NCBI GenBank assembly: GCA_049322215.1 | Contig: JBMORU010000001.1 | Span: forward strand, 969,759-1,033,758 | Reading direction: 5' to 3' | DNA: 64,000 nucleotides | From: Patescibacteria group bacterium | Lineage (GTDB): Bacteria > Patescibacteriota > WWE3 > UBA101185 > UBA10185 | In this document: piece after piece, positions 1 to 64,000 of the stretch | How positions within the stretch are numbered: the first letter of the stretch is position 1 | Layout: every line of letters begins with the position of its first letter | Notes under the pieces: generated by a model | What the model saw: only the letters and a program-made list of their open reading frames with translations | What the model was told of the DNA's origin: nothing | The model's database searches: none | Made by a program: the position numbers and the translations under genes

Positions 1-638
1 ACTCTATTCCGGAAGGACCTGAAATTGAAACAGCCGAATATAACTTTAGAAAATTAAACTTGCCAGAAGGGCACCCCGCCACCGATTTACAAGACACACT
101 TTTTATCACAGAACCTGACGTTATGTTAAGAACCCATACTTCATCTGTGGAAGCAAGAGTACTAACCAACTATAAACCCCCAATAAGAGTTGCATTTCCA
201 GGTAAGTGCTATAGAAATGAAAGTGTAAACTTAACCAATAGTGCTTTTTTTTACCAATACCAGGGAGTCGTAGTTGATGAGGGTATTACTATAAAAAACC
301 TTATGTCCACATTAGAAGCATTTCATAAGTATTTGTTTGGTAACGAGGTAGAAATAAGGTTTAGATACAAATATTACCCAGAAGTTTCCCCAGGATTAGG
401 TACAGATATTAAGTGCTTATTCTGCCATGGAAACGGCTGCGATGTTTGCAAACACCGAGGTTGGATAGAAGTGTTAGGTAGTGGCATGATTCACTACAAT
501 ACCTTAAAAATGTGCGGTATTGACCCAGAAGTTTATACAGGCTTCGCTTTTGGAATGGGTCTTGATAGATTAGTTATGCAAAAATTTGGCATCACTGATA
601 TTAGAAAATTATACAGTGGTGGAATGATATATGAGTAG
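1..638 (+). CDS. pheS: phenylalanyl-tRNA synthetase alpha subunit, C-terminal part. The 5' end lies outside the window, the frame is open from nt 3, and the listed start at 60 is an internal TTG.
   Basis: Translation from nt 3 reads ...AEYNFRKLNLPEGHPATDLQDTLFI..., which is the PheS class II core motif region, and continues through ...GFAFGMGLDRL... pheT follows immediately. Confidence 0.85.
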   Translation, partial: SIPEGPEIETAEYNFRKLNLPEGHPATDLQDTLFITEPDVMLRTHTSSVEARVLTNYKPPIRVAFPGKCYRNESVNLTNSAFFYQYQGVVVDEGITIKNLMSTLEAFHKYLFGNEVEIRFRYKYYPEVSPGLGTDIKCLFCHGNGCDVCKHRGWIEVLGSGMIHYNTLKMCGIDPEVYTGFAFGMGLDRLVMQKFGITDIRKLYSGGMIYE

Positions 639-816
639 TACAAAAAACATAATAAAAAATTTCATTGTAATAATTTTTCTATGTGGAGTGTTAGTTTTAA
701 TACTGTCGCAAATACCTTTTGTGCAAAATAACAAAATAAATGAATGTGATGGCCTTAGATTTTTTTCATACTGCAAAGGAAATAGTTACGAAGTTACTGT
801 GGAAACATTTGAATGA
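631..816 (+). CDS. hypothetical small membrane protein (61 aa), translationally coupled between pheS and pheT
   Basis: The ATG is preceded by GGTGGA. It overlaps the pheS stop by 8 nt and the pheT start by 4 nt (ATGA). It has one hydrophobic helix, IIKNFIVIIFLCGVLVLILSQI. Whether it is a real gene is not established. Confidence 0.3.
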   Translation: MSSTKNIIKNFIVIIFLCGVLVLILSQIPFVQNNKINECDGLRFFSYCKGNSYEVTVETFE

Positions 817-2747
817 AAATACCTGTTGAATGGTTAAAACATTATATAGAAACCAATAAAAGTACAAAAGATATTGCTGAAGCTTTCACTGCTTTGGGGT
901 TAATGTTAGACAGCCCTATAATTACTATAAGTAAGGAAGGCTATGAAACTGATTTATTAGATTTAGAGCACCGAATGGACAGATCTGATTGGTTATCTAT
1001 AACGGGGTGCGCTAGAGATTTAGCTGCAATGCTAAATGCACCTTTTAAATTTCCACAAACCCATACAGAAAAAGGCAAAGAGGGAGGAGGAATTAAAGTT
1101 ATAGTTGAATGCCCTGACGTAATTAATAGATTTAACACTAGAGTATTTAAAAACATAACTGTTAAAGAGTCGCCTGAATGGTTAAAAAACAGACTAGAAA
1201 GCTACGGTATTCCATCAAAAAACAACATAGTAGATATAACAAACTATGTAATGCTCGAATTAGGGCAACCAATGCATGCTCAAGACATTTCTAAAATGGA
1301 AGCACCAGAAATAGTAATAAGAAAAGCACGGAACGGTGAAAAAATCACGACACTCTTAGGAGAATTAATTGAACTAGATGCAGAGGCCTTCGTATTAGCA
1401 CAAAATGGTACACCTACAGTAATAGGCGGAATTGTTGGAGGAATAGCAACAGCTGTAGATGAAAACACCAAGGAAATAGTATTAGATGCAGGTAATTATG
1501 ATCAAACAAGTATTAGAAAAACTTCTAGAAGGTTAAAAATTCAAAATGAAACAGTGCTTAGATACGATAAATTTTTGCATCCCGAGCTAACAGAAATAGC
1601 CATTCAAAGAGCAACACAATTAATTTTGGAACTAGCCGGGGGAGAATACTACGAAAACGAAGATTGGTACCCAACAAAATTTACTCAAAAACAAATGAAT
1701 TTGCGATTATCACGTATAAAGCAGGTTTCTGGTATCAACTTTGATATAGAAAGAGTAAAAGAAATACTCATAGCATTAGAATATAAGTTACTAGTTTCCG
1801 ATAACGAAAGCCTAACACTAGAAGTTCCATACTTCAGAACTGATATAGAAGTAGAAGATGACTTAGTGGCAGATGTTTTAAGAATAAGCAATTATGCAAC
1901 TATTAAACCCGAGCCAATAATTGCAGCACCACCAAAAGAAATAACTCCAAAAATTTATAAGTTTGAAGAAAAGCTAAGAGACATACTAGTAAATTTAGGA
2001 CTACACGAGCACATTACATCATCACTTGTGCAGGGTGACAGTAATAATACAAAGCAAATTACTCTAGAAAACGCGCTTTCCTCCGAACTAAGTGCCTTAA
2101 GAACATCAATTTACGAAACATTAAAACCTGTGGTAAGTACTTATCAAAAACACAAAAAAGATGAAATAGGCTTATTTGAACTTGGCAACACATATACAAA
2201 GCAAAATGAAAAATTTGTCGAAACAAGAACCTTACAGGTAATTTACAAAGATAATCAAAGTGCAAAATATATAAGTCAAAAAAACAAACAGCTTTTAGCA
2301 GGATTGTTTAACAACTTAGGAATAATAAATTATTCAATTGAAAAACGCGAAAACGAACATGTCATATTAATAAACAACCATGTTGTTGGAAAAGTTGAGT
2401 ATGATTCATTCAGTATAGAAACAGAAAAACTACTTACTGCAGAAAATTCTGGATCTAGAATAGTGAGCGAAATGGAAAACATAATGTACGAAGATGTTTC
2501 TATTACAACTGAGATAACAAATAAGCTTGGCAAAGTTTATCAATACATAAAAAGTTTTGAAGCGGTAACAAGTATTGAGTTAGTTAGTGAATATGTTGCT
2601 AACAAAGAAAAAACCCTTACATTTAGAATTCAACTTGGTAAATTACCGTCAAACACTACTGAAAACGCAAAAGCAGCTAAAGAATCCATTATTAATGGAA
2701 TTTTAGCGGAATTCCCATACATAAGTGTAAAGCATTTAACATATTAA
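813..2747 (+). CDS. pheT: phenylalanyl-tRNA synthetase beta subunit (short form, 644 aa)
   Basis: N-terminus MKIPVEWLKHYIE, B3/B4 region NNIVDITNYVMLELGQPMHAQD, C-terminal FDX-ACB-like TLTFRIQLG...TTENAKAAKESI; position after pheS. Confidence 0.85.
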   Translation: MKIPVEWLKHYIETNKSTKDIAEAFTALGLMLDSPIITISKEGYETDLLDLEHRMDRSDWLSITGCARDLAAMLNAPFKFPQTHTEKGKEGGGIKVIVECPDVINRFNTRVFKNITVKESPEWLKNRLESYGIPSKNNIVDITNYVMLELGQPMHAQDISKMEAPEIVIRKARNGEKITTLLGELIELDAEAFVLAQNGTPTVIGGIVGGIATAVDENTKEIVLDAGNYDQTSIRKTSRRLKIQNETVLRYDKFLHPELTEIAIQRATQLILELAGGEYYENEDWYPTKFTQKQMNLRLSRIKQVSGINFDIERVKEILIALEYKLLVSDNESLTLEVPYFRTDIEVEDDLVADVLRISNYATIKPEPIIAAPPKEITPKIYKFEEKLRDILVNLGLHEHITSSLVQGDSNNTKQITLENALSSELSALRTSIYETLKPVVSTYQKHKKDEIGLFELGNTYTKQNEKFVETRTLQVIYKDNQSAKYISQKNKQLLAGLFNNLGIINYSIEKRENEHVILINNHVVGKVEYDSFSIETEKLLTAENSGSRIVSEMENIMYEDVSITTEITNKLGKVYQYIKSFEAVTSIELVSEYVANKEKTLTFRIQLGKLPSNTTENAKAAKESIINGILAEFPYISVKHLTY

Positions 2748-2759
2748 CAAAATCCATAA

Positions 2760-2772
2760 CCTATAGTATAAT
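2760..2772 (+). promoter_or_regulatory. CCTATAGTATAAT promoter element, copy 1 of 4 exact copies. It is a -10 TATAAT with a CCTATAG upstream extension and a TTAACA -35-like hexamer 17 nt upstream.
   Basis: Exact 13-mer shared with 10378, 11443 and 12606. It lies 70 nt upstream of the ATG at 2843. Confidence 0.5.
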
Positions 2773-2842
2773 ACAGGTATACCAGATCTATTGTTATTGG
2801 CTCAAACCTAATAACCAATAACACAAATATAAGGAGTAACAA

Positions 2843-3040
2843 ATGAAAATTACAAGCAAAAGCCAGTTAGATGAACAAATCGTTGCCGCCCAAAAAGCCG
2901 CAACACCAATGCCCAATTTCACAATTCCTACCAATCCAACGGAAGGACTTGTGGCGGCTACACTGCATACTCTTCAAGTTGAAGCCAAGAGACATGGGTG
3001 GCCTAATCCTAAGCTTCCAAAGATTTTGGGTCAAAAGTAA
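2843..3040 (+). CDS. hypothetical small protein (65 aa), GC-rich relative to surroundings
   Basis: Strong RBS AAGGAG 6 nt upstream of the ATG. It has its own promoter motif and is followed by an intrinsic terminator. No signal peptide. Confidence 0.5.
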   Translation: MKITSKSQLDEQIVAAQKAATPMPNFTIPTNPTEGLVAATLHTLQVEAKRHGWPNPKLPKILGQK

Positions 3041-3063
3041 AGTTTAGAGGCTAGCTTAGTAAA

Positions 3064-3117
3064 CCCCAGATGATTGCATACCAATACCGTTTGCAATTAC
3101 TCTGGGGTCTTTTTTTT
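3064..3117 (+). terminator. rho-independent terminator: stem CCCCAGATGATTGCA / TGCAATTACTCTGGGG followed by T10
   Basis: Inverted repeat plus U-run directly after the 2843 ORF. It lies between convergent genes. Confidence 0.65.
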
Positions 3118-3148
3118 GCTTAAGTTTTACTTTGGCAAAGCGGAAAGA

Positions 3149-5797
3149 TTATTTAGAAACGCGAAGTTTTATGCGCACATCACCTTTACGGCCATCTTCG
3201 TCTTCGGCTACAACATTAAATTCATGCTCGCCAGCCTGCGATTCAGGAAATGTTAAGTTATATCCATATGGCTCAGAAGAATCATCTGCAATTTTTTCTC
3301 CATCAATATAAAATCTTACTTCATCAATATCGTTTGGAGAAGAGACCTCAACCTTTAGTCTAAACTTTAAAGGAACATAGTCACCATCTTTTAAACCAAC
3401 AATATGAACTTCAGGGTTTACATCTTCTTTAAGCTTGCCGTCTTCATATTTAAGTGCTGATTTACTTGTAGGAGGAAAATATAAGTCGTTTCCATTGTAG
3501 TTTTCGCCAACCCAAGCATCTACGTCGTCTTGCCATTCGGGAAGTTCGGCAGTGATTTTAATGTATGTGTTTACTTCAGACTTGTCGGCATTTCTACAAG
3601 AGTCATTAGCTAACTTACCGTCTTTTTCACAAACTTCTACGCTTTGATACCATTCACTGGGCGCCGTAGGTTCGGTACCCTCAATAAACCACTCCTGGCG
3701 GCGAGAAAACTCACCATAGGGAAGTGCTCCCGTTAATTCATCCACTTCAATTTTTTTTACATTTTCAGGAGGCTCAAATTTTTCGTTTTCTTTATCTGCT
3801 AAATACTCACGCATGAATCTATTACCTATGGGTGTAGCTCCAGTTATACCTGATGCTACAAAAGGATTCATTTTGTCATTGTTATTGTTACCAACCCAAA
3901 CCCCTGCCACTACAGAGGGTGTGTATGCCATAAAGTAGTTATCTCGTTTATCATCGGTTGTACCTGTTTTTACAGCAACTTGATGCCCTGGAATATTTAG
4001 CAAACTGCCAGAACCAAAAGCAGCAGAACGAGCACCGTCATCAGACAAAATATCACTCATTAAAAAGGCAACATCTTCTCCAATAACTTGTTGCCCACCA
4101 TTATCTCTCCAACTGTATAAAATATCTCCGCGAGAATTTTTAACTTCTAAAATTCCTGTAGGTTTTCTGTAAACGCCTTTTGCTGCAAGAGTAGAGTATG
4201 CCCCTGTCATTTCTAAAAGCTTAGTTTCTCCGCCTCCTAAAGTTAATGACAAACCATAGCGAGTGGGGTCAGAAAAAGTTGTTATACCCATTGCTTTTGC
4301 TGTATCTATCATAGATTGTATTCCTACAATTTCTAAAGCTTTAACGGCGGGTATGTTCAAAGAATTACCCAAAGATTTTCTAAGAGAAGTAGGACCTTTA
4401 AAAGTGCCGTCATAATTTTCTGGTGTATAAGGCTTGCCCGCATCAGCTTTTTCAAATGTTGTTGGAACGTCTAAAAAGGGGTAAGCAGCAGTATAACCTT
4501 GAGAAAGCATTGTTGCATAAGTAATAGGCTTTATAGAAGATCCAGGTTGCCGGTTAGCTAAAGCAACATTAAGTTGAGGTTCGAAGGTACAACTGTTATC
4601 ACCAGTAATTCCTGAAATACAGCCTTCAGGCTCAGATTCGGCAAAGTAATCTTTAGAACCTACCATAGCCAAAACCTGGCCGGTTTTCGCATCTAAAGCA
4701 ACTAAAGACCCGTTTCCTACATTTAAGTTTTTAGCAGCATCAACTTCTTCTTTTACTATATTTTGTGCCATATCTTGAACATCTAAATCTAATGTGGTTG
4801 TTACCTGCAAACCACCCTGTTCTACCATTTCCTCACCGTATATTTCTACTAATTCATCTCTAACAAAAAATACAAAATGGGGAGCTTTAAAACTTGTTAA
4901 TGCAGTATCAAAAGATAAGTCTACCTGTTTTGCTGCTTCATACTCATCTTTGTTTAAATAATGCCATTGACCGCCTTCTTCCACCCAGCCATTATCAGTC
5001 ATTAAAAATAAAACATAATTTTTACGCTCTAAGCCTGCATTAGGGTCAGAACTGTAGGGTGAATATCTGCTTGGGCTCTGAGGTAACCCAGCTAAGTAGG
5101 CTGCCTCTGCCAAAGTTAGTTCTGAAGGGTGCTTGTTAAAATAAGATTTTGCGGCAGTTAAAATACCATAATTTTGACCACCATAAGGAGTTTCGTTCAA
5201 ATACATTTGAAGTATTTCATCTTTAGAATATTTATTTTCCAGTTGAAGCGCCAAAATAAGTTCTTTTACTTTACGAGAAATTGTTTGTTCTTGAGATAAA
5301 AGTGTGTTTTTTACTACCTGTTGTGTAAGAGTAGAACCACCCTGCAACCCTTCACCTAAAACTATATTACGTGTGGCTCTTAACATACCCCGCAAAGAAA
5401 ACCCTTGATGCTGATAAAATTCAGCATCTTCAGTTGCTAAAGTTGCTTGAACAACATATGGTGAAACATCTTCTAAAGAAACCAACTCGCGATTCTTTTC
5501 GCCATAAACTTCGAAAATAGAGGTTCCATTACGATCGTAAAGCTTTGTTGATAACTCAGCGTCTCTATTAAGTAATCTATCGGGGGTAGGTAAATCTCTA
5601 GAAAATACAGCCAATAAAATAACTACACCTAAAACACCTACCAATATTGAAAACAATGAAAAAGATGCGAGATAAGTTAAATACAATAGTGTCTTAGACC
5701 CCTTATATTTTGTATTAGCTTGAGGTTTTGGGGGTCGGTACGGTGTATACTTTCTCTTTGTTTTTCCACCAAATTTTTTAAAAATTTCCAAAGACAT
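3149..5797 (-). CDS. class A penicillin-binding protein (transglycosylase + transpeptidase) with a roughly 300-aa C-terminal Ig-like extension. The start is revised to the ATG at 5797.
   Basis: TM anchor LLYLTYLASFSLFSILVGVLGVVILLAVF. GT51 motifs EDAEFYQHQGF / GGSTLTQQ. Transpeptidase motifs SSIKP (SxxK), SLN and KTGTT. The listed ORF start at 6166 reads through antisense of the 5922 gene and is not credible. Confidence 0.8.
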   Translation of the reverse strand: MSLEIFKKFGGKTKRKYTPYRPPKPQANTKYKGSKTLLYLTYLASFSLFSILVGVLGVVILLAVFSRDLPTPDRLLNRDAELSTKLYDRNGTSIFEVYGEKNRELVSLEDVSPYVVQATLATEDAEFYQHQGFSLRGMLRATRNIVLGEGLQGGSTLTQQVVKNTLLSQEQTISRKVKELILALQLENKYSKDEILQMYLNETPYGGQNYGILTAAKSYFNKHPSELTLAEAAYLAGLPQSPSRYSPYSSDPNAGLERKNYVLFLMTDNGWVEEGGQWHYLNKDEYEAAKQVDLSFDTALTSFKAPHFVFFVRDELVEIYGEEMVEQGGLQVTTTLDLDVQDMAQNIVKEEVDAAKNLNVGNGSLVALDAKTGQVLAMVGSKDYFAESEPEGCISGITGDNSCTFEPQLNVALANRQPGSSIKPITYATMLSQGYTAAYPFLDVPTTFEKADAGKPYTPENYDGTFKGPTSLRKSLGNSLNIPAVKALEIVGIQSMIDTAKAMGITTFSDPTRYGLSLTLGGGETKLLEMTGAYSTLAAKGVYRKPTGILEVKNSRGDILYSWRDNGGQQVIGEDVAFLMSDILSDDGARSAAFGSGSLLNIPGHQVAVKTGTTDDKRDNYFMAYTPSVVAGVWVGNNNNDKMNPFVASGITGATPIGNRFMREYLADKENEKFEPPENVKKIEVDELTGALPYGEFSRRQEWFIEGTEPTAPSEWYQSVEVCEKDGKLANDSCRNADKSEVNTYIKITAELPEWQDDVDAWVGENYNGNDLYFPPTSKSALKYEDGKLKEDVNPEVHIVGLKDGDYVPLKFRLKVEVSSPNDIDEVRFYIDGEKIADDSSEPYGYNLTFPESQAGEHEFNVVAEDEDGRKGDVRIKLRVSK

Positions 5798-5866
5798 CGT
5801 TGAGTAATTATAGCAATTTAAAACCAATTTTTCATGACTACACACTAGATTACTATGGGGTTTAGA

Positions 5867-5874
5867 TGTATAAT
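5867..5874 (+). promoter_or_regulatory. extended -10 promoter (TGTATAAT) for the lipoprotein gene at 5922
   Basis: TGnTATAAT lies 48 nt upstream of the ATG; RBS AAGGAGAG. Confidence 0.4.
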
Positions 5875-5921
5875 ATAAGGAGTATCGATACTTTCGGATA
5901 GTCATAAGGAGAGTTTGACAA

Positions 5922-6560
5922 ATGAATATTAAAAAATTTGCTGGTCGGGTTTTGCTCATGCTTGCGGTATTGATCTTGATCGGTTGCCAACGACAAGAGC
6001 GGATTTCGATCCTGACCTTTGTTGCAACTTTCACCCCCACACCAACGGTTACGGCAACACCCCTTCCGACTGCAACGCCAACCTTGATCCCGATAGCTAA
6101 TGCTACGGAAGAACCCGAAGCAGTGGCGATTGCAACAACCCCAACAGCAGGCGAACAGGCTTTCATTGACGCCGTTAATGGGTTTGCAAACTCTGAGGTA
6201 GGCGAATGGGTCTTAAGCGACGTTGAAAACCCTCAAGAAGTTACTGGTGACGCTATTATAGGCATTGCCCGAAACATTTTGGCAGCGGTCTACGCCCAAT
6301 TGCAGGAGCAAGGAGCTTTGCCGGAAGACATGCCTACCCTGGAAGATGCATTAGAAGTTTTAAGCACGCCAGAGAAAGCGTTAGCCTTCGGTAGCTGCTT
6401 TAATCCCGCAATCGAATCCTACGAGGAAAATCAAAATGCAGCTGCGCTCGCGGAACAGCTTGCCTACTGCATCGAAAACGTAGACGAATACGAAGGAAAT
6501 CTCGATTTGCGTCGGGCAGTGACAGATTTCATTATCAATCAAATCACAACGGAGGAATAA
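5922..6560 (+). CDS. putative lipoprotein (212 aa; lipobox LIGC; Thr/Pro-rich linker), GC-rich island
   Basis: Signal peptide MNIKKFAGRVLLMLAVLILIGC, then TPTPTVTATPLPTATPT linker. About 52% GC by hand count in 60-nt windows at 5941-6060, against about 27% in a 60-nt window in recG (8301-8360). Confidence 0.6.
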   Translation: MNIKKFAGRVLLMLAVLILIGCQRQERISILTFVATFTPTPTVTATPLPTATPTLIPIANATEEPEAVAIATTPTAGEQAFIDAVNGFANSEVGEWVLSDVENPQEVTGDAIIGIARNILAAVYAQLQEQGALPEDMPTLEDALEVLSTPEKALAFGSCFNPAIESYEENQNAAALAEQLAYCIENVDEYEGNLDLRRAVTDFIINQITTEE

Positions 6561-6561
6561 A

Positions 6562-6675
6562 ATGATTAGCGACAACGCCATGTTGATTCTGATTTTAGTT
6601 ATCATTGTTATTGTGGCACCCTGGGACAAAATCCTTGCTGGTGTTTTTAAACGCAAAGATGATAACGAGAAATAA
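6562..6675 (+). CDS. 37-aa single-TM micropeptide (MISDNAMLILILVIIVIVAPWDKILAGVFKRKDDNEK), co-transcribed with the lipoprotein
   Basis: RBS GGAGGAATAAAATG, 1 nt after the lipoprotein stop. Hydrophobic core plus basic C-terminus. Directly followed by a terminator. It is below the ORF-track cutoff. Confidence 0.4.
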   Translation: MISDNAMLILILVIIVIVAPWDKILAGVFKRKDDNEK

Positions 6676-6682
6676 CTAACCA

Positions 6683-6735
6683 AAGGTCATATGTTATATA
6701 CTTTCAAATCGTATAACATATGACCTTATTTTTTT
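6683..6735 (+). terminator. intrinsic terminator: 17-19 bp perfect inverted repeat AAGGTCATATGTTATATAC / GTATAACATATGACCTT, then T8
   Basis: Read directly from the sequence; it closes the lipoprotein-micropeptide unit. Confidence 0.8.
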
Positions 6736-6878
6736 GCTATAATGCTATTAACAAATTCCAGAAAGAGGCCAGTTTAGACATGAAAGCACTTTTTTATCCC
6801 TCTTCCCGTGTTTTCAGGTCTTTTTTTATTGTTTATCCCACATACAAAAATAGGTAATAATGTTATATACTGCTTTAA

Positions 6879-8078
6879 ATGGCTAAAGTATCTACTAACC
6901 CTGAAAAAATTAATGAAATATTAACTCGAGGAGTGCATGAAGTTTTCACCAAAGAAGACTTAAAGCACAAACTTGAAAGTGGAAAACAGCTGCATATAAA
7001 ACTTGGCATAGATGTTACCGGCCCCTTAATTACTTTAGGGCATGCTGTAGTACAACGCAAATTAAGAGACTTTCAAGAGCTTGGACACAAAGTAACTTTA
7101 ATAGTTGGGGATTTTACAACACTAGTGGGAGACCATTCGGACAAAGTAGACATGCGTGCCGAAACAAACACACAAGAAATAAGTCAAAATGAAAAAACTT
7201 ATAAAGAACAATTTTTTAAAACCGTTATAAAAGAACAAACCGAAGTTAGACACAACTCTGAATGGCTTAAGGACTTAAATTTTAATGATGTTATAGATTT
7301 AGCGCAGCAATTTACAATAGCGCAAATGCTTGATAGAGAAACTTTCATGCTTAGATATAAAGAAAACAAACCAATAGGGCTTGATGAGTTTTTATACCCA
7401 TTAATGCAAGGATATGATTCGGTAGCTTTAAATTGTGATGTGGAGCTGGGAGGCACTGATCAAACGTTTAACTTGCTTGCAGGACGTAAGCTAATGCCAC
7501 ACTTTAATTTAGCCCCACAGTCAGCTATAGCAATGAAGTTATTAACCGGTAATGATGGAAGGCCTATGGGTAAATCATTAAAAAACTACATTCCAGTTAT
7601 GGACGACGCAAACGATATGTTTGGCAAAGTTATGTCTATAGTAGATGAAATAATTTGGGAATATTTTGAGCTTTCAACAAGAGTACCAATGAGCGAAATA
7701 GAAAAGATGCGTAAAGAGGTTGAAAGCGGTGCAAATCCGATGGAGTTTAAAAAGCTTCTAGCTAAAGATATTGTTACTTTTTATCATGGCAACGCCAAAG
7801 CAATAGAAGCAGAAAAACATTTTGAAAAAACCGTACAGAATAGAGAAATGGCTGAAGAAGACATTTTAGATATAGAAACAGACGCATACGCTACTGTGTT
7901 TCAGGCTATTCAAGAGGCTCAGTTTGAAGGAATTTCTAATTCAGAGATAAAAAGAGTAATCGAGCAGGGAGGCGTAGAGTTAAACGGAGAAAAAATACTT
8001 GACCCAAACAGAATTGGAAACTTTAATAAAGGAGATATTATTAAGTTTGGAAAAAGAAGATTTATAAGGGTTAAATAA
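6879..8078 (+). CDS. tyrS: tyrosyl-tRNA synthetase
   Basis: Class I HIGH-like motif (TLGH), KMSKS-like PMGKS, and a C-terminal S4 domain (EIKRVIEQGGVELNGEKILD...). The S4 domain distinguishes TyrS from TrpS. Confidence 0.8.
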   Translation: MAKVSTNPEKINEILTRGVHEVFTKEDLKHKLESGKQLHIKLGIDVTGPLITLGHAVVQRKLRDFQELGHKVTLIVGDFTTLVGDHSDKVDMRAETNTQEISQNEKTYKEQFFKTVIKEQTEVRHNSEWLKDLNFNDVIDLAQQFTIAQMLDRETFMLRYKENKPIGLDEFLYPLMQGYDSVALNCDVELGGTDQTFNLLAGRKLMPHFNLAPQSAIAMKLLTGNDGRPMGKSLKNYIPVMDDANDMFGKVMSIVDEIIWEYFELSTRVPMSEIEKMRKEVESGANPMEFKKLLAKDIVTFYHGNAKAIEAEKHFEKTVQNREMAEEDILDIETDAYATVFQAIQEAQFEGISNSEIKRVIEQGGVELNGEKILDPNRIGNFNKGDIIKFGKRRFIRVK

Positions 8079-8081
8079 TTT

Positions 8082-8291
8082 ATGCTAGATAGGTTATTAA
8101 TAAAAATAGGCTTGAAAAAAAGGGAACCAAAGGTAGTGGTGCTTGCCAAAAAGGCAAAGAAAAAGATAAAAAAAACAGTAAAACAATTATGGAAAAAGGG
8201 TGTCATAAAAAAATTTTTAGTTGTACTGCTTGCTTTAGCTTTTCTTGCCACTTCAGTATTACCCTATGTCATTAGCGCCTACGGGTTTTAA
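8082..8291 (+). CDS. hypothetical small Lys-rich protein with a C-terminal TM segment (69 aa)
   Basis: Starts 3 nt after the tyrS stop, and its stop overlaps the recG ATG (TAATG). No clear SD sequence. Whether it is a real gene is not established. Confidence 0.3.
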   Translation: MLDRLLIKIGLKKREPKVVVLAKKAKKKIKKTVKQLWKKGVIKKFLVVLLALAFLATSVLPYVISAYGF

Positions 8292-10309
8292 TGAATTTAA
8301 AGTCTTCAGTAAACTTAGTACCTAAAATAGGGCCTAAATATCAAAAGCTTTTAAATAAACTAGAAATATACAAAGTAGAGGATTTGCTTTACCACTTTCC
8401 TTTTAGATACGAGGATTACTCAAAAGTAAGCAAAGTTTCAGAATTAATACCTAATGCTGATGTAACTATAAAAGCGCAAATAGTTAGTGCTCAAAATATT
8501 TTTACTAAAAACCGAAAAAGAATAACAAAAGCAATCGCACTAGACGAAACAGGTGAGTTAGAACTTATTTGGTTTAACCAACATTACATAAAAAAGGCTC
8601 TATTAATAGGTGAAGAATATTACATAAGTGGAAAAGTAGGAACTTTTAGCTATAAACCCGCAATTATAAGTCCACAACTAGAACTTGTAGAAAAGGGGAA
8701 AACACTTAATACAGGAAGAATTGTACCTGTTTACCCTGAAACAAAAGGGCTTACTTCGAAGTGGATTAGAGATAAAATAGATTTTTTGCTAAATAAAATA
8801 ATAAGCATTGAAGAAATATTGCCAAAAGAGTTACTTGAAGAAAATAATTTCCCAACAATAAAAGCAGCACTAAGAAATATGCATTTTCCGAAAATATTAA
8901 GAGATGCTGAAGAAGCAAAAAAAAGATTCGCCTTTGAGGAGTTACTAACAGAACTTTTGAGAGTAGAGCATAGAAAGCATATTTGGCACCAAAAAATGGA
9001 AGGAGTGCCACTTAAAGTAGATGAGTATAAAAAAGAAATCGAAACTTTTGAAAATAGTTTGCCGTTTGAATTAACTTCATCACAAAAAAACGCGGTAAGA
9101 GAAATATTTGAAGAAATGCAAGGTCAGCACCCTATGAATAGATTACTTGAAGGGGATGTTGGCACTGGAAAAACGGTTGTTGCTGTAGCAGCGGCATACC
9201 TAGCGTACTTAAATGGCTTTAAAACGCTTTATATGGCTCCCACAGAAATTTTAGCGCAACAACACTACAAAAACTTTATTCAATATTTAGAACCTTTTAA
9301 AGTAAAAATAGAACTTAAGACCGGGAGTAAAAAAACTAATTTAAATAATACAGAGTTTGATATAGCCATTGGAACCCATGCCTTATTATTTACAGAAGAC
9401 GCATTAGAAAAAGTGGGGCTTGTAGTTATAGATGAACAACACCGATTTGGAGTAAAGCAACGCGCAAAACTAGCTTCGTTAAGTAACGAAACAAAGGCAC
9501 CAAATATTTTAACAATGACTGCAACACCTATTCCTAGAACGTTAGCTTTGACTCTTTATGGAGATTTGTCTATTTCAACACTAGATGTTCCGCCAAATAA
9601 AGACAAAAAAATAACCACAAAGGTGGTGCCTGATTCTAAAAGACTTTCTGCATACAAATGGATTAAAAGCAAAGGTGAACCTACATTTATTGTTTGCCCT
9701 TTAATTGAAGAATCTGAGCATGAAATGCTAGAAAATGTTAAAGCCGCTGAAGCTGAATACGAAAAGCTTTCTAAAGGTATTTTTAAAGATATATCGGTGG
9801 GGTTACTACATGGGCGAATGAAACCTGCAGAGAAAAAAGAAATTGTAGATAAATTCAGAGCAGGGGAATATAAAGTGCTAATTTCTACTCCCGTAATTGA
9901 GGTAGGAATAGATATTCCTGATGCAACAATAATAGTAATAGAAAGTGCAGAGCGTTATGGACTTGCCTCGCTGCACCAATTAAGAGGGCGTGTTGGTAGA
10001 GGAAAAAAAGAGGGATTCTGTTTGCTTTTTCAATCTAACTATTCAAAAAAGGCTTATGCACGCTTAAAAAACTTGGAAAAAATTAATTCAGGCTTAAAAC
10101 TTGCAGAAATAGACATGAAGTACCGAGGGCAAGGTGACGTATTTGGCACTATGCAAAGCGGAATTAAAAGTTTTAAAGTGGCAGATATTGGCAATTTAAA
10201 AATGATCGAAGATACTAAAAAAGCTGCACAAAAATATTATCCAAAGTTGCATAATTACCCACTATTAGAACAAAAAATAAAAGTGTCAGATGAAGTTATA
10301 AATAATTGA
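8291..10309 (+). CDS. recG: ATP-dependent DNA helicase RecG
   Basis: Wedge domain N-terminus, helicase motifs GDVGTGKT and DEQHRFG, size 672 aa. Confidence 0.85.
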   Translation: MNLKSSVNLVPKIGPKYQKLLNKLEIYKVEDLLYHFPFRYEDYSKVSKVSELIPNADVTIKAQIVSAQNIFTKNRKRITKAIALDETGELELIWFNQHYIKKALLIGEEYYISGKVGTFSYKPAIISPQLELVEKGKTLNTGRIVPVYPETKGLTSKWIRDKIDFLLNKIISIEEILPKELLEENNFPTIKAALRNMHFPKILRDAEEAKKRFAFEELLTELLRVEHRKHIWHQKMEGVPLKVDEYKKEIETFENSLPFELTSSQKNAVREIFEEMQGQHPMNRLLEGDVGTGKTVVAVAAAYLAYLNGFKTLYMAPTEILAQQHYKNFIQYLEPFKVKIELKTGSKKTNLNNTEFDIAIGTHALLFTEDALEKVGLVVIDEQHRFGVKQRAKLASLSNETKAPNILTMTATPIPRTLALTLYGDLSISTLDVPPNKDKKITTKVVPDSKRLSAYKWIKSKGEPTFIVCPLIEESEHEMLENVKAAEAEYEKLSKGIFKDISVGLLHGRMKPAEKKEIVDKFRAGEYKVLISTPVIEVGIDIPDATIIVIESAERYGLASLHQLRGRVGRGKKEGFCLLFQSNYSKKAYARLKNLEKINSGLKLAEIDMKYRGQGDVFGTMQSGIKSFKVADIGNLKMIEDTKKAAQKYYPKLHNYPLLEQKIKVSDEVINN

Positions 10310-10377
10310 GTATAGGGTATTGTCATAAAGTGAAAACTCCTAAATTTACATAAATAAAGCCTTTTCCTATGCTCCAA

Positions 10378-10390
10378 CCTATAGTATAAT
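10378..10390 (+). promoter_or_regulatory. CCTATAGTATAAT promoter element, copy 2
   Basis: Exact 13-mer, 43 nt upstream of the ATG at 10434. Confidence 0.5.
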
Positions 10391-10433
10391 TAGGCAACTA
10401 TCTGATAAACCAATACAAAAGGAGTACCTTACT

Positions 10434-11366
10434 ATGTACTTTAACAAAAAAATCACGACTTTGCTTTTATGGCTGCTTTTGATTATTTTGATGGCAGCAT
10501 GTGGAAGTGCGGACGATGCGGCAAGTGCTTTGCGCACGGCTGCGGATGCGGTAGAAAGCGTAGGTGAGGCCTCAGAAGATGTTAATGAACTAATTAATAA
10601 TCTTCAACAACCACCTCAAGCAAATAACACTGCACAAACAACCACAACAGACACTACAGGAACAACCGAACAACCCCAAAGTACGCCTGCAACACAAACA
10701 TGTAGTGGACAGGTTCAGTTCAACAACACAACCAGCATGGAGCTCTATGAGCATTACCCTGAGCTTGTCAACATGCAACCTACTCAGGCCAACACACTAA
10801 GCACATCATTTGGGCAGCTGGTATTTTACAACTACACCAACGTCCAAATCGACATGCAGGCCATTTCCAGTGCAGTCGAAAAACTGTACAGCATGGTAGG
10901 TAAGCAGGCTTTTCGGCTAAATACTGGAGGTACACCATACTGCCTTGTTGCAAAATCGTTCCCTAGTAGAACGTTGGTTATTGTTCCTCGCGAAATCGGC
11001 CGTTCGGAACTGACACCTGCGCAAAGCCACACCAACGCGGGCACATTTTTGGCAAGCAACGGCGCGTTTTCTTTCGTGTACTTTGAAAGGGGTTTCGAAG
11101 AAAGAGCCGATCAGGCAGTAAACATGGCAGCCATATTCACAGAGCTATGCAACGTACACCTGGGCATTGTAAGTCCATATTACGATGCAGAGGGTCCAGA
11201 CTGGTTCTGCAATGATTACATTGTGGGAAGCACGTTTAAAATTTTTGGCTTAGAAAGCGACACCAACGGTATTGCAACCAGGGCTAAAAACAACGGTGCT
11301 GACAATTTCTTCTATGTAGTCGATTTTAATGACTATATGGACACGGCACTGTTTAACATCGACTAA
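10434..11366 (+). CDS. lipoprotein, paralog A (310 aa; lipobox MAAC), GC-rich
   Basis: Signal peptide plus Cys. Shares motifs with the next two genes: MELYEHYPELVNMQP, LVIVPREIG, ELCN, DWFCNDY. I counted about 63% GC in 10501-10560. Confidence 0.6.
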   Translation: MYFNKKITTLLLWLLLIILMAACGSADDAASALRTAADAVESVGEASEDVNELINNLQQPPQANNTAQTTTTDTTGTTEQPQSTPATQTCSGQVQFNNTTSMELYEHYPELVNMQPTQANTLSTSFGQLVFYNYTNVQIDMQAISSAVEKLYSMVGKQAFRLNTGGTPYCLVAKSFPSRTLVIVPREIGRSELTPAQSHTNAGTFLASNGAFSFVYFERGFEERADQAVNMAAIFTELCNVHLGIVSPYYDAEGPDWFCNDYIVGSTFKIFGLESDTNGIATRAKNNGADNFFYVVDFNDYMDTALFNID

Positions 11367-11374
11367 TCTATTAC

Positions 11375-11421
11375 GGGATCTAAAGTTTGTTAAAAAAAAC
11401 AAACCTTAGGTCCCTTTTTTT
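11375..11421 (+). terminator. intrinsic terminator (GGGATCTAAAGTTTGTT ... AACAAACCTTTAGGTCCC + T7)
   Basis: Imperfect inverted repeat plus T-run after paralog A. Confidence 0.6.
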
Positions 11422-11442
11422 GTAGGTTTGCTTTATACCAAG

Positions 11443-11455
11443 CCTATAGTATAAT
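11443..11455 (+). promoter_or_regulatory. CCTATAGTATAAT promoter element, copy 3
   Basis: Exact 13-mer, 56 nt upstream of the ATG at 11512. Confidence 0.5.
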
Positions 11456-11511
11456 AGGTTAACGCATTTTTATAACTAAATAACACCGCTCAAACAAGGA
11501 GTTAGGTACAA

Positions 11512-12522
11512 ATGAAAAAAGCAATTGCTTTAGCTTCGCTAATGTTTTTATGGCTGTTAACAGCATGTGCAACAGGGGATGCAAGTTCGTCAAAAAGTGC
11601 AACTGACACTATTTTGGATGAAATTGCGGCAAACATCGTGGAAAGTGATTCTAAGCCTTCAACTGGCCAATTTCCACCACCTCCGCAGGCACCACCTTTA
11701 AATACAAACGCAAGTGGGGATTCAAACAGGGCTGCTTTGACATTGCCAACCACATCTGTGACAAATGCCGTGCCAAATACTACTGAGGTTCCGGCATACG
11801 GTTTGAGGTACGTTTCGTTTGAGAGCATGGAATCTTCAAACGTAGATATGTACGCTCATTTTCCTGCGCTGCATAACTATACCCCGTGGCAAAACTTTAC
11901 AGTAACCTCGGGGGGAATTAGCGTTACATTCGTTAATTTCAACCAAAGCATTAACCTCAACCAAAATGTACTACAACACTTTTTGGATGGGTTAGCTACA
12001 GCATCACAAAGTTGGGTGAATGTTACCAGCGTTGACGGTACCACATACGACCTGCGCATTTCAAAGTCCCAGAGCATTACTGTTATGGTTGCTCCGTACG
12101 ACATAGGTACATCTGATCTTATGAGTGATGAACATACGCTTGGTAACTACCCCGAACAACGCATTCAGGGATACTCGTTAATAACTGGAAGTGGTATTCT
12201 TGGCGTGGTAAAAAGCGATGGTGGAAACGGAACAAATGACTTAATTTTAACTGAAGCATGCAACAGCTTCATTGATTTAAGTCCCAATGGCTTTTACGCA
12301 GAAGATATGGAAATCGCCATTTACAGCAACACCTCTATTGTTCCTGGGGACGCGTTTTGTAACATGTATGCACGCTCTAGCTCTTACACTTCTGGAGGAC
12401 ATGTTACAAATCACCAAGAGCTGTACAGCTTTATGAGCACGCTTACTGTTTTTGGTTACCAGTACATGTATTTGCCTGAGCAATTATTTGGCGGGTACAT
12501 AACACAGTATGTAACAAACTAA
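11512..12522 (+). CDS. lipoprotein, paralog B (336 aa; lipobox LTAC)
   Basis: Motifs VDMYAHFPALHNYTP, ITVMVAPYDIG, TEACNSF, DAFCNMYA. Confidence 0.6.
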   Translation: MKKAIALASLMFLWLLTACATGDASSSKSATDTILDEIAANIVESDSKPSTGQFPPPPQAPPLNTNASGDSNRAALTLPTTSVTNAVPNTTEVPAYGLRYVSFESMESSNVDMYAHFPALHNYTPWQNFTVTSGGISVTFVNFNQSINLNQNVLQHFLDGLATASQSWVNVTSVDGTTYDLRISKSQSITVMVAPYDIGTSDLMSDEHTLGNYPEQRIQGYSLITGSGILGVVKSDGGNGTNDLILTEACNSFIDLSPNGFYAEDMEIAIYSNTSIVPGDAFCNMYARSSSYTSGGHVTNHQELYSFMSTLTVFGYQYMYLPEQLFGGYITQYVTN

Positions 12523-12528
12523 TATACA

Positions 12529-12573
12529 GGTTCAACTTTTAGGAAAAATCCCTACAAGTTGAACCTTTTTTTT
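12529..12573 (+). terminator. intrinsic terminator (GGTTCAACTT ... AAGTTGAACC + T8)
   Basis: Perfect 10-bp stem plus T-run. Confidence 0.7.
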
Positions 12574-12605
12574 ACTTAAAAGAAAAACCTTTTCACGTGC
12601 AAGAG

Positions 12606-12618
12606 CCTATAGTATAAT
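12606..12618 (+). promoter_or_regulatory. CCTATAGTATAAT promoter element, copy 4
   Basis: Exact 13-mer, 44 nt upstream of the ATG at 12663. Confidence 0.5.
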
Positions 12619-12662
12619 ATGGAAATTGCTTACCCAATAAACTAACTAGAAGGAGATTTAAA

Positions 12663-13493
12663 ATGAAAGGTAAAGCAACTCTGTATGTAGTAATACTGCT
12701 TCTCGTGGTAGCGTTGTTAAGCGGATGTACCAATGAAGAGGCTGTTTCGACTTTGACAACTGTAATTGAGGATGCAACAGGCAGTACTCAAGTAGAAAAC
12801 ACAAATCCAGACCAAGGCGGCACTATAAATGTTAGTGGCACGGCCAACCTGGATATTTATGCACACTATCCACAGTTGGCTAATGTGACTCCATTAGAGG
12901 ATTTCACGCTTACATCACCTGCAAGCTACGGTTATTCCGTACGCATTGTGAATTACAGCCATTTATCTGTAAACTCCGCTGCGGCCGGTCAATACCTTGA
13001 CTTGTTGCACTGGTTTGCGTGGAACAAAGTCACAGCTTTGGATATGAAAAATGTTGACCATTATATTTACATAAAGAATGTGCCAACTACCCAGCATGTT
13101 TTAGTAATTGTGCCCCAAGAAGTAGGTGCTTCGGTACTTATGCCAGAAGGAAACAATGTTAGAGGGGGCACACAAACTGGCACAAACGGTACGTTTGCAT
13201 TTTCTATGTTTAACGCGCAAACGCTTGATGTAAGCGAAAAAGGCAAAAATGAACTGAGGTTACTAGTTGAATTATGCAACTCATTCATTGGTGCCGGCAA
13301 TAATGGTTACAACTCTGGAGAAAGCGATGCTTTTTGCAATTCATATGCTACTGCTACGGTGCTAAAAGCGTTTGGTCTCAAACAAAATCTACAAGAAGTA
13401 ATTGACGCCTCTAAAGATGGCCAGTGGGGAAGTTATACCTTTATGTATATCAACTCCTGGGACGCATATATAGGCGCGCAAGTAACTAACTAA
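12663..13493 (+). CDS. lipoprotein, paralog C (276 aa; lipobox LSGC)
   Basis: Motifs LDIYAHYPQLANVTP, VLVIVPQEVG, VELCNSF, DAFCNSYA. Confidence 0.6.
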   Translation: MKGKATLYVVILLLVVALLSGCTNEEAVSTLTTVIEDATGSTQVENTNPDQGGTINVSGTANLDIYAHYPQLANVTPLEDFTLTSPASYGYSVRIVNYSHLSVNSAAAGQYLDLLHWFAWNKVTALDMKNVDHYIYIKNVPTTQHVLVIVPQEVGASVLMPEGNNVRGGTQTGTNGTFAFSMFNAQTLDVSEKGKNELRLLVELCNSFIGAGNNGYNSGESDAFCNSYATATVLKAFGLKQNLQEVIDASKDGQWGSYTFMYINSWDAYIGAQVTN

Positions 13494-13501
13494 TAACTAA
13501 A

Positions 13502-13556
13502 GGCCAAAAGAGTAAATCCACTCATAATGGAAATTCATTCTTTTGGCTTTTTTTTC
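13502..13556 (+). terminator. intrinsic terminator (GGCCAAAAGA ... TCTTTTGGC + T9)
   Basis: Inverted repeat plus T-run. Confidence 0.65.
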
Positions 13557-13588
13557 GCTTAAACACAACAATCTGTTAAAATACCCCC

Positions 13589-14143
13589 ATGTCTAGAATT
13601 ACATCAGGCACCGCAAAAGGAAAAAACTTAATAGTTCCTAATATTGAAAATATTAGACTCCCACAAGACAAATTTAAATTGGCTTTATTTTCTATACTTG
13701 CAGATAAAGTAAAAGGCGCCGATTGTTTAGATTTATACGCAGGAAGTGGAAGTTTGGGTCTTGACGCATTAAGCAGAGGAGCACAATCATGCGACTTTGT
13801 AGATACAGATAGAAAAGCAATAGATGCTATAGAAAAAAATATGTTCGATTTAGGTTTTACAGGTAGAGGAGAAATAATTCAGGATGACGCTGTGAAATAT
13901 GTTGCAAATACAAGTGTAACTTACGACATTATTTTTGCAGATCCATTTTTTGATGACGTAAAACATAGGTTTTTAATGCAAAATATGGAAGAAATTTTGA
14001 ACCCAAATGGGGTAATTTGTTTTTCACACGGAAAAGAGTTAGATATAGAAGATGTTATTAAAAACACTAAACTTGAGATTTTCACCACTCGAAAATATAA
14101 CAATGCGTTTCTTACAATTTTAAAAGCAACTGCCACAAGCTAA
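13589..14143 (+). CDS. rsmD: 16S rRNA (guanine966-N2)-methyltransferase RsmD family
   Basis: LDLYAGSGSLGLDALSRGA SAM motif and DPPF-like ADPFF. Confidence 0.7.
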   Translation: MSRITSGTAKGKNLIVPNIENIRLPQDKFKLALFSILADKVKGADCLDLYAGSGSLGLDALSRGAQSCDFVDTDRKAIDAIEKNMFDLGFTGRGEIIQDDAVKYVANTSVTYDIIFADPFFDDVKHRFLMQNMEEILNPNGVICFSHGKELDIEDVIKNTKLEIFTTRKYNNAFLTILKATATS

Positions 14144-14225
14144 AACACACAAATTTATATTTAAAAAATAAAAAAAGAGGCTTGGAGTGTACTGTTTAAT
14201 TTGTACAAACCAAACCTCATGTTAT

Positions 14226-14912
14226 TTAGGCACCATAAGATGCAGTAGTACCCAAAGGATCAAGCTGACCGTAAATATTTTGCATTTCCTGAAGGGCAGC
14301 ACGGGCGCGTGTAATACGATGGTTACCGGCAGAAGGTTTAACATCAGGAAGTGCTAAGTGGGCGTGTGTGTCCACATGCTCTATCATCTGCGTTGTAACC
14401 AACATCAAGACCCTAATCTGGAAAATGGCACACTCTGTTGATACAGTTATTTGTTGTGCACCAAAGCCTTTCCCAATCGATGCATTTAAACCCCGGGCTA
14501 TTCCCAAAATGTACTCAGCAGCCTCATCCATTAGGGGTTGATGCGTTCGAGTAAGCACTGGACCTAAATCAACGACAGTGTTAAGGGCTAGACCCAACAC
14601 GTTGATACGCTGCTCAGATTCCGTTTTTGACAAATTATGCCCGGTGGTAGGAAAAACAGACAAAACTGTGTCTACCAGCGCTATAACAGCCCATTCAAAC
14701 GCTTCAAGCACTCTTTGAGCATCTGGGTTATTTTTAGCTGCATACTCACGCATTCTGTTTCGAGCAATTTTAATTTTTTTGTAGAATTTCATTCCCTTTG
14801 CATCTTCTGGGGGTTCGTCATCTACAGAAAAAGTTAAAAGCCAAAACAGAGTTGAGAGCGCAGTTAAATTAAATGCACCCCGCAACAAATTACCTATTGT
14901 AAGCCTCTTCAT
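14226..14912 (-). CDS. hypothetical protein with an N-terminal TM/signal segment, GC-rich
   Basis: RBS AAGGAGAATGAGTTAAATG. A CTATAGGG(tgc)TATAAT promoter-like element lies upstream on the minus strand at about 14967-14990. I counted about 53% GC in 14281-14340. Confidence 0.5.
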   Translation of the reverse strand: MKRLTIGNLLRGAFNLTALSTLFWLLTFSVDDEPPEDAKGMKFYKKIKIARNRMREYAAKNNPDAQRVLEAFEWAVIALVDTVLSVFPTTGHNLSKTESEQRINVLGLALNTVVDLGPVLTRTHQPLMDEAAEYILGIARGLNASIGKGFGAQQITVSTECAIFQIRVLMLVTTQMIEHVDTHAHLALPDVKPSAGNHRITRARAALQEMQNIYGQLDPLGTTASYGA

Positions 14913-15024
14913 ATTAACTCATTCTCCTTGCAATATTTGATTTTGATGATAATTATATCAGTGCTGTATTATAGCACCCTATAGTAATGAAGATCAACAT
15001 TGTAAAAAGGGTTGGGGGCTTAAG

Positions 15025-15678
15025 TTAGCTATAACGTTCTTCAAGCCAAGGGTCACCATGGTTGTTATAACCGCGAACTTCCCAAAAGCCAGGTTCATCA
15101 TGCTTTAAAAAGGTAATTTTGTTTAAAAATTTTGCAGACTTCCAGCCATATAAATGGGGGACTAACATGCGAACAGGGCCACCATGCAATGTAGGTATAG
15201 TTTCACCTTCTAGCTCGTAAGCAACTAAAACATCTTCTTTTAAACATTCTTCTATAGGTAAGTTGGTAGTGTAATCATCTCTACTGCTAAAAACTACAAA
15301 CCTGGCGCTAGGCTTAGGTTTTACTAATTTTGCAATTTCCAAAAAGCTTACACCTTTCCAGGTTAAATCGTAACGTGACCACCTAGTAACACAATGAAAA
15401 TCTTTTGTAACTTCTACCGAAGGAAGCGCTAAAAGTGAGGCTTGCTTTAAAATTACAGGATTTTCCACCTCACCATCTATCGTCAAAGTAAAATCTTGAA
15501 AGTCTAAATGAGGACGAACCCCTAGATCAAGTACAGGAAAACCATCTGTAAGGTACTGGCCAGGAGGTAACCTGTTTGTACTACGCTTTTTTTGACCTAT
15601 TAATCCAAACTTTTCAGCTGCTTTTTTAATTTTTGCCGAAATTAAAAACTCATTGTATGCATCGTTAGGTAAGTTCAT
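15025..15678 (-). CDS. molybdopterin-dependent oxidoreductase, short sulfite-oxidase-family (YuiH/MsrP-like catalytic domain)
   Basis: HCVTRWS motif, ...TLHGGPVRMLVPHLYGWKSAKF..., and no signal peptide. Confidence 0.55.
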   Translation of the reverse strand: MNLPNDAYNEFLISAKIKKAAEKFGLIGQKKRSTNRLPPGQYLTDGFPVLDLGVRPHLDFQDFTLTIDGEVENPVILKQASLLALPSVEVTKDFHCVTRWSRYDLTWKGVSFLEIAKLVKPKPSARFVVFSSRDDYTTNLPIEECLKEDVLVAYELEGETIPTLHGGPVRMLVPHLYGWKSAKFLNKITFLKHDEPGFWEVRGYNNHGDPWLEERYS

Positions 15679-15701
15679 TTGTATTAATTTTATCAGATGC
15701 T

Positions 15702-17135
15702 ATGATTTTCATAGTGCTCAAAATTTATAAAAAAACAAAAATAATATCTACATTAGGTCCCGCTTCGGAAGACCCCCAGAAAATAAAAAAACTAATTGAA
15801 AGTGGTGTAAATGTATTTAGGTTTAACATGAAGCATGGAACAGTTGAATGGCATGAGAATGCTATAGAGAAAGTTCAGAAAATAGCAAATGAACTAGAGT
15901 ACTCGCTTGGAATTTTAATTGACTTACAAGGGCCTGAAATAAGAATACAAACAAAAAATGGTGAGGAGTTAGAAATAAAAGAAGGACAGGAAATAATTTT
16001 TACACATGTATTTAAAAACGACAACGACCTTATTAGAATCCCACATAAGTCTTTTTTTGATGCGCTAGAAGAAGGAGATAAGTTTTCAATTGACGATGGC
16101 TTTATAAGATTTGTTGTTACAAAAAAAGAAACAAACCGCCTAACTGCAGGAACATTAGATGACGCTATAGTAAAAAATAACAAGGGGTTAAATTTAGTTG
16201 GTAAAGATATAGATTTGCCATCAATGATTGACGATGATATTGAGAGATTACATCTTGCAGTAAGAAAAAAAGTAGACTATGTGGCATTATCTTTTGTAAG
16301 AACAAAACATGATGTCATTGCGTTAAAACAGGAAATGAAGCGAAAGAAAATTAATGCTCAAATAGTATCAAAAGTAGAAAGCCAAAAAGGACTTGATAAT
16401 ATTGAAGAAATAATTGATGAATCCGATGTAGTAATGATTGCAAGAGGAGACTTAGGTATTGAAGTTCCTATGGAACAAATTACATATCATCAAAAGCAAA
16501 TTATTAATAAATGTAGGCTAGCGCATAAACCTGTAATTGTTGCTACACAAATGCTGCAGTCAATGATTGAATACCCATTACCTACACGTGCAGAAGCGAC
16601 AGATGTTGCTAATGCCGTTTTTGACGGAACTGATGCGGTAATGCTTTCGGGCGAAACTGCAACAGGAAAATACCCATTAAAAGCGGTAGAGGCTATGAGT
16701 AAAATTTTGGCGTTTAACGAAGAAAAGGCAGAGGTCACAAAATTTAACACTATTCCAACAAATGCCACAGAATTAATAGTTAGAGCTGCCGAAGATATAG
16801 CAGAACATGCTTTTGAACCTAAAACCAAATTTATTGTAGTGTTTACAGAAACTGGATATACCGCAAAAGTTTTATCCAGTTTTAGACCTAAAATCCCTAT
16901 TATTGCAGTTACGCATAATCAAAAAACTGTAGAAACACTGACGCTTTCTTATGGTGTAACCCCTGTAAAAGTTAAATTTCCCAAAAGCGGCAGATTAATT
17001 TCCCCCGATGCAGTTTTACAAAAAATAAAAGAGTTAAAACTAGTACATAAAGGGGACAACATTCTTTTAATCCACGGACAACATTGGCAAAAACCAGGTC
17101 AAACCAACGCTATAGTATTTTTGCCTGTAGAATAA
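15702..17135 (+). CDS. pyk: pyruvate kinase
   Basis: KTKIISTLGPAS, NVFRFNMKHG and MIARGDLGIEVP motifs. Confidence 0.85.
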   Translation: MIFIVLKIYKKTKIISTLGPASEDPQKIKKLIESGVNVFRFNMKHGTVEWHENAIEKVQKIANELEYSLGILIDLQGPEIRIQTKNGEELEIKEGQEIIFTHVFKNDNDLIRIPHKSFFDALEEGDKFSIDDGFIRFVVTKKETNRLTAGTLDDAIVKNNKGLNLVGKDIDLPSMIDDDIERLHLAVRKKVDYVALSFVRTKHDVIALKQEMKRKKINAQIVSKVESQKGLDNIEEIIDESDVVMIARGDLGIEVPMEQITYHQKQIINKCRLAHKPVIVATQMLQSMIEYPLPTRAEATDVANAVFDGTDAVMLSGETATGKYPLKAVEAMSKILAFNEEKAEVTKFNTIPTNATELIVRAAEDIAEHAFEPKTKFIVVFTETGYTAKVLSSFRPKIPIIAVTHNQKTVETLTLSYGVTPVKVKFPKSGRLISPDAVLQKIKELKLVHKGDNILLIHGQHWQKPGQTNAIVFLPVE

Positions 17136-17195
17136 TTACCTGTTATAATAATACTCACAAAAATAATTGTTAAACCCATAACATGGAGGAATAAA

Positions 17196-17411
17196 ATGAG
17201 TTTCAGTCATTTGATGCTGCAAGAAAATACTGTTAAACACTTTAAGGGGCAATTGGGTAACGAGGCAGTTGGGTTGAAGTTTAAAATGATTAAAAAAAAT
17301 GGTAGACCCGCCAACCTCGTTTTCACCGTAACCGAGGTGAAAAATTTTGGTTTTTGGACTGACAAAAGTATGCTCATTGCCGACGACATTTTGATTCAGA
17401 TAGTGGGCTAA
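17196..17411 (+). CDS. hypothetical small protein (71 aa), with its own promoter and terminator
   Basis: Extended -10 TGTTATAAT at about 17143-17152, RBS GGAGGAATAAAATG, and a hairpin plus T-run at about 17412-17470. Confidence 0.5.
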   Translation: MSFSHLMLQENTVKHFKGQLGNEAVGLKFKMIKKNGRPANLVFTVTEVKNFGFWTDKSMLIADDILIQIVG

Positions 17412-17595
17412 CCAATAGGGGATCTCTAACAAAAGTGAAAACACTTTTTGCTAGAAATCCCTTTTTTTTGTTTATAACAAATAGGTTGACAAATAAGGCA
17501 ATCATAACCTATATTACCCCAGCAAGGAGTTATTGATTTAACTTCTAAAATGCACTACCATGGTTTTAAGTGCAATGAAAGGATTTTTATAAAAA

Positions 17596-17745
17596 ATGCC
17601 AGTACCAAAACGTAGACATAGTAAAGGTAGAACAAGAAGAAAAAGGAATAGCCACTTTTTTAGAAAAGTGGTGCATACTGTTAAGTGCAAAAAATGTGGC
17701 GCTGAAAAGCTTCCTCATATAGTATGCACTCAGTGTGAACAATAA
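17596..17745 (+). CDS. rpmF: 50S ribosomal protein L32 (49 aa)
   Basis: MPVPKRRHSKGRTRRKR...CKKCGAEKLPHIVCTQC; below the ORF-track size cutoff. Confidence 0.8.
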   Translation: MPVPKRRHSKGRTRRKRNSHFFRKVVHTVKCKKCGAEKLPHIVCTQCEQ

Positions 17746-17776
17746 CAAAGTTTGTTTGTTAGTTGAAAACTAGAAA

Positions 17777-18202
17777 ATGGGAGTAATAAATGATCCAAGA
17801 CATAACGCAAGAAAAATAGCACTAGCCGCAGTGTTTAGTTGGCTTTTTTCGGATACTGAAAGAGATCAAAGTCTTGAATTTTCAAAAGACTTACTAGAGT
17901 GTAGCGATTTTGACTCTTCTCTTACAAATTCCCTTATTAGTGGTATAAAACAGCATAGAGTACAGATAGATGGTATTGTTAAGGAATGTGCTCCTGAATG
18001 GCCCTTAGATAAAATATCTAAGGTAGATCTAGTTATATTAAGAATAGCAATTTACGAACTGCTATACAGTAAAAGTGCGCCTGAAAAAGTAATAATAGAC
18101 GAAGCCATTGAGCTTGCAAAAGAATTTGGCAATGACACGTCTAGTAAATTTGTAAACGGAGTACTTGGTACTGTTGCAGATAACAAAAAAAAGTATGAAT
18201 GA
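17777..18202 (+). CDS. nusB: transcription antitermination factor NusB
   Basis: 141 aa with the NusB signature [19 protein letters not shown]; ends with TGA. Confidence 0.8.
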
Positions 18203-18434
18203 TGAATATTACAAAAAAATTAAAAAAATGCTTATAGATAATTATGGTGTAGATGAGGATGAAATAGTGGAAGATGCTTATTTTGGTGATGACCTAAACT
18301 TAGGGGATCTAGAACTAGAAGAAATGTTACAAGTTTTAGAAGACGAATATGAAATCACTTTTGAGGAAGAAGAAAGAGGAGAAATAGAAACAGTTGACGA
18401 CTTAACAACATTATTATCGGAGAAACTAGATTAA
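18195..18434 (+). CDS. acyl carrier protein homologue lacking the phosphopantetheine-attachment Ser (DSL becomes GDL)
   Basis: Gapless alignment over about 66 residues with E. coli AcpP (from memory). The acpP-to-rnc synteny matches Firmicutes. The ATG at 18195 overlaps the nusB stop. Confidence 0.55.
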
Positions 18435-18437
18435 TTT

Positions 18438-19133
18438 ATGCATTTTGACTTTGAAAAAGTAAACAAAGTATTAGAAACTAAACTTGAAGAGGAAGATCTC
18501 TTTAAAACAGCGTTTACACACAGATCTTACTTAAATGAACATCCTGATTACCCTAATCCTTCTAACGAGCGACTAGAGTTTTTAGGAGATGCTGTTTTAC
18601 AGTTTATTTCCTCAGAATTTTTGTACAATACATATCCCGACTGTACTGAAGGCCATTTAACTAACTATAGAGCAGCTATTGTTAATACTAATTCTTTGGC
18701 AAGTGAAGCTTACCGCCTTGGCTACGGAGAATTTTTATTGTTATCTAAAGGAGAAGAAGCCTCGGGAGGTAGAGAAAGAGAATATATTTTAGCAAATACC
18801 TTTGAAGCAGTTTTAGGCGCACTATATTTAGAAAAAGGAATTGGCCATTGCAAAGAATTTTTAGAAAGAGAGCTGTTATACAAAGTGCAAGATATAGTAG
18901 AAAACGAAGACTATAAAGATAACAAGTCAGTGTTTCAAGAAATGGCACAAGAAAAAAAGGGAGTAACACCCACATACGAAGTTATGGATTCGTGGGGTGC
19001 CGATCATAACAAAACATTTAAAGTCGGCGTTTATTTAGGTAAAAAGCTATATGGAGAAGGCCAAGGAAAAAGCAAACAAAAGGCACAACAGAGTGCAGCC
19101 AAAGCTGCATTGGACAAGCTCCAAAACGAGTGA
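18438..19133 (+). CDS. rnc: ribonuclease III
   Basis: ERLEFLGDAVL signature plus a C-terminal dsRBD. Confidence 0.85.
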   Translation: MHFDFEKVNKVLETKLEEEDLFKTAFTHRSYLNEHPDYPNPSNERLEFLGDAVLQFISSEFLYNTYPDCTEGHLTNYRAAIVNTNSLASEAYRLGYGEFLLLSKGEEASGGREREYILANTFEAVLGALYLEKGIGHCKEFLERELLYKVQDIVENEDYKDNKSVFQEMAQEKKGVTPTYEVMDSWGADHNKTFKVGVYLGKKLYGEGQGKSKQKAQQSAAKAALDKLQNE

Positions 19134-19181
19134 TAAAATGCCAAAGCACTTGGTAACAAGTAATGATTTAGTGAATTATTT

Positions 19182-19529
19182 ATGTCAATAACAATAAGAT
19201 TAGCAAAAGTCGGAAAAAAACATGCACCTGCTTATAAAGTAGTTGTGGCTAATACCCGTGATAAAAGAAACGGTAAGTTTCTTGATGTACTAGGGTATTA
19301 CAATCCTTCTATGAATCCTGTAGAATTTGAATTAGATCAGAAAAAGTATTCTGACTGGAAGAGCAAAGGTGCTTTATCTACTAAAGCAATCGAAAAGCTC
19401 GTTGATGGTACATACGAGTTTAAAAAGTATGAACCTAACAAGGGAGAAGAAGAAGCTACACAAGCCGAAGCAGATGATGCAACAGAAACGTCTTCGGAAG
19501 ACGACGTACCTGCTGAACAAGAGGCTTGA
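19182..19529 (+). CDS. rpsP: 30S ribosomal protein S16 with an acidic C-terminal tail
   Basis: MSITIRLAKVGKKHAPAYKVVVANTRDKRNGKFLD. Confidence 0.85.
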   Translation: MSITIRLAKVGKKHAPAYKVVVANTRDKRNGKFLDVLGYYNPSMNPVEFELDQKKYSDWKSKGALSTKAIEKLVDGTYEFKKYEPNKGEEEATQAEADDATETSSEDDVPAEQEA

Positions 19530-19562
19530 GCTAATAGATAATTTGTTATAGGAGGTATATAA

Positions 19563-19862
19563 ATGAAAGAATTTGTAGAATATATTTTAAAGTCTATAGT
19601 TAATAACCCAGATGCGGTTGTTGTTGAAGAAGCAGTAGATGGAACTATTGTTGATATCAAAATAACAGTAGCAAAAGAAGACATGGGCTTGGTAATTGGT
19701 AAAGAAGGTAGAACAATAAAAAGTATAAGATCAATAGCTAAAGCTAAAGCTATATTGGACGAAGTAAAAGTAAACGTTCAATTAGAAGATCCTTATGCTG
19801 AAAATAAAGAAGAAGAAACAACAGCACCAGCTGAAGAAGCTGAAACACCAGCTGAAGAATAA
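19563..19862 (+). CDS. KH-domain RNA-binding protein (YlqC/UPF0109 family)
   Basis: GLVIGKEGRTIKSIR KH motif; RBS AGGAGG; follows rpsP. Confidence 0.75.
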   Translation: MKEFVEYILKSIVNNPDAVVVEEAVDGTIVDIKITVAKEDMGLVIGKEGRTIKSIRSIAKAKAILDEVKVNVQLEDPYAENKEEETTAPAEEAETPAEE

Positions 19863-19870
19863 GCAATTAA

Positions 19871-20524
19871 ATGTTAAGATTCGACATAATAACTTTATTT
19901 CCAGGTTTATTTGAAGAATTTGTTAATGGCCTTCCTTTTAGGAAGGCCATTGATTTAAATGTTTTAAATATTTACCTGCATAATTTACGCGACCACGCAA
20001 TTGATAAGCACGGTACAGTAGATTCACGAGTTTATGGTGGGGGAGTGGGAATGCTTTTAAGAATTGAGCCAATTGATAAAGCACTAGAAATGGTTAAAAG
20101 CGATGTTCCAAACACACATGTCATTGTACTAACACCTAAAGGAAATAAGCTCACACAAAAAAAAGCAGATGAGTTAAGCAAAAAAGAAGCTATAACACTA
20201 GTATGTGGAAGATACGAAGGGTTTGACCAACGCGTAGTAGATAATCTTGCAGATGAAGCGCTTTCTATTGGTGATTTTGTACTATCCGGGGGAGAATTAC
20301 CAGCATTGGTAACTATGGAAAGTATCACAAGATTATTACCTGGCGTACTCGAAAAAGAAGATGCAACAAAAATTGAATCTTTTAGTAACGAAAACACATA
20401 CGAATTTCCACAATATACAAGACCTGAAGAGTATAAGGGCTGGAAGGTACCTGAAGTATTACTATCGGGACATCATAAGCTTATCGAAGACTGGCGCAAA
20501 AAAAACAGCGAAGAAATAAAATAA
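19871..20524 (+). CDS. trmD: tRNA (guanine37-N1)-methyltransferase
   Basis: MLRFDIITLFPGLFE and VCGRYEGFDQRV motifs. Confidence 0.85.
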   Translation: MLRFDIITLFPGLFEEFVNGLPFRKAIDLNVLNIYLHNLRDHAIDKHGTVDSRVYGGGVGMLLRIEPIDKALEMVKSDVPNTHVIVLTPKGNKLTQKKADELSKKEAITLVCGRYEGFDQRVVDNLADEALSIGDFVLSGGELPALVTMESITRLLPGVLEKEDATKIESFSNENTYEFPQYTRPEEYKGWKVPEVLLSGHHKLIEDWRKKNSEEIK

Positions 20525-20532
20525 CTTACTTG

Positions 20533-21384
20533 CTACTCATTTTCACCAATTAGCTCTAATACCTCATCTGGAAGAGGCTCTTCTGTAGGAGTTTCCTCAC
20601 CCTCACTTGGTTGTTCTTCAGAAGCGGCTTCTGAGTCTTCAGGAGCCTCAGTAGACTCATCTACGGGGCCTTCTTCTAAAGCTTCATCAACTATGGTGCT
20701 TGGAACGGTAGTATCGAAATAACGAAGCCCTTTGAGCTTGTCTATTAACGCAATGAATTGCTCACTTGTAACATTTAAATTTACCGGATCATCAGTTACC
20801 GCGTTAGACTGAACTTCTAAATAAGGTGATGTTAAAACTACTGATGCTGAAAGCACATCAGCACCTTCTTCACTAACAGATTCACTATAACGCAAACTTA
20901 TAATATCTATTATACGTCCGGAGTTTTCCAGATTACGCAAAAAAGTTTCTATTTGTGTATAGTTTCCAGCAACTCCTAAACTTACTGTAACTGATTCATA
21001 TAATGCCAAGTCAGCATCTTCACCAGAAGTTTCACCAAAGGAATAACTTAGCTTAGTAACTGCTAAACCCGACTCTCTTGCCAAAGAATCTATTTGGGTT
21101 AAAAGAATAGGAACATTAGGGTCAGAAACCAAAACCTGGTCAATTAAGGCAGAATTTTCGTCTACGACACTTTTAAAGTCTAACAAATTATTTAAGTTAG
21201 AAGCTTTTGTTCTTAATTGAGCCTCAAGTTCACGTTTTTGCATAACCTCTGCTTTTAGTAATGGTAATTTACTTATAGAAGGATATACCCAAAAAACAAA
21301 CAACCCAATAGAAACAATGATACTAATTATTGGTATTAAAAAGTTTAGTAGGGTGTCTTTAAGTGTTTGAGTGTTTATATTCAT
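20533..21384 (-). CDS. pilO: type IV pilus assembly protein PilO-like (N-terminal TM, coiled coil, acidic C-terminal tail)
   Basis: Topology and position after pilN; last gene of the pilus operon. Confidence 0.55.
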   Translation of the reverse strand: MNINTQTLKDTLLNFLIPIISIIVSIGLFVFWVYPSISKLPLLKAEVMQKRELEAQLRTKASNLNNLLDFKSVVDENSALIDQVLVSDPNVPILLTQIDSLARESGLAVTKLSYSFGETSGEDADLALYESVTVSLGVAGNYTQIETFLRNLENSGRIIDIISLRYSESVSEEGADVLSASVVLTSPYLEVQSNAVTDDPVNLNVTSEQFIALIDKLKGLRYFDTTVPSTIVDEALEEGPVDESTEAPEDSEAASEEQPSEGEETPTEEPLPDEVLELIGENE

Positions 21385-21965
21385 TTCTTTAGTAAAGATT
21401 CATCAAAATCTATAATAATAAAATACTTGGCAGAGCTATTTTGGCTATCTAAGTTTACTGTTGTTAAAGTAACATTTGTAAATAGTGCCGCTAAACCATC
21501 GCCTGCAGAAGGAAAGTTTTGGTCTGATAAAGTTTTTATAAACTGTGCTATAGAAATATAATCTGAACCTGTACCTGATATATTTATAATTGGGTCACCG
21601 CTGTCTAAACTTAGGTTTGCAATAACTACATTTGCAGGAACTCTTTTGGATAATTCCGAAAGCAAAATAGAAAAGTAATTGCGATCGGCATAAATACTTT
21701 GAACCGCAGAAAATTTAGCATCCAAATTTCGTGCAGAAATTTCTATTTGAGCTAAGTTCGTGATTTCCTTACGTAATTCCTGAATACGGGCTTCTGCACC
21801 ATCAGACTCTTGTTGAAGACTTCGAATTTGCCAGTAATAGTAGCCACTGATACCCAAAACCAGTAACAAAATAAGCAAAGAAACCACAGTACCTGCCTTC
21901 ACCGCTTTTTCTCTTACTTGTTCCTGTTTTTCTTCCTGAGGAATCAGGTTAATACTTTGAGCCAT
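21381..21965 (-). CDS. pilN: type IV pilus assembly protein PilN-like
   Basis: Single TM plus coiled coil; overlaps pilM and pilO by 1-4 nt. Confidence 0.55.
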   Translation of the reverse strand: MAQSINLIPQEEKQEQVREKAVKAGTVVSLLILLLVLGISGYYYWQIRSLQQESDGAEARIQELRKEITNLAQIEISARNLDAKFSAVQSIYADRNYFSILLSELSKRVPANVVIANLSLDSGDPIINISGTGSDYISIAQFIKTLSDQNFPSAGDGLAALFTNVTLTTVNLDSQNSSAKYFIIIDFDESLLKK

Positions 21966-23002
21966 TAACTCGCAAGTCCTTTCATTGCTAGACCAACTGC
22001 AGTTACAAACATAGGCCCAGAATCGGTTAAGTATTCTTTTTTAGAAAGTATTTTTTCGGAAATCCTAATGTTTCTCCAAGGGTTAGCTAGCTCTACTTCT
22101 AAATCTAAATTATTTGCCATGTAAAAGAGTAATCCAGGCATCAGGGCAGCACCTCCGGAAAGTATTACTCTATTAATGATAACATTGGGATTATGCGTTG
22201 TATAGAAAATTTTAGAGCGTTTTATTTCGGCAGTAATATTATCAAATAATGGTTTAAGTACCTCATAAACCTTACCATCTGCCTGAGTGCTATCTAAACC
22301 ATAAGTTTTTTTATATTCTTCTGCCTGATTAAAATCAAAATTTAATGCTTGCGCCAAAGAACGCGATAAAGTATCACCACCCATTGAAATACTTCTAGTG
22401 AAGCGTACGTATCCTTTATATGTAACAATAATTTCTGTACTCAACTCTCCCATATTTAAAATAATGCTAGCGCTTGGCCTACTTGGGTTATCTCCTAAAA
22501 CACGTCCTATAGCAAGTGTTTCGGGCTCAAGTCCTTTGGGAACAAGCTTTGCATCTTTTAAAATGGCCACATATTTACTTAAAACTGCTTGTTTTGCAGC
22601 CACTAACAAAACATCCATTTTATTTTTATCAATAGAATCAGTATCTATTATTTGGAAATCATAATTTACTTCTTTAAGAGGTAAGGGTATGTATTGTTCT
22701 GCCTCAAAGGCTATCGAGCTTTTTAAATCTTTTTCACCCATTTGTGGAACTTTAATAACCCTTGTAAATACGTCGGATTCAGGCAAAGAAACAATTACTT
22801 GATTCGAGGTAAACCCATTTTCCGAAAATATTTCTTTTAGTTTTTCTGAGTAATAGTCTAAGTCTTCTTTTGTATTGGATTCCAAGTTTAACTTGGCGTC
22901 ATTGAAAACGGTAAAGTTTTTAAGAACTTTGTTTCCCTTTATTTCATCTATTTCTAAGGCTTTTATGCTATAAGTACCTAAATCTAAACCTACTATGGAC
23001 AT
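21965..23002 (-). CDS. pilM: type IV pilus assembly ATPase-fold protein PilM
   Basis: Actin-like fold starting MSIVGLDLGTYSIKALE. Confidence 0.75.
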   Translation of the reverse strand: MSIVGLDLGTYSIKALEIDEIKGNKVLKNFTVFNDAKLNLESNTKEDLDYYSEKLKEIFSENGFTSNQVIVSLPESDVFTRVIKVPQMGEKDLKSSIAFEAEQYIPLPLKEVNYDFQIIDTDSIDKNKMDVLLVAAKQAVLSKYVAILKDAKLVPKGLEPETLAIGRVLGDNPSRPSASIILNMGELSTEIIVTYKGYVRFTRSISMGGDTLSRSLAQALNFDFNQAEEYKKTYGLDSTQADGKVYEVLKPLFDNITAEIKRSKIFYTTHNPNVIINRVILSGGAALMPGLLFYMANNLDLEVELANPWRNIRISEKILSKKEYLTDSGPMFVTAVGLAMKGLAS

Positions 23003-23044
23003 GGTTAAATTCTAAAGTCTCTACTGTTTAATAGCAAGTTGCTA

Positions 23045-23857
23045 CTAATTAGAAAGTGGTTCTGTTGTATGTGTTTGAAATAAAGCAAAATCATATTGAA
23101 AGGGAACATAAGATTCGGTTTTTACTACCACAACTCGCTTTACGGCATCGCCAACTTGTCCAACTGATTCAATACGAATGCCTTGCGAAGGTAGAGAAGC
23201 ACCAGAATCAGATAAAACATTCACTTCCACATCGTTATAAAAAGACCGCAACCTAACCAACTTAGAATCGGGTCTGCCATTTATAGTAAAACAATGGGCA
23301 TATCCAAAAGCAGATGTAGCATCATCAAAACCGTTGCTAGTGTATGGAGATCCTAACGAATTTATGGCATAACTATCCATAGCTACAGAACCTGCGTTTC
23401 CATAAACATGGTAGGCCATTACTGAAGGTAAAAATCCGCTACTTGGGCTATTCCAACAAACAAATAAGTCAGTATTATCAGCATACCCATCTGTAATTAC
23501 TTGAGATACGTTTTCCTGTGTAACTCCAATTCCTAATGAGTCTGAAGAACCCTCAGTGCTTAATGTAATGCTTGCAGTAGCTACTACACCATCACTCCCT
23601 GTGATTTCCAAATAACAATCGGAAGTGCAGTTGCTGTTTTGAATATAATCTAATAATGTTTGATTTGGTAACGTTAAAATTCGTTCAACGGCAGCTTCAG
23701 CAACAGCTAAAGCTCTTTCTGAGTTATCGCTTTCACTTATAGTGCTTAAGTTTTTAATAAAGCGGGTGGAAACTGTAAGACCAATAGACAAAGCAATTAG
23801 CATCACCAAAACAATTAAGAGTATCGTTTGCCCTTGTTGATTTTTACCAAAACACAT
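23045..23857 (-). CDS. PilX-N-domain pilus assembly protein (paralog 1)
   Basis: N-terminus NQQGQTILLIVLVMLIALSIGL resembles the PilX N-terminal domain. Confidence 0.5.
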   Translation of the reverse strand: MCFGKNQQGQTILLIVLVMLIALSIGLTVSTRFIKNLSTISESDNSERALAVAEAAVERILTLPNQTLLDYIQNSNCTSDCYLEITGSDGVVATASITLSTEGSSDSLGIGVTQENVSQVITDGYADNTDLFVCWNSPSSGFLPSVMAYHVYGNAGSVAMDSYAINSLGSPYTSNGFDDATSAFGYAHCFTINGRPDSKLVRLRSFYNDVEVNVLSDSGASLPSQGIRIESVGQVGDAVKRVVVVKTESYVPFQYDFALFQTHTTEPLSN

Positions 23858-24390
23858 TAATATGCACCTCTAACAACAACGGTGTTGTCTAGGGAAACAG
23901 CTCCAGTGAAAACAGCCGCTGCTGCAGAACCTCTTTGAATGAAAACTAAGTGAATTTTTACTATAGAACCATCGCTAAGTTCAGAAATATCAGCAAAGTT
24001 AGGTTGACCGTCGCTGCGATCAACTCTTATTCCCGAAACTGAATCGTCGTTTATAATAGTTACTTGACTACCACCATTCACTGCTCTAAATAAGTTACCG
24101 TTTCCATCTACTGTATAAGATATTGTTACTGGGGTATCGTTAAGTTCGCGAGAAATAGTTACTTGTGTAGCACTATTTACTACAACAGAATCCGCATCTC
24201 GCAGCTCTTTTTCCAATTTTAAAAGCACATAATTTGTGTTTTGCTCAATTTCGTTCGCTACACGAGTTTTGTTATAACTTCTTACTAAAGATACAATTAT
24301 GTCACTTGAAACACCTACAGTTATAACAATTAAACTTACAACAATTAACAATTCTATTAAAGTGAATCCTTTAGAATTTTTATTGTGCAT
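23857..24390 (-). CDS. prepilin-type pseudopilin (minor pilin)
   Basis: KGFTLIELLIVVSLI class III signal. Confidence 0.65.
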   Translation of the reverse strand: MHNKNSKGFTLIELLIVVSLIVITVGVSSDIIVSLVRSYNKTRVANEIEQNTNYVLLKLEKELRDADSVVVNSATQVTISRELNDTPVTISYTVDGNGNLFRAVNGGSQVTIINDDSVSGIRVDRSDGQPNFADISELSDGSIVKIHLVFIQRGSAAAAVFTGAVSLDNTVVVRGAY

Positions 24391-24884
24391 TACTCTGGCC
24401 TCCAGTTAGAAAGTTCTGTATATGAATGCGCATATTTAACATCAGTACCTACTCGCCAAGAAACAGTAACTGCTATACGAACTAAGTTGTCAGAAGCATC
24501 AACACCATCTCCATTTATAGGGTCACTTGTTGTAAAAAATCGTGTTATTTGGTCGGCACCACTTCCTATTGTTTCGGTACCTGAAGATACGCCTATACCT
24601 GAAGATGTAGTTATATAACAGTTGCTCGAATCGCAGTTTCCCATTGTTGCAGTAAAAGTAGCCCAGTCAGTACTATCTCTAAAGGCGCGGGCTAACTCAA
24701 TTTCTTCATTCACTAATTTAGAACTTTGTAATAAAAGCTTGCTTTGAGTAGACGTTCTTAAAGTAAAAACAGATAAAGAAACCAAAGAGGTTATAACAAT
24801 AAGAGAAATTCCTAGAGCTACAAGTGTTTCTATTAACCCTATTCCGTTTTCGTTTTTAAATAGTTTAATCATTAGTATTCGCAA
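24390..24884 (-). CDS. prepilin-like pseudopilin (PilV-like)
   Basis: NGIGLIETLVALGISLIVI. Confidence 0.5.
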   Translation of the reverse strand: MRILMIKLFKNENGIGLIETLVALGISLIVITSLVSLSVFTLRTSTQSKLLLQSSKLVNEEIELARAFRDSTDWATFTATMGNCDSSNCYITTSSGIGVSSGTETIGSGADQITRFFTTSDPINGDGVDASDNLVRIAVTVSWRVGTDVKYAHSYTELSNWRPE

Positions 24885-25462
24885 CTTACTTCAGCAGACC
24901 TTGCGCGAATTAGCCCCGCTGTATTTAATTCTATAGCCTCACAAGATGTATTATCAGAAAATCCCACAGTTATTACACAATTGGTGGGATTTGCATTGTT
25001 ACATTGAAAACCATCAGCAGCTCCAGAACCATCATTAAATGTAACATCACCGTTTTCATAGCTAAAAAACACACAAATTGGTCCGTTTCTAATTAATATG
25101 TTTCTGGGTAAATTTGACCCATTAGTGACCGGTTCGGTAGTGTTGAGACAATTTGCACTATAGTTAGTACCTGTAGCCTTAAAATAAGAATAATTTTTAG
25201 CATTATCGTAAAAACGAATACCCCAGTGAGTATACGTTCCATCTGAACCAACTCCTGACAAAGCATTGTTTTGAACGCTGCGCAAATCGCTTTTTACTTG
25301 TTCCTGCGCTTGAGTACGGCTTTGATTTTCGGAATAGGTGTTAAACCCTGGAACCAAAAAGCCGGTTAAAATAGCAATAAGTGAAACCACCACCAATAGT
25401 TCAATAAGCGTAAAACCTTGCATATTAGGGGTTTTTAGTTTTGTAATGACAAATAAGTACAT
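24872..25462 (-). CDS. prepilin-type pseudopilin
   Basis: MQGFTLIELLVVVSLIAIL. Confidence 0.65.
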   Translation of the reverse strand: MYLFVITKLKTPNMQGFTLIELLVVVSLIAILTGFLVPGFNTYSENQSRTQAQEQVKSDLRSVQNNALSGVGSDGTYTHWGIRFYDNAKNYSYFKATGTNYSANCLNTTEPVTNGSNLPRNILIRNGPICVFFSYENGDVTFNDGSGAADGFQCNNANPTNCVITVGFSDNTSCEAIELNTAGLIRARSAEVSCEY

Positions 25463-25468
25463 ACTAAA

Positions 25469-26032
25469 TTAACTTTCAGGCTGCTTAACTCCTACACAGT
25501 AGTTTTTTGTAGGGAAATTATTACCACATCCACTTAGATTCCAATTGCTTAGTTGTTCGCAGCGCATCTCCAAATCTGATGCAGCTTTGGGATTTTCTAA
25601 AATAGCAGTGAGTATATAATATCTACCTTGAGCCGAAGCCGGAGAATAATAAGCATATCGGTTAAAATTTGCATTATTGCACGGACTATTTGTTCCGCCG
25701 GTTTCACCACTTGGATCTTCAGGAATATGCGACAAGTAAGCAGGAGATAGAGCAGTCTTCATAAAATTGCTGTTGTTATCGTTAACTTGCCGCCAGGCAC
25801 TTCCAGTGGTAGGATACCTTAGATTTTCTGCAAAATATATTTCTAATGCTGTTTGAATTTTTTGTAAATCGGAAATGCGTTGAGTATCGCGACCTTTCGA
25901 ACGAATACCCGAAGAGTTTAAAACTGCCAAAATAAGTCCACTTAGCACAGATATTATAACTATAACTAATAAAAGCTCTATTAAGGTAAAACCCTTCGTC
26001 TTAAGTAATTTGTTTTGGGCAGCCTTATACAT
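25469..26032 (-). CDS. type IV pilin
   Basis: KGFTLIELLLVIVIISVL...RDTQRISDLQKIQTALEIY. Confidence 0.7.
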   Translation of the reverse strand: MYKAAQNKLLKTKGFTLIELLLVIVIISVLSGLILAVLNSSGIRSKGRDTQRISDLQKIQTALEIYFAENLRYPTTGSAWRQVNDNNSNFMKTALSPAYLSHIPEDPSGETGGTNSPCNNANFNRYAYYSPASAQGRYYILTAILENPKAASDLEMRCEQLSNWNLSGCGNNFPTKNYCVGVKQPES

Positions 26033-26044
26033 ACATAAATGTTA

Positions 26045-26566
26045 TCACAATATTGTTAAGTCGTTACCTAGTTCGTAGTATAAATCGTCATCGCCACCAT
26101 CATTTGAATTTAGAGAATATTCTGTGAGTACTTCTAAACTAGCTTGCAACTCATAACCAAAATCAGTATGTGCATAAGAGTAATGGTGGGTACTATCGTT
26201 TAATGGATCAGTAGGAAGTTTTGTAATATAGTCACTTAGGTCGGCTGCAATCCACCCGTTTCCCAAACTATTAACTAAAGGCCCCGAACTTCCTACAGGA
26301 AGTGAAGTACTAACTCTTACAATGTCAGAAAAATCAGGATACACTCCGTTATCTATACGATATTCATTTATAGCTCTGTCTATAAGTTGTAAATCACTAA
26401 CTCGTTTTTCATCTCTAGCTTTACCTCTTAATTCAGATGGATTTACAGATAGTAAAGCATATGCAGAAATAATAGCTATTATCGCTATGACCACAGTTAT
26501 TTCAACATAAGTTAAACCTTTTTCAGAAACTTTTTTATTATGGATTTTCAACACCATAGCACACAT
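26045..26566 (-). CDS. divergent pilin-like protein. The start is uncertain: the listed 26578 is TTG, and ATGs occur at 26566 and 26557.
   Basis: GLTYVEITVVIAIIAI (Gly, with Glu at +5). The C-terminus DGGDDDLYYELGNDLTIL is shared with the pilins at 36868 and 44853. Confidence 0.45.
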   Translation of the reverse strand: MCAMVLKIHNKKVSEKGLTYVEITVVIAIIAIISAYALLSVNPSELRGKARDEKRVSDLQLIDRAINEYRIDNGVYPDFSDIVRVSTSLPVGSSGPLVNSLGNGWIAADLSDYITKLPTDPLNDSTHHYSYAHTDFGYELQASLEVLTEYSLNSNDGGDDDLYYELGNDLTIL

Positions 26567-27080
26567 CGCTTGTAGCAAAAGAAGAACAAGTAGACGATGG
26601 AATAGACCCGTACCCGTTTAAGCTACTACACTCATTATCATCGTTAGAGGTGGCAACCTCCATTATGGCAGCAAGCATGTATACTGATCCAGAAGCGTTA
26701 GTAATGTAGTGATATCTTTGAATATCTGGTGAGGAACATGGTTGATTAGCTGCAGATCCTTCTTCATCAGCAGGATCTAAAGGTAGGGGATCAATAAAGT
26801 CTGGTTCTAAATAAGAGGGTAGAAAGGAGCTGGCTTTTACCCAACCCTGGTTGCTACCCGAGGTGGGATACTGCCGGTTTTCCGCATAATACAGCTCTAA
26901 TGCCGTTTGGATTTTTTTTAAGTCTGAAGCACGTTGTGAATCACGAGCTTTCGACCTTATGCCTCCTGTATTTATAACAGAAAGCACTAAACCACTTAGT
27001 ACAGAAATTATAACCACTACTACTAACAATTCTATAAGTGTAAAACCATATTCCTTTGTTTTTAAATTTTGCGATTTCAT
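26538..27080 (-). CDS. type IV pilin (start revised to the ATG at 27080: MKSQNLKTKEYGFTLIELL)
   Basis: Paralog of the pilin at 25469 (RDSQRASDLKKIQTALELYYAEN). Confidence 0.7.
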   Translation of the reverse strand: MKSQNLKTKEYGFTLIELLVVVVIISVLSGLVLSVINTGGIRSKARDSQRASDLKKIQTALELYYAENRQYPTSGSNQGWVKASSFLPSYLEPDFIDPLPLDPADEEGSAANQPCSSPDIQRYHYITNASGSVYMLAAIMEVATSNDDNECSSLNGYGSIPSSTCSSFATSDVCYGVENP

Positions 27081-27091
27081 TTTAATAGCAT

Positions 27092-27117
27092 AATGAGGCC
27101 TCCGAGGAGGCCTCATT
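27092..27117 (-). terminator. GC-rich perfect hairpin (AATGAGGCCTCC ga GGAGGCCTCATT), a candidate attenuator/partial terminator after the major pilin gene
   Basis: 12-bp perfect inverted repeat 11 nt after the pilin stop. Only a weak U tract follows on the minus strand. Confidence 0.45.
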
Positions 27118-27127
27118 GTATAAGCCG

Positions 27128-27649
27128 TTAACTACAGTTGGTGCCTGCGTTATCACAATCCTGGATTTCTCCAACGGTATTATCGTATCTAAATATTGTG
27201 TCTACGATACCATGGGATTTACCAAAGATTTGGAACTGTACAGATCCTGCGCCACTAGGTGCAAGATATCTGAAACTACATTGAACTGCACCTGAACCAC
27301 TCCAAGTAGGAGCTGTTCCTGAACAAAGTACCGGTAACGGATTACCTGTAATAGTAAACATACAGTCATAGGAATTTGCGGTAGAACAGCTTGTACCAGA
27401 TTCGGTAACGTTAGATAAAGCAGCGATAAACTGAACCTCATCTGGAACCTCTCCATAGGCGGAGATGAAACCTTCGGTTGCCAATGCTACCTTGTTTATA
27501 CCAGCTTTAACTCCTGCATCTCTAGCTCTGTTTTGTTGAGTTGCTGGATTAATAACAGCAATCAACACACCGGCCAAAATACCTATAATAACGATAACGA
27601 TTAATAATTCAATAAGGGTGAAACCTTTAGAAGACCTTAGCGTTCTCAT
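27128..27649 (-). CDS. pilA: type IV pilin, candidate major pilin (start revised to the ATG at 27649: MRTLRSSKGFTLIELLIVIVIIGILAG)
   Basis: Strong SD GGGGGTGGAG. First prepilin gene after pilD, followed by a hairpin. The listed start at 27688 is TTG. Confidence 0.65.
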   Translation of the reverse strand: MRTLRSSKGFTLIELLIVIVIIGILAGVLIAVINPATQQNRARDAGVKAGINKVALATEGFISAYGEVPDEVQFIAALSNVTESGTSCSTANSYDCMFTITGNPLPVLCSGTAPTWSGSGAVQCSFRYLAPSGAGSVQFQIFGKSHGIVDTIFRYDNTVGEIQDCDNAGTNCS

Positions 27650-27791
27650 GTCTCCACCCCCTTTCTGATAGTATATAGTTGTATTCAAAACCTCTATTTA
27701 ACATGATACTGGGCAGATGACTACAGCAAATAAAATGTACCATGTTCAATGTAATCATCTATATCAAGTATGGCTGTCGACATATTTAATG

Positions 27792-28667
27792 TCAAGAATT
27801 AAACAAGCCGAAATACCAGTATATAAGGTAATTACCAAAAAAATTACCAAGTAAACTACCAAGTATTAAAAAGGGGCCAAAGGGTATAGTGTCTTTTATG
27901 GTTTTAACCCTAACTAAAATTAAAAACACGCTAAAAACGGCCCCAGTTAAGAAACCCAAAAATATTGAAAGAATGTTTATTGGAAATACGTTAAACAAAC
28001 CAATTAGTAGGCTGAGTTTTAAATCACCGCCACCCATACCACGGCCTTTTGTAAGCACAATTAATAACCAAAAAAAAGCAAATATACCTAAAGCGCTCAA
28101 AAACTGAAAGCCAAGCTGCTGCAAAGTAAGATAAAGCCGATCGTTCCATAAACCAACGTCTAGCAAGTATTTTCCAAACTCATCATTTTTCAGATAAATA
28201 TAAGAAGTAGCTAAGTCATAAGTTTTTATTCCAATGGTATATAACAAAACAATTGCAATGGTGGGAAAAATAACTTTATTCGGTAGCAGTCTAAACTTAA
28301 TGTCAGTAAGAAATAATATTACGTAAGCTGAAAAAACAAATAAAAAGTAAAAAAACACTAGTAGCGAACTATCTGTAAAGATATTTGCAGAGTAAGCTGC
28401 TAAAACAAACATAGCACCTGTAAGAAGTTCAGATAGGGGATAGAGCTTTGATAAAGTTTTTTTGCAATTTAAACATTTACCACGCTGATACAAAAAAGAA
28501 AAGACAGGAACAAGTTCTTTTGGTGTAAGGTTTTTACCACAAAACGAGCACTTGGATCTTCCTATAAAAATGGATTCTTCCGTATCTAGTCTGTCAGAAA
28601 TTAGATTTAAAAAAGAACCAACAAATAAACCTGAAAAAAATATTACTAAATAACCCAATAAGTACAT
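27792..28667 (-). CDS. pilD: prepilin peptidase (A24 family) with an N-terminal CxxC...CxxC Zn-finger
   Basis: CSFCGKNL...CLNCKK plus a polytopic membrane domain. Confidence 0.8.
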   Translation of the reverse strand: MYLLGYLVIFFSGLFVGSFLNLISDRLDTEESIFIGRSKCSFCGKNLTPKELVPVFSFLYQRGKCLNCKKTLSKLYPLSELLTGAMFVLAAYSANIFTDSSLLVFFYFLFVFSAYVILFLTDIKFRLLPNKVIFPTIAIVLLYTIGIKTYDLATSYIYLKNDEFGKYLLDVGLWNDRLYLTLQQLGFQFLSALGIFAFFWLLIVLTKGRGMGGGDLKLSLLIGLFNVFPINILSIFLGFLTGAVFSVFLILVRVKTIKDTIPFGPFLILGSLLGNFFGNYLIYWYFGLFNS

Positions 28668-28668
28668 G

Positions 28669-29526
28669 TTAATTGCTTGTTAATGAACCCTCATCACTGT
28701 ACAAACTGTGATCAAACATGCTTGGTAAATGAGGTAAAAACTTAAATACTGTTGCTTCCTTAACGGCTTCGTTTTCAATAGTTGCACCTTGCAAACTAGC
28801 ACGTGCACGAATTCGATGCCCTTGATAAGGTAGCCCTGAGGAACCTCTTAAGCCAACATGCGAATCACCTGCAATAGATCTTATACGAATGCCAACAGGG
28901 TTACTTGGCAAACTAACATTTGCACAGTGATCATAGTTACTATTTGACGATGGGGAAGCGTTTATAAAGCCACTTTTATCTGATCCAAAACCCGTATCAC
29001 AAGAACCACTACAAGAAATTCCTGTTTTTGTTATTTCACCAGAATTATTGTATGCGATTACATACAGGTCTGTATCCGTACCAGAGGGTTCTCCTGCCCA
29101 GCATACCTCTACAGAAGATGAACTATATGTTGTTAAAGAAACTTCAAAAGTTTGATTTTCTTCTAGGGGAATCGGTATATCAAAAAAGTTTCCGGCAGTT
29201 GTATTACCAAATCTTTCTACCACTATGGCAGCGACGGCAGTAACTGTTTCGGTAGCTTCAGGATTAAAGGTAACAACACACGCCGTGGTATCAAAATTAG
29301 AACATGTACCTGTTAAATTATCCAATTCCACACTTGATAAACGTAAATAACGCTCTAGACCACCTTCTGCAGCAGCAATTAAGCGTGAGTAAGTATCTGT
29401 GGATGTTATTCGAGAAACTGAGGATAAAGTTCGAAGGGATACAGCAGTACCTACAGCTAAAGCTATAGCCATAGTAGCTACTACAAATAACAAAACTTGA
29501 CCTTGTTGATTAAAATGGTTCTTCAT
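28669..29526 (-). CDS. PilX-N-domain pilus assembly protein (paralog 2; start at the ATG at 29526: MKNHFNQQGQV)
   Basis: NQQGQVLLFVVATMAIALAV. The C-terminus is similar to paralog 1. The ATG overlaps the upstream stop by 1 nt. Confidence 0.5.
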   Translation of the reverse strand: MKNHFNQQGQVLLFVVATMAIALAVGTAVSLRTLSSVSRITSTDTYSRLIAAAEGGLERYLRLSSVELDNLTGTCSNFDTTACVVTFNPEATETVTAVAAIVVERFGNTTAGNFFDIPIPLEENQTFEVSLTTYSSSSVEVCWAGEPSGTDTDLYVIAYNNSGEITKTGISCSGSCDTGFGSDKSGFINASPSSNSNYDHCANVSLPSNPVGIRIRSIAGDSHVGLRGSSGLPYQGHRIRARASLQGATIENEAVKEATVFKFLPHLPSMFDHSLYSDEGSLTSN

Positions 29527-32500
29527 TATTTTTCCCAATAAACCTCACTAACAAACAAGCCTGAATAATTGGCTATGCTGCTGTTTAACTCCTGCGAGGT
29601 TAGTTTAGTTAAATACAATGGGTTGTAAACTATATACTCTGCAGGATAACTGTTCTTTAAACCTCTATCTCTTTCAAATAATACAGTACTTGCTGCATCT
29701 CCACCAACAATTAGTGGACCTTCTACAATTATAGTGCTTTCGGTTTCTATATCGCCTGTACTTTCGAATATTATACTACCATGTGTTAAAAAGGCAGCTT
29801 CAACAAAAGGACGCGTGCTTATGCTAGGCTCACCTGCAAAGCTAGCCCCTAGATCAGCACTAAAGCGAATGGGAACCTGGCTAACAAAAAATATACGATC
29901 ATTATTTATTTCGCTCGACCTAAAATATCTGGGGGTACCTATAGAATCACCATCACCAAAAACTACTTCAGTAACGCCAGTAACGTAAATTACTACTACA
30001 CCATTTTCACCGTTAGCTATGCGATAATCAGCAGCATTTAAACTATTCAAACCATTTTGCAAACAGCTTGAAGTAATTTCATACACATTTGCAGGGTCTA
30101 GTGATCTGTTAGTTAAAAACCCAGTACAATCAGTTATTTGTATAGCGTTTTCGGGTGGAATAAAAGAATATGCTGATAACCAGGTACTAGCCAATGTATT
30201 AATATTTTTAAGATATACATTTGACTGTGCATATTGGGAACTATCTTGATTAGTTGCAATGTTTTTATTAGAAAACGTAGTTGCATTACCGCTTACTAGG
30301 TGCGGGGCAAAGCCTCCCTGCACTACCGAAGCATCTGGTATAGATTCAGTAATTCCTTCTGCACAAGTTAAACACCCCGCATATATATCACCATTTAATG
30401 AGCTGAACCAACCTTTAGAATCTAAATCAAATCCCAAATGAACATCAACAGGATTTCCAGAGGCATCTAAAGGAACATCAATAAGAGCGCAAGTGGAACT
30501 TAAAGGGCCACTATTACCCGGACCATCTACACATCTCAAGGAATACGTAGCATTAGCTTGTTGAGCGTACTCAGACAAATCGGCACATAAACTTAAACCA
30601 TTTTGCTGAGGGGTATCTTGTACTACATAGCTAGGGTAATTTGAGGCACCGTCAAGTGATACACTTGAAGAGCCTGTAGGTACGGTTGTAATGTTTATGG
30701 CATCTACGGCTATGGGATCAAGTTCTTCCACACCTTTAGCGGGATATTCACAAACAAACTCTGTAGAATCCCAAAGCCAACCTTGCACATCAGACACAGG
30801 ATTAACGGTAACGCGCATAAAGTCTTCATCTCCACAATTAGACCAACCCGGCACAACATTTGTAGGATAAAGCGGAGAATTTAACGGGCCATAAAATGGA
30901 GAGTTTTCCGGGTAAGCACCAGGATTACCTGAACAACGACCGTTTTCTCCTGCACCGTCCCCAAATTCATCCCAAACATTAACAGAAACCACCCAATCTC
31001 CCACATCAGAAATTACAGGAGTCCAACTTCTCGTCATATAACAAGGTTCTACCGACGTACCACAACTATGCGTACCCGAAAACTGTGTCCAACAGTTTGG
31101 TGAACAAACACTAGTAGGAACTGACCATTGTCCTGTGCTTGCATTATATTTTCTTCTAAACAGCTTTAAGGTTTCACCAGTATTAGGATTTAAATCTTCT
31201 CCTTTTCCCTGAAAAGTTTGAGCTACACCCACACTCAAAGTTGTACTGCCACCTGAAGGATAATAGCCCTCACTGAAAAAACTTCCGTTTAGGCGTACAG
31301 CACCTGTAGGAGGATCATTGACAATTACACGAACTCTGCTTGTATCGCCACAGTTAGACCAAGCTGAGTAAGGAGACGAAGGATAAACAGGAGGGAATAG
31401 AGGATTATCTCCAGGATTACCAGTGCAAATTGAATAGGGACGCCCGGCGAATCCTTCTGTATCTTGCGCATTTACTGCAACCCACCAGTACCCAACATCA
31501 GAACTATTTATATCCCAAGAGCGGGTGATTGTACAATCCCCACCGCTACAACTTTGTGTGGAACCTATTTGAACCCAGTTTCCAATCCAGGTACCAGAAT
31601 TTGGATCATATTTACGACGCCACATTGTTGCTTCATCCAAATTATCATTTTGATCACTTACAGTGGCACTAACATTTAAAAGCCTACTTGGATAGTAAAT
31701 TGGGTCTGTTAAGTTTGTTATTTGAGCAGTAGGTGGGTCGTTTTCAGGTTTGAGTTTAAACCACAAATGATTATCCCAATCATCACCACCTAAAGGAACC
31801 GTAGCCACACATCCGTAACCAGAAGCATTTGTATAACTCCCAAATGGATAAGTAACAGACCAAGTATCACACTCCCAACCGCTAGGAGGGAATAGAGTAA
31901 AGGAGTGCGGTCCAGCACCGTCAGCTGCAGCTTCTCTTATGTAGTGAGGACCAGGATTACATGCCCAATCGGAAGCAGCCCCGTTAGAATTGGAAATTAT
32001 TAAAGTGCCATTGTGTTCACCATTAGGATCTGTTTGGTAACTACCCCCACAAGAGAAACCCGCACCATTATCGGTAGCAGGTTGCCATAAAATATTATTA
32101 CCAGAGGAATCTGTATGATATACACGACCAATTACGCGGCGTTTGTCTTCGCCACCACCTCCACCACCACCGCAAACACTTCCCCAGCAAACTTTTTTAC
32201 AGTTGCCATCGCCCCAGTCAGACCAACTAGCGCAGGATAATCCTGCGTTATCGCAAATACTGTGATCCTCCCAGGAAACATTAACATTAGAACAACCATC
32301 AGACGCACTTCCTTCACCACAAATATCGCCACAAACAGCGGGTTCTGGTGGGGGATCATCTGGGTCACCAGGATCTCCATCATCTGAAACATTTACACAA
32401 CATGTCCCAGTATAATGCCAGGAACCAGCACCTTCACTGCAGGTGTTAGGGTCACAACCTTCTGCAGGGTAATACACATCATAACCACAATCGGCTTCAC

Positions 32501-32702
32501 AGGTAAAAGTAACTCGCTGCCAACGTTGATAACATGGTGGACTACTGCCAGGGGGGTTAAAGCCACAACCACCCGGTACATCCTGAACTTTTGTACCAAT
32601 GCAATAGTCTTGCGGATTACATATGGTTTGAGCATTAGCTTGAAATGTGAAAAACAAGCCACCAATAAAAACTAAACTAACTATAAATATTCTTTTCTTC
32701 AT
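29526..32702 (-). CDS. 1058-aa secreted Cys-rich protein with internal tandem roughly 130-aa repeats; candidate pilus-associated adhesin (giant 1)
   Basis: Sec signal MKKRIFIVSLVFIGGLFFTFQANAQ. Cys-rich N-terminus and a Gly7 run. Repeats WRRKYDPNSGTW...WSNCGDTSRVRVIV and FRRKYNASTGQW...WSNCGDEDFMRVTV. Many N-x-S/T sequons. Paralog of the gene at 33419. Confidence 0.5.
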   Translation of the reverse strand: MKKRIFIVSLVFIGGLFFTFQANAQTICNPQDYCIGTKVQDVPGGCGFNPPGSSPPCYQRWQRVTFTCEADCGYDVYYPAEGCDPNTCSEGAGSWHYTGTCCVNVSDDGDPGDPDDPPPEPAVCGDICGEGSASDGCSNVNVSWEDHSICDNAGLSCASWSDWGDGNCKKVCWGSVCGGGGGGGEDKRRVIGRVYHTDSSGNNILWQPATDNGAGFSCGGSYQTDPNGEHNGTLIISNSNGAASDWACNPGPHYIREAAADGAGPHSFTLFPPSGWECDTWSVTYPFGSYTNASGYGCVATVPLGGDDWDNHLWFKLKPENDPPTAQITNLTDPIYYPSRLLNVSATVSDQNDNLDEATMWRRKYDPNSGTWIGNWVQIGSTQSCSGGDCTITRSWDINSSDVGYWWVAVNAQDTEGFAGRPYSICTGNPGDNPLFPPVYPSSPYSAWSNCGDTSRVRVIVNDPPTGAVRLNGSFFSEGYYPSGGSTTLSVGVAQTFQGKGEDLNPNTGETLKLFRRKYNASTGQWSVPTSVCSPNCWTQFSGTHSCGTSVEPCYMTRSWTPVISDVGDWVVSVNVWDEFGDGAGENGRCSGNPGAYPENSPFYGPLNSPLYPTNVVPGWSNCGDEDFMRVTVNPVSDVQGWLWDSTEFVCEYPAKGVEELDPIAVDAINITTVPTGSSSVSLDGASNYPSYVVQDTPQQNGLSLCADLSEYAQQANATYSLRCVDGPGNSGPLSSTCALIDVPLDASGNPVDVHLGFDLDSKGWFSSLNGDIYAGCLTCAEGITESIPDASVVQGGFAPHLVSGNATTFSNKNIATNQDSSQYAQSNVYLKNINTLASTWLSAYSFIPPENAIQITDCTGFLTNRSLDPANVYEITSSCLQNGLNSLNAADYRIANGENGVVVIYVTGVTEVVFGDGDSIGTPRYFRSSEINNDRIFFVSQVPIRFSADLGASFAGEPSISTRPFVEAAFLTHGSIIFESTGDIETESTIIVEGPLIVGGDAASTVLFERDRGLKNSYPAEYIVYNPLYLTKLTSQELNSSIANYSGLFVSEVYWEK

Positions 32703-33415
32703 TTCTCCAATATATCTAAGTGAATTTGGTATGCTGGCATTACTGACACTTCTTTTAACGAAAAAGGAAGTTCTCTAACATAGGCTTTAATTTCAAGTAA
32801 GTCGGTAATTTGTGCAATATTACACATATAGGCACGTCCACTACAATACTCAGAATTACGAATATCTGCAGAGGGGTACTCAGAAATGTATTCAATATTA
32901 ATTGGAGAACCTATTTTCGCTACAGACTTGAAAAACTCAAAGTTTACAAATTCAGGAGGACTATCAGATGACTTAAAAAGGGATATGTTATCAACAGTTA
33001 CATTATGTAAAGTGCCCGTTAAAAAAACTTTAAATTTAGTATCTAGCGCTTGCACTATCATATAATTTGCAGCACCGTCACTTTCAAAACCTAGTAAAGT
33101 CGGTTGAAAGTAGCGAAATACCCAACCTTCAAAGCTACCATACTCTGTAGGATGTAACGGAACATCTGAAAACACCCCATTATTAAGCATATCTTTAGGG
33201 GGCAATAGTAATGTGGCATCAATATTTGATGAATCAGAAAAACTTTTTAGTGCAGTATCTTTATAGGAGGCAAAGAAAAACCCTAAATATCCAGCTGTAA
33301 ATAATACAAACACCACTAATGTTATAAACAACAAAGGTTTTAGACTAAACTTACTGGCTGGCTTATCAGCTAAAAGCTTAAGTGGCTCGTAATTTGCTTT
33401 AGCTTTTAATCCCAT
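32699..33415 (-). CDS. single-pass membrane protein (238 aa), partner of giant 1
   Basis: TM segment LLFITLVVFVLFTAGYLGFFFA. It overlaps neighbours by 4 nt on each side. Confidence 0.4.
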   Translation of the reverse strand: MGLKAKANYEPLKLLADKPASKFSLKPLLFITLVVFVLFTAGYLGFFFASYKDTALKSFSDSSNIDATLLLPPKDMLNNGVFSDVPLHPTEYGSFEGWVFRYFQPTLLGFESDGAANYMIVQALDTKFKVFLTGTLHNVTVDNISLFKSSDSPPEFVNFEFFKSVAKIGSPINIEYISEYPSADIRNSEYCSGRAYMCNIAQITDLLEIKAYVRELPFSLKEVSVMPAYQIHLDILEK

Positions 33416-33418
33416 AAA

Positions 33419-36286
33419 TTACTCCCAAAAAACCGGTGAAACAAACAAACCGCTGTAATTTGACACAGAATTATTACCAGAGCGTTCCTGGTTTGTTAAA
33501 TCAACAAGATATGCTGGATTATATTTAACAAGCACCGAAGGTTTATCATTGTTTAAACCCCGATCTTTTGCAAAAACTATAGTGTCTGTAGACCCGCCAA
33601 CTACAATTGGGCCTTCAAGAATAACGGTTTTTTCAGTTTCTACATCATTGGTAGATTCAAATGTAATAGGTGCCTGGCTTATAAAACCTGCTTCAATAAA
33701 CGGACGCGTAGTTTCTGTAGGTTCTGCAGTACCAAAGCTTTTACCCAAATCCTGACTTATAACTATTGGAACCTGACTTATAAACATTATTCTAGTTGAA
33801 TTTACTAAGGCAGATCTAAAAAATCTATTGTTTGCTGAACCGCTTGTTTCTCCGGCACCAAAAGTTACTGTAGAACTACCTGTAATGTATATGGTAGCAA
33901 CACCACTAGCTCCATTTGTTAATCTGTAAAAACGCTGACCTTGAGGCTGGGTTCCTAATGCATCTATACCGCTCTGAACACAGGAGGAGCTGGCATAATA
34001 AACCTCATCAGGGTCTAAAATTCTAGCGGTAAACATTCCAACGCAATCACCACCAGTTAACTCAATAGCGTTTTCAGGAGGTAGAAATGTATAAGATACA
34101 GGCCATGTAGGGGAAGATGTATTTAAATTGCGTATAAACATGTCACTTTCAGCAAAAAAACTTGTTCCTGAATTTACAGAAACATCGTCATTAGAAAATA
34201 AGTTACCTAAACCAGAAACTAAATAAGGTGAAAATCCTGCAGCAGTAACTAGTGCGGGGTCGGGAATAGCCTGACTAACACTTTCGGTACAGCTGGAACA
34301 ACCCACAAATATATCGCCATCTACAGCTGTAAACCAGCCACTTGAGGCTAAATCAAAACCTAAATGAATATCTACAGGAGAGGTAGAAGGATCCAAGTTT
34401 AATAAAGCACAGTTTCCACTTAAAGGACCGCTACCATTAGGACCTTCAACACAAGTTAATGAATATGTTGCATTTGCCTGTTGTGCGTACTCAGACAAGT
34501 CTACACATACGCTAAGCCCGTTTTCTACTGGAACAAGATTTATGTTGTAGCTTGGGTAATTGCTTGAGCCATCTAACGAAAGACTTCCATTTATTGGTGG
34601 GGAAGATACTGATATGCCGTCAACAGCTATGGAATTTAGTTCTAAAGTCCCTTTGTCTGAGGTGCTACATACTTGGTCTGTGGAATCCCATAACCAACCT
34701 CTAACATCAGTCACCCCAACTACTTCTACTGCTAAATGACTATTATTTCCACAATTCGACCACCCACTACTTGCCCAAGGAGATACTGGGTAGGCAGGAG
34801 GATTTAAAAAGCTCCCCGTAGGAATTAAATGGTTATAAGGATTTCCTGTACATCTCGTATTTACACAACTTGTTCCGCTACAGGTACCTGCGCCAGAACC
34901 GCCGGGGGCATAAATGTCACGGCTATCAACTTCTAGCATCCAAAATCCAGCATCACTACCACTTGCCGCAGGCGTCCATGTTCTGCCATAAGTACAGGAA
35001 GTACCTGAGCAAGATTGTGTAGCACCTACAGCAATAGGCGCAGCTAAACGCGTGTCATTTACTTCATCAAACAAAATCCTTTGCAAAGAACTGTACTCTA
35101 AGTTTCCGCCAGCATCGTTTGCTCGTAGAGTTAAATTTATAGTTTCCCCTGAACGTACAACTAAACGATTAGTAGGGCTATCAAACGTATCTTCCACGGG
35201 AGCTAAAATTTCACTTGTAGGAGGAGAATTAACAGTAATTAAAATGCGACTATTGTCACCACAGTTTGCAAAACCAGCAACGTTTTCTGTAGGGTATGGA
35301 GCAGGATTTAATGGGTCAGTTCCAGGATTACCCGTACACCATACACTAGAAGTATCTGAAGCATTTGTTGCAATAATCCAAGATCCTTGATCTGCTAGTG
35401 GAATACTATTCCAGGTGCGCGAAAAATTACAGGTACTTCCCGAACAACTCACATTTGATTGAATTTGAATCCAACTGCCTAACCAGGTACCACTAACTGG
35501 GTCTATCTCACGGCGCCATAGTTGCCCTAAAGATAAATTTCCATCTGTATCAGATGCAGTAACATTGAAAGTAACGCTTCCGCCAGAGTTAACAAAATAG
35601 GGTGTAGCTGGAGAAGTTATTGAAGCAGTTGGTGCAACATTGGCCGGCTGCACTTTAAACCATAAATGATTATCCCAGTCATCTGCACCTAAAGACACCG
35701 TAGCTGTACAACCAGTACCAGAAGTGTTTGTGTAAGCTCCAAGAGGATAGGATATAAACCATGACACGCACGTATATCCAGGAGGAGGAGTTAAGGTAAA
35801 GCTGTGTGGCCCCGCACCGTCACTAGCTGCTGCACGTATGTAGTAGGGCTCGGGGTTGCAAGCCCAACTGGCAGTACTTCCCCCAGAATTGGATACGGTT
35901 ACTGTATTGCTTGAATCTGTTTGATAGCTACCACCACACGAAGCGCTAGCACGCTGCCAAAGTCTTGTTGACCCTGTAAAGTCATCATAAATTCTACCAA
36001 TAACGCGACGGGTGTCACTAGGAGTACCCCCGCCACCACTACAACAACTGCAAGTACCTCCCTCACTAGTTGGAATACCATCCCCGTAGTCAGGAGCACC
36101 CGGCTGACAACAACAACCATTACTGCAACCTCCAGGTAAAGGATCACCACATAAGTGCCAACATGGGGCGGGATCACCGCAACCTGCAAATGTTGTATTA
36201 GGCGTTAATAACCCAATGGCTATAAAAGAAATAGCTGTAAAGACCGTAATTAAAAATACTTTTCTATAATGGCTTAGTTTGGGCAT
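33419..36286 (-). CDS. 955-aa secreted Cys-rich protein (giant 2), paralog of the gene at 29526
   Basis: Signal peptide. Shares the core RRVIGRIYDD...WACNPEPYYIRAAASDGAGPHSFTL...DDWDNHLWFK and the C-terminal roughly 450 aa (...NYSGLFVSPVFWE) with giant 1. Confidence 0.5.
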   Translation of the reverse strand: MPKLSHYRKVFLITVFTAISFIAIGLLTPNTTFAGCGDPAPCWHLCGDPLPGGCSNGCCCQPGAPDYGDGIPTSEGGTCSCCSGGGGTPSDTRRVIGRIYDDFTGSTRLWQRASASCGGSYQTDSSNTVTVSNSGGSTASWACNPEPYYIRAAASDGAGPHSFTLTPPPGYTCVSWFISYPLGAYTNTSGTGCTATVSLGADDWDNHLWFKVQPANVAPTASITSPATPYFVNSGGSVTFNVTASDTDGNLSLGQLWRREIDPVSGTWLGSWIQIQSNVSCSGSTCNFSRTWNSIPLADQGSWIIATNASDTSSVWCTGNPGTDPLNPAPYPTENVAGFANCGDNSRILITVNSPPTSEILAPVEDTFDSPTNRLVVRSGETINLTLRANDAGGNLEYSSLQRILFDEVNDTRLAAPIAVGATQSCSGTSCTYGRTWTPAASGSDAGFWMLEVDSRDIYAPGGSGAGTCSGTSCVNTRCTGNPYNHLIPTGSFLNPPAYPVSPWASSGWSNCGNNSHLAVEVVGVTDVRGWLWDSTDQVCSTSDKGTLELNSIAVDGISVSSPPINGSLSLDGSSNYPSYNINLVPVENGLSVCVDLSEYAQQANATYSLTCVEGPNGSGPLSGNCALLNLDPSTSPVDIHLGFDLASSGWFTAVDGDIFVGCSSCTESVSQAIPDPALVTAAGFSPYLVSGLGNLFSNDDVSVNSGTSFFAESDMFIRNLNTSSPTWPVSYTFLPPENAIELTGGDCVGMFTARILDPDEVYYASSSCVQSGIDALGTQPQGQRFYRLTNGASGVATIYITGSSTVTFGAGETSGSANNRFFRSALVNSTRIMFISQVPIVISQDLGKSFGTAEPTETTRPFIEAGFISQAPITFESTNDVETEKTVILEGPIVVGGSTDTIVFAKDRGLNNDKPSVLVKYNPAYLVDLTNQERSGNNSVSNYSGLFVSPVFWE

Positions 36287-36845
36287 TCTGTATAAATAAT
36301 ATCTCAGTAGGAGTAATTTCGTAAGCTTGTAAAAACAAAGAACTTGTTACCCCGTCGATTACTCGATGAAAATATATAACTTCTGGCGTGGTTTTAACTT
36401 CTATAAACAGCTCTCCGTTAGCGTCATTTAAAAATGTAACTACGGGGGCGTCGTATAAAAATTCAGGATCGTCTTCAACATTAGCATACACCTTACCAAG
36501 AGGCTTGAATCCTATTAAAGTAACTTCTTTATTATTTTCAAGAACTACTTTGCCGTCTAAAAATAGAGTGTCTTTAGTTAGATATTGGCGGGTTAACTCA
36601 AAACTCAATACTTTACTAGTTCCATTTTCAGGCACTGGAATTAAATATTCTTCACTAACAGAAAATTGAGAAAATGGTTCTGAATTTAGTGTTTCTTCTA
36701 GTGAGGTGTCGTTTGTAGGGGGTCTTAAGTTGGCTACTATGTTCTCAAATGAACCAGTAGTATATAAGTAGTAAAGAGCTGAAAACAGAAATAATAAAAC
36801 AGTGAGTAATACACCAAGTTTTTTGTACTTTTTTAAATCCACCAT
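36264..36845 (-). CDS. single-pass membrane protein (193 aa), partner of giant 2
   Basis: TM segment LGVLLTVLLFLFSALYYLY. It overlaps the start of giant 2 by 23 nt. Confidence 0.4.
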   Translation of the reverse strand: MVDLKKYKKLGVLLTVLLFLFSALYYLYTTGSFENIVANLRPPTNDTSLEETLNSEPFSQFSVSEEYLIPVPENGTSKVLSFELTRQYLTKDTLFLDGKVVLENNKEVTLIGFKPLGKVYANVEDDPEFLYDAPVVTFLNDANGELFIEVKTTPEVIYFHRVIDGVTSSLFLQAYEITPTEILFIQNAQTKPL

Positions 36846-36867
36846 TACTAATAATAGTAACCAAAAT

Positions 36868-37383
36868 TTAGAGTATTGTTAATGATGTGCCTATTTCATA
36901 AACGCCCGATGCATTGCCACCATCAGTGCTCATTAATGCTGCGTTATCAGGATGCTCTAAAACAGCGTTCAGTTCAAAATCAGTTCCGTCAGATGCATAT
37001 GTGTAAACATTTGTACCTGTGTTTTCCGGATCTAGGGGCAGCTTGGGCAAATAGTTAGATATACCAGTCATTCCTGTGGGAATTTGATATAAAACATAAC
37101 CTGTCCCATCTAGTACTTGGGTACCTGAACCACTATCACAAGTTGTGCATGTTGTAGTAGCTACTAATGTTGCTTCGCCTTCTGCTAAGGCTAGAGAAAT
37201 TCCTTGAAATAAAGAATCTAAATCACTCAAGCGACGTGCATCTCGGCTTTTTTGTAGTAGTGAAACAGGGTTTATTGCTACAACTATTACACCTGTTAGT
37301 ATAGAAATTATTGCTATTACAACCAAAAGTTCTACTAGAGTGAATCCTGTCGAGTTTTTTCTGTTTTTCAATTTAGTTTCCAT
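36868..37383 (-). CDS. type IV pilin (start revised to the ATG at 37383: METKLKNRKNSTGFTLVELLVVIAIISIL)
   Basis: Class III signal. Shares TTCTTCDSGSGTQV...LPLDP...YTYASDGTDFELNAVLE...DGGN..VYEIG..LTIL with the pilin at 44853. Confidence 0.65.
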   Translation of the reverse strand: METKLKNRKNSTGFTLVELLVVIAIISILTGVIVVAINPVSLLQKSRDARRLSDLDSLFQGISLALAEGEATLVATTTCTTCDSGSGTQVLDGTGYVLYQIPTGMTGISNYLPKLPLDPENTGTNVYTYASDGTDFELNAVLEHPDNAALMSTDGGNASGVYEIGTSLTIL

Positions 37384-37393
37384 AATGTGTATT

Positions 37394-38596
37394 CTATAAA
37401 CTACTTGTGATTTGGTAAATAGGCGTAATAATCGAAACAATCAAAAGACCTACCATACCACCAAGCATTAAAAGAATTATTGGTTCCAATGCAGAAGACA
37501 ATCCTTGTACAGCATGATCAGTTTCTCCACCAAAAAAATCTGCAACCTTATCTAGTACTTCATCTAGTTGACCTGTTTCTTCACCAACTGCCGCCATTTG
37601 ACCAAGGAGGGGAGGAAAAATTTTATTAGCTCTAAGGTACTCTGACAAAGCATTACCTTTTTCTACACTGTTGGCAGCTTCTATGGCAGCTCTTTTAATG
37701 GCACTGTTTTTTGCAGCACGCGCTACTATGTGTAAAGCTTCAACAATAGGAATTGCAGAAGCAACTAACAAGGATAACGTACGCGTAAATTCTGATAATT
37801 CTTTTTGTTTGTTTATTTTACCAAACACAGGGAGTGTAAAGGACAGTTTAGATAATAATTCTTTACCGCCCTCAGTTGCAACAAAAGTTTTTATTGCAAA
37901 TATTAAACCGGCAACTGCGACCAAAACTATATAATAGCGTTGTACAAACAAATCAGACACAGTGATCATAAATTTTGTAATAGGAGGTAAGTCTACATTT
38001 AAGCTCTCATACATGTCAGCTAGCTTTGGTATAACAAAAACCATCATTAAAACAAAAACACCTATCATAACCACAAATACTATCGCCGGATACACCATGG
38101 CTGCTTTAAATTTAGACCTAAGCTCCCGCTGTTTTTCCATAGTGTCGGCTAAACGTAAAAGTACTTCGTCTAACTTACCCGATGCCTCACCTGCCATAAC
38201 TAAAGACTGATATGTTTGGGGGAAAACCTTAGGATATCTTCCTAAAGCCGTTGACAACGAAGAACCGCCCTCAATGTCTCGAAGAGAATCCATAATTATT
38301 TTTTTCATTTTAGGATTAGGTGATTGCTCAGATAAAACTTCTAAGGCTCGTGAAATAGGCAAACCTGCCGAAATCATAGTAGAAAGCTGACGTGTGAAAG
38401 CAACTATATCATTATCAGGAACTCCGCGAATACTAGTTAATTGATCTAATATTGAGGTTCTTTTTTCTGTTAATGTTACAACAAATAAACCCTGATCTTT
38501 TAACAAGCTGACTGCCAATGCTTCAGTTCTAGCGTCAACTGTACCAGTACGAGACTGCCCTTTATTGTCACGTGCAGTATAAGTATAAATAGGCAT
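37394..38596 (-). CDS. pilC: type IV pilus inner-membrane platform protein PilC (GspF family)
   Basis: Two GspF repeats and 3 TM segments; 400 aa. Confidence 0.8.
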   Translation of the reverse strand: MPIYTYTARDNKGQSRTGTVDARTEALAVSLLKDQGLFVVTLTEKRTSILDQLTSIRGVPDNDIVAFTRQLSTMISAGLPISRALEVLSEQSPNPKMKKIIMDSLRDIEGGSSLSTALGRYPKVFPQTYQSLVMAGEASGKLDEVLLRLADTMEKQRELRSKFKAAMVYPAIVFVVMIGVFVLMMVFVIPKLADMYESLNVDLPPITKFMITVSDLFVQRYYIVLVAVAGLIFAIKTFVATEGGKELLSKLSFTLPVFGKINKQKELSEFTRTLSLLVASAIPIVEALHIVARAAKNSAIKRAAIEAANSVEKGNALSEYLRANKIFPPLLGQMAAVGEETGQLDEVLDKVADFFGGETDHAVQGLSSALEPIILLMLGGMVGLLIVSIITPIYQITSSL

Positions 38597-39669
38597 TATT
38601 TATCCTTATCTTCCTTTAAAATTCTTCGCAGCTCATCAGGCTCGTTTGTAACTTTTAGAGCCTCACCTAAATCTATATGACCGTCGGTAACCAACTGGGC
38701 TAAATTCTTTTCAAGTGTTTGCATACCCATACTTCCACTTGTACGAATTACATTATTAAGTTGAAATGTTTTTCCTTCTCTAATTAAATTGCTTACAGCA
38801 TTAGTGGCAGTCATCAATTCAATTGCAGGAACCATTCCATAAGTTGGGGAGGGAACTAAGCGTTGTGAAATAACAGCCTCTAAGCTTTGAGACAATTGAA
38901 GCTGAATTTGTTTTTGTTGATTCTCAGGAAATGAGTCAATAATACGGTCAATACTTTGAGCAGCTGAATTTGTATGTAAAGTAGCAAATACCAAATGACC
39001 TGTTTCTGCAATTGTTACAGCAGCAGCTATTGTTTCATAGTCACGCATTTCTCCAATTAAAACTACGTTAGGATCTTGTCTTAAAACTGATTTCAACGCA
39101 ACACCCCAAGAATGGGTGTCTAAGTGCATTTCTCTTTGTTCTATCAACGATTGTTTGTTGGTAAAAACATACTCAATTGGATCTTCTATAGTAATTACGT
39201 GCTCTGCGCGTGTTTCATTAATTCGCTCTAACATTGCTGCTATTGTTGTAGATTTTCCATGCCCAGTTGGGCCTGTAACTAATACAAATCCCTGAGTTAG
39301 GGCACATAAGTCTCCTAAAACTGCAGGCAAGTTTAGTTCCTCCAAAGTAGGCACCTGTAAAGGCACCACGCGCATAGCAACTGATGCATAACCTTTTTGA
39401 AAAAACACGTTGACTCTAAAACGTACTTTATTGCCTAGTGAAACCGAAAAATCGACTTCTTTATTTACATCAAAAATATCTTTTTGCTCTTGGGTCATAA
39501 TTTGAGTCAAAACATACTCAATGTCGTCTACTACAAGTGGGGGATAATCGTCTAAACGTTTTAAAAATGTGTTTACTCTTACCATTGGAGAAATTCCCAC
39601 CGACAAATGTAAATCCGTCGCCTCAATTTCAACAATATGCTCAAGTAGTTTAGTGATATTAAATTTCAT
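38596..39669 (-). CDS. pilT: twitching-motility retraction ATPase PilT
   Basis: GPTGHGKSTT Walker A; 357 aa with no N-terminal GSPII_E_N domain. Confidence 0.8.
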   Translation of the reverse strand: MKFNITKLLEHIVEIEATDLHLSVGISPMVRVNTFLKRLDDYPPLVVDDIEYVLTQIMTQEQKDIFDVNKEVDFSVSLGNKVRFRVNVFFQKGYASVAMRVVPLQVPTLEELNLPAVLGDLCALTQGFVLVTGPTGHGKSTTIAAMLERINETRAEHVITIEDPIEYVFTNKQSLIEQREMHLDTHSWGVALKSVLRQDPNVVLIGEMRDYETIAAAVTIAETGHLVFATLHTNSAAQSIDRIIDSFPENQQKQIQLQLSQSLEAVISQRLVPSPTYGMVPAIELMTATNAVSNLIREGKTFQLNNVIRTSGSMGMQTLEKNLAQLVTDGHIDLGEALKVTNEPDELRRILKEDKDK

Positions 39670-39671
39670 AA

Positions 39672-41441
39672 TTACTCCTTTGCAACTCTCAAAACTTCTT
39701 CAATTGTGGTTGAACCCTCTAATACCTTCAAAAACCCATCTTGTACAAGTGTTATCATTCCTTCTGCTACAGCCATATCTTGTATTTTATCGGCAGTTGA
39801 ATTTTCTAAAGTTAACTCTGCAATTTTATTACTCATTTCTAGCACCTCAAATATACCCATTCGTCCTTTGTAGCCTGTTTTATTGCATTTGTCACAACCT
39901 TTACCACGATATAATTTTATTTTGTCTTCATGCAAAAGCTTTAATGTATCGGCAATACGCTTATCTTTACTCATTAATACTGTAGACTTTTCAATTTTGC
40001 TTAAATGCTCACGCATTTCTTTGGTTATTTCTTGCGGAGGTTCATAAGATTCTTTACAGTCAACACATATTTTTCTTACTAGTCGTTGTGCCACAATAAC
40101 ATTTACTGTAGATGCCAACAAAAAGTTTTCTACACCCATGTCCAACATACGAGGCAACGCACCAGAGGATGAGTTTGTATGTAAAGTTGAAAGTACCAAG
40201 TGCCCCGTTAGCGCAGCATGAATACCTAATTCTGCTGTTTCGCCGTCACGAATTTCTCCCACCATGATAATGTTAGGGTCTTGTCTTAAAAAAGCACGCA
40301 AGCCTGTTGCAAATGTTAACCCTGCCTGCGGATTAACTTGAACCTGATTAACTCCTGCTACTCTGATTTCTACGGGATCTTCTAAAGTAACAATATTTAC
40401 TCTTATGGTATTTAGCTTATTTAAGGCCGATGCCAAGGTTACGGTTTTACCCGAACCTGTAGGGCCCGTTACTAAAATCATGCCTGTAGGTTTTAATAAG
40501 CTTTCTTCAAAACGTTTTAACGATAAGCCTCGTAACCCCAAATCGTCAAAAGTAAAAATAAACCCTTCTTCTTTCAATAAACGTATAACTACTTTTTCGC
40601 CATAAATGGTGGGTAAAGTAGATACACGCAAGTCAGTTTGAGTATTACCCACCTGAACTTTAAAACGACCATCCAACGGAATACGCTTTTCATCAATTTT
40701 CATATTTCCTAAAATTTTTATACGTGCCACTATTGAATCGTGCATTTCTTTAGGGAAAGTACGCTTTTCTTCAAGTACGCCGTCTACACGATAACGTAAT
40801 CTTGTTTTGTCTTCACCAGGTTCTATATGAACATCAGACGCCGAAATTTTTACAGCCGTCTCTAAAATCATTCCAACAATACGTGCAATAGGAGCATCTC
40901 TAATTGTGGCCTCATCTGCTTCTAAGTCACCCTGATAATCCTCTAACTTAAGAGTGGTAGCCTGTATATCTTCTAAGGCAGCGCTAATTTCCTCGCCTAT
41001 AGCGCGCCCTTGCTGCTCATCGACTATACGAAGTATTTCTTTATCGGTAGCAATAAAAGGAATAACTTTATGCCCAGTACGACGTTCCAAAAATTCAATA
41101 GTCTGCAAGTCCAAAGGATCCACCATTGCTACTTTTAAGTTATTGTCTTGTAGTTCAAAAGGAAATACCTGATATTTTCGGGCAACTGTTGTAGGTATTA
41201 TCTCGGCATAGTTAGGATCGATTTTTATGTTTGATAAATCTACATATTCGATGCCATAAACCTCACCAAATGCTTTTACAAAATCCTCACTGCTAACGTA
41301 ACCACGCTCTTTAATTATTTCTTCTATGCTTTTGCCTGTATTAACGTTTTCAAATTTAATTGCAGAAAGCTGGTCATCATTAATGATGCCTTTTTCATGC
41401 AAAACGTCTTCTATTCCTTTTTGTGGATTCAAAAATGACAT
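39672..41441 (-). CDS. pilB: type IV pilus extension ATPase PilB/GspE (start revised to the ATG at 41441: MSFLNPQKGIEDV...)
   Basis: GPTGSGKTVTL, and a tetracysteine C-terminus CVDCKESY...CDKCNKTGYKGR. The listed start at 41513 is TTG. Confidence 0.8.
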   Translation of the reverse strand: MSFLNPQKGIEDVLHEKGIINDDQLSAIKFENVNTGKSIEEIIKERGYVSSEDFVKAFGEVYGIEYVDLSNIKIDPNYAEIIPTTVARKYQVFPFELQDNNLKVAMVDPLDLQTIEFLERRTGHKVIPFIATDKEILRIVDEQQGRAIGEEISAALEDIQATTLKLEDYQGDLEADEATIRDAPIARIVGMILETAVKISASDVHIEPGEDKTRLRYRVDGVLEEKRTFPKEMHDSIVARIKILGNMKIDEKRIPLDGRFKVQVGNTQTDLRVSTLPTIYGEKVVIRLLKEEGFIFTFDDLGLRGLSLKRFEESLLKPTGMILVTGPTGSGKTVTLASALNKLNTIRVNIVTLEDPVEIRVAGVNQVQVNPQAGLTFATGLRAFLRQDPNIIMVGEIRDGETAELGIHAALTGHLVLSTLHTNSSSGALPRMLDMGVENFLLASTVNVIVAQRLVRKICVDCKESYEPPQEITKEMREHLSKIEKSTVLMSKDKRIADTLKLLHEDKIKLYRGKGCDKCNKTGYKGRMGIFEVLEMSNKIAELTLENSTADKIQDMAVAEGMITLVQDGFLKVLEGSTTIEEVLRVAKE

Positions 41442-41483
41442 AGGCAGGTTTTTTCTACTCTTTACAAGAGTCTTCCTACAAAA

Positions 41484-41513
41484 ATGATAACAGTTTGGTC
41501 TGTGATTTTGCAA
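41484..41513 (-). promoter_or_regulatory. putative sigma-70-type promoter of the pilus super-operon (-35 TTGCAA, 18-nt spacer, TGtTATCAT extended -10), divergent from the holB-like gene
   Basis: Read on the minus strand in the 100-bp pilB/holB divergent region. Confidence 0.3.
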
Positions 41514-41541
41514 TAGAGCTCAATAATAATATAATCTTACA

Positions 41542-42207
41542 ATGCACGGATCTATTATGATTTTTGGCGGCAGCAGTGAAAAAAGACATCAATACGCTGA
41601 AAATTTATTAACTCAATTAAATTTAAAACTAAACGAAAACGAGGCAGATTTATTTGTTATTGATAAAACTGATGATAAAAAGAGTATAGGCATAGATTTT
41701 GCTAGAAGTGCAAAAAAGTTTATTAGCGAAAGGCCTTTAAAAGGCTCTACTAAGGCAATTGTAATAAAAAATGCGCATTTGTTAACAATACAAGCACAAA
41801 ATGCTTTACTTAAAACAATAGAAGAACCTCCCGCCTATGCAACCATATTGATTTTGGTTAAAAACGAAGACGCCTTACTTGAAACAATTGCTTCCCGCTG
41901 TAAAAGAATAAGCGTAGGCAAAGAAGATTTCATGCAAATAAATACTGCTGAAAGTGAAAAGTTTGACATAGTGAATTTACTAAACACTTCACCAGGTGAA
42001 AGAATTAGTTGGGTAGAAACATTTTCAAAACAAAATAAAGACGAAATAGTGCAAGAATTGGAAAACTGGATATTAACATTAAGAAAAACCCCCACTGTAA
42101 GAAACGCTAATAACATAAAAACCATCCAAAAGGTAAAAGCCGACTTAGAAAACATAAATATGAATACCAGACTTGCGCTTGAAATGCTAATGATAAACAT
42201 TGAGTGA
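41542..42207 (+). CDS. holB: DNA polymerase III delta-prime-like clamp-loader subunit
   Basis: QNALLKTIEEPP motif with a degenerate P-loop. Confidence 0.55.
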   Translation: MHGSIMIFGGSSEKRHQYAENLLTQLNLKLNENEADLFVIDKTDDKKSIGIDFARSAKKFISERPLKGSTKAIVIKNAHLLTIQAQNALLKTIEEPPAYATILILVKNEDALLETIASRCKRISVGKEDFMQINTAESEKFDIVNLLNTSPGERISWVETFSKQNKDEIVQELENWILTLRKTPTVRNANNIKTIQKVKADLENINMNTRLALEMLMINIE

Positions 42208-42304
42208 ATCTTCATTCTCGGTTAAAATAACTCAGCATACTAAAAGAGAATTTGTCTTAATGATAAGTTATGATAAAGTAAGCACTGTAAATTACTATTT
42301 TTAA

Positions 42305-44275
<1,971 letters not shown>

Positions 44276-44296
44276 TTGTACCTATACAATTAATAC

Positions 44297-44860
44297 ATGA
44301 GTGAAGGAATACCTCCATACGCTAATGAAATACATTCACTAATAGAACAACTTTCGGAAGAAGCCAAAAGACAAGAAATTTTAGATTTAGAGCCAAAAGA
44401 AGGAAAAAACAAGGTCAAAGCTTTAGTTTTTTGCGATGCTGGAAAAAACAGAAGCTTGATGATAGCAGATCAACTAAAAAAACGAGGATACGAAGCCAAT
44501 AACTACGGAACAGGTAACTCAAATCCTTTTGAACCCTCCGCTATAGAAAATTCCGGTTTTCAAGTAATTGTTTTTGCAGATGAAACCGTAGAAGAAAACT
44601 TTTATAAAATACTGGAGGCTACAGGACATACCGAATCACCTTTATTAAAATTACCAACTAGAACATTAGACATTAAAGAAAGTAATGGAATAAGAGGGTA
44701 TAGAAACTCAACAAATCCATTCAACAAGCAAAAAGAGGTTGAAAAGGTAGTAGGGGAAACTAATCAAAAGCTTGAAAATTTAGGCTTTGTAAATAAAAAT
44801 GCCGAAAAAATAGAATCATTAGTAAATGAGATGGAACTGGAGGAAAGAGAATATGCCTAA
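44297..44860 (+). CDS. low-molecular-weight phosphotyrosine-phosphatase-like protein (divergent)
   Basis: LVFCDAGKNRS contains a CX5R(S) P-loop, as in VCLGNICRS; about 45-aa N-terminal extension. Confidence 0.35.
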   Translation: MSEGIPPYANEIHSLIEQLSEEAKRQEILDLEPKEGKNKVKALVFCDAGKNRSLMIADQLKKRGYEANNYGTGNSNPFEPSAIENSGFQVIVFADETVEENFYKILEATGHTESPLLKLPTRTLDIKESNGIRGYRNSTNPFNKQKEVEKVVGETNQKLENLGFVNKNAEKIESLVNEMELEEREYA

Positions 44861-45371
44861 AAAACTTCGCAAAAGGTTGTACGTAGAAAAAGGTTTTACT
44901 TTACTAGAGCTTTTAATTGTAATCACGGTTATAAGTATATTAGCCTCACTTTTAGTTGTTGTACTCAATGCAGGAGAATATCTTGGAGCATCAAGAGATT
45001 CGCACAGAGTTACAGACTTAAATAAAGTGCAGTTGGCTATTACAAATGCTTTAACTGACAATGCAATAGAATTAACCGACACAACAGGATGTACAACATG
45101 TAACAGCCTAACCGGAACCACGGCTATAGATGGTACAGGTTGGGTACAATTTAACAATACAAGTGGCAATGGCTTATCAGGATTGTTATTTGTACTACCA
45201 GTTGACCCTACAAATGAAGGAAATCATGTATACAGATATTATTCAAATGGAACAGATTTTGAAATAAACGTTAACTTTGAATCTGAAAAATTCACAAATG
45301 AAAACGCAGTTTCAGATGGAGGAAACAATGATTCGGTATATGAAAAAGGCTGGGATTTAACAATTAACTAA
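44853..45371 (+). CDS. orphan type IV pilin (start revised to the second ATG: MPKKLRKRLYVEKGFTLLELLIVITVISIL)
   Basis: RBS GGAGG. Homologous to the pilin at 36868 (TTGCTTCNS...GTTAIDGTGWV...VDPTNEG...GTDFEINVNFE...DGGNNDSVYEKGWDLTIN). Confidence 0.65.
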   Translation: MPKKLRKRLYVEKGFTLLELLIVITVISILASLLVVVLNAGEYLGASRDSHRVTDLNKVQLAITNALTDNAIELTDTTGCTTCNSLTGTTAIDGTGWVQFNNTSGNGLSGLLFVLPVDPTNEGNHVYRYYSNGTDFEINVNFESEKFTNENAVSDGGNNDSVYEKGWDLTIN

Positions 45372-45376
45372 AAAAA

Positions 45377-45401
45377 TATCCCTACCTTTCGGTAGGGATA
45401 T
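45377..45401. terminator. bidirectional intrinsic terminator (ATATCCCTACC tttc GGTAGGGATAT) flanked by an A-run on one side and a T-rich tract on the other
   Basis: Perfect 11-bp stem between the convergent pilin and LPXTG genes. Confidence 0.65.
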
Positions 45402-45426
45402 TAAAAAGTCTACAAGTAAACTTTTT

Positions 45427-46683
45427 TTACTGTCTTTTCTTTAAGGCAAAACCGCTAGTTATAGATGTTAAGCCTAGCAAGGTTAACACTACAGTTGAAG
45501 TAGCACCTGTTCTAGGTAATTCTTCTATACTTAGCACTTCACCATTTTCGTAACATACCGTTGCGGTATCTGAAGCTTCTTCATTATCATCATATTTAGC
45601 TACAGCTTCATTAACTACACACTTACTAAAGTCAGTTCTGTCGTATTCTTCAGAGTTAACTTTAACAGTAATGTAAAAGGTTCTTTCTTCACCAGGTTTA
45701 AAGTTATCCCAATCTTCGGTTAAGTCACCTGAAAGCTTAGCTAACTCATCTGGTAAAAAATCGTGCATACGCATATTATCGAATTCTACATCGTCAACAT
45801 CACCTGAATCAGTGTTGTTTTTAACTACGATTCTAAACTCAACTTCATCATCTTCAGTAACACCGGTTACTTTATCTTTCCATGATTTGTCACCTTTAAT
45901 GCGAACTTTCTTCTCTATATCAAAGGATTTATTAACGATACAGTCACCACCACCATAAGAACATACAGGTTCTTCGGGTTCCTCTGGCTGTTCACACTCA
46001 GAAGCATTGTATGAAACAGTATGCTTTTCAGTGTCACCAGAGTTTACCTTAACTCTAAGTTCTACTTCACCTGAATCAATAGAAGTCAAATTTGTATCTA
46101 ACTTCCATGTTTCGGAATCTCCAGAATTCAAAGTACGTGTGTCACCAGTAATACCTGTTTGTTTGTCTTTAGGTGTAATTTCTACAACATAATTTGAATC
46201 ACTGTTATCATTATTTTTAACTTGAACGTTAATTACTACACTTTCTTCTTCGCATGCAACCTCAGCAGAATAGGTTATAGAACCTTCAGGCTCTTCTTCA
46301 CCTTTACAGTTTATAGCTTCATAAGATACTTTTCTTTTATCAGTACCCTTGTTGCCATTTGTCCAAGTTAAGTAAAATTCAACTTCACCGGCAGATACAC
46401 TATTTAAGCCTGTATCAATTTCCCAAATAGCTTCTTCACCGGGATTTACAGTTTTAGTATCTCCTGACACGCCAGACTGCAAATCTGTAGGTGTAACATC
46501 CATAGCAGCTTGAGAGTTCTTTTCAGTATTTTTAAAAGTCGCTTTAATGACTACAGAATTATCTGTACAAACAGCTTCAGCTTCTTGAGATGTTTTCCAT
46601 GCGTTAGTGCTATAAACAGGCATAAAGGCAACTGTAACGGCAACTAAAAGCATTGTCTTTGAAATATTTCTTTTAATATTCAT
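45427..46683 (-). CDS. LPXTG (LPRTG) sortase-anchored surface protein (start revised to the ATG at 46683: MNIKRNISKTMLLVAVTVAFMPV...)
   Basis: C-terminus LPRTGATSTVVLTLLGLTSITSGFALKKRQ is a sorting signal. The C-terminal roughly 190 aa are paralogous to the gene at 46846. The CTATAGGGTATAAT promoter is at about 46753-46766 (minus strand). Confidence 0.65.
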   Translation of the reverse strand: MNIKRNISKTMLLVAVTVAFMPVYSTNAWKTSQEAEAVCTDNSVVIKATFKNTEKNSQAAMDVTPTDLQSGVSGDTKTVNPGEEAIWEIDTGLNSVSAGEVEFYLTWTNGNKGTDKRKVSYEAINCKGEEEPEGSITYSAEVACEEESVVINVQVKNNDNSDSNYVVEITPKDKQTGITGDTRTLNSGDSETWKLDTNLTSIDSGEVELRVKVNSGDTEKHTVSYNASECEQPEEPEEPVCSYGGGDCIVNKSFDIEKKVRIKGDKSWKDKVTGVTEDDEVEFRIVVKNNTDSGDVDDVEFDNMRMHDFLPDELAKLSGDLTEDWDNFKPGEERTFYITVKVNSEEYDRTDFSKCVVNEAVAKYDDNEEASDTATVCYENGEVLSIEELPRTGATSTVVLTLLGLTSITSGFALKKRQ

Positions 46684-46792
46684 GGGGCAAGCCTCCAAAT
46701 TAATAAATACAAGTACAAAATAAGGATCCGAAGATCCTAAATATTCATTTATTATACCCTATAGTCACTACAGTGTCAAACTAGGACAAAAA

Positions 46793-46819
46793 GAGAAGGG
46801 CTCCGTAAGGAGCCCTTCT
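46793..46819 (-). terminator. intrinsic terminator (GAGAAGGGCTCC gtaa GGAGCCCTTCT + T-rich tract on the minus strand)
   Basis: Perfect stem 27 nt after the stop of the 46846 gene. Confidence 0.65.
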
Positions 46820-46845
46820 AAACATTAACTGTAACGTAGCTGACT

Positions 46846-47970
46846 TTACTTTCTTCTTTTCAAGGCATAACCACTAGTTATAGAGGTTAATCCCAGTAAG
46901 GTTAGTACTAATGTTGAAGCCGCACCTGTTTCAGGTAGTTCCTCAATGCCTAGTACATCTTCGGTGTCAGAATAACAAACGGTAGCCGTGTCAGAACCTT
47001 CTTCGGTTCCGTCATAAATCACTGTAGCCTCATTAACTACACACTTGTCAAAGTCAGATCTATCGTACTCATCAGGATCAACTCTTACTCTGATGATGAA
47101 AGTTCTTTCTTCACCAGGTTTAAAAGCATCCCAATCTTCAGTTAAGTCACCAGAAAGCTTAATTAGCTCATCTGGCAATATATCGTGCATTCTCATGTTA
47201 TCGAATGCAACACCATCAACATCGTTAGCGTCAGTTTTGTTTTTTACAACAACCCTAAACTCTACGACATCATCAAATTCAACATCAGTTACTTTATCTT
47301 TCCATTTTTTGTCACCCTCTATACGAACCTTTTTCTCTATATCAAATGACTTGTTAATGATACAGTTTTCACCACCTCCGTAGCCTCCACCGTAACCACC
47401 GTAGATACTACATGGGGTTTCTTCTGGATCATCTTCAGGTTCTGGCTCAGGTTCGTTAGCAGGACAGCTTATTTCATGATGTTGCGCAATACTGTCAGCA
47501 GCATAAAGCTTTAACTCTCCAGCTTTGGGCAAGGTGAATGAAGATTCAACCACCATACCTTGAGGGGACTCGTAAACAACTTCTCCATTAAGGTAAAACT
47601 TGTTTACACGTTCATCAACATCGTCGTCAATAAACACATAGCTGAATTCACATCCAGCAGGTAACTCCCCGAAATTCACCCATTCATGGAAGATTTTTGT
47701 GTAGGCTTCGGAGCTAGTCCAAACTCGTTCCTTACGTGTAGAAGTGTAAGTATCACTATCTACAGTATCAAAACGAAACGGATTAGTTCTTTTAACTACA
47801 AATACTTCATTAGAATCCTTTGTATAACTTGCACTACCTTCGCCCAAATACTGAGTTTCTGGTAAAGCAAAAGCCTCATTAAGAGGCATTATCCCAAGGG
47901 CTAAGATTGTCATAGCAACAACCTTAAGTGATTTATCAGAGAGCCTTGAAATGAATTTTATTAAGTTCAT
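46846..47970 (-). CDS. LPXTG (LPETG) sortase-anchored surface protein
   Basis: LPETGAASTLVLTLLGLTSITSGYALKRRK; GY/GG-rich segment; RBS AGGAAGGAG; a TATAAT next to CTATAGG lies upstream. Confidence 0.65.
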   Translation of the reverse strand: MNLIKFISRLSDKSLKVVAMTILALGIMPLNEAFALPETQYLGEGSASYTKDSNEVFVVKRTNPFRFDTVDSDTYTSTRKERVWTSSEAYTKIFHEWVNFGELPAGCEFSYVFIDDDVDERVNKFYLNGEVVYESPQGMVVESSFTLPKAGELKLYAADSIAQHHEISCPANEPEPEPEDDPEETPCSIYGGYGGGYGGGENCIINKSFDIEKKVRIEGDKKWKDKVTDVEFDDVVEFRVVVKNKTDANDVDGVAFDNMRMHDILPDELIKLSGDLTEDWDAFKPGEERTFIIRVRVDPDEYDRSDFDKCVVNEATVIYDGTEEGSDTATVCYSDTEDVLGIEELPETGAASTLVLTLLGLTSITSGYALKRRK

Positions 47971-48113
47971 TTAAGAACTCCTTCCTAGGTTTAAATTGTT
48001 AACCTATAGTAATTATAGGGGGAAAAGCAAAGTATGTCAAACGCTGAAACTAAACGCTTTGGGAGGGTTTATTAGTTGCTAAATATTAATAATAAATGTG
48101 ATAAACTACGATC

Positions 48114-48659
48114 ATGAAAAAGACAAACTCACACTTTCACACAATTCCGCAGGATAAAGCTCCTGAGGTCTTAAATTTAATTGTAGAAATTAAAAAAGGG
48201 GATATAAACAAATACGAATATAACCATGAGCTCGGAATCATAGAGCTAGATAGAGTGCTTTATGGACCAGTTCATTTTCCCGTTAATTATTGCGATGTAC
48301 CAAGAACATGGAATGAAGACGACGGCGATCCATTGGACGCTGTAGTTTTCACAAGTGGAAATTTAGTACCTGGGTGTATGGTAAAGGGTAGAGTAATTGG
48401 AGTTATGGAAATGGATGATAACGGCGAAAAAGATAACAAAATAATATGTGTGGCTAAAAAAGATCCCAGATTTAATCAAGTTAAACATGTAGATGACTTA
48501 AGAGAATACGAAAAGAAAGATTTAAAAACTTTCTTTGAAACATACAAGTATGCGCAAACGGGTCCAGGGACAGTAACAATCGGCGAATTTTTGGGACCTG
48601 AAGCAGCGTACAAGCTAATTAAAGACGCAATGGAAGCCTACGATAGACTTTTTGAATGA
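48114..48659 (+). CDS. ppa: inorganic pyrophosphatase (family I)
   Basis: DGDPLD and VIGVMEMDD motifs. Confidence 0.85.
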   Translation: MKKTNSHFHTIPQDKAPEVLNLIVEIKKGDINKYEYNHELGIIELDRVLYGPVHFPVNYCDVPRTWNEDDGDPLDAVVFTSGNLVPGCMVKGRVIGVMEMDDNGEKDNKIICVAKKDPRFNQVKHVDDLREYEKKDLKTFFETYKYAQTGPGTVTIGEFLGPEAAYKLIKDAMEAYDRLFE

Positions 48660-48688
48660 AAATAGCTGTATTAATTACTAGACTAGGA

Positions 48689-48717
48689 AAAACCGCGGTG
48701 GAAGCTGCGGTTTTTTT
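48689..48717 (+). terminator. intrinsic terminator (AAACCGC ... GCGGTTT + T7)
   Basis: Follows ppa. Confidence 0.55.
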
Positions 48718-48792
48718 ACAAAAAAGTCTAAAGTTTTTACACAAACACAACAATGTAAAAACCTTAGACCTGTAAACTACGCCGAATTACGG

Positions 48793-49245
48793 TTACAAAG
48801 GGGCACTAACGTGCAGTAGCAACATGCCCATTTCACCAATTGGCCACCAAGCCTCATCATGGCATACACGCCCTTTACCGCTGTCTTTTTCAGGGTTAAG
48901 CACCGTGTGTAAAAACTTTTCTTCATCTGCCATAGAGGTGGGCAATGTCAAAATAAGATCAACATTTGGACTGCTGCGCTGAGTGTGCTTCCACGAAAGC
49001 CAGTGCAAATTCGCTCTGCTTCTGGTAAACGCCAGGTCAGCAAGCCTACTTAAAAATCCAACCCTAATAGCTAATCTGCGCAAAAGCACAGGTAGGGGAC
49101 GTCGATCAACAACGGTTACACTAAGAAAACCTGCATCCTCAACGTAAAAATCATAAACAACTTGTCCAGGAATAGCCTTTTGTATACGCAGAAACGGCAA
49201 AAGACTCTTGTCTACCTTTAAACCCTCATATACTTTATTTCGCAT
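48793..49245 (-). CDS. hypothetical protein (150 aa), GC-rich
   Basis: RBS AAGGAGAGA. I counted about 52% GC in 48841-48900. CCTATAGTG lies upstream on the minus strand. Confidence 0.45.
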   Translation of the reverse strand: MRNKVYEGLKVDKSLLPFLRIQKAIPGQVVYDFYVEDAGFLSVTVVDRRPLPVLLRRLAIRVGFLSRLADLAFTRSRANLHWLSWKHTQRSSPNVDLILTLPTSMADEEKFLHTVLNPEKDSGKGRVCHDEAWWPIGEMGMLLLHVSAPL

Positions 49246-49365
49246 TTGTTCTCTCCTTATAGTTTTGATAAGTAGGGAAATCTTAACACACTATAGGATC
49301 ATATGCATCTAAAATATACGCAATCAATTGAGTATATTAATAAAAATTGATATCATAGCAACGCT

Positions 49366-51963
49366 ATGTCAAAAGAAGAGATAACAGCCCTAGATGCTTC
49401 AAACAATAAGCAAGAGGCAACAAACCTAATAAAAGCTGATATTACAACCGAAATGCAAAAAGCGTATTTGGATTACTCTATGAGTGTTATTGTCTCAAGA
49501 GCATTACCTGATGTACGCGACGGATTAAAACCTGTACACAGAAGAATAATATACGCAATGCAAGATCAAACTATGTACTACAACGGAAAGTATCATAAAT
49601 GTGCAGCCGTTGTAGGTGAAGTTTTAAAAAAGTACCATCCTCATAGCGACACCTCAGTATACGATGCTTTAGTTCGTATGGCGCAAAACTTTTCATTACG
49701 CTACACCTTAATAGATGGACAGGGTAACTTTGGAAGCATTGACGGAGATCCTCCTGCTGCTATGCGTTATACCGAATGTAAAATGGAACAACTAGCCGGA
49801 GAACTATACCGTGACATAGACAAAGATACTGTTGATTTTATGTTAAATGACCTCCAAAACGAAGAACCCGCAGTTTTGCCATCTGTTATACCAAACGTGT
49901 TGCTTAACGGAGCACAAGGTATTGCTGTAGGAATGGCAACTAATATTCCACCACATAATTTAAATGAACTTATAGATGGAATTAACCTTTTAATTGAAAA
50001 CTCAGATTATATAGGAGAAAAACCTGAAAAAGATACTAAACATGAATCAGAAGAAATAATTGCTAAAACAGGATTTTCATCTTCTGCAACTGTAGAAGAT
50101 TTAGTAAAAGTTGTAAAAGGACCTGACTTTCCAACGGGCGGAATAATTTATGATCAAAAAGAAATTATTCAAATGTATGCTACAGGTAAAGGAAGAATAG
50201 TAACCAGAGCAAAAATGGAAATTGAAGAAGACAAAAAGGGTAGAATGCGCATCATTGTTACCGAAATTCCATATCAAGTTAACAAATCCTCATTAATTGA
50301 AAAAATTGCAAAACTCGTTAGAGATAAAAAAATAACTGGCGTCGCAGATTTAAGAGATGAATCAAACAGAAAAGGTATGCGTATAGTTATTGAACTTAAA
50401 AAAGATGCCTTACCTAAAAAAGTACAAAACAGATTGTATAAACATACGCCCCTTCAAACATCATTCAATGCAAATATGGTTGCGCTTTTAGACGGTGAAC
50501 CAAAATTAATGACTTTGAAGGTAATTTTGGAAGAATTTATTAAACATCGCCAAATAGTTGTTGTTAGAAGAACAATATTTTTACTTAAAAAAGCACGAGC
50601 TCGTCAGCACATTTTACTGGGCTTAAAAATAGCATTAGATAATTTAGATGAAGTCATAAAACTTATTAGAAATAGTAAAGATACCGAGGTTGCTAAAACT
50701 GGACTTATGACAAAGTTTAAACTGACTGAAATACAGGCGCAAGCAATTTTAGACATGCAATTACGTCGTTTAGCCGCACTTGAAAGACAAAAAATAGAAG
50801 ACGAACTAAAGCAGATAACAGAAACCATCGAAGACTACGAGGATTTATTAATTTCACCAGAAAGAATCATGACTGTAGTAAAAGATGAGTTAACAGAGAT
50901 AAGAGAAAAGTATGGTGATGAAAGAAAAACTAAGGTTATTAAGAGCAAAGTAGGGGAGCTGTCTGACGAAGATTTAATAGTGAATGAAAGTTGCATAATT
51001 ACTATTTCTAGAAGTGGTTATATTAAAAGATTGAAACCTGATACTTACAAAAAACAAGGCCGCGGCGGAAAAGGCGTTAAAGGACAAGAACTCAGAGAAG
51101 AGGATATTGTAGACACAATTCGCATATGTAATACGCATGACTACGCACTATTCTTTACTAATAAAGGTAAGGTATATAAATTAAGGATTTGGGAAATACC
51201 AGAAACACTAAGAACTGCAAAAGGAACCGCATTAGTTAACTTTTTGGGCATTTCGCAAAGTGAAAATATACAAGCCTTTATATCGTTATCTGCAGAGCAA
51301 ATGGATGCTGAAGAAGGATTTATTGTATTTGGAACTGAAAAAGGAACAGTAAAGAAAACTTCCTTAGCAGATTTTGCTAATATAAGGTCTTCAGGAATTA
51401 TGGCAATTAAAATAGCTGACGGGGATGATCTTGTTAGAGTGTTACTAAGTGATGGGAAATCTGACGTTTTAATGGTTACAGCACAAGGGCAGTCTATAAG
51501 ATTTCCTGAGAAACAAATTAGAACAATGGGACGCACAGCTGGAGGAGTAATGGGTATAAAACTGGTTAAAGATGATGATCAAGTAGTTGGGATGGATTTA
51601 ATAGATGAGAACTCTACAAAAACATGCAGTTTATTTGTAGTAACCGAAAAAGGGAATGGTAAAAAAACACTAGTTACTGAATATAAAGCACAAAACAGAG
51701 GTGGTTCTGGTATTTTAACTTATAAAGTCACACCAAAAACCGGAAAAGTTAACACAGGAAGAATCATAGATAGCAGTGTAGAAATGGATATATTAATTGT
51801 TTCTTCATCAGGAAAAGTAATTCGACTTGATGAAAAGCAAATACCACAGTTAGGTAGAGCAACACAAGGTGTTAGATTAATATCATTAAGTGCATCTGAT
51901 AAAGTTTCCTCCACAGCAATTATTTCAGAAGAAGAGGAGCTTGAGAAAATAGAGAATGAATAG
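49366..51963 (+). CDS. gyrA: DNA gyrase subunit A
   Basis: AMRYTE(C) catalytic Tyr region, QGNFGSIDGD, and a C-terminal beta-pinwheel. Confidence 0.9.
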   Translation: MSKEEITALDASNNKQEATNLIKADITTEMQKAYLDYSMSVIVSRALPDVRDGLKPVHRRIIYAMQDQTMYYNGKYHKCAAVVGEVLKKYHPHSDTSVYDALVRMAQNFSLRYTLIDGQGNFGSIDGDPPAAMRYTECKMEQLAGELYRDIDKDTVDFMLNDLQNEEPAVLPSVIPNVLLNGAQGIAVGMATNIPPHNLNELIDGINLLIENSDYIGEKPEKDTKHESEEIIAKTGFSSSATVEDLVKVVKGPDFPTGGIIYDQKEIIQMYATGKGRIVTRAKMEIEEDKKGRMRIIVTEIPYQVNKSSLIEKIAKLVRDKKITGVADLRDESNRKGMRIVIELKKDALPKKVQNRLYKHTPLQTSFNANMVALLDGEPKLMTLKVILEEFIKHRQIVVVRRTIFLLKKARARQHILLGLKIALDNLDEVIKLIRNSKDTEVAKTGLMTKFKLTEIQAQAILDMQLRRLAALERQKIEDELKQITETIEDYEDLLISPERIMTVVKDELTEIREKYGDERKTKVIKSKVGELSDEDLIVNESCIITISRSGYIKRLKPDTYKKQGRGGKGVKGQELREEDIVDTIRICNTHDYALFFTNKGKVYKLRIWEIPETLRTAKGTALVNFLGISQSENIQAFISLSAEQMDAEEGFIVFGTEKGTVKKTSLADFANIRSSGIMAIKIADGDDLVRVLLSDGKSDVLMVTAQGQSIRFPEKQIRTMGRTAGGVMGIKLVKDDDQVVGMDLIDENSTKTCSLFVVTEKGNGKKTLVTEYKAQNRGGSGILTYKVTPKTGKVNTGRIIDSSVEMDILIVSSSGKVIRLDEKQIPQLGRATQGVRLISLSASDKVSSTAIISEEEELEKIENE

Positions 51964-52966
51964 TGCATTTAGTGATTTACATGAAGTACTATTAATAAGC
52001 TCACAACCTCTTGATTCAGACTCTATTGCTAGTGGCACAATACTTAAAAAATACCTACAAAGTAAAAAAGTTAATGTTAAGCACATTTTCCCAAAGGAGT
52101 TAAGAGAAAAAGAAAAAGAAGCATTCATACATTTACCTTTTTTTGACGAATTCACAGGAGTTGACTCAAGAGAATTTCTTAAAGAAACCACATATGATGC
52201 GGTTATATTAGTAGACGGATCTAACGAAATACAGTTTTATGATTACGAAAATACTGATTTACCAGCGCCTGACTTTTCAGAACATGCCAAAATAATTGTT
52301 GTAGATCACCACCCAACAGACAACCCCAATTTAGGAAATACTATTATTAAAAACAAAAAAGCAAGTTCAGCTACCGAAGTAGTGCTAACTGATATAGTTC
52401 CCACAGAATTTTTAGACAGAGACCTGGCAATGCTAGCGTATGCAGGCATAGTAGGGGATACGGGAAACTTTCAATGGAACTTCACACCTTCTACAATGCG
52501 CTTAGCAGCAGATTTACTAGAAAAAGGTGCTGAGCCTATACAAATTACAGAAAGATACTTTAGAGATAAACCTGTAGAGTATTTTGACATGCTCAGCTTT
52601 GCCATTGAGCATACTGAGTATTTAGATGAAATACAAACTCAACTATTCGTACTGTCATACAATAGTATTCAAGAGCATAACTTAGATAAAGACAGATTAA
52701 GTTTAGTAAAGTATGCCTTTAAGTCAGCCTTAAGTGGTTTTGTTAAAGGATATCCAAGAGGAATAATGGTAACCGAATTTGAACCCGGTAAATTAAGTGT
52801 TTCAGGGCGTGGCAGCAATATTTATAACAAAATTTCATTGCCTGAGCTTTTTAAAGAAATGGGTGGAAACGGGGGCGGACATTTTAACTCAGCAGGAATG
52901 GGAATAAATATGGACATAGAAGAATTTAGAATCAAACTTTTCGATACTATTAAAAAGTTAATGTAG
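51956..52966 (+). CDS. DHH-DHHA1 phosphoesterase (NrnA-like oligoribonuclease / pAp phosphatase)
   Basis: IVVDHHPTD and GGNGGGHFNSAG motifs. Confidence 0.65.
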   Translation: MNSAFSDLHEVLLISSQPLDSDSIASGTILKKYLQSKKVNVKHIFPKELREKEKEAFIHLPFFDEFTGVDSREFLKETTYDAVILVDGSNEIQFYDYENTDLPAPDFSEHAKIIVVDHHPTDNPNLGNTIIKNKKASSATEVVLTDIVPTEFLDRDLAMLAYAGIVGDTGNFQWNFTPSTMRLAADLLEKGAEPIQITERYFRDKPVEYFDMLSFAIEHTEYLDEIQTQLFVLSYNSIQEHNLDKDRLSLVKYAFKSALSGFVKGYPRGIMVTEFEPGKLSVSGRGSNIYNKISLPELFKEMGGNGGGHFNSAGMGINMDIEEFRIKLFDTIKKLM

Positions 52967-52974
52967 CACTTCAT

Positions 52975-53616
52975 ATGGAAAAGTTAATTTATGAAAAAAA
53001 ACTATGGGAAAGTGGAGTAACTTCGATTGCTGGTGTAGATGAGGTTGGAAGAGGCTGCCTGGCAGGCCCTATGGTAGTAGCCAGCGTAATACTAAACAAA
53101 GACCATTTTACTGCAAATACAAAAGATAATTCACTTTTGATGGAAACTTATGTTCAAATAAAGGACTCTAAGAAGATTTCTTCTAAGAAACGTGATTATT
53201 TAAGTGAATTCATCCATGATGTATCCATAAACTACTCAATAGAGATTATCAGCCATGAAATAATAGATAATTCTGGAATTTCACATGCCACACAAATGGG
53301 ATTTTATAATGCTTTTAAAAAAAGCGGGGCGCAACACATATTAACTGATATGTTTGAAATAAAAGGTTTAGCCAAAAACAAGCAAACCAATATTAAGGGC
53401 GGGGATAACCTAAGTTTAACAATAGCAGCCGCTTCAATAGTTGCTAAAGTTTTTAGAGATAATTTAATGATAGAGCTAAATGAAAAGTACAAAAACTACG
53501 GTTTTTCTCAACATAAAGGTTATGGAACAAAAATGCACAAAGAGGCAATAGAGAAGTATGGGCCATGCGAAATACATCGCATGTCTTTTGAACCTTTAAA
53601 GTCATTGAAAATATAA
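52975..53616 (+). CDS. rnhB: ribonuclease HII
   Basis: IAGVDEVGRGCLAGPMVVA. Confidence 0.8.
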   Translation: MEKLIYEKKLWESGVTSIAGVDEVGRGCLAGPMVVASVILNKDHFTANTKDNSLLMETYVQIKDSKKISSKKRDYLSEFIHDVSINYSIEIISHEIIDNSGISHATQMGFYNAFKKSGAQHILTDMFEIKGLAKNKQTNIKGGDNLSLTIAAASIVAKVFRDNLMIELNEKYKNYGFSQHKGYGTKMHKEAIEKYGPCEIHRMSFEPLKSLKI

Positions 53617-53621
53617 AAAAG

Positions 53622-53655
53622 CCACTAATAAGTACAAAATACCTAAAGTGGCTTG
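53622..53655. terminator. hairpin (AGCCACT ... AGTGGCT) with an A-run before it and a U-run on the minus strand; putative bidirectional terminator
   Basis: Lies between the convergent rnhB and 53661 genes. Confidence 0.45.
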
Positions 53656-53660
53656 CCTGA

Positions 53661-54125
53661 CTACATCTTAAATAAGCTTTTTACTTTAATTAAAAGCCTA
53701 AATCCCCAAGTAAACCCCTTTCTTTTAACTGTAGACAACAAAGTTTGTTTGTTTAGTACAAGTTTAAACGCACGGTATCCAAATTTAGCGTCTGTTACTT
53801 CTTCAAAGTAAGATGTAAAACTATTGAAGTCTACTGATTCTTGAAGCAGCCCCTGCTTGATTAAACGCTTTAACAAAGCATCACGGTAATAATCAGGAAA
53901 CACCGGATTATTCAACTGCTCTCTACTAAAGTAAAGTGTAGGGTTAAACAAAAAAGTAAAACCTGATTTCCATTTATAACCTCGGGAAATATATATTCCA
54001 CCTTGAGAAATAGCCTTTTCATTATGTTTTAGACCAAATAACTCTTGTACAACACTTTCTGGCAGCAACAATTCACCATCTAAAGAAAAAAACGGCTCTC
54101 CAACTTCTACATTTAATGCTCTCAC
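53661..54125 (-). CDS. hypothetical protein (154 aa)
   Basis: ORF only; no recognisable motifs. Confidence 0.4.
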   Translation of the reverse strand: MRALNVEVGEPFFSLDGELLLPESVVQELFGLKHNEKAISQGGIYISRGYKWKSGFTFLFNPTLYFSREQLNNPVFPDYYRDALLKRLIKQGLLQESVDFNSFTSYFEEVTDAKFGYRAFKLVLNKQTLLSTVKRKGFTWGFRLLIKVKSLFKM

Positions 54126-54207
54126 AGTAATTCTCCTTTTTTTTCGTTGAATACAGGTAGTTTACTATAAGGTTGACCATAAGTATAACGCAAGGTAGTA
54201 TGGTCTA

Positions 54208-55290
54208 GTGGCGACAAAGTCTCAATTCGATAACCTACCACTAGCCTTATCTTACGACGATGTTCTTTTGCTACCTCAATACTCAGAAGTTGATTCCAGA
54301 GCACAGGTTATATTAGACACTAAAATTTCAAAAAATCTAAAACTTAAAATTCCACTTATAAGCACAAAAATGGATACGATTACCGGCGTTAGAATGGCAG
54401 CCAAAATGGGGGAACTGGGTGGAATGGGAATTTTACCAAGATTTGAAAGCATAGAATCGCAAGCTAAAAAGGTTGAGCAAGTTGCTAAATTTAAAGTAAT
54501 AGCAGCAGCGGCGGTAGGTTGTAACCCTGGTTTTTTTGAAAGAGCTAAAAGCTTAGTTGCGGCGGGGGCATCGGTAATAAATATAGATGTAGCGCACGGG
54601 CATATGAAAAAAAATATTGAAGCCACAAAAAAACTTAAAAACTACTTTGGCAATAACATTACACTTATATCTGGTATAGCTTCTACCTATGAATGCGCAG
54701 ATGACTTATTTAAGGCAGGAGCCGATGCTGTGTTAGTGGGTGTGGGGGCAGGATCAATATGTACAACAAGAATACAAACTGGCTCGGGTTCACCAGGGTT
54801 TTACTCTCTTGTAGAGGCAGCAAAAGCAGCAAGAAAACATAACAAGGTAGTTATACCTGATGCAGGCATTAGGACTTCAGGGGATATTGTTAAAGCGCTA
54901 GCTGCAGGAGCATCTGCGATTGTAGCAGGATCATTATTTGCAGGGACTGATGAAACCCCAGGCGACATAATAAAAATAGAGGGTAAAAAATATAAAAGAT
55001 ACAACGGGTCTGCTTCTGAATCTGAAAAAGAAAAACAAGTAAAGAAGGATCCAAACGGTAAAAATCTTATGTATACAAAACATATTGAAGGTGTGGAAGC
55101 GTTTAAGCCTTATAATGGCACAGTAGAGGAACTTATAATTAGGTTGTGTGCAGGAATAAGGTCGGGTTTAAGCTACAGCGGAGCATTCACTATTGAAGAA
55201 CTATGGAAAAAAGCAAAATTCATAAGAGTCACAAACGCAGGGGTAGTAGAAAGCAATGCCCATGATGTATTAGTTAATAGAAACTCTTAA
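54208..55290 (+). CDS. IMP dehydrogenase / GMP reductase family enzyme without CBS domains
   Basis: LSYDDVLLLPQYSEV N-terminus; catalytic loop GAGSICTTRI; 360 aa. Confidence 0.7.
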   Translation: MATKSQFDNLPLALSYDDVLLLPQYSEVDSRAQVILDTKISKNLKLKIPLISTKMDTITGVRMAAKMGELGGMGILPRFESIESQAKKVEQVAKFKVIAAAAVGCNPGFFERAKSLVAAGASVINIDVAHGHMKKNIEATKKLKNYFGNNITLISGIASTYECADDLFKAGADAVLVGVGAGSICTTRIQTGSGSPGFYSLVEAAKAARKHNKVVIPDAGIRTSGDIVKALAAGASAIVAGSLFAGTDETPGDIIKIEGKKYKRYNGSASESEKEKQVKKDPNGKNLMYTKHIEGVEAFKPYNGTVEELIIRLCAGIRSGLSYSGAFTIEELWKKAKFIRVTNAGVVESNAHDVLVNRNS

Positions 55291-55372
55291 GCAGAGTAGG
55301 GGAAATACGTCGTAAAATTTTTAAAAAGCGACGTTAAATCTCTTTTTTTTGAACATTTGGGTTTTAGTAAAG

Positions 55373-56359
55373 TTAAATTAAACTATTAATTTCGTCAGCA
55401 GTATCATCAACATCTTTATGAAACTTTGTGTGAATGTCTTTTAGCTGTTTATTTGTAACATGCGTATATATTTGGGTAGTAGACACATTAGAATGACCTA
55501 ATAGCTCTTGTACAGAACGTAAATCAGCACCCTCAGACAAAAGTCCGGTAGCAAATGTATGACGCAAAGTGTGTGGAGTAGCATCAATAGACAATCCGGC
55601 TCTAGTAACGTATTTTTTTATCATACGTTGCACACTTCTAGGCGTTAATCTTAAAGATTCGCCATCTTCATCACCAACTTCCATACGCTTGCCAGAATAA
55701 CGTAAGAATAAAGGTACGAAATTATCTCTACGCGTAGATAAGTAACGCTTTAACCAATCTTTAGCGCTAGGACTTAAATAAACTGTACGAACTTTTCGAC
55801 CTTTACCTACAACGGTAAATTCTCCTGAATTTAAATTTATGTCAGATACATCTAAATTTACTAATTCGCTTACACGTAACCCAGTGCTAAATAGGGTTTC
55901 AAGCATAGCTCTATCACGAATACCTGATTTCTTACTTAAATTTTGTGTTGAAAACAAGCCCTGCAATTGTTCTTCATTTAAAACTTTAGGAACACGTGCC
56001 TCTGGTTTACCTAAAATTATTTGTTCGGGGGATACTGTGTCTAAACCTAACTCCACCACAATGTATTTCAAAAAGGCACGAATTGCGACAAGAAATGTTT
56101 TTTGTGTAGATTTCTTGAATTCTTCATGCGATTTATTACTTATACGTCGGTTTAAATTTAAACGATACTTTCTAAGTAGTTCTTGATCAATATCGGATAC
56201 GTAAAAATCATCCTTCTTTAAATATGCCTTAGACCACTCAATAAAGTCATTTAAATAAAAATCGTACATACGAATTGTATTTTGAGAAAGGTTTTTTTCA
56301 ATTTCACAATGTTCTAAATAACGCGTAAGTAATTCTTTTAGAGATTTGGTCATAAACAT
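55373..56359 (-). CDS. tyrosine site-specific recombinase (XerC/XerD family)
   Basis: ...HTLRHTFATGLL...LLGHSNVSTTQIYTHV (R, H-x-x-R, and Y nucleophile). Confidence 0.8.
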   Translation of the reverse strand: MFMTKSLKELLTRYLEHCEIEKNLSQNTIRMYDFYLNDFIEWSKAYLKKDDFYVSDIDQELLRKYRLNLNRRISNKSHEEFKKSTQKTFLVAIRAFLKYIVVELGLDTVSPEQIILGKPEARVPKVLNEEQLQGLFSTQNLSKKSGIRDRAMLETLFSTGLRVSELVNLDVSDINLNSGEFTVVGKGRKVRTVYLSPSAKDWLKRYLSTRRDNFVPLFLRYSGKRMEVGDEDGESLRLTPRSVQRMIKKYVTRAGLSIDATPHTLRHTFATGLLSEGADLRSVQELLGHSNVSTTQIYTHVTNKQLKDIHTKFHKDVDDTADEINSLI

Positions 56360-56767
56360 ATGTTAACAAGAGTTAGAAAATTTTCAAACATAGAACATAG
56401 ATTATGCAAGTTTAAGATTTTGTAGACCTAGCATTAAAATTTACTCATTACATGTGATGCATAAGTCAACTAAAAAATAAAAATTGCTTACAGGGCATTC
56501 TAGAGCCTCACACCCATTATTTACTGTCACAACAACAAATAGTAAGAATCAGCATGTTTAAAACTGCTAAAAATGTAATGAAATAAAAAAAGACAAGTGA
56601 GGTATATACGCAAGAAATGAAAATGCGGCATTAAACGTTGAATAGAGTAGCTGCGCCGCAAACTAAAAATAAATTAACATACAATTAAACAAAAATTTGT
56701 TTGGTATTAAAAAGTAAATTAATTTGGATCAAATTATAGGGAACAGGTTAGAATATTAAAAAATACA

Positions 56768-56797
56768 AGACGTCGTATAATGTATGTTTAACGACGC
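56768..56797. other. candidate dif-like Xer recombination site: 11-bp arm ACGTCGTATAA, 6-bp spacer TGTATG, 11-bp arm TTTAACGACGC
   Basis: Imperfect palindrome (8 of 11 arm positions match). The core CGTATAATGTATGTT matches the E. coli dif core CGCATAATGTATATT (from memory) at 13 of 15 positions. It lies about 410 bp upstream of the xer gene. Confidence 0.4.
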
Positions 56798-57010
56798 CGA
56801 GGATTTATATGTATTGCAAGCACATAGATTCAACTGAATAGGGAGGCTTAATGGGATCACTCTATTAAAGCAGTTAATTTAGAAGAATTAATTATGTATT
56901 AATAAGTATTATTTATAGCTATTTATTTATTAATTCAGTTTTTATTTACGGCTTAGTAAAATTAATTCTTACTTGAGTACAAATTAAGTTATGCACAATT
57001 AACTTGAAAA

Positions 57011-57092
57011 GTATGACAACCCTCCCCTAGCCAAAGTATGACAACATAAACTATGACATTCTTACTTAAATTGCTTAACTAACTATGACAAC
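57011..57092. repeat. four direct repeats of TATGACA(A/T)(C/T): three copies TATGACAAC and one TATGACATT, at irregular spacing; iteron/operator-like
   Basis: Copies at 57011, 57036, 57051 and 57084, in the 840-bp AT-rich non-coding region. Confidence 0.4.
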
Positions 57093-57110
57093 ATTACAAC
57101 AAGCATTAGT

Positions 57111-57125
57111 GTAATAATACTATAG
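57111..57125 (-). promoter_or_regulatory. CCTATAGTATTAT promoter-like element on the minus strand (12 of 13 identical to the CCTATAGTATAAT motif), pointing into the non-coding region toward xer
   Basis: Reverse complement of TAATAATACTATAGG. Confidence 0.35.
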
Positions 57126-57197
57126 GTATTAGCAAATATAACTATGGGGTGTTAACAGCACTAGCACTTCCCTGCCTTCAGTTTTAGTCCTGTTTGT

Positions 57198-57992
57198 TTA
57201 AGGCTTAAATACAAGCAATAGTAGTAAAAATAATACTGTTACTAAAGAATATTCAAAAACAAATCTATTTGTTATTTTATTTTTTAAATGGGCTTGTAAG
57301 TAACCAATTCCCGACATCAAAATTGACGCATCAAACATTGCTAACAAAAAAGATTCTGTAGGTATAAATGAAACACTGATGCTCAAGGAAAAGACAACGA
57401 AGGAAACTAAGAAACTACCTATTAGTACGTCCCCTATTTTAAATACTTTAGAATCTTCATCAAAGCGTTGCGACCAAAAAGTGTAAACACTAAATAAAAA
57501 AGTTGAGCCACTAATAATTAAACTCTGGAAAACTGAGATTATAGGTACTTTAAAGATACCTGCAAAATAGGGAATACATACAACTACTATTAATATTTGG
57601 CTCCAGGTAACAGCGACTCTATATAAGGGAATGAGCTCGTTTTTTTGCTGCACAACAAGAAATATATTATTCATTAACGCAATAGCGTATGTAATTACAA
57701 ATAAAGCCCCCAGTGCCCCTACAACTACAAGTTTGCTTAAGTTTGGAAAAAACACTAAGGATAATAACGCCCCGATTACCGCATGAATATGTAAAAGTAT
57801 TACAGGTAAAGTGAGTTTAAAGCTGTTTATTGGTAAATGAATTAATACCCCACCTAAAACACAAAAAAGCAAAGACCCAACAAGAAAATAAAGACGCAAC
57901 TCCCCTGCTACAAAAGAAAAAAAATACAACAGAACAACCTGCACTAAAGCATATATAGAATATTTAACTTTTTTTGATATGACAAAACTCAT
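57198..57992 (-). CDS. polytopic membrane protein, hypothetical
   Basis: About 8 hydrophobic helices. It overlaps ruvC by 4 nt, indicating an operon. Confidence 0.5.
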   Translation of the reverse strand: MSFVISKKVKYSIYALVQVVLLYFFSFVAGELRLYFLVGSLLFCVLGGVLIHLPINSFKLTLPVILLHIHAVIGALLSLVFFPNLSKLVVVGALGALFVITYAIALMNNIFLVVQQKNELIPLYRVAVTWSQILIVVVCIPYFAGIFKVPIISVFQSLIISGSTFLFSVYTFWSQRFDEDSKVFKIGDVLIGSFLVSFVVFSLSISVSFIPTESFLLAMFDASILMSGIGYLQAHLKNKITNRFVFEYSLVTVLFLLLLLVFKP

Positions 57993-58480
57993 TTTACCTT
58001 CACTTTTATATAGTCTTTATGAAAGTAGCAGAGACCCATTGCCACAGCATCATTAGCATCATCAGGTCGTAATATCTCCTCTAGGTTCATAAATTGTTTA
58101 ACTGCTGACTGCAACTCTTTCTTATTAGCTCTTCCATAGCCTGTTAAAACTTGTTTGGCTTGTAAAGCAGTATATTCAATTATTTGCACATCATAATGAG
58201 CAGCAACTAGCAAAGGTATTCCCCGAGCTTGACCTACAGACATCGCGGTTTTAACGTTAGTGTTAAAAAACAAGCGTTCTATTACCATAACCTCAGGCGT
58301 ATGTACTTTCATAAGTTCGTGAAGGTTTTCATAAAGCATTCGTAGCCTTTTAGACATAGCTATACCGGCAGGTGTAGAAATAACAGCGCTATCAATCAAC
58401 TCTGGTTTTTGACTTCCGTTAAATTTTAAGACACCATAGCCTGTGGAGGCAGTGCCTGGATCTATACCTAGGACTATCAT
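57989..58480 (-). CDS. ruvC: Holliday junction resolvase RuvC
   Basis: MIVLGIDPGTASTGYGV...VIERLFF. Confidence 0.85.
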   Translation of the reverse strand: MIVLGIDPGTASTGYGVLKFNGSQKPELIDSAVISTPAGIAMSKRLRMLYENLHELMKVHTPEVMVIERLFFNTNVKTAMSVGQARGIPLLVAAHYDVQIIEYTALQAKQVLTGYGRANKKELQSAVKQFMNLEEILRPDDANDAVAMGLCYFHKDYIKVKVK

Positions 58481-58511
58481 GCTTTATAATTTTAACATAT
58501 ACGAATTGTAA

Positions 58512-59066
58512 CTAGTTTAAATACTTGTCTGGTATATCAAAATTAGCATATACCTCTTGCACATCATCTTGATCTTCAAGCAAATCTATAATTCGTAGTA
58601 AAGTTTTTGCTTGAGACGGGTCTTCTACGGGAATTTCAAAACTTGGCTCCCCTGTTATGACATCAAAAATATAGGCAGTACTACCTGCTTCACCTAAAGA
58701 GCCTCCATTTTTGTTAAATATGGTTCTTATTTCTGCTACTGTTCTATTTTTGTTATCAGTGAGTGCCGATACATAAAAAGCCACTCCCCCAGGGCCATAC
58801 CCTTCATAAGAGACTTCAATAAAAGCGGCGCCATTACCTGCACCTAAACCTTTTTGAATAGCTTTTTCAATATTATCTTTTGGCATACTGGCCTTTTTTG
58901 CCTTATCAACAGCTAAACGCAACCTTGGATTTGCATCTATGTCTCCCCCACCCTCTTTAGCAGCCACAGATATTAAACGACTCATTTTAGAAAAAACTTT
59001 GCTTTTTTTTGCATCGTTCGCATTTTTTGTTCTTTGAATGTTTTTCCATTTAGAATGTCCTGCCAT
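58512..59066 (-). CDS. yebC: YebC/PmpR-family transcriptional regulator (short, 184 aa)
   Basis: [12 protein letters not shown]-terminus; yebC-ruvC synteny. Confidence 0.8.
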
Positions 59067-59143
59067 AACTCAAATAATATCACATGAAGCCTAAGTTAGA
59101 GCAAATGTTTGCCAACCAACTTAAGAAATGTTAGTTTTCATAC

Positions 59144-59827
59144 ATGAAATCAAATGCACATGCACTAGGAAAAAAAGCCATAAAAGCAGCCTTAAATAAA
59201 GATTGGAAAGCTGCTGTTGAACTTAATCTGGAAGTGTTGGAGGAAGCACCAAAAGACATACCCGCAAAAATCAGATTAGGAAGAGCCTATTTAGAGCTTA
59301 AAGAGTTTGCAAAGGCAAAAAAACTGTTTAAAGAGGTCTTAGAATCAGATCCTATAAATTCTGTAGCAAAGAAAAATTATGAATTAGCAAAAAGTAAAAC
59401 TGTAGTAAAAGACGCGATCATAGATAAAAAAAGCTTAATCAGAGAACCAGGTACTACAGATGTAGTTTGGATGGAAATAATAGCGCCAAGAATTACAGCT
59501 AATAACTTTAAACCAAAAGAAATGCTCAACTTTAGAATTAACAAAAATACAGTAACAATATTAAAGGAACATTCTAAAAGTGGTGAAACAGACATTCATG
59601 TAGGTAATATAGAAAAAGATTATGCAGCTAGATTAAAAAAGGCCAAAGACAAAGAAGCTGAAATAACAATTCAATTCATTGAGGGCAATGACAAACAAAT
59701 TAAGCTTGAATTGACTTCAACTGAACCAGTTTTTAGGGCAGAAAAGCAAGAAGTCAGACCTTACTTTAAACAAGATAATACAATCATAGAGGAAAGCCCC
59801 TTCGCTGACATAGACGATGAAGAATGA
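59144..59827 (+). CDS. TPR-repeat-containing hypothetical protein
   Basis: N-terminal TPR-like helices (KAIKAALNKDWKAAVELNLEVLE...LGRAYLELKEFAKAKKLFKEVLESDP). Confidence 0.5.
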   Translation: MKSNAHALGKKAIKAALNKDWKAAVELNLEVLEEAPKDIPAKIRLGRAYLELKEFAKAKKLFKEVLESDPINSVAKKNYELAKSKTVVKDAIIDKKSLIREPGTTDVVWMEIIAPRITANNFKPKEMLNFRINKNTVTILKEHSKSGETDIHVGNIEKDYAARLKKAKDKEAEITIQFIEGNDKQIKLELTSTEPVFRAEKQEVRPYFKQDNTIIEESPFADIDDEE

Positions 59828-59830
59828 GAA

Positions 59831-59860
59831 AGGCCGCATTATTAAATGCGGCCTTTTTTT
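59831..59860 (+). terminator. intrinsic terminator (AGGCCGCAT tattaa ATGCGGCCT + T7)
   Basis: Perfect 9-bp GC-rich stem plus T-run after the TPR gene. Confidence 0.8.
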
Positions 59861-59890
59861 CGTTTGCTAAATAACTAACCCGTAAATTCT

Positions 59891-60724
59891 TTAACGCAGA
59901 TCCTCATCATTAATTACACTAGGATCAAATTCCTTCAGCTCTGGCTCTATCTGAGTGGATGAGGTAGGTTGGGTTTTGGGCGTTAAAGGTTCTGTAGGCA
60001 TTTCCAAAGCTTCTACAGGCGGTACTGGTGGTACTGGTGGCTTTACAACATCAACCGAAGGTGGTGGAGGTGCAACCGGCTGAGGGGCTGGTGTAGAAGG
60101 CTCAAGAGGAATATCCCCTGCAGGCGCAATCACTTCCTGTGGCTGCGGAGGCACAGGAGTAGAGTTAGGTGTGGGAGATTCAGCTAAACTAGGTGCATCC
60201 GTAGCTGTTTTAGAAGGTGCTACCGACTTTTCATCTTTCACAACGCTATCAAGAGTGGCAAAAGGTGCTTTTAAATTATTTGCAGGAACTTCAACACGAA
60301 CTTTATTGTTTACCTCTAAATCGTTAAAGCTTGCAGCAGCCTCAGAAATAACATATGAACCGGCATCTGTTAACACATGCCACTGACCATCTTTTTTAGA
60401 AACTACGCCTTCTAAAATCTTTCTGTCGATTTTTTCCACTTGCTTAAATAATTTCTTCCCACCGTCTTCAATCATTTTTAAGGTATCGCCATAGGCCAGC
60501 ATTGATTTCGCAGCATAATTGGGGTTAACCTCATACTTCTGACCGTCTTCAGTAATCATATTGAACCCATCAAACACTCCCATAACACCGGGTACTTCTC
60601 TGTAGGACACTTTTGTGGCCTCATCAACCGTTTTTAAAAGCGCCTTAACTTTAGCTAAACTTTTTTCTATAGCATCAATTTGAGATTTTATAGAATTTAT
60701 GTCTTTTGATATATCGGCAGACAT
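59891..60724 (-). CDS. hypothetical protein with a Pro-rich C-terminal half
   Basis: PVPPQPQ...PAPQPVAPPPPSVDVVKPPVPPVPPV. Last gene of the minus-strand unit with the VirD4-like ATPase. Confidence 0.45.
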   Translation of the reverse strand: MSADISKDINSIKSQIDAIEKSLAKVKALLKTVDEATKVSYREVPGVMGVFDGFNMITEDGQKYEVNPNYAAKSMLAYGDTLKMIEDGGKKLFKQVEKIDRKILEGVVSKKDGQWHVLTDAGSYVISEAAASFNDLEVNNKVRVEVPANNLKAPFATLDSVVKDEKSVAPSKTATDAPSLAESPTPNSTPVPPQPQEVIAPAGDIPLEPSTPAPQPVAPPPPSVDVVKPPVPPVPPVEALEMPTEPLTPKTQPTSSTQIEPELKEFDPSVINDEDLR

Positions 60725-60770
60725 TTGCCTCCTCTCATTTAAGTTTGTAAACTGACGGGCATTCTACAAT

Positions 60771-63332
60771 TCATTTGGAATGCCCAGTACTTTTCTCTGT
60801 TTCCATGGCTTTTCGTGCTTTATGCTCTTGGGAGATAGCTAAACCTTTATCGAACTGTCTATCTACCCAACGACGTATTCTTTCCTCTACAATGCGTCTA
60901 TCTGTACCGTAGTTTTGTCTACTTAGTTGAAGAGCACGTTCTCTGTTGGTAGCAGATCTAGGTACAAACGGTGGAACAGACTTTGCAGAAAAAGGCAAAG
61001 AAGTTGTTCCATTAATTACCATCTTAATATACATATTATACTTATCCAATGAAATTATATCGTTTGGAGTAAATTGAGGTGCAAACTCATTTGCAAGCAA
61101 TCGGGCATCACTCGCACCTAACCCAAAGGCAGCAATTGTTCCAACATTACCTAACACAGCACTCAATAAATAATCAGGAAGCTGAGATGTATATTGATGC
61201 GTTAGGTACAAACCTAGCTTATATTTACGTGACTCTGACAAAATAGACTCAAAACTACCTGTAGCAAAGTTTTGAAACTCGTCTACATATAAGTAAAATT
61301 CTCTTCTTTGTTCTGGGGCTAATTTTGCTCTTTGCAAGGCCATAAATTGAATTCTAGATACTAATAAGGCACCTAACAAATTGGCATTATCTTCACCTAC
61401 TTTACCTTTTGATAAATTTAGCAAAAGTATTTTTCCTGTATTCATGGCGTCCCAAATGTTAATTGTGGATTTTGGTTGACCCAATATATTTCGAATGGTT
61501 GTGGAAGCTAGAAATCTGTTTATTTTATTTTGTATGGGGGCAACCGCTTCTGTAGCTAATTTAGCATTCCCTCGCATAGCTGCGTACTCCTTTTCCCAAA
61601 ACTCCAAAACAACTGGGTCTTTTATATAGTGAAGAATATATTTTTGATAGTTCATGTCTCCAAGTAGGCGTGTAATAGAAAGCATGGTTGTGCCTGGGAC
61701 CTCAAGCAAAGTCAAAATAGCATAGTTTAACAAGTATTCTAACCTGGGTCCCCAGGAATATTCAAAGTGCACTTTAATTGCCGAAACAAGAGCAGATGCC
61801 ATTAAGTTTTTTTGTGACTGATCCTCTATTTCAAGTAAGTTAATTCCCACAGGATACGCAGTGTCAGAAGGATCAACTATTATTACATCTTTTAATCTGT
61901 GATCAGGAATATATTCCAAAACGTGGTCTATTAATTCGCCGTGTGGATCTAATACACCAACACCAAAACCATTATATATATCTTGCGTAATCATTGTTTC
62001 AAACAATGTCGACTTACCTACACCGGTTTTACCAATTAAATACATATGCCTTAAACGATCTCCCGTTGTATTATCTATACCAAAGGCAATACTCTGGCCT
62101 CTGTATGTAGTACGCCCAATATAGCAACAGTTTTCCGTTGGTAGATGTGAAGGGGGCTCCCCTTTTTTAGAATAAATCCATGACATATTAGGAGTTTCTA
62201 CATTAGATGTAGGCAAATGAAATATAGAAGCCATTTCAGTAATGTTTAATACATAACTGTTTTCCGTACTAAAAGTACGCGCCTTATATTTTTCAAAAGC
62301 CAATGAATTACTTACCTCATGATTAGTAATAAAGCTATTTAAGTTAGATGTGGAAAACTGGCGCATCGAGGCAGAAAAAGACCTTACTAGGTTTTTTGAA
62401 CGCTCCTGAGAATTAGAAGAAGCCAAAATTCTTATACTTACCTCAAAACCCATTTTCTCTAGCTTTGTTTCTATTGCTTCTACCATAACTTCTTCGGAAC
62501 CGGTTAGCTCTGGTTTCTCTGGAGCACTAGGGCCGGAAGACTGCTTACTACCTAAACCACTATCAGCAGAACTTCCAGCCAAAGCATCCGCAATTCCTCC
62601 AACTACGGCATATGTTAATGTTAAAAGTAAATCCAAAACAAAATCTAAAACATTGAAACCTTTTCTTTTTGATACAGCTTTTCCTGTAAGTAATTCTTTC
62701 ACATAATCGTAACCTTCTTCTTGCCAAACATCTGCAATTGGCCGTACAAGTAATTGTAACCACACAGTTTCCCCTTCTTCGGCCTCAGATAAAGCAGAAG
62801 TTAATGCAGCTAATGGGTCTACTTCAAAATCTCTAAATGTCTTTATAGGAAATATTTGGTTTTTTAATAAATTCATGTGAGCAACTTCAAATTTTTTATC
62901 TATAGGCTCAATGGCGTAGTCATCTACACGTTCGATGTGCGCTTCAGGGTATTGTGCATAAATTTGGCTTTCTACAAATTTATAAATGTGTCTAGGAACA
63001 ACAGCAAAAAATCTAATACCTTTAGCGTCTGAAGTTATTTCAAAAGTAAAGTGTTCTTGAACACCTGCATCTTCTCGCAACAATCCGTGCAAAGAAGCAA
63101 ACATCTGTTCTGCGGCAATAGGGGCTGTTTTGGTTACACCAATTTCAGGCATATCGCTCCAGGGAACCTGTATTTGAAGAAACACAGGATCATCAATTTT
63201 TTCTTCAACTATAGGTGTATCTTTTCTTTTTTTGGCTAAAACTAAAACTACGACAATTACTGCCACTAATGGGATAACAAGTAAAAAAGGTAAAATGGGC
63301 TGTAAAGAATTAAATATCTGATTAAAATTCAT
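60771..63332 (-). CDS. VirD4/TraG/TraD-like (type IV coupling protein-like) P-loop ATPase with an N-terminal TM and about 400-aa unknown domain (start revised to the ATG at 63332)
   Basis: Walker A LIGKTGVGKST. Walker B / TraG-D_C-like FYLYVDEFQNF. Perfect SD AAGGAGGTG 9 nt upstream. The listed start at 63344 is GTG. Confidence 0.6.
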   Translation of the reverse strand: MNFNQIFNSLQPILPFLLVIPLVAVIVVVLVLAKKRKDTPIVEEKIDDPVFLQIQVPWSDMPEIGVTKTAPIAAEQMFASLHGLLREDAGVQEHFTFEITSDAKGIRFFAVVPRHIYKFVESQIYAQYPEAHIERVDDYAIEPIDKKFEVAHMNLLKNQIFPIKTFRDFEVDPLAALTSALSEAEEGETVWLQLLVRPIADVWQEEGYDYVKELLTGKAVSKRKGFNVLDFVLDLLLTLTYAVVGGIADALAGSSADSGLGSKQSSGPSAPEKPELTGSEEVMVEAIETKLEKMGFEVSIRILASSNSQERSKNLVRSFSASMRQFSTSNLNSFITNHEVSNSLAFEKYKARTFSTENSYVLNITEMASIFHLPTSNVETPNMSWIYSKKGEPPSHLPTENCCYIGRTTYRGQSIAFGIDNTTGDRLRHMYLIGKTGVGKSTLFETMITQDIYNGFGVGVLDPHGELIDHVLEYIPDHRLKDVIIVDPSDTAYPVGINLLEIEDQSQKNLMASALVSAIKVHFEYSWGPRLEYLLNYAILTLLEVPGTTMLSITRLLGDMNYQKYILHYIKDPVVLEFWEKEYAAMRGNAKLATEAVAPIQNKINRFLASTTIRNILGQPKSTINIWDAMNTGKILLLNLSKGKVGEDNANLLGALLVSRIQFMALQRAKLAPEQRREFYLYVDEFQNFATGSFESILSESRKYKLGLYLTHQYTSQLPDYLLSAVLGNVGTIAAFGLGASDARLLANEFAPQFTPNDIISLDKYNMYIKMVINGTTSLPFSAKSVPPFVPRSATNRERALQLSRQNYGTDRRIVEERIRRWVDRQFDKGLAISQEHKARKAMETEKSTGHSK

Positions 63333-63380
63333 TTGTTTGTACACCTCCTTAGCATAAAAATAGCTTTATAAACACATCAA

Positions 63381-63405
63381 CCCCGCCCAAAATTTGGGGC
63401 GGGGT
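63381..63405 (-). terminator. GC hairpin CCCCGCCC aaaatttg GGGCGGGG; a putative terminator/attenuator between the 63437 gene and the VirD4-like gene
   Basis: Perfect 8-bp G/C stem in AT-rich DNA, followed on the minus strand by a moderately U-rich tract. Confidence 0.45.
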
Positions 63406-63436
63406 GAAGAAAGGAGAGAGACTTGGCATTATATTC

Positions 63437-64000
63437 TCACAAAGCGTTTGCTATGTCAAGCCCTAGAATGACAGTAATATCCGATCGTTCTATTTCATTT
63501 TCTGTCAGTGTTTTCAAAGAGTCCTTTGGAAGAATATTAGAAATGTTAAAAAATTTTGCTATATACTTAACTGAGGGAGAATCTGGATTTTTTGCGATAA
63601 TTAAACTTTCAGAATAAACTTTACCAGCATTGCTCGTAGCTATAACATGCAAGCCTGCATTATTTAAAACTCTAGAGCCATGAGATGCTAAACCTGGCTG
63701 TGTTGTTCCATTTAAAACTGTAGTACTTTCACCATCATGTGTAATTTTGGAATTAAAGGTTATATCCCCAATTAACGTATCTACTTTTGCAAAATCACTT
63801 ATTAAAGCAGTATCAATGTTTACGGGATTAGCATGCATGAGAGTAGAGTTTGAAATAAACTTATGAATATAGTGAAGTTCAGATAAAGTGAAGTTTGTTT
63901 CAATGGAACTTTGTAACTTACTTACAAAATCCATATTGACCAAACTAAGCAAAGACCCTTCCGGTGACGCAGCCTCTAAATAAGTAGAGGCACTCTTATC
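63437..64000 (-). CDS. hypothetical protein, 5' partial (the frame stays open to the window edge)
   Basis: No stop codon upstream in frame through nt 64000. Confidence 0.4.
   Translation of the reverse strand, partial: DKSASTYLEAASPEGSLLSLVNMDFVSKLQSSIETNFTLSELHYIHKFISNSTLMHANPVNIDTALISDFAKVDTLIGDITFNSKITHDGESTTVLNGTTQPGLASHGSRVLNNAGLHVIATSNAGKVYSESLIIAKNPDSPSVKYIAKFFNISNILPKDSLKTLTENEIERSDITVILGLDIANAL

Follow-up and report, generated by a model that had tools for sequence, protein, structure and literature searches.

Between recG and rsmD in a Patescibacteria metagenome-assembled genome (MAG) whose nearest relatives are WWE3, we found three tandem genes, L1, L2 and L3, which probably represent a lineage-specific accessory insertion of lipid-anchored, zincin-like paralogues that lack the HExxH motif, are stapled by a disulfide and act at the cell surface in binding or weak hydrolysis. 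In the mechanism that we propose, a 3.28-kb accessory segment would be inserted between the two backbone genes of this WWE3-like genome, and every paralogue would be transcribed separately from its own sigma-70-type promoter to its own terminator. The exported products would carry a lipid on the lipobox Cys that anchors them to the outside of the cytoplasmic membrane, where a disordered T/Q/P/N-rich tether would present a globular domain of ~215 aa. At the surface, such zincin-like domains may bind peptides or proteins as pseudo-proteases, or may be hydrolases of a weak, non-canonical kind; three specificities may result from the divergence of the copies. We infer a surface binding role for L1-L3.

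The genes lie in the same orientation on the + strand of the 64-kb window, the whole stretch of DNA that was analysed: L1 (10434..11366, 310 aa), L2 (11512..12522, 336 aa) and L3 (12663..13493, 276 aa). These open reading frames agree with those of a preliminary description of the DNA, and all the shared sequence blocks quoted there are present. L3 is identical to NCBI ACOZAO_05340, while the NCBI annotation has L1 in a 291-aa version (P0012) with the signal peptide removed. The three proteins align significantly by BLASTP: L1 with L3 at E 6e-27 (27% identity, 254 aa), L2 with L3 at E 5e-18 (28% identity, 279 aa) and L1 with L2 at E 2e-08, the last match being confined to the N-terminal half. 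L1, L2 and L3 are paralogues. Judged by their 24-28% identity by BLASTP, they appear to be anciently diverged and not recent duplicates; tblastn found no fourth copy in the window.

Each protein consists of a lipoprotein signal, a tether and the conserved domain. The signal Cys is Cys23 in L1, Cys19 in L2 and Cys22 in L3, followed by tethers of ~70 aa (T/Q/P-rich), ~80 aa and ~35 aa, respectively; the domain spans residues ~60-276 in L3, and in L2 it contains a 13-aa insertion that separates the two Cys motifs described below. The earlier claim of a Cys-lipobox signal is borne out for all three proteins, as the lipoboxes LMAA-C23 (L1), LLTA-C19 (L2) and LLSG-C22 (L3) match a PROSITE PS51257-style regular-expression rule (K/R in residues 1-7, an uncharged hydrophobic run, a lipobox and Cys at 15-35). 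Two K/R are present within residues 1-7 of each protein, and the Met at -3 of the L1 lipobox is slightly outside the strict consensus. The remote homologues of the family likewise have an N-terminal lipobox or TM anchor. Neither Lgt nor LspA was found among the scanned ORFs of the window, which covers 64 kb of a 1.11-Mb contig; the LPXTG proteins encoded in the window point to a monoderm-type envelope. N-glycosylation was considered on account of an N-[YF]-[TS] block that resembled a conserved sequon, and was rejected since sequons are not enriched relative to shuffled sequences.

The expression signals are repeated gene by gene. An exact 13-mer, CCTATAGTATAAT, starts at 10378, 11443 and 12606. 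In promoter P1 (10362..10390, +) the 13-mer (10378-10390) is preceded by a -35-like TTTTCC (10362-10367), with a 17-nt spacer and the -10 element TATAAT at 10385-10390; the P2 core (11443..11455, +) comprises the 13-mer with its -10 element at 11450-11455; and P3 (12590..12618, +) has TTTTCA, a 17-nt spacer and TATAAT (10/12 matches), its 13-mer occupying 12606-12618. P1 and P3 are 74% identical across 42 nt. Shine-Dalgarno sequences AAGGAG were recognized on the + strand at 10419..10424 (9 nt before the L1 ATG at 10434), 11496..11501 and 12650..12655, with a distance to the ATG of 7-9 nt in the three genes. Downstream, on the same strand, are the terminators T1 (11375..11421, hairpin 11375-11414 plus U7; -20.7 kcal/mol, z -5.1), T2 (12528..12574; -19.5 kcal/mol, z -5.5) and T3 (13499..13556; -19.6 kcal/mol, z -4.5), whose stability was equalled by 0 of 200 shuffles. 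The hairpins are unrelated to one another in sequence and carry 3' U-tracts, which identifies them as intrinsic terminators and not attC sites. These sequence signals support the view that L1, L2 and L3 are each a monocistronic unit. A 13-mer, a Shine-Dalgarno sequence and a terminator for each gene had all been described before and were all found; the 13-mer also occurs outside the array, however, as the window contains four exact copies (0.02 expected), the fourth at 2760 upstream of an unrelated 65-aa ORF. The CTATAG-TATAAT promoter type was also seen in the window at sORF65, lipo212, TM228 and one LPXTG gene; in 20 relatives, ~340 kb of syntenic DNA contains no promoter of this type.

The array interrupts a conserved gene pair. 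Upstream lies recG (8291..10309, +), recognized by Pfam RecG_wedge, DEAD and Helicase_C, by 54-60% identity to WWE3 RecG and by synteny; downstream lies rsmD (13589..14143, +), a Cons_hypoth95 methyltransferase gene (PF03602, E 3.5e-38) also supported by synteny. Among the fetched loci with both genes, Bacillota included, rsmD follows recG on the same strand within ~200 bp in 32 of 33, the exception (L012) having another, different gene inserted. In one locus (L011), rsmD adjoins recG on the opposite strand. Since two genes adjacent in 32/33 loci are here separated by 3.28 kb containing the trio, the array is a lineage-specific insertion; by sequence comparison, the recG-rsmD adjacency would be the ancestral state, and the evidence fits an acquired accessory segment in a housekeeping backbone that is rigid elsewhere. 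Assembly artefact and contamination were ruled out because the recG-L1 junction is seen in three independent assemblies, the NCBI MAG contig and two Logan assemblies. Beside the insert there are no flanking direct repeats or target duplication, no tRNA and no neighbouring integrase, and the single tyrosine recombinase found is 42 kb from the array. No donor of the trio was found among viral contigs, JGI metagenomes, and phage and plasmid collections.

Base composition also sets the trio apart. GC content is 45.6% in L1, 43.0% in L2, 42.3% in L3 and 41.6% in the whole insert, against 33.4% in recG, 32.4% in rsmD and 36.7% in the window. The preliminary description of the genes as strongly GC-rich (50-63%) was thus overstated, since they are at 42-46% and their 60-nt windows average 42.4%, individual windows reaching 63-65%; an elevation over flanks of ~33% nevertheless stands. 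The shift is real at synonymous sites: compared with 0.254 ± 0.027 in 50 other ORFs of the window, GC3 is 0.457 in L1 (z 7.6), 0.398 in L2 (z 5.4) and 0.379 in L3 (z 4.7), with ATA, AGA and TTA depleted and CTG, CGC and NNC enriched. In other genomes, the homologous genes match their neighbours in GC3. We infer that the codon shift of the trio was caused by horizontal origin; because several other window orphans (sORF65, lipo212 and TM228) also have raised GC3, such a shift may characterize a class of genes and not one transfer. For every other GC3-rich orphan, too, the junction that it occupies is unbroken in relatives. The suggestion of acquired cargo fits these findings, given the interrupted recG-rsmD junction and a GC3 4.7-7.6 sd up.

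The family was called otherwise unrecognisable, and so it proved. Pfam and NCBIfam gave nothing relevant at E <= 1 beyond sub-threshold signal-peptide noise, with no peptidase profile matching even weakly, and a PDB profile search had no match at E <= 10. Exhaustive scanning of 1.84 billion representatives with HMMER retrieved only five credible remote homologues, which are supported by hhalign (98.6%, E 1.3e-15). Word-indexed searches with L3 or a three-paralogue profile returned only the query proteins, and with the eight-sequence profile only query proteins were among the matches listed. The paralogue profile had no matches in viral contigs and JGI metagenomes, nor did tblastn against phage and plasmid collections; a metagenome scan with the remote-clade alignment added two further loci only. 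No member was found in 43 related loci, and nothing specific to the L1-L3 family was found in the literature. On these searches the family appears nearly orphan and very rare, and absent from all sampled WWE3 relatives.

The most conserved residues fall into two short motifs, T202-E203-L-C205-N206 and D222-A-F-C225-N226 in L3, of which E203, C205, C225 and N226 are invariant in eight sequences. The two Cys, previously noticed in all three copies, are indeed kept there and in the five remote homologues, and in 8/9 family members overall; the remote homologue L050 is without the Glu and the first Cys. The first motif reads [T/V/I]-E-x-C-[N/Q/H], T-E-x-C-H-Q in two remote members, and HExxH occurs in 0/9 members. 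In the second, [D/E]-x-x-C-N, the acidic residue and the Cys are 16-18 and 19-21 residues past the first motif in 8/9 members, and at 29 and 32 residues in L2 owing to its insertion. M1 peptidases have the motif HEXXH-x18-E, and the T-E-L-C-N-x18-C spacing of L1 and L3 is the same. His107 of the YxHYP block was rejected as a catalytic residue, since 4/5 remote homologues have Y, F or W there. An AF2 model from the eight-sequence alignment (pLDDT 74.1, pTM 0.72; motif helices 82-92) predicts a beta-sheet and, after it, two long helices on which the most conserved residues lie. With this very shallow alignment the five models reached pLDDT 74, 64, 48, 43 and 40, and AlphaFold on the three paralogues alone gave 38. 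Foldseek against PDB and BFVD returned the same families as best matches; the fold matches are enzymes and have sub-threshold scores. On the predicted model, the ~215-aa domain most likely has a zincin (gluzincin-type) metallopeptidase fold without HExxH, and T-E-x-C-[N/Q/H] ... [D/E]-x-x-C-N is a putative rebuilt HExxH...E zinc site. A disulfide between the invariant Cys is plausible because they lie on adjacent predicted helices, and would staple the helices of the former active site.

It is possible, if doubtful, that the shallow alignment has produced a spurious zincin-like model and that the true fold is a different, perhaps new one: only eight sequences were aligned, three of the five models are under pLDDT 50 and the fold matches are sub-threshold. 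Should the fold be right, canonical catalysis seems to have been lost, although the Glu at the catalytic position, invariant in the eight members other than L050, argues against a complete loss. This Glu is also the starting point of an alternative that we regard as unlikely, in which the proteins are active non-canonical metallopeptidases whose metal ligands are Cys205, Cys225, [H/Q/N]206 and [D/E]222 instead of His-His-Glu, and whose substrates, to be degraded or processed at the cell surface of an often anaerobic episymbiont, would be peptides or proteins on the host surface. The Glu and both Cys are each kept in 8/9 members, the two T-E-x-C-H-Q sequences resemble the H-E-x-x-H-Q of M1, the matches to the predicted fold are enzymes, and the relatives, which are uncultured and represented by MAGs, may live with or without oxygen, so that their surface thiols may be oxidized or reduced. 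The first His, on the other hand, is always replaced by T, V or I, the three window proteins have Asn, a poor zinc ligand, at the second position, L050 has neither the Glu nor the first Cys, extracytoplasmic Cys pairs are more often disulfides, and even weak matches to peptidase profiles are lacking. A more specific version, a catalytically competent zincin derivative with a two-thiolate site on the surface of CPR episymbionts, encoded in this genome by part of a set of horizontally acquired surface or orphan genes whose shared, lineage-specific CCTATAG-TATAAT promoter would define an accessory-gene regulon, is distinctly unlikely.

As to origin, we consider it rather improbable that the genes are native, their raised GC3 and shared promoter marking a highly expressed or co-regulated envelope class and their position resulting from local rearrangement or in-situ duplication. 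The recurrence of both features at sORF65, lipo212 and TM228 (of the promoter only at the LPXTG gene), and the lack of mobility genes and of a donor, would suit this explanation. It is countered by the low GC3 of presumably highly expressed backbone genes such as rpsP, by the ancestral recG-rsmD adjacency with the family absent from all sampled WWE3 relatives, by the missing promoter type in the syntenic DNA of relatives and by the junctions that the other GC3-rich orphans occupy, which are intact in relatives. It is very improbable that the genes form a system of variable surface antigens or adhesins, shaped by diversifying selection or by phase variation, as in the lipoprotein multigene families known from Mollicutes and Borrelia. 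Such a system would be expected to combine a reduced genome, monocistronic lipoprotein paralogues in tandem, copies that have diverged deeply, a surface location and a strong promoter for each gene, the last two being predicted here. However, TRF found no tandem repeats in the coding regions except an 8-nt unit present in two copies; there is no sign of an invertible or slippage switch, the inverted repeats being terminators only and the homopolymers A7/A6 runs of Lys codons; and the core motifs are conserved. Strain L049 differs from the array at 3 of ~2,120 covered coding positions (2 non-synonymous), a background level that gives no sign of hypervariability, in a comparison of two strains that has little power. 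The term 'diversifying' used for the family is thus unsupported.

The proposed assignment of L1-L3 to an acquired set of zincin-like surface proteins gives an orphan family a testable structural assignment, the status of an accessory insertion and defined expression signals. CPR/Patescibacteria live in dependence on other cells. Their surface proteins, mostly unannotated orphans, are the likely host interface. If active, the proteins would widen the known chemistry of zincin sites, and the two-thiolate reading, if true, would mean a metallopeptidase active site of a kind not described before; if inactive, they would be an example, on a bacterial surface, of a protease fold reused for binding. 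The promoter and raised GC3 that several inserted orphans have in common also offer a simple handle to catalogue the accessory genome of this lineage.

The array resembles integron or mobile gene cassettes in that modules of a gene and a 3' hairpin are placed between conserved genes, but every gene is served by a separate promoter, the hairpins carry the U-tracts of terminators and are not attC sites, and no IntI or integrase is adjacent. Tandem lipoprotein paralogue families are known from genome-reduced bacteria, such as Mycoplasma Vlp/Vsa and Borrelia Vsp/Mlp. Like these, L1-L3 are clustered, singly transcribed lipoprotein paralogues of a small host-dependent genome, with a signal peptide, a tether and a variable globular part; unlike these, they have no intragenic repeats (the 8-nt repeat aside), switches or silent cassettes, are only 24-28% identical with a conserved core, and show no variation between the two strains. 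With the gluzincins (MEROPS clan MA(E): M1 aminopeptidase N/ERAP1, M61, M9 collagenase, M30 and thermolysin) the family would share, on the predicted model, a beta-sheet and two conserved helices; in sequence it shares the Glu second in the helix motif and, in L1 and L3, the 18-residue spacing of HEXXH-x18-E. It differs in having T/V/I-E-x-C-N/Q/H for HExxH and, apparently, [D/E]-x-x-C-N for the third-ligand Glu. It differs also in its build, that of a small lipoprotein whose single domain sits on a disordered tether, in its invariant Cys pair and in the lack of any peptidase profile match. Degenerate zincin-fold binding domains are found in anthrax lethal factor (N-terminal/ATLF-like) and in the PA-binding domains of edema factor and Certhrax; these are domains of Bacillus toxins without sequence relation to L1-L3, their fold scores are below those of M1-type enzymes, and L1-L3 keep the Glu.

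The three genes of the array, co-oriented and all inside the interval 10378-13556, are L1 (10434-11366, 310 aa), L2 (11512-12522, 336 aa) and L3 (12663-13493, 276 aa). BLASTP aligns L1 with L3 (E 6e-27, 27% identity over 254 aa), L2 with L3 (E 5e-18, 28% identity over 279 aa) and L1 with L2 (E 2e-08), and every sequence block quoted in the preliminary description is found in them; as judged from sequence, they are true paralogues. At the DNA level the copies resemble each other only in their promoter cores, and tblastn found no additional copy or pseudogene in the window. All three N-termini match the PROSITE-type lipobox rule, with the Cys at position 23 (L1), 19 (L2) and 22 (L3), and the trio can be retained as predicted lipoproteins, as claimed earlier; the weak NCBIfam matches fall in lipoprotein signal regions in every case. 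A T/Q/P/N-rich segment follows the lipobox Cys, and AlphaFold predicts residues 26-59 of L3 to be disordered (pLDDT < 50). The NCBI annotation of L1 (ACOZAO_05330, 291 aa) begins at Met20, inside the signal peptide (region 10434-10490); in this model the signal peptide is gone and the lipobox Cys lies 4 residues from the N-terminus. The Shine-Dalgarno sequence belongs to the upstream ATG, giving the 310-aa lipoprotein.

The 13-mer CCTATAGTATAAT occurs exactly at 10378, 11443 and 12606, once per trio gene, and also at 2760 (4 exact copies observed in the window versus 0.02 expected). Its 3' end is a perfect -10 hexamer, with a weak -35 element 17 nt upstream (TTTTCC, TTTGCT, TTTTCA); AAGGAG lies 7-9 nt 5' of each ATG, and a strong hairpin with a U-tract follows every stop codon (-19.5 to -20.7 kcal/mol, z -4.5 to -5.5). 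These signals, found for each gene, bear out the earlier view of autonomous units with their own 13-mer, SD sequence and terminator; since promoter, AAGGAG and terminator are present each time, every trio gene is predicted to be a monocistronic unit. The fourth 13-mer serves an unrelated 65-aa ORF (2843-3040) with its own terminator, so the element is not confined to the trio.

L3 has the same sequence as ACOZAO_05340 from a "Patescibacteria group bacterium" MAG (1.11-Mb contig), and the RecG of the window is 54-60% identical to RecG from candidate division WWE3 MAGs. Both recG and rsmD are present in 33 of the related loci fetched. In 32 of these, Bacillota loci included, the two genes are co-oriented and rsmD lies no more than about 200 bp downstream of recG; in most WWE3 loci the distance is within 25 bp. 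In the window, 3.28 kb separate recG (8291..10309, +) from rsmD (13589..14143, +), and the family HMM found no trio family members in the related loci. Because recG and rsmD adjoin in the relatives and the family is absent there, the trio is a lineage-specific insertion; three assemblies contain the same recG-L1 junction. In L012, the locus of the WWE3 relative with the gene order most like that of the window, the junction holds a different gene on the other strand, an HExxH-containing M32-type carboxypeptidase (L012 12031-13557, -), and insertions may recur at this junction. In the locus of another relative (L011), rsmD adjoins recG on the opposite strand.

The trio genes contain 45.6, 43.0 and 42.3% GC and the insert 41.6%, compared with 33.4% in recG, 32.4% in rsmD and 36.7% in the window. 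The 50-63% GC reported earlier is not representative: single 60-nt windows within the trio do peak at 63-65%, but their average is 42.4%. GC3 is 0.457, 0.398 and 0.379, versus 0.254 +/- 0.027 in 50 other ORFs (z 7.6, 5.4 and 4.7); ATA, AGA and TTA are depleted, while CTG, CGC and C-ending codons are enriched. The compositional shift is real and synonymous. Insertion and codon shift together favour acquisition, as in the "recently acquired cargo" of the preliminary description, although the searches made found no donor or mobility gene for the trio.

The suggestion that the family is diversifying finds no support so far. A 3.6-kb contig of a second strain, from another sample, is collinear with window 9199-12840 and shows 44 differences, 41 of them in recG patches; the remaining 3, two of them non-synonymous and one synonymous, fall in the array, of which the contig covers roughly 2,120 coding bases, and intergenic regions show none. 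For the covered part in this one strain pair, no hypervariability is seen, and the array contains no tandem repeats beyond one two-copy 8-mer and no switch-like inverted repeats. The recG patches (9205-9367, 9866-9916 and 10039-10126) are 13-22% different, mainly at synonymous sites, in a pair about 99.9% identical across the array; they reflect either recombination with a divergent lineage or a chimeric short-read contig.

GC3 is also raised (0.36-0.47, z 4-8) in four other orphan genes, each with its own promoter and AAGGAG: the 65-aa ORF (region 2760-3110), a 212-aa lipoprotein (5922-6560; region 5850-6560), a 228-aa TM protein (14226-14912, -; region 14226-14990) and a 150-aa ORF (48793-49245, -; region 48793-49300). 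The first three lie at the junctions pheT/PBP, PBP/tyrS and rsmD/MoOx, which are uninterrupted in some WWE3 relatives, so that single-gene insertions of one compositional class seem to be scattered along the backbone. A promoter of the type CTAT[A/G]G-N0-6-TATAAT is found at 2761, 10379, 11444, 12607, 14984 (-) and 46764 (-), with looser variants at 5853, 49296 (-) and 57125 (-), 5' of accessory or surface genes, including that of one LPXTG protein. Syntenic DNA from 20 WWE3 relatives, about 340 kb in all, does not contain it; the promoter may be the hallmark of a lineage-specific regulon, or may have come in together with the genes. Two LPXTG cell-wall-anchored proteins (45427-46698, -, and 46846-47970, -) indicate a sortase-using, monoderm-type envelope, and a large type IV pilus/pseudopilin cluster lies at about 20.5-41.5 kb. 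Beside a tyrosine recombinase gene (55373-56359, -) is an 840-bp AT-rich (28% GC) non-coding gap (56360-57198), whose minus strand has a CCTATAGTATTAT element and, after it, (G)TTGTCATA(G/C)TT repeated in 4-5 copies. The gap has no Rfam match; an iteron region, a regulatory region and an unannotated RNA are candidate explanations.

HMMER, run exhaustively over 1.84 billion cluster representatives, retrieved, besides the trio proteins, five credible remote homologues (279-330 aa, E 7e-5 to 1e-3) with the shared blocks YPEL, WxN[YF]T, LFIVPxD, TE.C and FCNS. Profile-profile comparison (98.6%, E 1.3e-15 over 191 columns) confirms the homology at the sequence level, and two further members were found in metagenomes. 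The family is previously undescribed and very rare; CPR genomes commonly encode orphan surface proteins. Every remote homologue carries a lipobox or a TM anchor at its N-terminus; they are single-copy, match their neighbours in GC3, and occur in small-genome, envelope-flavoured contexts beside PBPs, PMT-type glycosyltransferases, an Rce1-like protease and glucosaminidase-like proteins. Invariant residues (L3 numbering) are P70, N97, P151, E203, C205, C225, N226 and G238; the His of the YxHYP block is not conserved in the wider family, and in one member from the metagenomes both the Glu and the first Cys are missing.

AlphaFold was run on eight sequences; the best model has pLDDT 74.1 and pTM 0.72, with 82-92 in the two motif helices, and the remaining four models are weaker (scores 64-40). 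Foldseek against the PDB (best E 6e-3) agrees with Foldseek against BFVD, where the matches are M61, baculovirus ORFs, M34, M1 and SprT. The model runs from a sheet to helix 190-208, with T-E-L-C-N, and helix 218-236, with D-A-F-C-N; sheet, helix, helix is the zincin order. The M1 signature HEXXH-x18-E has the same spacing as T-E-L-C-N-x18-C of L1 and L3, and two remote members have T-E-x-C-H-Q, which resembles H-E-x-x-H-Q of M1; we infer that the motifs may be equivalent. The best-supported reading is an acquired accessory array that would display three lipid-anchored, tethered, zincin-like domains without canonical zinc ligands. Most likely, the two Cys form a putative disulfide that staples the helices, and the domains would have a binding (pseudo-protease) role; the main rival is a thiolate-based active site, which the invariant Glu keeps alive.

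The predicted zincin-like domains now supply a definite structural hypothesis for the family that can be put to the test, and its insertion history is clean. The likeness to gluzincins is in predicted fold only: the trio lacks the defining HExxH and is therefore not to be filed as a metallopeptidase. Although other sets of tandem lipoprotein paralogues in reduced genomes have variation machinery that the trio lacks, the trio would work like them.

Follow-up and report, generated by a model that had tools for sequence, protein, structure and literature searches.

A chromosomal type IVa-like pilus operon of candidate division WWE3 with a duplicated gene pair for large secreted proteins

Positions 20,533 to 41,513 of the window (the whole 64-kb stretch of DNA that was analysed) are tiled by exactly 21 co-oriented minus-strand open reading frames (ORFs) of at least 150 aa, which run from pilB to pilO as the first-pass annotation had claimed (Table 1). 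When the likeliest start codons are used, 10 of the 20 junctions overlap by 1–23 nt and nine have gaps of 1–47 nt; the largest gap (142 nt), the single one of its kind, separates pilD from prepilin 2. This is a real and complete type IV pilus (T4P) operon, type IVa-like and chromosomal, of an ultrasmall bacterium of candidate division WWE3 (Katanobacteria; Patescibacteria/CPR). The window exactly matches a Patescibacteria metagenome-assembled genome, on a 1.11-Mb contig. Related genomes keep the operon's gene order together with the holB and trmD flanks; the order recurs across WWE3 and, in a simpler form, in Microgenomates genomes. The operon is thus typical, and its earlier description as unusually complete and compact fails. 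All 21 genes are contiguous here, while some WWE3 genomes have the operon split after pilD. The locus departs furthest from the ordinary in the four genes (193, 955, 238 and 1058 aa) that had been left unnamed.

Table 1. Features of the pilus locus in window coordinates, listed along the minus strand from pilB; a slash marks the end of a prepilin leader.
Feature	Coordinates	Strand	Length (aa)	Remarks
Promoter-like site, pilB/holB	41484..41513	-		TTGCAA-18-TATCAT, TG-extended; 9/12 consensus positions
pilB, extension ATPase	39672..41441	-	589	Pfam T2SSE 432 bits, MshEN
pilT, retraction ATPase	38596..39669	-	357	Pfam T2SSE; NCBIfam TIGR01420 440 bits (cut-off 319)
pilC, platform protein	37394..38596	-	400	Pfam T2SSF, two stretches, 218 bits
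Prepilin 1	36868..37383	-	171	ATG 37383; leader METKLKNRKNSTG/FTLVE; Pfam N_methyl 35.1 bits
Small protein 1	36264..36845	-	193	N-terminal TM segment; overlaps start of 955-aa gene by 23 nt
Large secreted protein A	33419..36286	-	955	Sec-type signal peptide; Cys-rich N-terminus (32 Cys); Ig-like repeats
Small protein 2	32699..33415	-	238	N-terminal TM segment; overlaps start of 1058-aa gene by 4 nt
Large secreted protein B	29526..32702	-	1058	Paralog of A; NCBI ACOZAO_05470
X289, pilin-like	28669..29526	-	285	Leader MKNHFNQQG/QVLLF; no Glu5
pilD, prepilin peptidase/N-methyltransferase	27792..28667	-	291	Pfam A24_N_bact 90 bits, Peptidase_A24 32 bits
Promoter-like site before prepilin 2	27767..27795	-		TTGACA-17-CATACT; 10/12 positions; 142-nt gap
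Prepilin 2	27128..27649	-	173	Leader MRTLRSSKG/FTLIE; Pfam N_methyl 35.2 bits
Prepilin 3	26538..27080	-	180	N_methyl 32.8 bits; GspG-like N-terminus
Prepilin 4	26045..26557	-	170	Leader ...SEKG/LTYVE; TIGR02532 16.8 vs 16.3 (barely above)
Prepilin 5	25469..26032	-	187	N_methyl 27.6, T2SSG 26.5, both above cut-off
Prepilin 6, GspH/ComGD-like minor pilin	24872..25423	-	183	N_methyl 29.7
Prepilin 7, ComGE/GspI-like minor pilin	24390..24872	-	160	Leader MIKLFKNENG/IGLIE (motif G/IGLIE)
Prepilin 8, ComGF/GspJ-like minor pilin	23857..24390	-	177	N_methyl 29.6
X270, X289 paralog	23045..23857	-	270	Leader MCFGKNQQG/QTILL; no Glu5
pilM	21965..23002	-	345	Pfam PilM_2 183 bits; TIGR01175 192 bits (cut-off 133)
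pilN	21381..21965	-	194	Pfam PilN 29.6 bits (cut-off 22.8)
pilO	20533..21384	-	283	Pfam PilO 41.5 bits (cut-off 22)
Orphan prepilin, outside operon	44826..45371	+		Pfam N_methyl 29.8 bits

Profile searches place PilB, PilT, PilC, PilD and PilMNO, all claimed earlier, above the Pfam gathering scores (i.e. of T2SSE, T2SSF, Peptidase_A24, PilM_2, PilN and PilO). PilB contains a Walker A motif (GPTGSGKT) and a zinc motif (CVDC/CDKC), and is 66–77% identical to candidate division WWE3 PilB. PilT contains GPTGHGKS (Walker A) and AVSNLIRE, PilD contains CSFC/CLNC and GGGD, and PilO ends in an acidic tail of ∼60 aa. The best NCBIfam match of PilB is the type IV-A PilB (584 bits, equivalog cut-off of 675 not reached), and those of PilC are GspF/PilC, also under the equivalog cut-offs; the T4a subtype was therefore assigned by best match and because PilT and PilMNO are present.

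In the scanned ORFs of the window (110 aa or longer, apart from a few overlapping, probably spurious ones), the Secretin and PilP families have no match, in agreement with the earlier statement that PilP and PilQ are absent. Two LPXTG proteins in the window, also claimed before, pass Pfam Gram_pos_anchor (sorting motifs LPRTG and LPETG). A secretin-less T4P cluster with PilT and LPXTG substrates is thus supported; CPR bacteria have been published with a non-Gram-negative envelope and without PilQ (PMC6744442).

The 41,513 end of the region is a mechanical TTG start. The pilB gene probably starts at the ATG at 41,441, which places the promoter-like site beside it in the 100-nt pilB/holB intergenic region; the TTGCAA of this site is shared with a plus-strand site (41,508–41,535) upstream of holB. 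Of the promoter claimed here in the first pass, the intergenic consensus match is present, but such matches are not enriched over shuffled sequences (49 promoter-like sites in the region vs 58 ± 8 in shuffles). An internal promoter upstream of prepilin 2 is plausible from the sequence, because the 142-nt gap, the second promoter-like site and the operon's strongest Shine–Dalgarno sequence (AAGGGGGTGGAG) all precede this gene.

The operon contains eight class-III prepilins, whose leaders and Glu5 are directly visible in the sequence, rather than the nine prepilin-type genes counted earlier; the ninth lies outside it on the plus strand. By eye, the C-terminal sequences of this orphan look like the prepilin-1 type (unscored). 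Six of the eight pass the Pfam N_methyl cut-off, while prepilins 4 and 7 fall under it. Prepilin 4 (N_methyl 13.7; T2SSG 20.7 vs 21) has orthologues of 42–50% identity, and prepilin 7 (N_methyl 17.1 vs 21.2; TIGR02532 cut-off also missed) has orthologues of 40–46% identity. The best NCBIfam matches of prepilins 6 (GspH/ComGD) and 8 (ComGF) are sub-threshold. Two prepilins are candidates for the fibre pilin. Prepilin 2, the candidate major pilin of the first-pass annotation, has the best expression signals, is the first pilin after X289 in WWE3 loci (orthologues 53–60% identical) and contains 37% GAST residues and six Cys. Prepilin 1 (GAST 37%) has the highest conservation, and its position in the pilC–prepilin 1–pilD block is the most widely conserved pilin position, kept in WWE3 and Microgenomates loci.

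X289 and X270 had been described as PilX-N paralogs. At 28% identity (E 6e-18) they are indeed paralogs, and both have an N-terminal helix like that of pilins, but Pfam PilX_N matches neither of them, even at E ≤ 10, and X270 matches no Pfam family in profile searches. The predicted fold of X289 is a long N-terminal helix plus a beta-sandwich. X270 closes a conserved minor-pilin block (prepilins 6–7–8–X) and holds the same place in WWE3 and Microgenomates loci. An X289-type gene lies directly downstream of the large gene in every related locus whose sequence continues, and WWE3 loci without a large gene have the X270 copy only.

The four remaining genes form a small-plus-large gene pair that is duplicated in this window. 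The large proteins A and B (47% identity over 924 columns) have Sec-type signal peptides without a class-III motif, and B has no sequence match in Pfam, NCBIfam or PDB. They belong to a family of 135 cluster representatives (95 at E<1e-10) with variable N-termini and a conserved C-terminal domain of ∼300–450 residues, which in A is predicted to consist of Ig and beta-solenoid parts. The C-terminus bears no LPXTG or other wall anchor; instead, its tail is conserved (NY[ST]GL...W), although its prediction is less confident than that of the remaining domain. Among structural matches, ComZ is the closest to this domain, and ice-binding proteins and tapirins also score. In two WWE3 genomes (L027 and L031), this slot is taken by a different protein of ∼725 aa, so the domain is not obligatory. 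Small protein 1 has no match in Pfam or NCBIfam; related loci have a gene of 176–246 aa at this place ahead of the large gene, with no sequence homologue of small protein 1 found in them. Small protein 2 has no Pfam match and no detectable similarity to small protein 1, and its homologues lie upstream of the large gene in two loci (L013 and L007).

Judging from these gene predictions, the locus very probably gives a WWE3/CPR bacterium a retractile pilus that is functional, T4a-like and free of a secretin. The system would run as other single-membrane (monoderm) T4P do: the eight prepilins, and probably also the G/Q-type X289 and X270, would be cleaved and N-methylated by PilD, and PilB would polymerise the fibre on a PilC/PilMNO platform. 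With no outer membrane to cross, the fibre would pass the wall unaided by a secretin, and PilT would depolymerise it, making the pilus retractile. Prepilins 6–7–8 and X270 would constitute a GspH/I/J/K-like (ComGD/E/F/G-like) priming and tip complex. On this reading, WWE3 lineages have inserted between pilD and the fibre pilins an accessory cassette that encodes a small membrane protein, a large Cys-rich protein secreted through Sec, and X289; the last is a second copy of the tip-type pilin-like protein. At the pilus tip, X289 could be the docking site for the C-terminal Ig and beta-solenoid domain of the large protein, whose variable N-terminal part could then be exposed as an adhesin towards a host cell or substrate; retraction could draw the epibiont onto its target. 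Guilt by association and fold similarity (Foldseek E against PDB no better than 0.015) point to this tip-adhesin role, for which we judge the chances to be close to, or slightly short of, even.

A type II secretion-like pseudopilus that exports proteins, with no surface pilus, would fit the additional scores of PilB, PilC and several pilins on GspE, GspF, GspG and GspH models, and the Pfam T2SSG matches on three pilins (one above cut-off). It is nevertheless highly improbable: type II secretion needs a secretin and an outer membrane, and the scanned ORFs contain no secretin; the dedicated PilT is above its family cut-off, PilM, PilN and PilO are of the T4P type, the best ATPase match is a type IV-A PilB, and imaging has shown pili on cells of CPR bacteria (PMC11623550). 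Alternatively, the pilus could be primarily a DNA-uptake (competence) machine, with the ComZ-like large proteins as tip DNA receptors feeding ComEC and supplying nucleotides to an organism unable to make them. ComZ is a DNA-binding competence protein (PMC6561018), uptake has been proposed for CPR genomes in which T4P are paired with ComEC and DprA (PMC3812714, PMC6744442), and the minor pilins have ComGD, ComGE and ComGF as best, sub-threshold NCBIfam matches. We consider this unlikely. The non-pilin large proteins have no counterpart of the ComZ-type interface, and the beta-solenoid fold, shared with ice-binding proteins and tapirins, is not DNA-specific. The ComGA and ComGB models are far under their cut-offs while PilT and PilMNO are present, which identifies a T4a-type rather than a ComG operon. 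Tandem duplication and an N-terminus that is hypervariable, rich in Cys and provided with Ig repeats suit target-specific adhesion better than generic DNA binding, and, according to the TM7x report (PMC11623550), the host-binding pilus made no contribution to competence.

It is also possible, if rather doubtful, that the large proteins are surface or secreted proteins outside the pilus (adhesins associated with the wall, S-layer-like proteins or beta-helix enzymes that degrade polysaccharides) whose genes are mere passengers of the operon, and that X289 is just a redundant minor pilin. Their Sec signal peptides, the lack of a pilin helix and the lack of a sequence-level tie to any pilus protein are consistent with this. 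However, the large genes are translationally coupled in the operon through overlapping start and stop codons, and in the WWE3 loci examined their co-occurrence with an additional pilin-like gene of the tip type is strict. The conserved tail in place of a wall anchor, and strongest fold matches to a tip pilin and non-enzymatic solenoids rather than enzymes, likewise speak against this reading.

Among known systems, the T4P loci of monoderm Firmicutes, namely the pil locus of Streptococcus sanguinis and the T4P of Clostridium, belong to another phylum and have pilins unrelated in sequence; S. sanguinis uses modular pilins, whereas separate non-pilin proteins are found here. Similarity to the Caldicellulosiruptor tapirins (PDB 4wa0, 6n2b) is weak. 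The ComZ of Thermus thermophilus (PDB 6qvi) is a GspK-like pilin with a solenoid, is encoded beside the minor pilin PilA2, binds it and has been argued to be located at the pilus tip (PMC6561018). In ComZ, the solenoid is inserted in the GspK-like pilin domain of one polypeptide, whereas here the solenoid belongs to a non-pilin protein exported by Sec, and a gene of its own encodes the GspK/PilX-like X289; no sequence similarity of the large proteins to ComZ was found. Thermus is also a diderm with a secretin. The PilY1/PilC tip adhesins of proteobacterial T4aP are likewise large Sec-secreted non-pilin proteins encoded with minor pilins; their C-terminal domain is conserved, their N-terminal part is variable and adhesive, and some species have several paralogous copies. 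This C-terminal domain is a beta-propeller, in contrast to the beta-solenoid predicted here, and Pfam PilY1/Neisseria_PilC gave no match.

The closest systems are the T4P of other CPR bacteria, in which PilB, PilT, PilC, PilM, PilN, PilO and PilD are co-localised and PilQ is absent (Meheust et al. 2019, PMC6744442). A WWE3 genome with T4P, pilT, a sortase and sorted proteins has been described (Kantor et al. 2013, PMC3812714), and TM7x, a Saccharibacterium in cultivation, makes T4P with which it binds its host and twitches (Grossman et al. 2024, PMC11623550). These systems, including T4P locus one of Nanosynbacter lyticus TM7x, share with ours the co-localised pil genes, several divergent pilins, the lack of PilQ and a monoderm-like envelope with sortase substrates, and X289 and X270 resemble the large pilin-like 'PilX' proteins of TM7x, which have beta-sandwich heads and no canonical PilD motif (PMC11623550). 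Secretin-less, co-localised T4P genes are thus already published for CPR and WWE3 and are not new. No description of large non-pilin secreted proteins in a duplicated cassette was found in the literature consulted. Such a cassette is a feature by which this locus differs from other CPR T4P, and the operon's sole new part is the large secreted proteins, which may be pilus-tip adhesins.

The pilus operon is an ordinary, well-preserved and contiguous WWE3 example of a published system, and a type IV pilus (T4P) with PilT but no secretin has been published as a CPR hallmark. Numerous CPR genomes encode PilB, PilT, PilC, PilM, PilN, PilO and PilD together, while PilQ was not found, which fits a non-Gram-negative envelope (Meheust et al. 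2019, PMC6744442). A WWE3 genome encodes a T4P with pilT, a sortase and sorted proteins (Kantor et al. 2013, PMC3812714). The saccharibacterium TM7x was shown experimentally to build two T4P, for host binding and twitching, and large 'PilX' pilins without a PilD motif were described in it (Grossman et al. 2024, PMC11623550). Since these publications report such pili, a retractile secretin-less pilus is already established for the group, and its assignment to a monoderm-type cell in the first-pass annotation is correct (PMC6744442, PMC3812714, PMC11623550).

Coordinates of the pilus genes and of other features of the window
Feature	Position	Strand	Remarks
Successive ORFs	10434-13493	+	310, 336 and 276 aa, no Pfam match; between recG and a 16S rRNA methyltransferase-like gene
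Pilus operon	20533-41513	-	pilB to pilO
PilO C-terminus	20533-20720	-	acidic Glu/Pro/Ser-rich tail, ~60 residues past the PilO domain
X270	23045-23857	-	270-aa pilin-like protein
Prepilins 6-8	23857-25423	-
Prepilin with motif G↓IGLIE	24390-24872	-	below threshold; orthologues in relatives 40-46% identical
Prepilin with motif G↓LTYVE	26045-26557	-	passes only TIGR02532, by 0.5 bit
Prepilin 2	27128-27649	-
Cassette	28669-36845	-
X289	28669-29526	-	285-aa pilin-like protein; exact match to ACOZAO_05465
1058-aa large protein	29526-32702	-	exact match to ACOZAO_05470
Tail of 1058-aa protein	29526-29580	-	ends …NYSGLFVSEVYWEK
Small protein 2	32699-33415	-	238 aa
955-aa large protein	33419-36286	-	exact match to ACOZAO_05480
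Tail of 955-aa protein	33419-33470	-	ends …NYSGLFVSPVFWE
Small protein 1	36264-36845	-	193 aa
Prepilin 1	36868-37383	-
Likely pilB start (ATG)	41441	-
Promoter-like site	41513-41484	-	TTGCAA-18-TATCAT, TG upstream
gyrB	42308-44275	+
Orphan prepilin	44826-45371	+	between gyrB and two LPXTG proteins; C-terminal sequence like prepilin 1 by eye, not scored
LPXTG proteins	45427-46698, 46846-47970	-	apparently paralogous by eye (not scored), common C-terminal ~170-aa region; with ppa, they keep gyrB and gyrA apart
gyrA	49366-51963
Xer-like tyrosine recombinase	55373-56359
ORF-free stretch	56662-57197		~530 nt without an ORF of at least 35 aa; no Rfam or tRNA match; adjoins the recombinase
Low-GC part	56001-58000		30% GC; contains the ORF-free stretch
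857-aa protein	60771-63344	-	DUF87/HerA and TrwB-type coupling-protein ATPase signatures; no further conjugation genes seen nearby

The operon of the first-pass annotation is real, and most of its interpretation stands. It is tiled on one strand by exactly 21 ORFs, each at least 150 aa long, the number counted before. With the most plausible start codons, 10 of the 20 junctions overlap (by 1-23 nt), nine are gaps of 1-47 nt, and a single 142-nt gap separates pilD from prepilin 2. Housekeeping genes on the opposite strand flank the operon, i.e. rnc, rpsP, a KH-domain gene and trmD on one side and a holB-like gene and gyrB on the other. Direct repeats in the region are paralogous coding segments only (prepilin N-termini, PilB/PilT and the two large genes).

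The outer end of the pilB ORF (41513) is a mechanical TTG start and the likely true start an ATG, which leaves a 100-nt intergenic region containing the divergent promoter proposed earlier. The position of that promoter is sensible; the site itself matches at only 9 of 12 positions, and promoter-like sites are no commoner in the region (49) than in shuffles (58 ± 8). Its TTGCAA also belongs to a plus-strand site, TTGCAA-16-TATAAT, immediately upstream of holB. A second candidate (TTGACA-17-CATACT, 10/12) lies inside the 142-nt gap ahead of prepilin 2, which also has the strongest Shine-Dalgarno sequence of the operon. A single transcript is therefore plausible as one option among others. No terminator-like site was found after pilO, and Rfam and tRNA scans of the window returned no matches.

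The core is firmly identified as the retractile, T4a-like pilus of a WWE3 bacterium with a single membrane, the envelope type of the lineage being taken from the literature (PMC6744442). The products of pilB, pilT, pilC, pilD, pilM, pilN and pilO all match Pfam families above the gathering score, in line with the earlier motif calls. PilB has the domains of a PilB-type extension ATPase (T2SSE, 432 bits; MshEN, 74 bits); its best NCBIfam match is type_IV_pilB (type IV-A) at 584 bits, below the equivalog cut-off of 675. PilT passes T2SSE and is a retraction ATPase by TIGR01420 (PilT/PilU family; 440 bits, cut-off 319) and its AVSNLIRE motif. The platform protein PilC contains two T2SSF stretches (218 bits), with GspF/PilC as its best NCBIfam match under the equivalog cut-offs. 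PilD passes A24_N_bact (90 bits) and Peptidase_A24 (32 bits), and PilM_2 (183 bits), PilN (29.6 bits) and PilO (41.5 bits) are likewise above cut-off, PilM also exceeding that of TIGR01175. Walker A motifs are present in PilB and PilT, a tetracysteine motif in PilB, and CxxC pairs and GGGD in PilD. A ComG operon was considered and rejected (ComGA, 248 bits against 300; ComGB, 147 against 240; PilT and PilMNO present), as was a type II secretion system, on the presence of PilT and PilMNO and on family scores.

The window's PilB shares 66-77% identity with its counterparts in many genomes of candidate division WWE3, the complete RAAC2_WWE3_1 chromosome among them, and ~50% with those of Daviesbacteria, Curtissbacteria and Shapirobacteria; WWE3 are thus the nearest relatives. 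The three ACOZAO proteins matched exactly come from a Patescibacteria MAG, on a contig of 1,112,869 bp. A Firmicute source, considered in view of 36% GC and the LPXTG proteins, is excluded by these exact matches and by the PilB comparison. Among the scanned ORFs of at least 110 aa in the 64-kb window, none matches the Secretin or PilP families, in agreement with the reported absence of PilP and PilQ. Two proteins downstream of gyrB carry sorting signals (LPRTG and LPETG) and pass Pfam Gram_pos_anchor.

The operon encodes eight prepilins, rather than nine as first counted, each with Gly(-1), Glu(+5) and a leader that is short and basic; the ninth is the orphan outside the operon. Six of the eight pass Pfam N_methyl. 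Prepilins 1 and 2 are both candidates for the fibre-forming subunit: the best expression signals are those of prepilin 2, prepilin 1 is the most conserved, and Gly/Ala/Ser/Thr content is ~37% in both. The two pilin-like proteins X289 and X270 begin …NQQG↓Q and continue with a hydrophobic helix that lacks Glu5. They had been described as PilX-N paralogs: they are true paralogs, but neither matches PilX_N (PF14341) even at E ≤ 10. A PDB sequence search with an X289 profile also gave no match. The block of prepilins 6, 7 and 8, which closes with the Glu5-less X270, has GspH/ComGD, ComGE and ComGF as best NCBIfam matches, all sub-threshold. From sequence, these four proteins may constitute a GspH/I/J/K-like priming complex.

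Proteins translated from 88 related loci were compared with those of the window and with two profiles. WWE3 and Microgenomates loci share a common core, i.e. holB, then pilB-pilT-pilC-prepilin1-pilD and, further on, prepilin6-7-8-X270-pilM-pilN-pilO; trmD follows on the opposite strand wherever the locus sequence extends that far. The gene order of the window, previously described as unusually complete and compact, is therefore typical. Among WWE3 loci with the full 12.5 kb downstream of pilB, 11 have a member of the large-protein family after pilD, one further locus has an assembly gap and then an X289-type gene, two have an unrelated ~725-aa protein and an X289-type gene, six have the X270 copy only and no cassette, three have an operon broken after pilD, and one (L022) is unassigned.

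The cassette comprises, in order, a small transmembrane (TM) protein, a large Cys-rich Sec-secreted protein and an X289-type protein, and it is present in the window and in L001, L007, L008, L010, L012, L013, L016, L017, L020 and L036. An X289-type gene directly follows the large gene wherever the locus sequence goes on, and a 176-246-aa gene with an N-terminal TM segment lies upstream of the large gene, usually overlapping it. The large genes form a tandem pair in the window, L001 and L010. Neither small protein of the window has a Pfam match at E ≤ 10; because jackhmmer found relatives of small protein 2 in only two loci and of small protein 1 in none, they are conserved by position only. 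The ~725-aa proteins that precede the X289-type gene in L027 (18892-21075) and L031 do not match the large-protein C-domain profile, and the slot before this gene seems to accept unrelated large proteins. In six Microgenomates-type loci (L069, L072, L074, L079, L083 and L085), a different ~680-aa ORF, which the profile used does not relate to the WWE3 large-protein family, lies between the first pilin and pilD.

The two large proteins are 47% identical. Each starts with a signal peptide of the Sec type (…TTFA↓G and …QANA↓Q), is rich in Cys at the N-terminus (32 Cys in total in the 955-aa protein, 40 in the 1058-aa protein) and shows neither a class-III motif nor an N_methyl match. One sub-threshold Big_7 hit aside, searches of Pfam, NCBIfam and PDB sequences matched neither protein. 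A word-index search with the 955-aa protein returned only itself and its paralog, and one with a 22-sequence profile a single protein, so that the family was seen only by an exhaustive HMMER profile search of 1.84 billion representatives, which yielded 135 proteins (95 with E<1e-10). Family members are alike in their C-terminal 300-450 residues and diverge upstream; this C-domain occurs in about 100 sequence clusters. Pfam found no family shared across the C-domain of 22 members, neither the C-domain profile nor the 1058-aa protein matched any PDB sequence, and a five-row C-domain alignment against genome contigs gave one pattern and no confirmed match.

The confident AF2 model of residues 500-955 of the 955-aa protein (pLDDT 80.5, pTM 0.79) has an Ig-like sandwich and, after it, a beta-solenoid flanked by a helix. 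Foldseek of the C-domain against the PDB found no significant match (best E 0.015). The predicted fold has the ice-binding-protein-type beta-solenoid that is a trait of ComZ, a GspK-like pilin with an inserted solenoid of this type, which binds the neighbouring minor pilin PilA2 and has been argued to cap the competence pilus (PMC6561018). The last ~15 residues of the large proteins carry a motif, conserved throughout the family, in which a Trp is nearly invariant. These tails have no regular secondary structure in the models, with pLDDT (~62-72) under that of the rest of the domain, and could be a docking motif.

Given the embedding in the operon with translational coupling, the strict co-occurrence with X289-type genes, the conserved-C/variable-N pattern and the ComZ-like fold, we infer that the large protein and X289 form an accessory tip module. 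Mechanistically, (i) the Ig and beta-solenoid C-domain with its NY[ST]GL...W tail would dock on the putatively GspK/PilX-like X289; (ii) the hypervariable N-terminal part would set the host cell or surface to which the episymbiont attaches; and (iii) the tandem duplication in the window would yield two alternative tips on one machine. As a whole, the picture of the cassette, small TM protein included, as a WWE3-specific exchangeable tip module, functionally a 'split ComZ' whose hypervariable N-part chooses the target and whose duplication gives two tips, is possible rather than probable. Two other readings are live. The large proteins may be DNA receptors, as for ComZ. They may also be surface proteins independent of the pilus, and here their link to X289, i.e. 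adjacency and co-occurrence across loci, speaks for the tip module instead.

The cited papers do not describe the large-protein/X289 cassette and name no WWE3 host. The comparative value of the locus lies in a conserved WWE3/Microgenomates core combined with a lineage-specific slot, whose large secreted proteins evolve fast and each come with a putative tip-type pilin-like partner of their own. If the large proteins are tip adhesins, they would be candidate host-recognition determinants of uncultivated episymbionts, usable as bait for finding hosts. Their C-domain could become a new defined domain family.

Compared with known systems, the proposed tip module differs from ComZ in that the solenoid of ComZ lies inside the pilin polypeptide, whereas here solenoid and putative tip pilin are two separate polypeptides; the ComZ pilin domain with its N-terminal pilin helix is missing from both large proteins. 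PilY1 with its minor pilins is a tip module alike in logic but unlike in fold: the C-terminal beta-propeller of PilY1/PilC has no Pfam match in the large proteins, for which an Ig-plus-beta-solenoid fold is predicted.

Follow-up and report, generated by a model that had tools for sequence, protein, structure and literature searches.

Tandem LPXTG surface proteins with different N-terminal heads and a shared CLIPPER-like stalk in a WWE3-type Patescibacteria genome

Cell-wall-anchored LPXTG proteins of Gram-positive bacteria combine a signal peptide with an LPXTG motif, a hydrophobic segment, and a basic tail. A head, a stalk, and an anchor make up the typical adhesin design (PMC12617251). The CLIPPER domain (PF01345, formerly DUF11; crystal structure 9IFR) occurs as tandem repeats in long stalks, and its isopeptide chemistry has been described; adhesins that are not polymerized often contain CLIPPER or CnaA-like domains as well (PMC12617251). 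Gram-positive shaft pilins, such as BcpA (3KPT), CppA (5XCB), RrgB (2X9Z), and GBS80 (3PF2), are built of two to four domains.

Two adjacent minus-strand genes of this type were analyzed in a 64-kb stretch of a Patescibacteria (CPR) genome (hereafter, the window). Gene A (46846-47970) encodes a 374-aa LPETG surface protein (MFZ5425232.1), and gene B (45427-46683) encodes a 418-aa LPRTG surface protein (MFZ5425231.1). Both open reading frames matched entries of the protein collection exactly, and for gene B the earliest ATG that can serve as a start, at 46683, gives the 418 aa reported by gene callers. The open reading frame of gene B extends further upstream to a TTG at 46698. Both products already bear the NCBI name "LPXTG cell wall anchor domain-containing protein," and they are of an ordinary surface-protein kind, which combines an LPXTG anchor and an Ig-like stalk, and are publicly annotated as such.

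When the full-length proteins were compared with Pfam and NCBIfam, the anchor motif alone was matched, with scores above the curated cut-offs for both PF00746 (25.3 bits for gene A and 24.6 for gene B; cut-off 20) and TIGR01167 (21.5 and 21.8 bits; cut-off 15.9). The sorting signal of gene A (46849-46938, minus strand) reads EELPETG-AASTLVLTLLGLTSITSGYAL-KRRK, with LPETG at residues 345-349, and its tail was modeled by AlphaFold2 as a helix (residues 351-373). That of gene B (45430-45519, minus strand) reads EELPRTG-ATSTVVLTLLGLTSITSGFAL-KKRQ, with LPRTG at residues 389-393. The original prediction of LPRTG and LPETG signals followed by a hydrophobic segment and a charged tail thus holds on inspection, with 21 hydrophobic or small residues preceding KRRK or KKRQ. 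Across 63 relatives, genes A and B included, the extended motif E-L-P-x-T-G was invariant or nearly so.

Export signals were assigned by inspection. The signal peptide of gene A (residues 1-35; 47866-47970, minus strand) begins with basic residues, continues with a hydrophobic core, and ends in an A-x-A site, with predicted cleavage between NEAFA and LPETQ; residues 12-24 of this region were modeled as a helix (AlphaFold2). In gene B, the signal peptide (residues 1-28; 46600-46683, minus strand) likewise consists of a basic N-terminal region and a hydrophobic core, and the predicted site lies between YSTNA and WKT, that is, between TNA and W.

The C-terminal modules of the two proteins are paralogous. 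They had been described as nearly identical over about 190 aa, which overstated the similarity: 131 of 173 residues were identical (76%, E 1e-81), the compared stretch is 173-178 aa long, and nucleotide identity was also 76%. The 178 aligned codons contained 54 synonymous and 41 non-synonymous differences, which indicates that the modules were duplicated long ago and have been kept under purifying selection. The N-terminal regions do differ, as predicted, the two heads being unrelated in alignment.

The module is best described as a divergent single CLIPPER/DUF11-like Ig stalk domain, located at residues 204-335 of gene A (46966-47361, minus strand) and 249-380 of gene B (45544-45939, minus strand). 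The tentative label "DUF11-like" was right at the family level: 46 of the 63 relatives matched PF01345 (E<=0.01; best 3.4e-8) and 26 matched PF24346. Genes A and B by themselves had no DUF11 match in Pfam at E<=1, and P0073, the short paralogue of the same genome (below), scored 19.9 bits on the DUF11 model (cut-off 24.6). The family profile gave nothing meaningful against PDB sequences; in a search of 1.84 billion representatives, it picked up proteins composed of many repeats, in which as many as 37 stretches matched. The module model (pLDDT 88) has a CnaA-like Ig beta-sandwich fold.

Five residues of the module, Lys213, Asp263, Asn313, Cys310, and Cys332 in gene A numbering (Lys258, Asp308, Asn358, Cys355, and Cys377 in gene B), were invariant in 63/63 sequences. 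By hhalign, Asp263 was aligned to the catalytic Asp of 9IFR (LNDTLGQG), in an alignment of only 48 columns with a probability of 5.8%, and VVN(E/K) of the module corresponds to VVNK in 9IFR. The Lys and Asn were assigned from position and invariance; in the AlphaFold2 model, Lys213 lies in strand 209-217 and Asn313 in strand 308-319. Judging from these residue patterns, the Lys-Asp-Asn triad probably marks an isopeptide bond within the domain.

The module also occurs on its own, as the entire mature part of a protein family of about 205 aa in WWE3-type Patescibacteria. The search found 71 relatives, mostly such short Patescibacteria proteins. The original prediction was correct about the conserved module itself and missed that this module is by itself a whole small protein, widespread and linked to sortase, and that heads have been added to it. 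Heads joined to this C-terminal module recur: in the profile search of 1.84 billion representatives, 18 of the best 59 matches exceeded 300 aa.

In species-representative genomes, 68 loci were identified, nearly all labeled WWE3 or Saccharibacteria; three at contig ends were left out, leaving 65 informative loci with downstream sequence. A same-strand sortase gene was located directly downstream in 62 of them. The GTDB representatives scanned exclude the genome of the window, and the best match among them was 60% identical. The short family is near-universal in the WWE3 lineage. The cassette of short CLIPPER protein, sortase, and rho was not found in full-text literature searches, and the literature on sortase or LPXTG with CPR or WWE3 contained passing mentions only.

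No sortase was found in the 64-kb window, either by a TLxTC-type motif search in six frames or by tblastn with two Patescibacteria sortases. The same genome holds a canonical short copy, P0073 (MFZ5424209.1, 221 aa; P0074 is a longer gene call), in the order short copy, sortase, rho, LysM-M23 peptidase, obg. P0073 is recorded on a contig of 1,112,869 bp, which is also the recorded length of the contig with genes A and B. The gene order was read on a contig (L077) that was tied to the genome of the window through an identical protein, this equal length, and the same sequencing run. The sortase (L077, 10935-11591) scored 80.4 bits on PF04203 (cut-off 26.6) and contains the His, TLITC, and Arg catalytic motifs. 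The sortase implied by the sorting signals is therefore present in this genome, immediately following the gene of P0073, which is a short third paralogue. Its identity with the modules of genes A and B is 60-63%, and all three have the lineage-specific spacer VL(G/S)I(E/S)ELPxTG. Sortase very probably fastens both proteins to the cell wall. A Gram-positive-type wall, also anticipated earlier, is supported by the presence of a class A penicillin-binding protein and by a type IV pilus operon in which no secretin was matched.

Two of the three loci without a sortase are second copies (L050 and L069), whose genomes also hold a linked copy. Such copies, like the lack of a sortase next to genes A and B in the window, would also fit proteins never processed by sortase, in which the C-terminal helix permanently tethers them to the membrane, the LPXTG-like motif being a relic. 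We consider this very unlikely: the motif positions E, L, P, T, and G show little or no variation in the 63 sequences, genes A and B included, their codon differences point to purifying selection, and the genome does encode a sortase.

On the NCBIfam class F model (NF033748), which was the best-scoring class and was matched over its whole length, three Patescibacteria sortases reached 83.7, 96.3, and 92.6 bits (cut-off 166), so that specificity is not readable from class. Being about half of the cut-off, these scores place the Patescibacteria sortases in a separate, unclassified branch. On the class C (pilus) model, they scored 24-29 bits (cut-off 160).

The low class C scores weigh against a sortase-assembled pilus, in which the short protein would be a one-domain shaft pilin polymerized by the adjacent sortase via a conserved lysine, with genes A and B as alternative tip or accessory subunits joined via the LPXTG threonine. 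Several features are consistent with such a structure: the dedicated sortase adjoining nearly all short genes, three further near-invariant lysines in the module (Lys207, Lys226, and Lys309), the exact family ELPxTG signal retained by the head-bearing paralogues, and the terminator-like hairpins that separate the structural gene from the sortase at L077, as would be expected for an abundant subunit. But known shaft pilins have at least two domains, no pilin motif or E-box was recognized, NF033902 (SpaH/EbpB major pilin) gave 15.4 bits against a cut-off of 95, and non-polymerized adhesins often carry domains of the CLIPPER and CnaA-like type as well. It is thus improbable that WWE3-type Patescibacteria build a minimal sortase-dependent fiber of one-domain CLIPPER proteins polymerized head-to-tail, with genes A and B as interchangeable tip adhesins. 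If they did, these ultrasmall epibionts would possess a second, covalent pilus system beside type IV pili, operated by a non-class-C sortase.

The heads of the two proteins are of different kinds. The head of gene A (47461-47865, minus strand) is a beta-rich domain of about 135 aa with the motif string YLGEG...ERVW...IDDDxDxRxN...PQGMV...YAADSIG...C and pLDDT of about 40-91 (AlphaFold2). It had no match in Pfam and belongs to a rare unnamed family; a homology search of 5.8 billion proteins yielded 7 further relatives only, all unnamed. Eighteen columns of the family alignment were invariant. The sole relative with the full gene A architecture (P0002) had no sortase within its 15-kb contig. Foldseek alignments of the full-length gene A model to GH2 galactosidases and transglutaminases were messy and spread over two domains (TM about 0.2), and no sugar-binding role was deduced from them. 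Between the head and the stalk of gene A lie an acidic Pro/Glu linker and a Gly/Tyr-rich loop from Cys187 to Cys203 (47362-47460, minus strand), the latter matching C-x-x-YGGGE-x-C, with which the short proteins of the family begin in their mature form.

The head of gene B consists of two repeats, at residues 36-126 (46306-46578, minus strand; bounded by Cys39 and Cys126) and 141-230 (45994-46263, minus strand; bounded by Cys144 and Cys230), which are 41% identical over 90 aa (E 2e-22). A homology search with them found no new homologues outside their own cluster.

Each gene was predicted to have its own promoter and terminator, and both were found at both genes. The promoters of gene A (48012-48040, minus strand) and gene B (46751-46779, minus strand) are TTGACA-17-TATAAT with 12/12 consensus matches, the only two perfect sigma-70 consensus promoters in the 64 kb. 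The terminator of gene A (46794-46819, minus strand) is an 11-bp stem followed by a T-run; that of gene B (45375-45402, minus strand) has a 12-bp stem with T-runs on both sides and is shared with a convergent pilin-like gene (44826-45371). Scans for Rfam families and for tRNAs found nothing in the window. The proposed CTATAGG promoter signature stood in part: the heptamer occurs at both promoters and is enriched in the window (15 observed against 6.6 expected), but its position is not fixed, being in the spacer just before the -10 element in gene B and 2 nt after it in gene A. At other places in the window, the form that recurs is CCTATAG directly adjoining TATAAT.

Promoters of this strength, the near-universal occurrence of the short family, and the absence of a recognizable ligand-binding family in Pfam and NCBIfam for either head would all suit non-adhesive structural wall or coat proteins, the module making up an abundant layer or spacer at the surface, where the heads would do no more than modulate surface properties or act as antigenic decoys. 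This explanation appears most unlikely. A head on a stalk on an anchor is a design typical of adhesins (PMC12617251), and distant organisms share the conserved head of gene A with its invariant acidic DDDxDxRxN cluster, which suggests a candidate specific metal- or ligand-binding site.

We therefore favor, with good though not full confidence, Sec-exported, sortase-anchored surface proteins composed of a variable head, a linker, and a CLIPPER stalk, and likely adhesive. The class-F-like sortase, encoded elsewhere in the genome, would cleave ELP(E/R)TG between Thr and Gly, and the cleaved proteins would be covalently linked to peptidoglycan. The first part of the mature proteins would be the N-terminal head, a single beta-rich domain in gene A and two orphan repeats of about 90 aa in gene B; the second, the acidic Pro/Glu linker; and the third, the complete mature form of the short family otherwise encoded directly upstream of the sortase gene. 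A Lys213-Asn313 isopeptide bond, whose formation Asp263 would catalyze, and a Cys310-Cys332 disulfide probably lock the stalk. The CLIPPER unit would serve as a rigid, protease-resistant stalk and anchor keeping the head off the wall, and the heads most likely bind something on the host cell or another surface. Genes A and B probably originated by duplication of the short sortase-linked copy in this genome and addition of heads at the N-terminus, and each would be transcribed alone from its consensus-strength promoter.

Patescibacteria live attached to other microbes, and to our knowledge their means of attachment beyond type IV pili are little known. Genes A and B, together with the short copy, suggest that a few proteins with exchangeable heads, probably expressed at a high level, are anchored covalently in the wall. 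Proteins of this kind would be obvious candidates for recognizing a host. The WWE3 cassette of short CLIPPER protein, sortase, and rho offers a compact testable system with one enzyme and one to three substrates.

Comparison with the described systems shows both likeness and divergence. The Patescibacteria sortases resemble class F sortases in their best-scoring model and its complete coverage and differ from them in reaching only about half of the cut-off. Compared with Gram-positive shaft pilins, the module has one domain instead of two to four, and it is accompanied by neither a class C sortase nor a recognized pilin motif and falls far below the SpaH/EbpB cut-off. Unlike the tandem CLIPPER repeats of long stalks (PF01345; 9IFR; PMC12617251), the module is single and directly precedes the anchor. 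It has insertions of about 10 and 6 residues between strands, its putative disulfide would bridge the last two strands rather than a CxxC bulge, and in genes A and B it lies below Pfam detection. The closest likeness is to the LPXTG proteins of Gram-positive bacteria. Unlike in those systems, the host is a member of the Patescibacteria, the motif is preceded by a family-specific Glu (ELPxTG), and the sortase is class-F-like but below the class F cut-off; as in them, a signal peptide, an LPXTG motif, a hydrophobic segment, and a basic tail are combined with a sortase bearing His, Cys, and Arg catalytic residues in the same genome.

Genes A and B quite likely encode surface proteins that are anchored by a sortase and probably act as adhesins, with one isopeptide-type stalk domain in each. 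Gene A (46846-47970, minus strand) is an open reading frame of 374 aa, and its neighbor gene B (45427-46683, minus strand) comprises 418 aa counted from the first ATG, the length given by gene callers and by NCBI. The C-termini of both proteins carry complete sorting signals, EELPETG-AASTLVLTLLGLTSITSGYAL-KRRK in gene A and EELPRTG-ATSTVVLTLLGLTSITSGFAL-KKRQ in gene B, and both pass the curated thresholds for PF00746 and TIGR01167, in line with the original prediction of adjacent genes with LPXTG-type signals. The predicted C-terminal module is common to both and paralogous, but "nearly identical" was an overstatement: BLASTP showed 76% identity over the C-terminal 173 residues (E 1e-81) and no similarity upstream of them, where the N-terminal regions had been expected to differ. 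Since the module codons carry 54 synonymous and 41 non-synonymous differences, with a nucleotide identity of 76%, the pair is an old duplication under purifying selection rather than a near-identical repeat.

Homology search revealed 71 relatives of gene A, most of them about 205 aa long, with a signal peptide followed by a C-x-x-YGGGE-x-C loop, then the module, and finally an ELPxTG anchor; the module found in both genes thus equals the entire mature form of these short proteins. The suspected relationship to DUF11 was borne out by the family, in which PF01345 (DUF11) matched 46 of 63 members and PF24346 (DUF7507) matched 26, but the proteins of genes A and B by themselves fell below both models in the Pfam scan. 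DUF11, now called CLIPPER after a recent renaming, has been shown to be a CnaA-like Ig domain in which Asp catalyses an intramolecular isopeptide bond between Lys and Asn; such domains are typical of fibrillar-adhesin stalks (PMC12617251). The assignment of the module to CLIPPER is supported by structure prediction and fold comparison, the confident AlphaFold2 model (pLDDT 88) agreeing better than the Foldseek comparison. Using the construct sequence of the solved structure 9IFR (supplementary Table S6 of the CLIPPER paper), hhalign placed Asp263 of gene A (MRMHD-ILPDE) opposite the catalytic Asp of 9IFR (LTLND-TLGQG) in a short, low-probability alignment. The other two members of the triad also sit where expected, Lys213 in the first and Asn313 in the penultimate strand, VVNE of gene A being the counterpart of VVNK in 9IFR. 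All three residues are invariant (63/63 sequences), as are Cys310 and Cys332, opposed across the last beta-hairpin. We infer that the module contains Lys213-Asn313 isopeptide and Cys310-Cys332 bonds.

Acidic Pro/Glu linkers connect the module to the differing N-terminal heads. The gene A head (47461-47865, minus strand, residues 36-170) is a rare, unnamed and separately conserved domain with invariant YLGEG, ERVW, DDDxDxRxN (an acidic cluster), A-x-DS, and a final Cys. It has no Pfam family and only 7 further relatives among 5.8 billion proteins; some of the handful of proteins containing it have Pro/Thr linkers and lack the anchor. In P0064 and P0066-P0071, relatives without an LPXTG anchor, it is joined to Pro/Thr linkers or a DUF7507 domain. 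The gene B head consists of two cysteine-bounded repeats of about 90 aa (41% identity between them), for which homology search found no homologues beyond their own cluster. An exhaustive search of 1.84 billion representatives with the family profile yielded 455 proteins at E<=1e-10, the lower-scoring ones shading into many-repeat CLIPPER proteins. Among the best 59 matches, 18 exceed 300 aa, with the module generally at or near the C-terminus, and therefore head, module, and anchor form a recurrent design.

The anchors implied a sortase; none was found within the 64-kb window, but one is present elsewhere in the genome. The canonical short copy P0073 (MFZ5424209.1, 221 aa), which clusters at 90% identity with relative P0007, is recorded on a contig of 1,112,869 bp, a length identical to that on record for genes A and B, whose proteins come from a Patescibacteria MAG. 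On a second contig of the same sequencing run (SRR32167788), the next gene after that for P0073 encodes a 218-aa sortase bearing the His, TLITC, and Arg catalytic motifs (80.4 bits for PF04203, 92.6 bits for the class F model), and rho, a LysM-M23 peptidase gene, and obg come after it. Two terminator-like hairpins lie between the structural gene and the sortase on this contig, L077. P0073 matches the two modules at 60-63% identity and has lineage-specific features in common with them, and so one genome carries all three paralogues. The case that would have refuted the original prediction, a genome lacking a sortase, therefore does not apply. With a sortase available and so strictly conserved a sorting motif, it is unlikely that the two proteins stay permanently tethered to the membrane in unprocessed form.

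The order short gene, sortase, rho, LysM-M23 peptidase, obg occurs in two Patescibacteria genomes. GTDB species representatives contained 68 loci of the family, nearly all labelled WWE3 or Saccharibacteria, and a same-strand sortase lies directly downstream in 62. Three loci stop at a contig edge and are uninformative for linkage, while three lack the sortase, two of these being second copies in genomes that also hold a linked copy. The WWE3-type cassette (about 205-aa CLIPPER-LPXTG protein, class-F-like sortase, rho, LysM-M23 peptidase, obg) was seen at L077 (10001-11591; same genome, outside the window), L002, L004, and 62 of the 68 loci in L008-L075. The main alternative is a fibre built by the sortase, in which the short protein would form the shaft and the products of genes A and B the tips. 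It would suit the pilin-like fold and dedicated sortase, but we consider it improbable, as there is no class C sortase, pilin-model match, or extra domain; the cassette sortases score best with class F, yet under its cut-off, and very low with class C.

Genes A and B each have their own promoter and terminator, as predicted. TTGACA-17-TATAAT promoters matching the consensus at 12/12 positions (minus strand, 48040-48012 for gene A and 46779-46751 for gene B) are the only perfect ones in the window, which suggests strong expression. The minus-strand terminators, strong hairpins with T-runs, lie at 46819-46794 (gene A) and 45402-45375 (gene B). The proposed CTATAGG signature is enriched in the window (15 observed versus 6.6 expected) and present in both promoters, but its placement differs, in the spacer for gene B versus 2 nt past the -10 for gene A; a layout that recurs elsewhere in the window is a palindromic CTATAG abutting TATAAT. 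CCTATAG abuts TATAAT 5' of plus-strand genes at 2760, 10378, 11443, and 12606 (also 46758 and 48003), and the palindromic CTATAG core may serve as an extended -10 or resemble an operator. The gene B leader contains a hairpin, AGGATC-TTCG-GATCCT followed by a T-run (46723-46738, minus strand), downstream of the -10 and ahead of the ribosome-binding site, which could act as a 5' stabiliser or attenuator.

The window has a G+C content of about 37%, and genes A and B lie between gyrB (42308-44275) and gyrA (49366-51963), in a block of about 5 kb that also includes a type IV pilin-like gene (44826-45371), an inorganic pyrophosphatase gene (48114-48659), a 150-aa open reading frame of no family (48793-49245), and a gene for a 187-aa unknown protein. 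Upstream is a large type IV pilus operon (20533-41513, minus strand) encoding PilB, PilT, PilC, at least seven N_methyl pilins, prepilin peptidase, and PilM/N/O, as well as two large proteins without a family assignment (955 and 1058 aa). A tyrosine recombinase/integrase (55373-56359, minus strand) and a VirB4/TrwB-like ATPase (DUF87, DUF8128; 60771-63344, minus strand) together give a hint of leftover type IV secretion or mobile-element genes. Since a class A penicillin-binding protein with transglycosylase, transpeptidase, and Big_7 domains is encoded (3149-6166, minus strand), the organism is predicted to make peptidoglycan; together with the pilus operon, in which no secretin match was found, this fits a single-membrane, peptidoglycan-bearing envelope, and so the presumed Gram-positive-type wall.

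The LPXTG signal, CLIPPER domain, and sortase are known parts in an expected arrangement, and NCBI already names both products "LPXTG cell wall anchor domain-containing protein" (gene A MFZ5425232.1, gene B MFZ5425231.1). Neither the WWE3 cassette, in which a sortase follows the short CLIPPER protein, nor the rare gene A head domain was found in the searchable literature, and both are modestly interesting leads on surface decoration by these epibionts.

Follow-up and report, generated by a model that had tools for sequence, protein, structure and literature searches.

What is the function of the DNA between a conserved membrane-protein gene and a tyrosine recombinase gene in the WWE3 lineage of Patescibacteria? 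We considered this question for a 64,000-nt stretch of contig JBMORU010000001.1 (assembly GCA_049322215.1), referred to here as “the window”. The initial annotation described the gap as a leader of the recombinase gene, containing a dif-like palindrome that may mark the replication terminus. We conclude that the palindrome is very probably the dif site of WWE3, because it is nearly invariant across the lineage and because a G-rich word reverses its orientation there. As a whole, the locus is likely to represent a chromosomal dif of WWE3 (Katanobacteria, Patescibacteria/CPR) with a gene-linked, probably single, Xer recombinase and KOPS-like guide words. The features discussed below are as follows.

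55298–55303, + strand: AGGGGA, the last inward-pointing copy left of the site
55373–56359, − strand: xer, a 328-aa tyrosine recombinase of the XerC/XerD/XerA type (profile and structure matches)
56360–57197: non-coding gap of 838 nt separating the membrane-protein gene and the tyrosine recombinase gene
56360–56769, no strand assigned: AT-rich spacer of 410 nt, from the site to the xer start codon
56770–56797, no strand assigned: dif-like core site of 28 bp (symmetry, uniqueness, cross-genome conservation)
56770–56780: left arm of the site, ACGTCGTATAA
56781–56786: centre of the site, TGTATG, 6 bp
56787–56797: right arm of the site, TTTAACGACGC
56798–56988, no strand assigned: AT-rich spacer of ~190 nt, from the core site to the DnaA-box-like element
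56989–56997, − strand: DnaA-box-like 9-mer
57012–57092, − strand: iteron-like direct-repeat array
57023–57028, − strand: AGGGGA (TCCCCT on the + strand), the first inward-pointing copy right of the site
57198–57992, − strand: polytopic membrane protein of 264 aa with no family match; conserved upstream neighbor

The gap has a GC content of 29%, compared to ~36% for the window. Its surroundings are conserved: the order YebC-(RuvC)-membrane protein-[spacer with site]-xer is kept across WWE3, and genes converge on the locus. We found no support for describing the gap as a leader of xer. There is no promoter or terminator signal above background in the spacer, and no k-mers are conserved across the clade in the stretch between the site and xer (56360–56769). 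No Rfam family reaches its gathering score in the window, with only two chance-level matches (E ~6–7) in the spacer, and no tRNA or tmRNA was found. The folding of the site itself is no better than that of shuffled sequences (z −1.4). An RNA gene or riboswitch in the spacer was therefore rejected.

A dif-like palindrome with an 11-6-11 layout is indeed present, at 56770–56797; the originally proposed start, 56768, takes in two extra bases. Eight of 11 positions are complementary between the arms, including six of the seven outer positions, which consist of ACGTCGT and its complement. The inner arm ATAA, the asymmetric, conserved centre TGTATG, and the 11-6-11 layout are common to bacterial dif sites, and one WWE3 genome has the E. 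coli centre, TGTATA. The reported similarity to the E. coli dif core is real, with 13 of 15 positions matching in register (CGTATAATGTATGTT vs CGCATAATGTATATT; the E. coli sequence was checked against the literature), but it is not statistically meaningful on its own, since a match of at least 13/15 to the E. coli 15-mer arises in 21 of 100 shuffles. Over the full 28 bp, 14 positions are identical to E. coli dif; simulated sequences the size of the window typically hold a 28-mer with ~19. Moreover, the window contains 145 palindromes of 11-6-11 layout with at least 8/11 complementarity, four of them inside this spacer. Within a single sequence, neither the dif match nor the palindrome is unusual; the site can be called non-random only because of comparative data.

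Those data come from two sources. First, we compared 20 WWE3 genomes with enough flanking sequence, picked by protein alone. Conservation in relatives had been proposed as a test of the palindrome, and it was found: the 26-nt core has no more than one mismatch in 17 of the 20 genomes, embedded in flanking DNA that is unalignable. This core corresponds to the first 26 nt of the 28-bp site; the last two vary. In the same genomes, the Xer proteins are 68–77% identical and the neighboring proteins 33–64%. xer lies beside the site in all 20; one genome, L006, has a degenerate site next to an intact xer. Second, an exact 24-mer from the site occurs in 85 metagenome contigs, with one copy in each. 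Of the 66 contigs examined that have enough flank, 65 carry xer downstream of the site and oriented the same way, at a distance of 214–2,368 nt (median 390 nt). In one genome, two extra genes (2.4 kb) lie between the site and xer. The site is unique in the window (0 copies expected), and no second or half copy was found within 4–14 kb in the contigs examined.

Several other candidate sites were considered. A canonical-looking one at 37375–37402 shares 22 of its 28 positions with B. subtilis dif (p ~0.007 by simulation) and overlaps the pilC stop codon and a pilin start codon. In two other WWE3 lineages this junction lacks it, and we attribute it to chance because it is not conserved. A palindrome downstream of xer (55307–55334) has similar outer arms; it is not conserved in 54 loci and is probably a terminator, consisting of a hairpin followed by a T-run. 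No canonical dif was found near the site in ~1 Mb of related loci. Beside the 45%-identical xer genes of Peregrini-, Gracili- and Doudnabacteria, a search for equivalent sites recovered only the promoter-like sequence ATCCCGTACAAT.

The xer product has the Phage_integrase domain (2.7e-44) and a SAM-like N-terminal domain, and the catalytic residues (R, K, HxxR, H, Y) are all present. It scores below the equivalog cut-offs of the XerC (254 bits vs 335), XerD (252 vs 330) and XerA (213 vs 220) models. Among individual proteins, it is similar to E. coli XerD (2e-44) and to the P. abyssi XerA structure (1e-41). Similarity to the XerH structure is weaker (1e-16) and confined to the catalytic domain, and the XerS model (NF003462) matches only the C-terminal half, with 133 bits against a cut-off of 267. 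By these scores, the recombinase is closest to XerD, XerC, and archaeal XerA, and belongs to neither the XerS nor the XerH family. The initial annotation had likened the locus to the XerS/difSL and XerH/difH systems; the arrangement of gene beside site is common to them, but the protein family is different. Motif scans found a single tyrosine recombinase in the window and no further one beside the site in ~100 related loci; nor did they reveal dnaA, ftsK, or a second xer in the window and all related loci. Because both outer arms are alike, the site suggests one protein binding both arms. Judging from this symmetry, a single recombinase, as in the archaeal XerA/dif system, most likely acts here rather than a XerC/XerD pair. 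We also considered an 853-aa HerA/TrwB-like ATPase encoded 4 kb away as a stand-in for FtsK; it has no FtsK or gamma-domain signal and resembles the coupling proteins of type IV secretion.

The second line of evidence for dif is the orientation of the hexamer AGGGGA. In 82 kb around the site, the ratio of + to − strand copies is 26:2 over the 66 kb to the left and 0:13 over the 16 kb to the right. The switch falls between 55,298 and 57,023, with the best cut at 55.5–57.0 kb, which leaves 35 of 36 words directed inward. Among hexamers, AGGGGA ranks first (z 5.7); it is 2-fold over-represented and occurs once per 2 kb. The same reversal is seen in 87 other WWE3 loci (183:36 upstream of the site, 13:214 downstream) and in their non-coding DNA (51:12 before the site, 0:46 after). 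The spacer between site and xer carries one or two inward-pointing copies in many other genomes (this is the 0:46 orientation across loci), and the copy at 57023 corresponds to a TAGGG(G/A)AG that other genomes conserve just past the membrane-protein stop codon. The polarity is not due to gene strand, because minus-strand genes alone show the same reversal (7:1 left, 0:12 right; Fisher's exact p ~7e-5, from a calculation that took 13, not 12, words on the right). In some genomes, the switch is offset ~100–150 nt to one side of the site, a detail that weighs against the dif reading, as does the degenerate site of L006. For KOPS in dif regions, Nolivos et al. gave bounds of ≥90% skew and at least one word per 40 kb (2012, PMC3384302); the AGGGGA numbers lie within both. 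We refer to AGGGGA as a candidate KOPS-like guide word, which a translocase may read.

Together, these elements suggest how the locus would work. The xer-encoded recombinase would bind both 11-bp arms and exchange strands across the 6-bp centre, converting chromosome dimers to monomers. AGGGGA, pointing to the site on both chromosome arms, would guide a DNA translocase that brings two dif copies together. The locus may also be the replication terminus.

Strand composition was used to look at the terminus from another angle. The GC-skew check proposed for the whole genome was carried out locally, from −66 to +16 kb, and revealed no strand-composition switch at the site at 4-fold degenerate positions, for either A/T or G/C. 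At these positions, whichever way a gene is oriented, A exceeds T on the + strand of the window throughout the 82 kb, and no change-point emerges (LR <2). G/C does not shift significantly at the site (LR 2.6); its best change-point lies ~40 kb away, and neutral-site G/C is not uniform across the region. Pooled WWE3 loci likewise show no composition switch at the site. Thus, the guide word reverses at the site whereas the neutral A/T asymmetry keeps its direction. In the closed RAAC2 genome, whose published description does not mention origin or skew, there is little strand asymmetry around the site. The one hint of a terminus at the whole-genome scale is the position of the site in this genome, at 456.3 of 878.1 kb (52%), counted from a record start that is unverified.

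The DNA on the other side of the site has an architecture of its own. Iteron-type plasmid origins consist of iterons, a DnaA box, and an AT-rich region. Between the membrane-protein gene and the site, thus opposite xer and about 130–450 nt from the site, WWE3 loci have a conserved region that combines TTGTCATA repeats in a 24-nt phase with a single DnaA-box sequence and AT-rich DNA. The consensus of the array repeat is GTAnnnTTGTCATAnTTT. In the window, the positions at which TTGTCATA of the xer-sense strand reads TATGACAA are 57012, 57037, and 57084; the copy at 57052 is a variant, TATGACATT. Exact copies of the array repeat occur nowhere else in the window; TATGACAAC was considered as a genome-wide word and rejected, its exact copies being confined to this spacer. 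Across WWE3, the TTGTCATA array is found in 62 of 64 loci, with 160 forward and 0 reverse copies and a spacing peak at 23–25 nt. The sequence TGTGGATAA is present in 56 of the 64, as a single copy that is always forward, typically 24–28 nt after the last TTGTCATA (modal value 26 nt) and at a median position of −219 nt from the site. The DNA between box and site has a mean GC content of 0.31 (72 loci). The box of the window, TGTGCATAA on the xer-sense strand, has one mismatch from TGTGGATAA, the perfect box found in most other WWE3 genomes; elsewhere in the window there is no perfect copy, and one-mismatch copies are at chance level.

This architecture raises the possibility that the ~800-bp intergenic region is origin and terminus at once: the array, box, and AT-rich stretch would fire in one direction, and the fork would circle the chromosome and finish next to where it started, with the palindrome still serving as dif and AGGGGA guiding the translocase from both sides. 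We regard this as unlikely, although several observations fit it. The order of oriented array, perfect DnaA box, and AT-rich DNA is kept in ~60 of 64 loci, and the box 9-mer occurs 70 times at this position vs three times elsewhere in 631 kb. The uniform neutral A/T asymmetry across the site is what unidirectional replication predicts. There is also a precedent for such a proposal: three other Microgenomates lineages have a monotonic GC skew over the whole chromosome, for which Kadnikov et al. proposed either an origin adjoining the terminus or unidirectional theta replication (2020, PMC7143001), and the reading set out here matches that proposal. Against it, there is only one DnaA box, which is imperfect in the genome of the window, and neither an initiator gene nor dnaA is nearby. 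Neutral-site G/C lacks the uniformity of A/T, RAAC2 shows little asymmetry, and phased-repeat arrays can also be found at partition sites, in regulatory regions, and in the accessory regions of recombination sites. The features of a bidirectional origin are absent, in that strand composition does not switch and genes converge on the locus rather than diverge from it.

Alternatively, the palindrome could be an operator for xer, bound by a transcription factor or by Xer as an autorepressor, with no recombination taking place. A palindrome in non-coding DNA upstream of a linked gene is what one would expect of an operator, and the nearby repeats could be further operator sites. However, the outer arms are no more invariant than the unequal inner arms and the asymmetric 6-bp centre, an unusual pattern for the site of a dimeric repressor; the distance to the start codon varies over the range given above, and even accommodates two inserted genes; and an operator would leave the genome-scale reversal of a polar word unexplained. 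We consider this alternative very unlikely. Finally, tyrosine recombinases with adjacent sites often perform integration or inversion, and one genome has extra genes between site and xer, yet it is most improbable that the palindrome is an attachment site or the end of an invertible or excisable segment, given its single copy per contig, the lack of any match in 2.9 million viral contigs, and the fixed housekeeping synteny around it across the clade (ruvC, yebC, IMPDH, RNase HII).

As a dif, the WWE3 site can be compared with four kinds of known system. The archaeal XerA/dif system was described in Pyrococcus abyssi, and in Sulfolobus dif is near xerA (Cortez et al. 2010, PMC2958812). It shares with WWE3 a XerC/D-like recombinase, which in WWE3 would also be single, and a 28-bp, 11-6-11 site with near-symmetric arms that is single-copy, highly conserved among relatives, and has about half of its positions in common with bacterial dif. 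In both cases, flanking sequences are conserved, short polar words are directed toward the site, and the same kind of comparative reasoning led to its discovery. Unlike the archaeal system, WWE3 is bacterial, its protein scores slightly better on XerC/XerD, and a “PRS” in the WWE3 Xer aligns with the XRX DNA-binding motif of XerC-type proteins, not with XKX (both motifs as in PMC2958812). In WWE3, the gene is invariably found next to the site, unlike in Thermococcales; the polar word is a hexamer rich in G instead of GTTG; and an iteron-like array and a DnaA box lie beside the site.

The XerS/difSL system of streptococci and lactococci (PMC1914069, PMC5357621) also combines gene and site in one module, with a lineage-specific guide word converging at the site (GAAGAAG, once per 2.1 kb) and a single recombinase, for which WWE3 probably has a counterpart. 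However, difSL is 31 bp long with an 11-bp centre, compared to 6 bp in WWE3, and is immediately adjacent to its gene rather than ~390 nt away; the poor XerS model score adds to these differences. In the XerH/difH system of Helicobacter and Campylobacter (PMC3325230, PMC5241119), the recombinase, a single one as is probable in WWE3, is likewise encoded near its site; the WWE3 arms bear no relation to those of difH (AGTTATGAAAA and others), and the protein has the limited similarity to XerH given above. The XerCD/dif-FtsK-KOPS system of E. coli and most bacteria has in common with WWE3 the 28-bp, 11-6-11 layout, the ATAA-TGTAT core, and a G-rich word reversing at the site. It differs in that the WWE3 arms are alike and the gene is linked. 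Three further differences count against the dif reading as such: (i) the right arm matches the conserved, TTATGTTAAAT-like XerD arm at only 3 of 11 positions, being instead an inverted copy of the left arm; (ii) the “RQ-QQ” residues with which XerD contacts FtsK are absent from the WWE3 Xer; and (iii) local skew does not reverse. Lastly, the array resembles iteron plasmid origins and the accessory sequences of cer/psi (PMC5357621) in having phased repeats, a DnaA box, and AT-rich DNA beside a multimer-resolution site, and is unlike them in having one DnaA box and a chromosomal, clade-conserved context.

Full-text literature searches found no description of chromosome-dimer resolution in Patescibacteria/CPR. 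The locus offers a concrete 28-bp site, a XerC/D-type bacterial enzyme that is apparently alone, as in archaea, and a candidate guide word, AGGGGA. The site also provides a fixed landmark with which WWE3 genome assemblies can be oriented and checked. The combination of a guide word that reverses, an asymmetry that does not, and an origin-like array makes it a testable question whether replication is bidirectional or unidirectional. If origin and terminus do share this region, the uniform A/T asymmetry would reflect a single strand being the leading one at all times, and the locus would make the monotonic skew described in 2020 for other Microgenomates accessible at the sequence level.

The site lies in candidate division WWE3 (Katanobacteria; Patescibacteria/CPR), a lineage whose genomes, including the closed RAAC2 genome (CP006914.1), encode orthologues 68–77% identical to the product of the adjacent recombinase gene, xer. 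The features of the locus are as follows:

55373–56359, minus strand: xer, tyrosine recombinase gene (328 aa)
56360–57197: intergenic gap (838 nt, 29% GC)
56770–56797: dif-like palindrome, 11-6-11, ACGTCGTATAA / TGTATG / TTTAACGACGC
57012, 57037 and 57084, minus strand: direct repeats TATGACAA (the "array"), with a variant at 57052
57198–57992, minus strand: membrane-protein gene (264 aa)

The initial annotation described a dif-like 11-6-11 palindrome upstream of the Xer gene that matches the E. coli dif core at 13 of 15 positions, and both statements are correct as counted; our E. coli and B. subtilis dif references are those in Kono et al. 2011 (PMC3025954). The two arms show complementarity at 8/11 positions overall and at 6/7 of the outer ones, and the inner arms are unequal (TATAA vs TTAAA). 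Matches of at least 13/15 to the E. coli 15-mer also arise in 21% of shuffles, and 145 palindromes of equal quality are found across the window, four of them within the site's own spacer. Over the full 28-mer, just 14 positions are identical to E. coli dif, and random sequences of window size typically contain a 28-mer with ~19. Judged from the window sequence alone, the site is no more than chance would give; the case for it comes from comparison.

We retrieved 22 WWE3 loci via the protein alone, of which 20 had enough upstream flank. The first 26 nt of the site (the "26-nt core") have zero or one mismatch in 17 of the 20, three changes in two, and seven in one. The palindrome, for which a lack of conservation in related genomes had been named as one refuting outcome, is conserved there. 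Its strand relative to xer is constant across the loci compared, and the asymmetric center and unequal inner arms are conserved to the same degree as the outer arms. By contrast with this block, the flanking DNA is unalignable on both sides, and neighboring proteins are merely 33–64% identical. Among 241 million metagenome records, an exact 24-mer was matched in 85 contigs, each with a single copy. Eighty were examined, and 66 had enough downstream flank; in 65 of these 66, a co-oriented xer follows downstream at 214–2368 nt (median 390), bearing out the proposed linkage of a dif-like site to its Xer. Gene order is fixed across loci: YebC-(RuvC)-membrane protein-[spacer]-xer-(IMPDH)-RNase HII. 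Such an invariant block, with sharp boundaries and an asymmetric center, is the signature of a directional protein site. The site is not an RNA, because it folds weakly and Rfam and tRNA matches are absent.

Individual loci vary. In L006 (3684–3709), a degenerate site with 7/26 positions changed sits beside an intact xer. The center in L010 is TGTATA, as in E. coli, and L043 has TTAAA in both inner arms. In L071 (4335–6744), two additional genes (430 and 88 aa, opposite strand) separate the site from xer, with no second site. Where the IMPDH and xer genes of the window converge, a hairpin (ACGTCGT-N14-GCGACGT, 55307–55334) precedes a run of T. It has outer arms similar to those of the site, yet 54 other loci lack it, and it probably serves as a bidirectional terminator.

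That the site is a chromosome-arm junction in the dif sense is best supported by the convergence upon it of the hexamer AGGGGA, a proposed KOPS-like guide word. When k-mers were ranked by pointing at the site from both sides, with the window extended to 73 kb, AGGGGA came first among hexamers (z 5.7). Its plus:minus strand counts are 22:1 to the left of the site and 0:13 to the right; with 9 kb more on the left, the left-hand count is 26:2. The word is 2-fold over-represented (1 per 2 kb). The polarity switch brackets the site: copies on the left run up to 55,298 and those on the right begin at 57,023. A ribosome-binding or coding-strand effect is ruled out by the minus-strand genes, within which the word is 7:1 left of the site and 0:12 right of it (Fisher's exact p ~7e-5, with right-hand words entered as 13, not 12). 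In 87 dereplicated WWE3 loci, AGGGGA occurs 183:36 upstream and 13:214 downstream. Among non-coding copies, those lying between the membrane-protein gene and the site number 51:12, and those between the site and xer 0:46; within xer, itself oriented like the upstream genes, the word is mostly antisense (6:19). At 50-nt resolution, the switch falls 100–150 nt off the site, on the array side. These numbers are within the dif-region criteria applied by Nolivos et al. 2012 (PMC3384302) to find the L. lactis KOPS.

The xer product has a Phage_integrase catalytic domain and a SAM-like N domain. XerC, XerD and archaeal XerA models score it nearly equally, each under the equivalog cut-off, and XerS scores poorly. 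Among solved structures, the protein is nearest to E. coli XerD (2e-44) and P. abyssi XerA (1e-41), with XerH distant (1e-16); the catalytic Arg, Lys, His-x-x-Arg, His and Tyr are all visible in alignments to structural relatives. Its "TPRS" aligns with XerD "TRQT" and XerA "SPKT", and has the XRX form of the DNA-binding motif, which Cortez et al. 2010 (PMC2958812) assigned to XerC. Such a motif fits two properties of the site: it resembles the XerC half of dif, and its right arm is a copy of the left, matching the XerD arm at just 3/11 positions. The FtsK-contacting "RQ-QQ" residues of XerD are replaced in the WWE3 protein. We infer that a single protein occupies both arms. In Peregrinibacteria and Gracilibacteria (L022–L035), whose xer is 45% identical, the site is absent; ATCCCGTACAAT is conserved in most of these loci, 40–110 nt upstream of xer (~280 nt in one, ~730 nt in another), and looks like an extended −10 promoter element.

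Among known systems, archaeal XerA/dif is the closest analogue, with one canonical Xer (in WWE3, a count of one is inferred), symmetric 11-6-11 arms, conserved flanks and polar words. In Sulfolobus, as in WWE3, dif is near the recombinase gene. The archaeal system differs in that the WWE3 protein is bacterial, with a XerC-type motif. Compared with standard XerCD/dif, the WWE3 site lacks a XerD arm, and its protein is under equivalog scores. The initial annotation likened the arrangement to that of XerS/difSL and XerH/difH; membership of either fails on both protein family and site geometry, and gene-site linkage is the sole common trait. A full-text literature search found no paper tying dif, Xer or KOPS to CPR, Patescibacteria or Saccharibacteria.

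Another dif candidate in the window, AGTTTCCATAATGTGTATTCTATAAACT (37375–37402), matches B. subtilis dif at 22/28 positions and its XerD arm at 10/11. It straddles the pilC stop and a pilin start codon, and two other WWE3 lineages do not conserve it at that junction; it is therefore a chance look-alike. Beyond the membrane-protein gene, a YebC/PmpR homologue (58512–59066, minus strand; 184 aa) matches a ~240-residue family profile over residues 1–135, and its C-terminal part appears shortened. An 853-aa membrane-anchored P-loop ATPase (60771–63332, minus strand), with DUF8128, HerA/DUF87 and TrwB/TraD-like regions, is conserved in most WWE3 loci, 4–5 kb away from the site. No solved structure is related to it by sequence, and it probably acts as a type IV secretion coupling protein, not as an FtsK analogue.

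Strand composition behaves differently from the guide word. We separated gene-strand from strand effects at 4-fold degenerate sites over 82 kb (−9,187 to 73,332; the window plus L054 and L146). On the plus strand, A exceeds T in genes of both orientations throughout, with no change-point (LR <2); this gene-independent asymmetry runs past the dif-like site unaltered. G/C is mostly a coding-strand effect, with its best change-point at 13.5–18 kb (LR 13.5) and LR 2.6 at the site. Pooled WWE3 loci behave likewise. Thus, the mutational asymmetry expected to flip at a terminus or origin does not flip here, even though gene orientations converge on the locus. The locus may mark the replication terminus, as the initial annotation proposed; the one global hint is the site's place in the closed RAAC2 record, at 456.3 of 878.1 kb from an unverified record start. 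Kono et al. (PMC3025954) pointed out that dif does not have to fall on the skew shift point, and allowed a 5% tolerance. A 21-kb type IV pilus operon (20533–41513, minus strand; assembly ATPases, pilC, several pilins, prepilin peptidase and two ~1000-aa proteins without a family match) adjoins holB, gyrB and gyrA (41542–51963, plus strand), and dnaB is ~13 kb beyond the site on the other side (L054, 2745–4100). Replication genes therefore cluster round the locus; dnaA is not among them.

On the non-xer side, an ordered, conserved module extends from the membrane-protein gene to the site. It begins with inward AGGGGA right after the gene, followed in about half of loci by one or two copies of ACTATAGGGT. 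Next come 2–4 direct copies of GTAnnnTTGTCATAnTTT spaced 23–25 nt apart (160 forward, 0 reverse), then one GGGG-TGTGGATAAC, typically 24–28 nt on (modal 26), and lastly ~200 nt of AT-rich DNA. Within 631 kb of WWE3 loci, TGTGGATAA, the canonical DnaA box, occurs 70 times at its module position and three times outside it; the window, which has no perfect DnaA box anywhere, carries TGTGCATAA, one mismatch away. ACTATAGGGT (window 57110–57160 and equivalent positions; degenerate in the window) resembles the T7 promoter initiation region, probably by coincidence.

The array may comprise accessory sites imposing resolution selectivity, by analogy with the plasmid sites cer and psi (PMC5357621). Alternatively, it could be a one-sided fork barrier or regulate xer. 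Iteron-type plasmid origins likewise combine phased iterons with a DnaA box and AT-rich DNA. An origin beside the dif-like site, or unidirectional replication, would reconcile the non-reversing asymmetry with the reversing guide word, but there is just one DnaA box and the analysis is local, and we consider this reading improbable. Kadnikov et al. 2020 (PMC7143001) proposed an origin adjoining the terminus, or unidirectional replication, for three other Microgenomates lineages with monotonic whole-chromosome skew.

Overall, the WWE3 locus probably works like a Xer/dif dimer-resolution module, and its points of interest are a new guide word, an origin-like array and a skew paradox.
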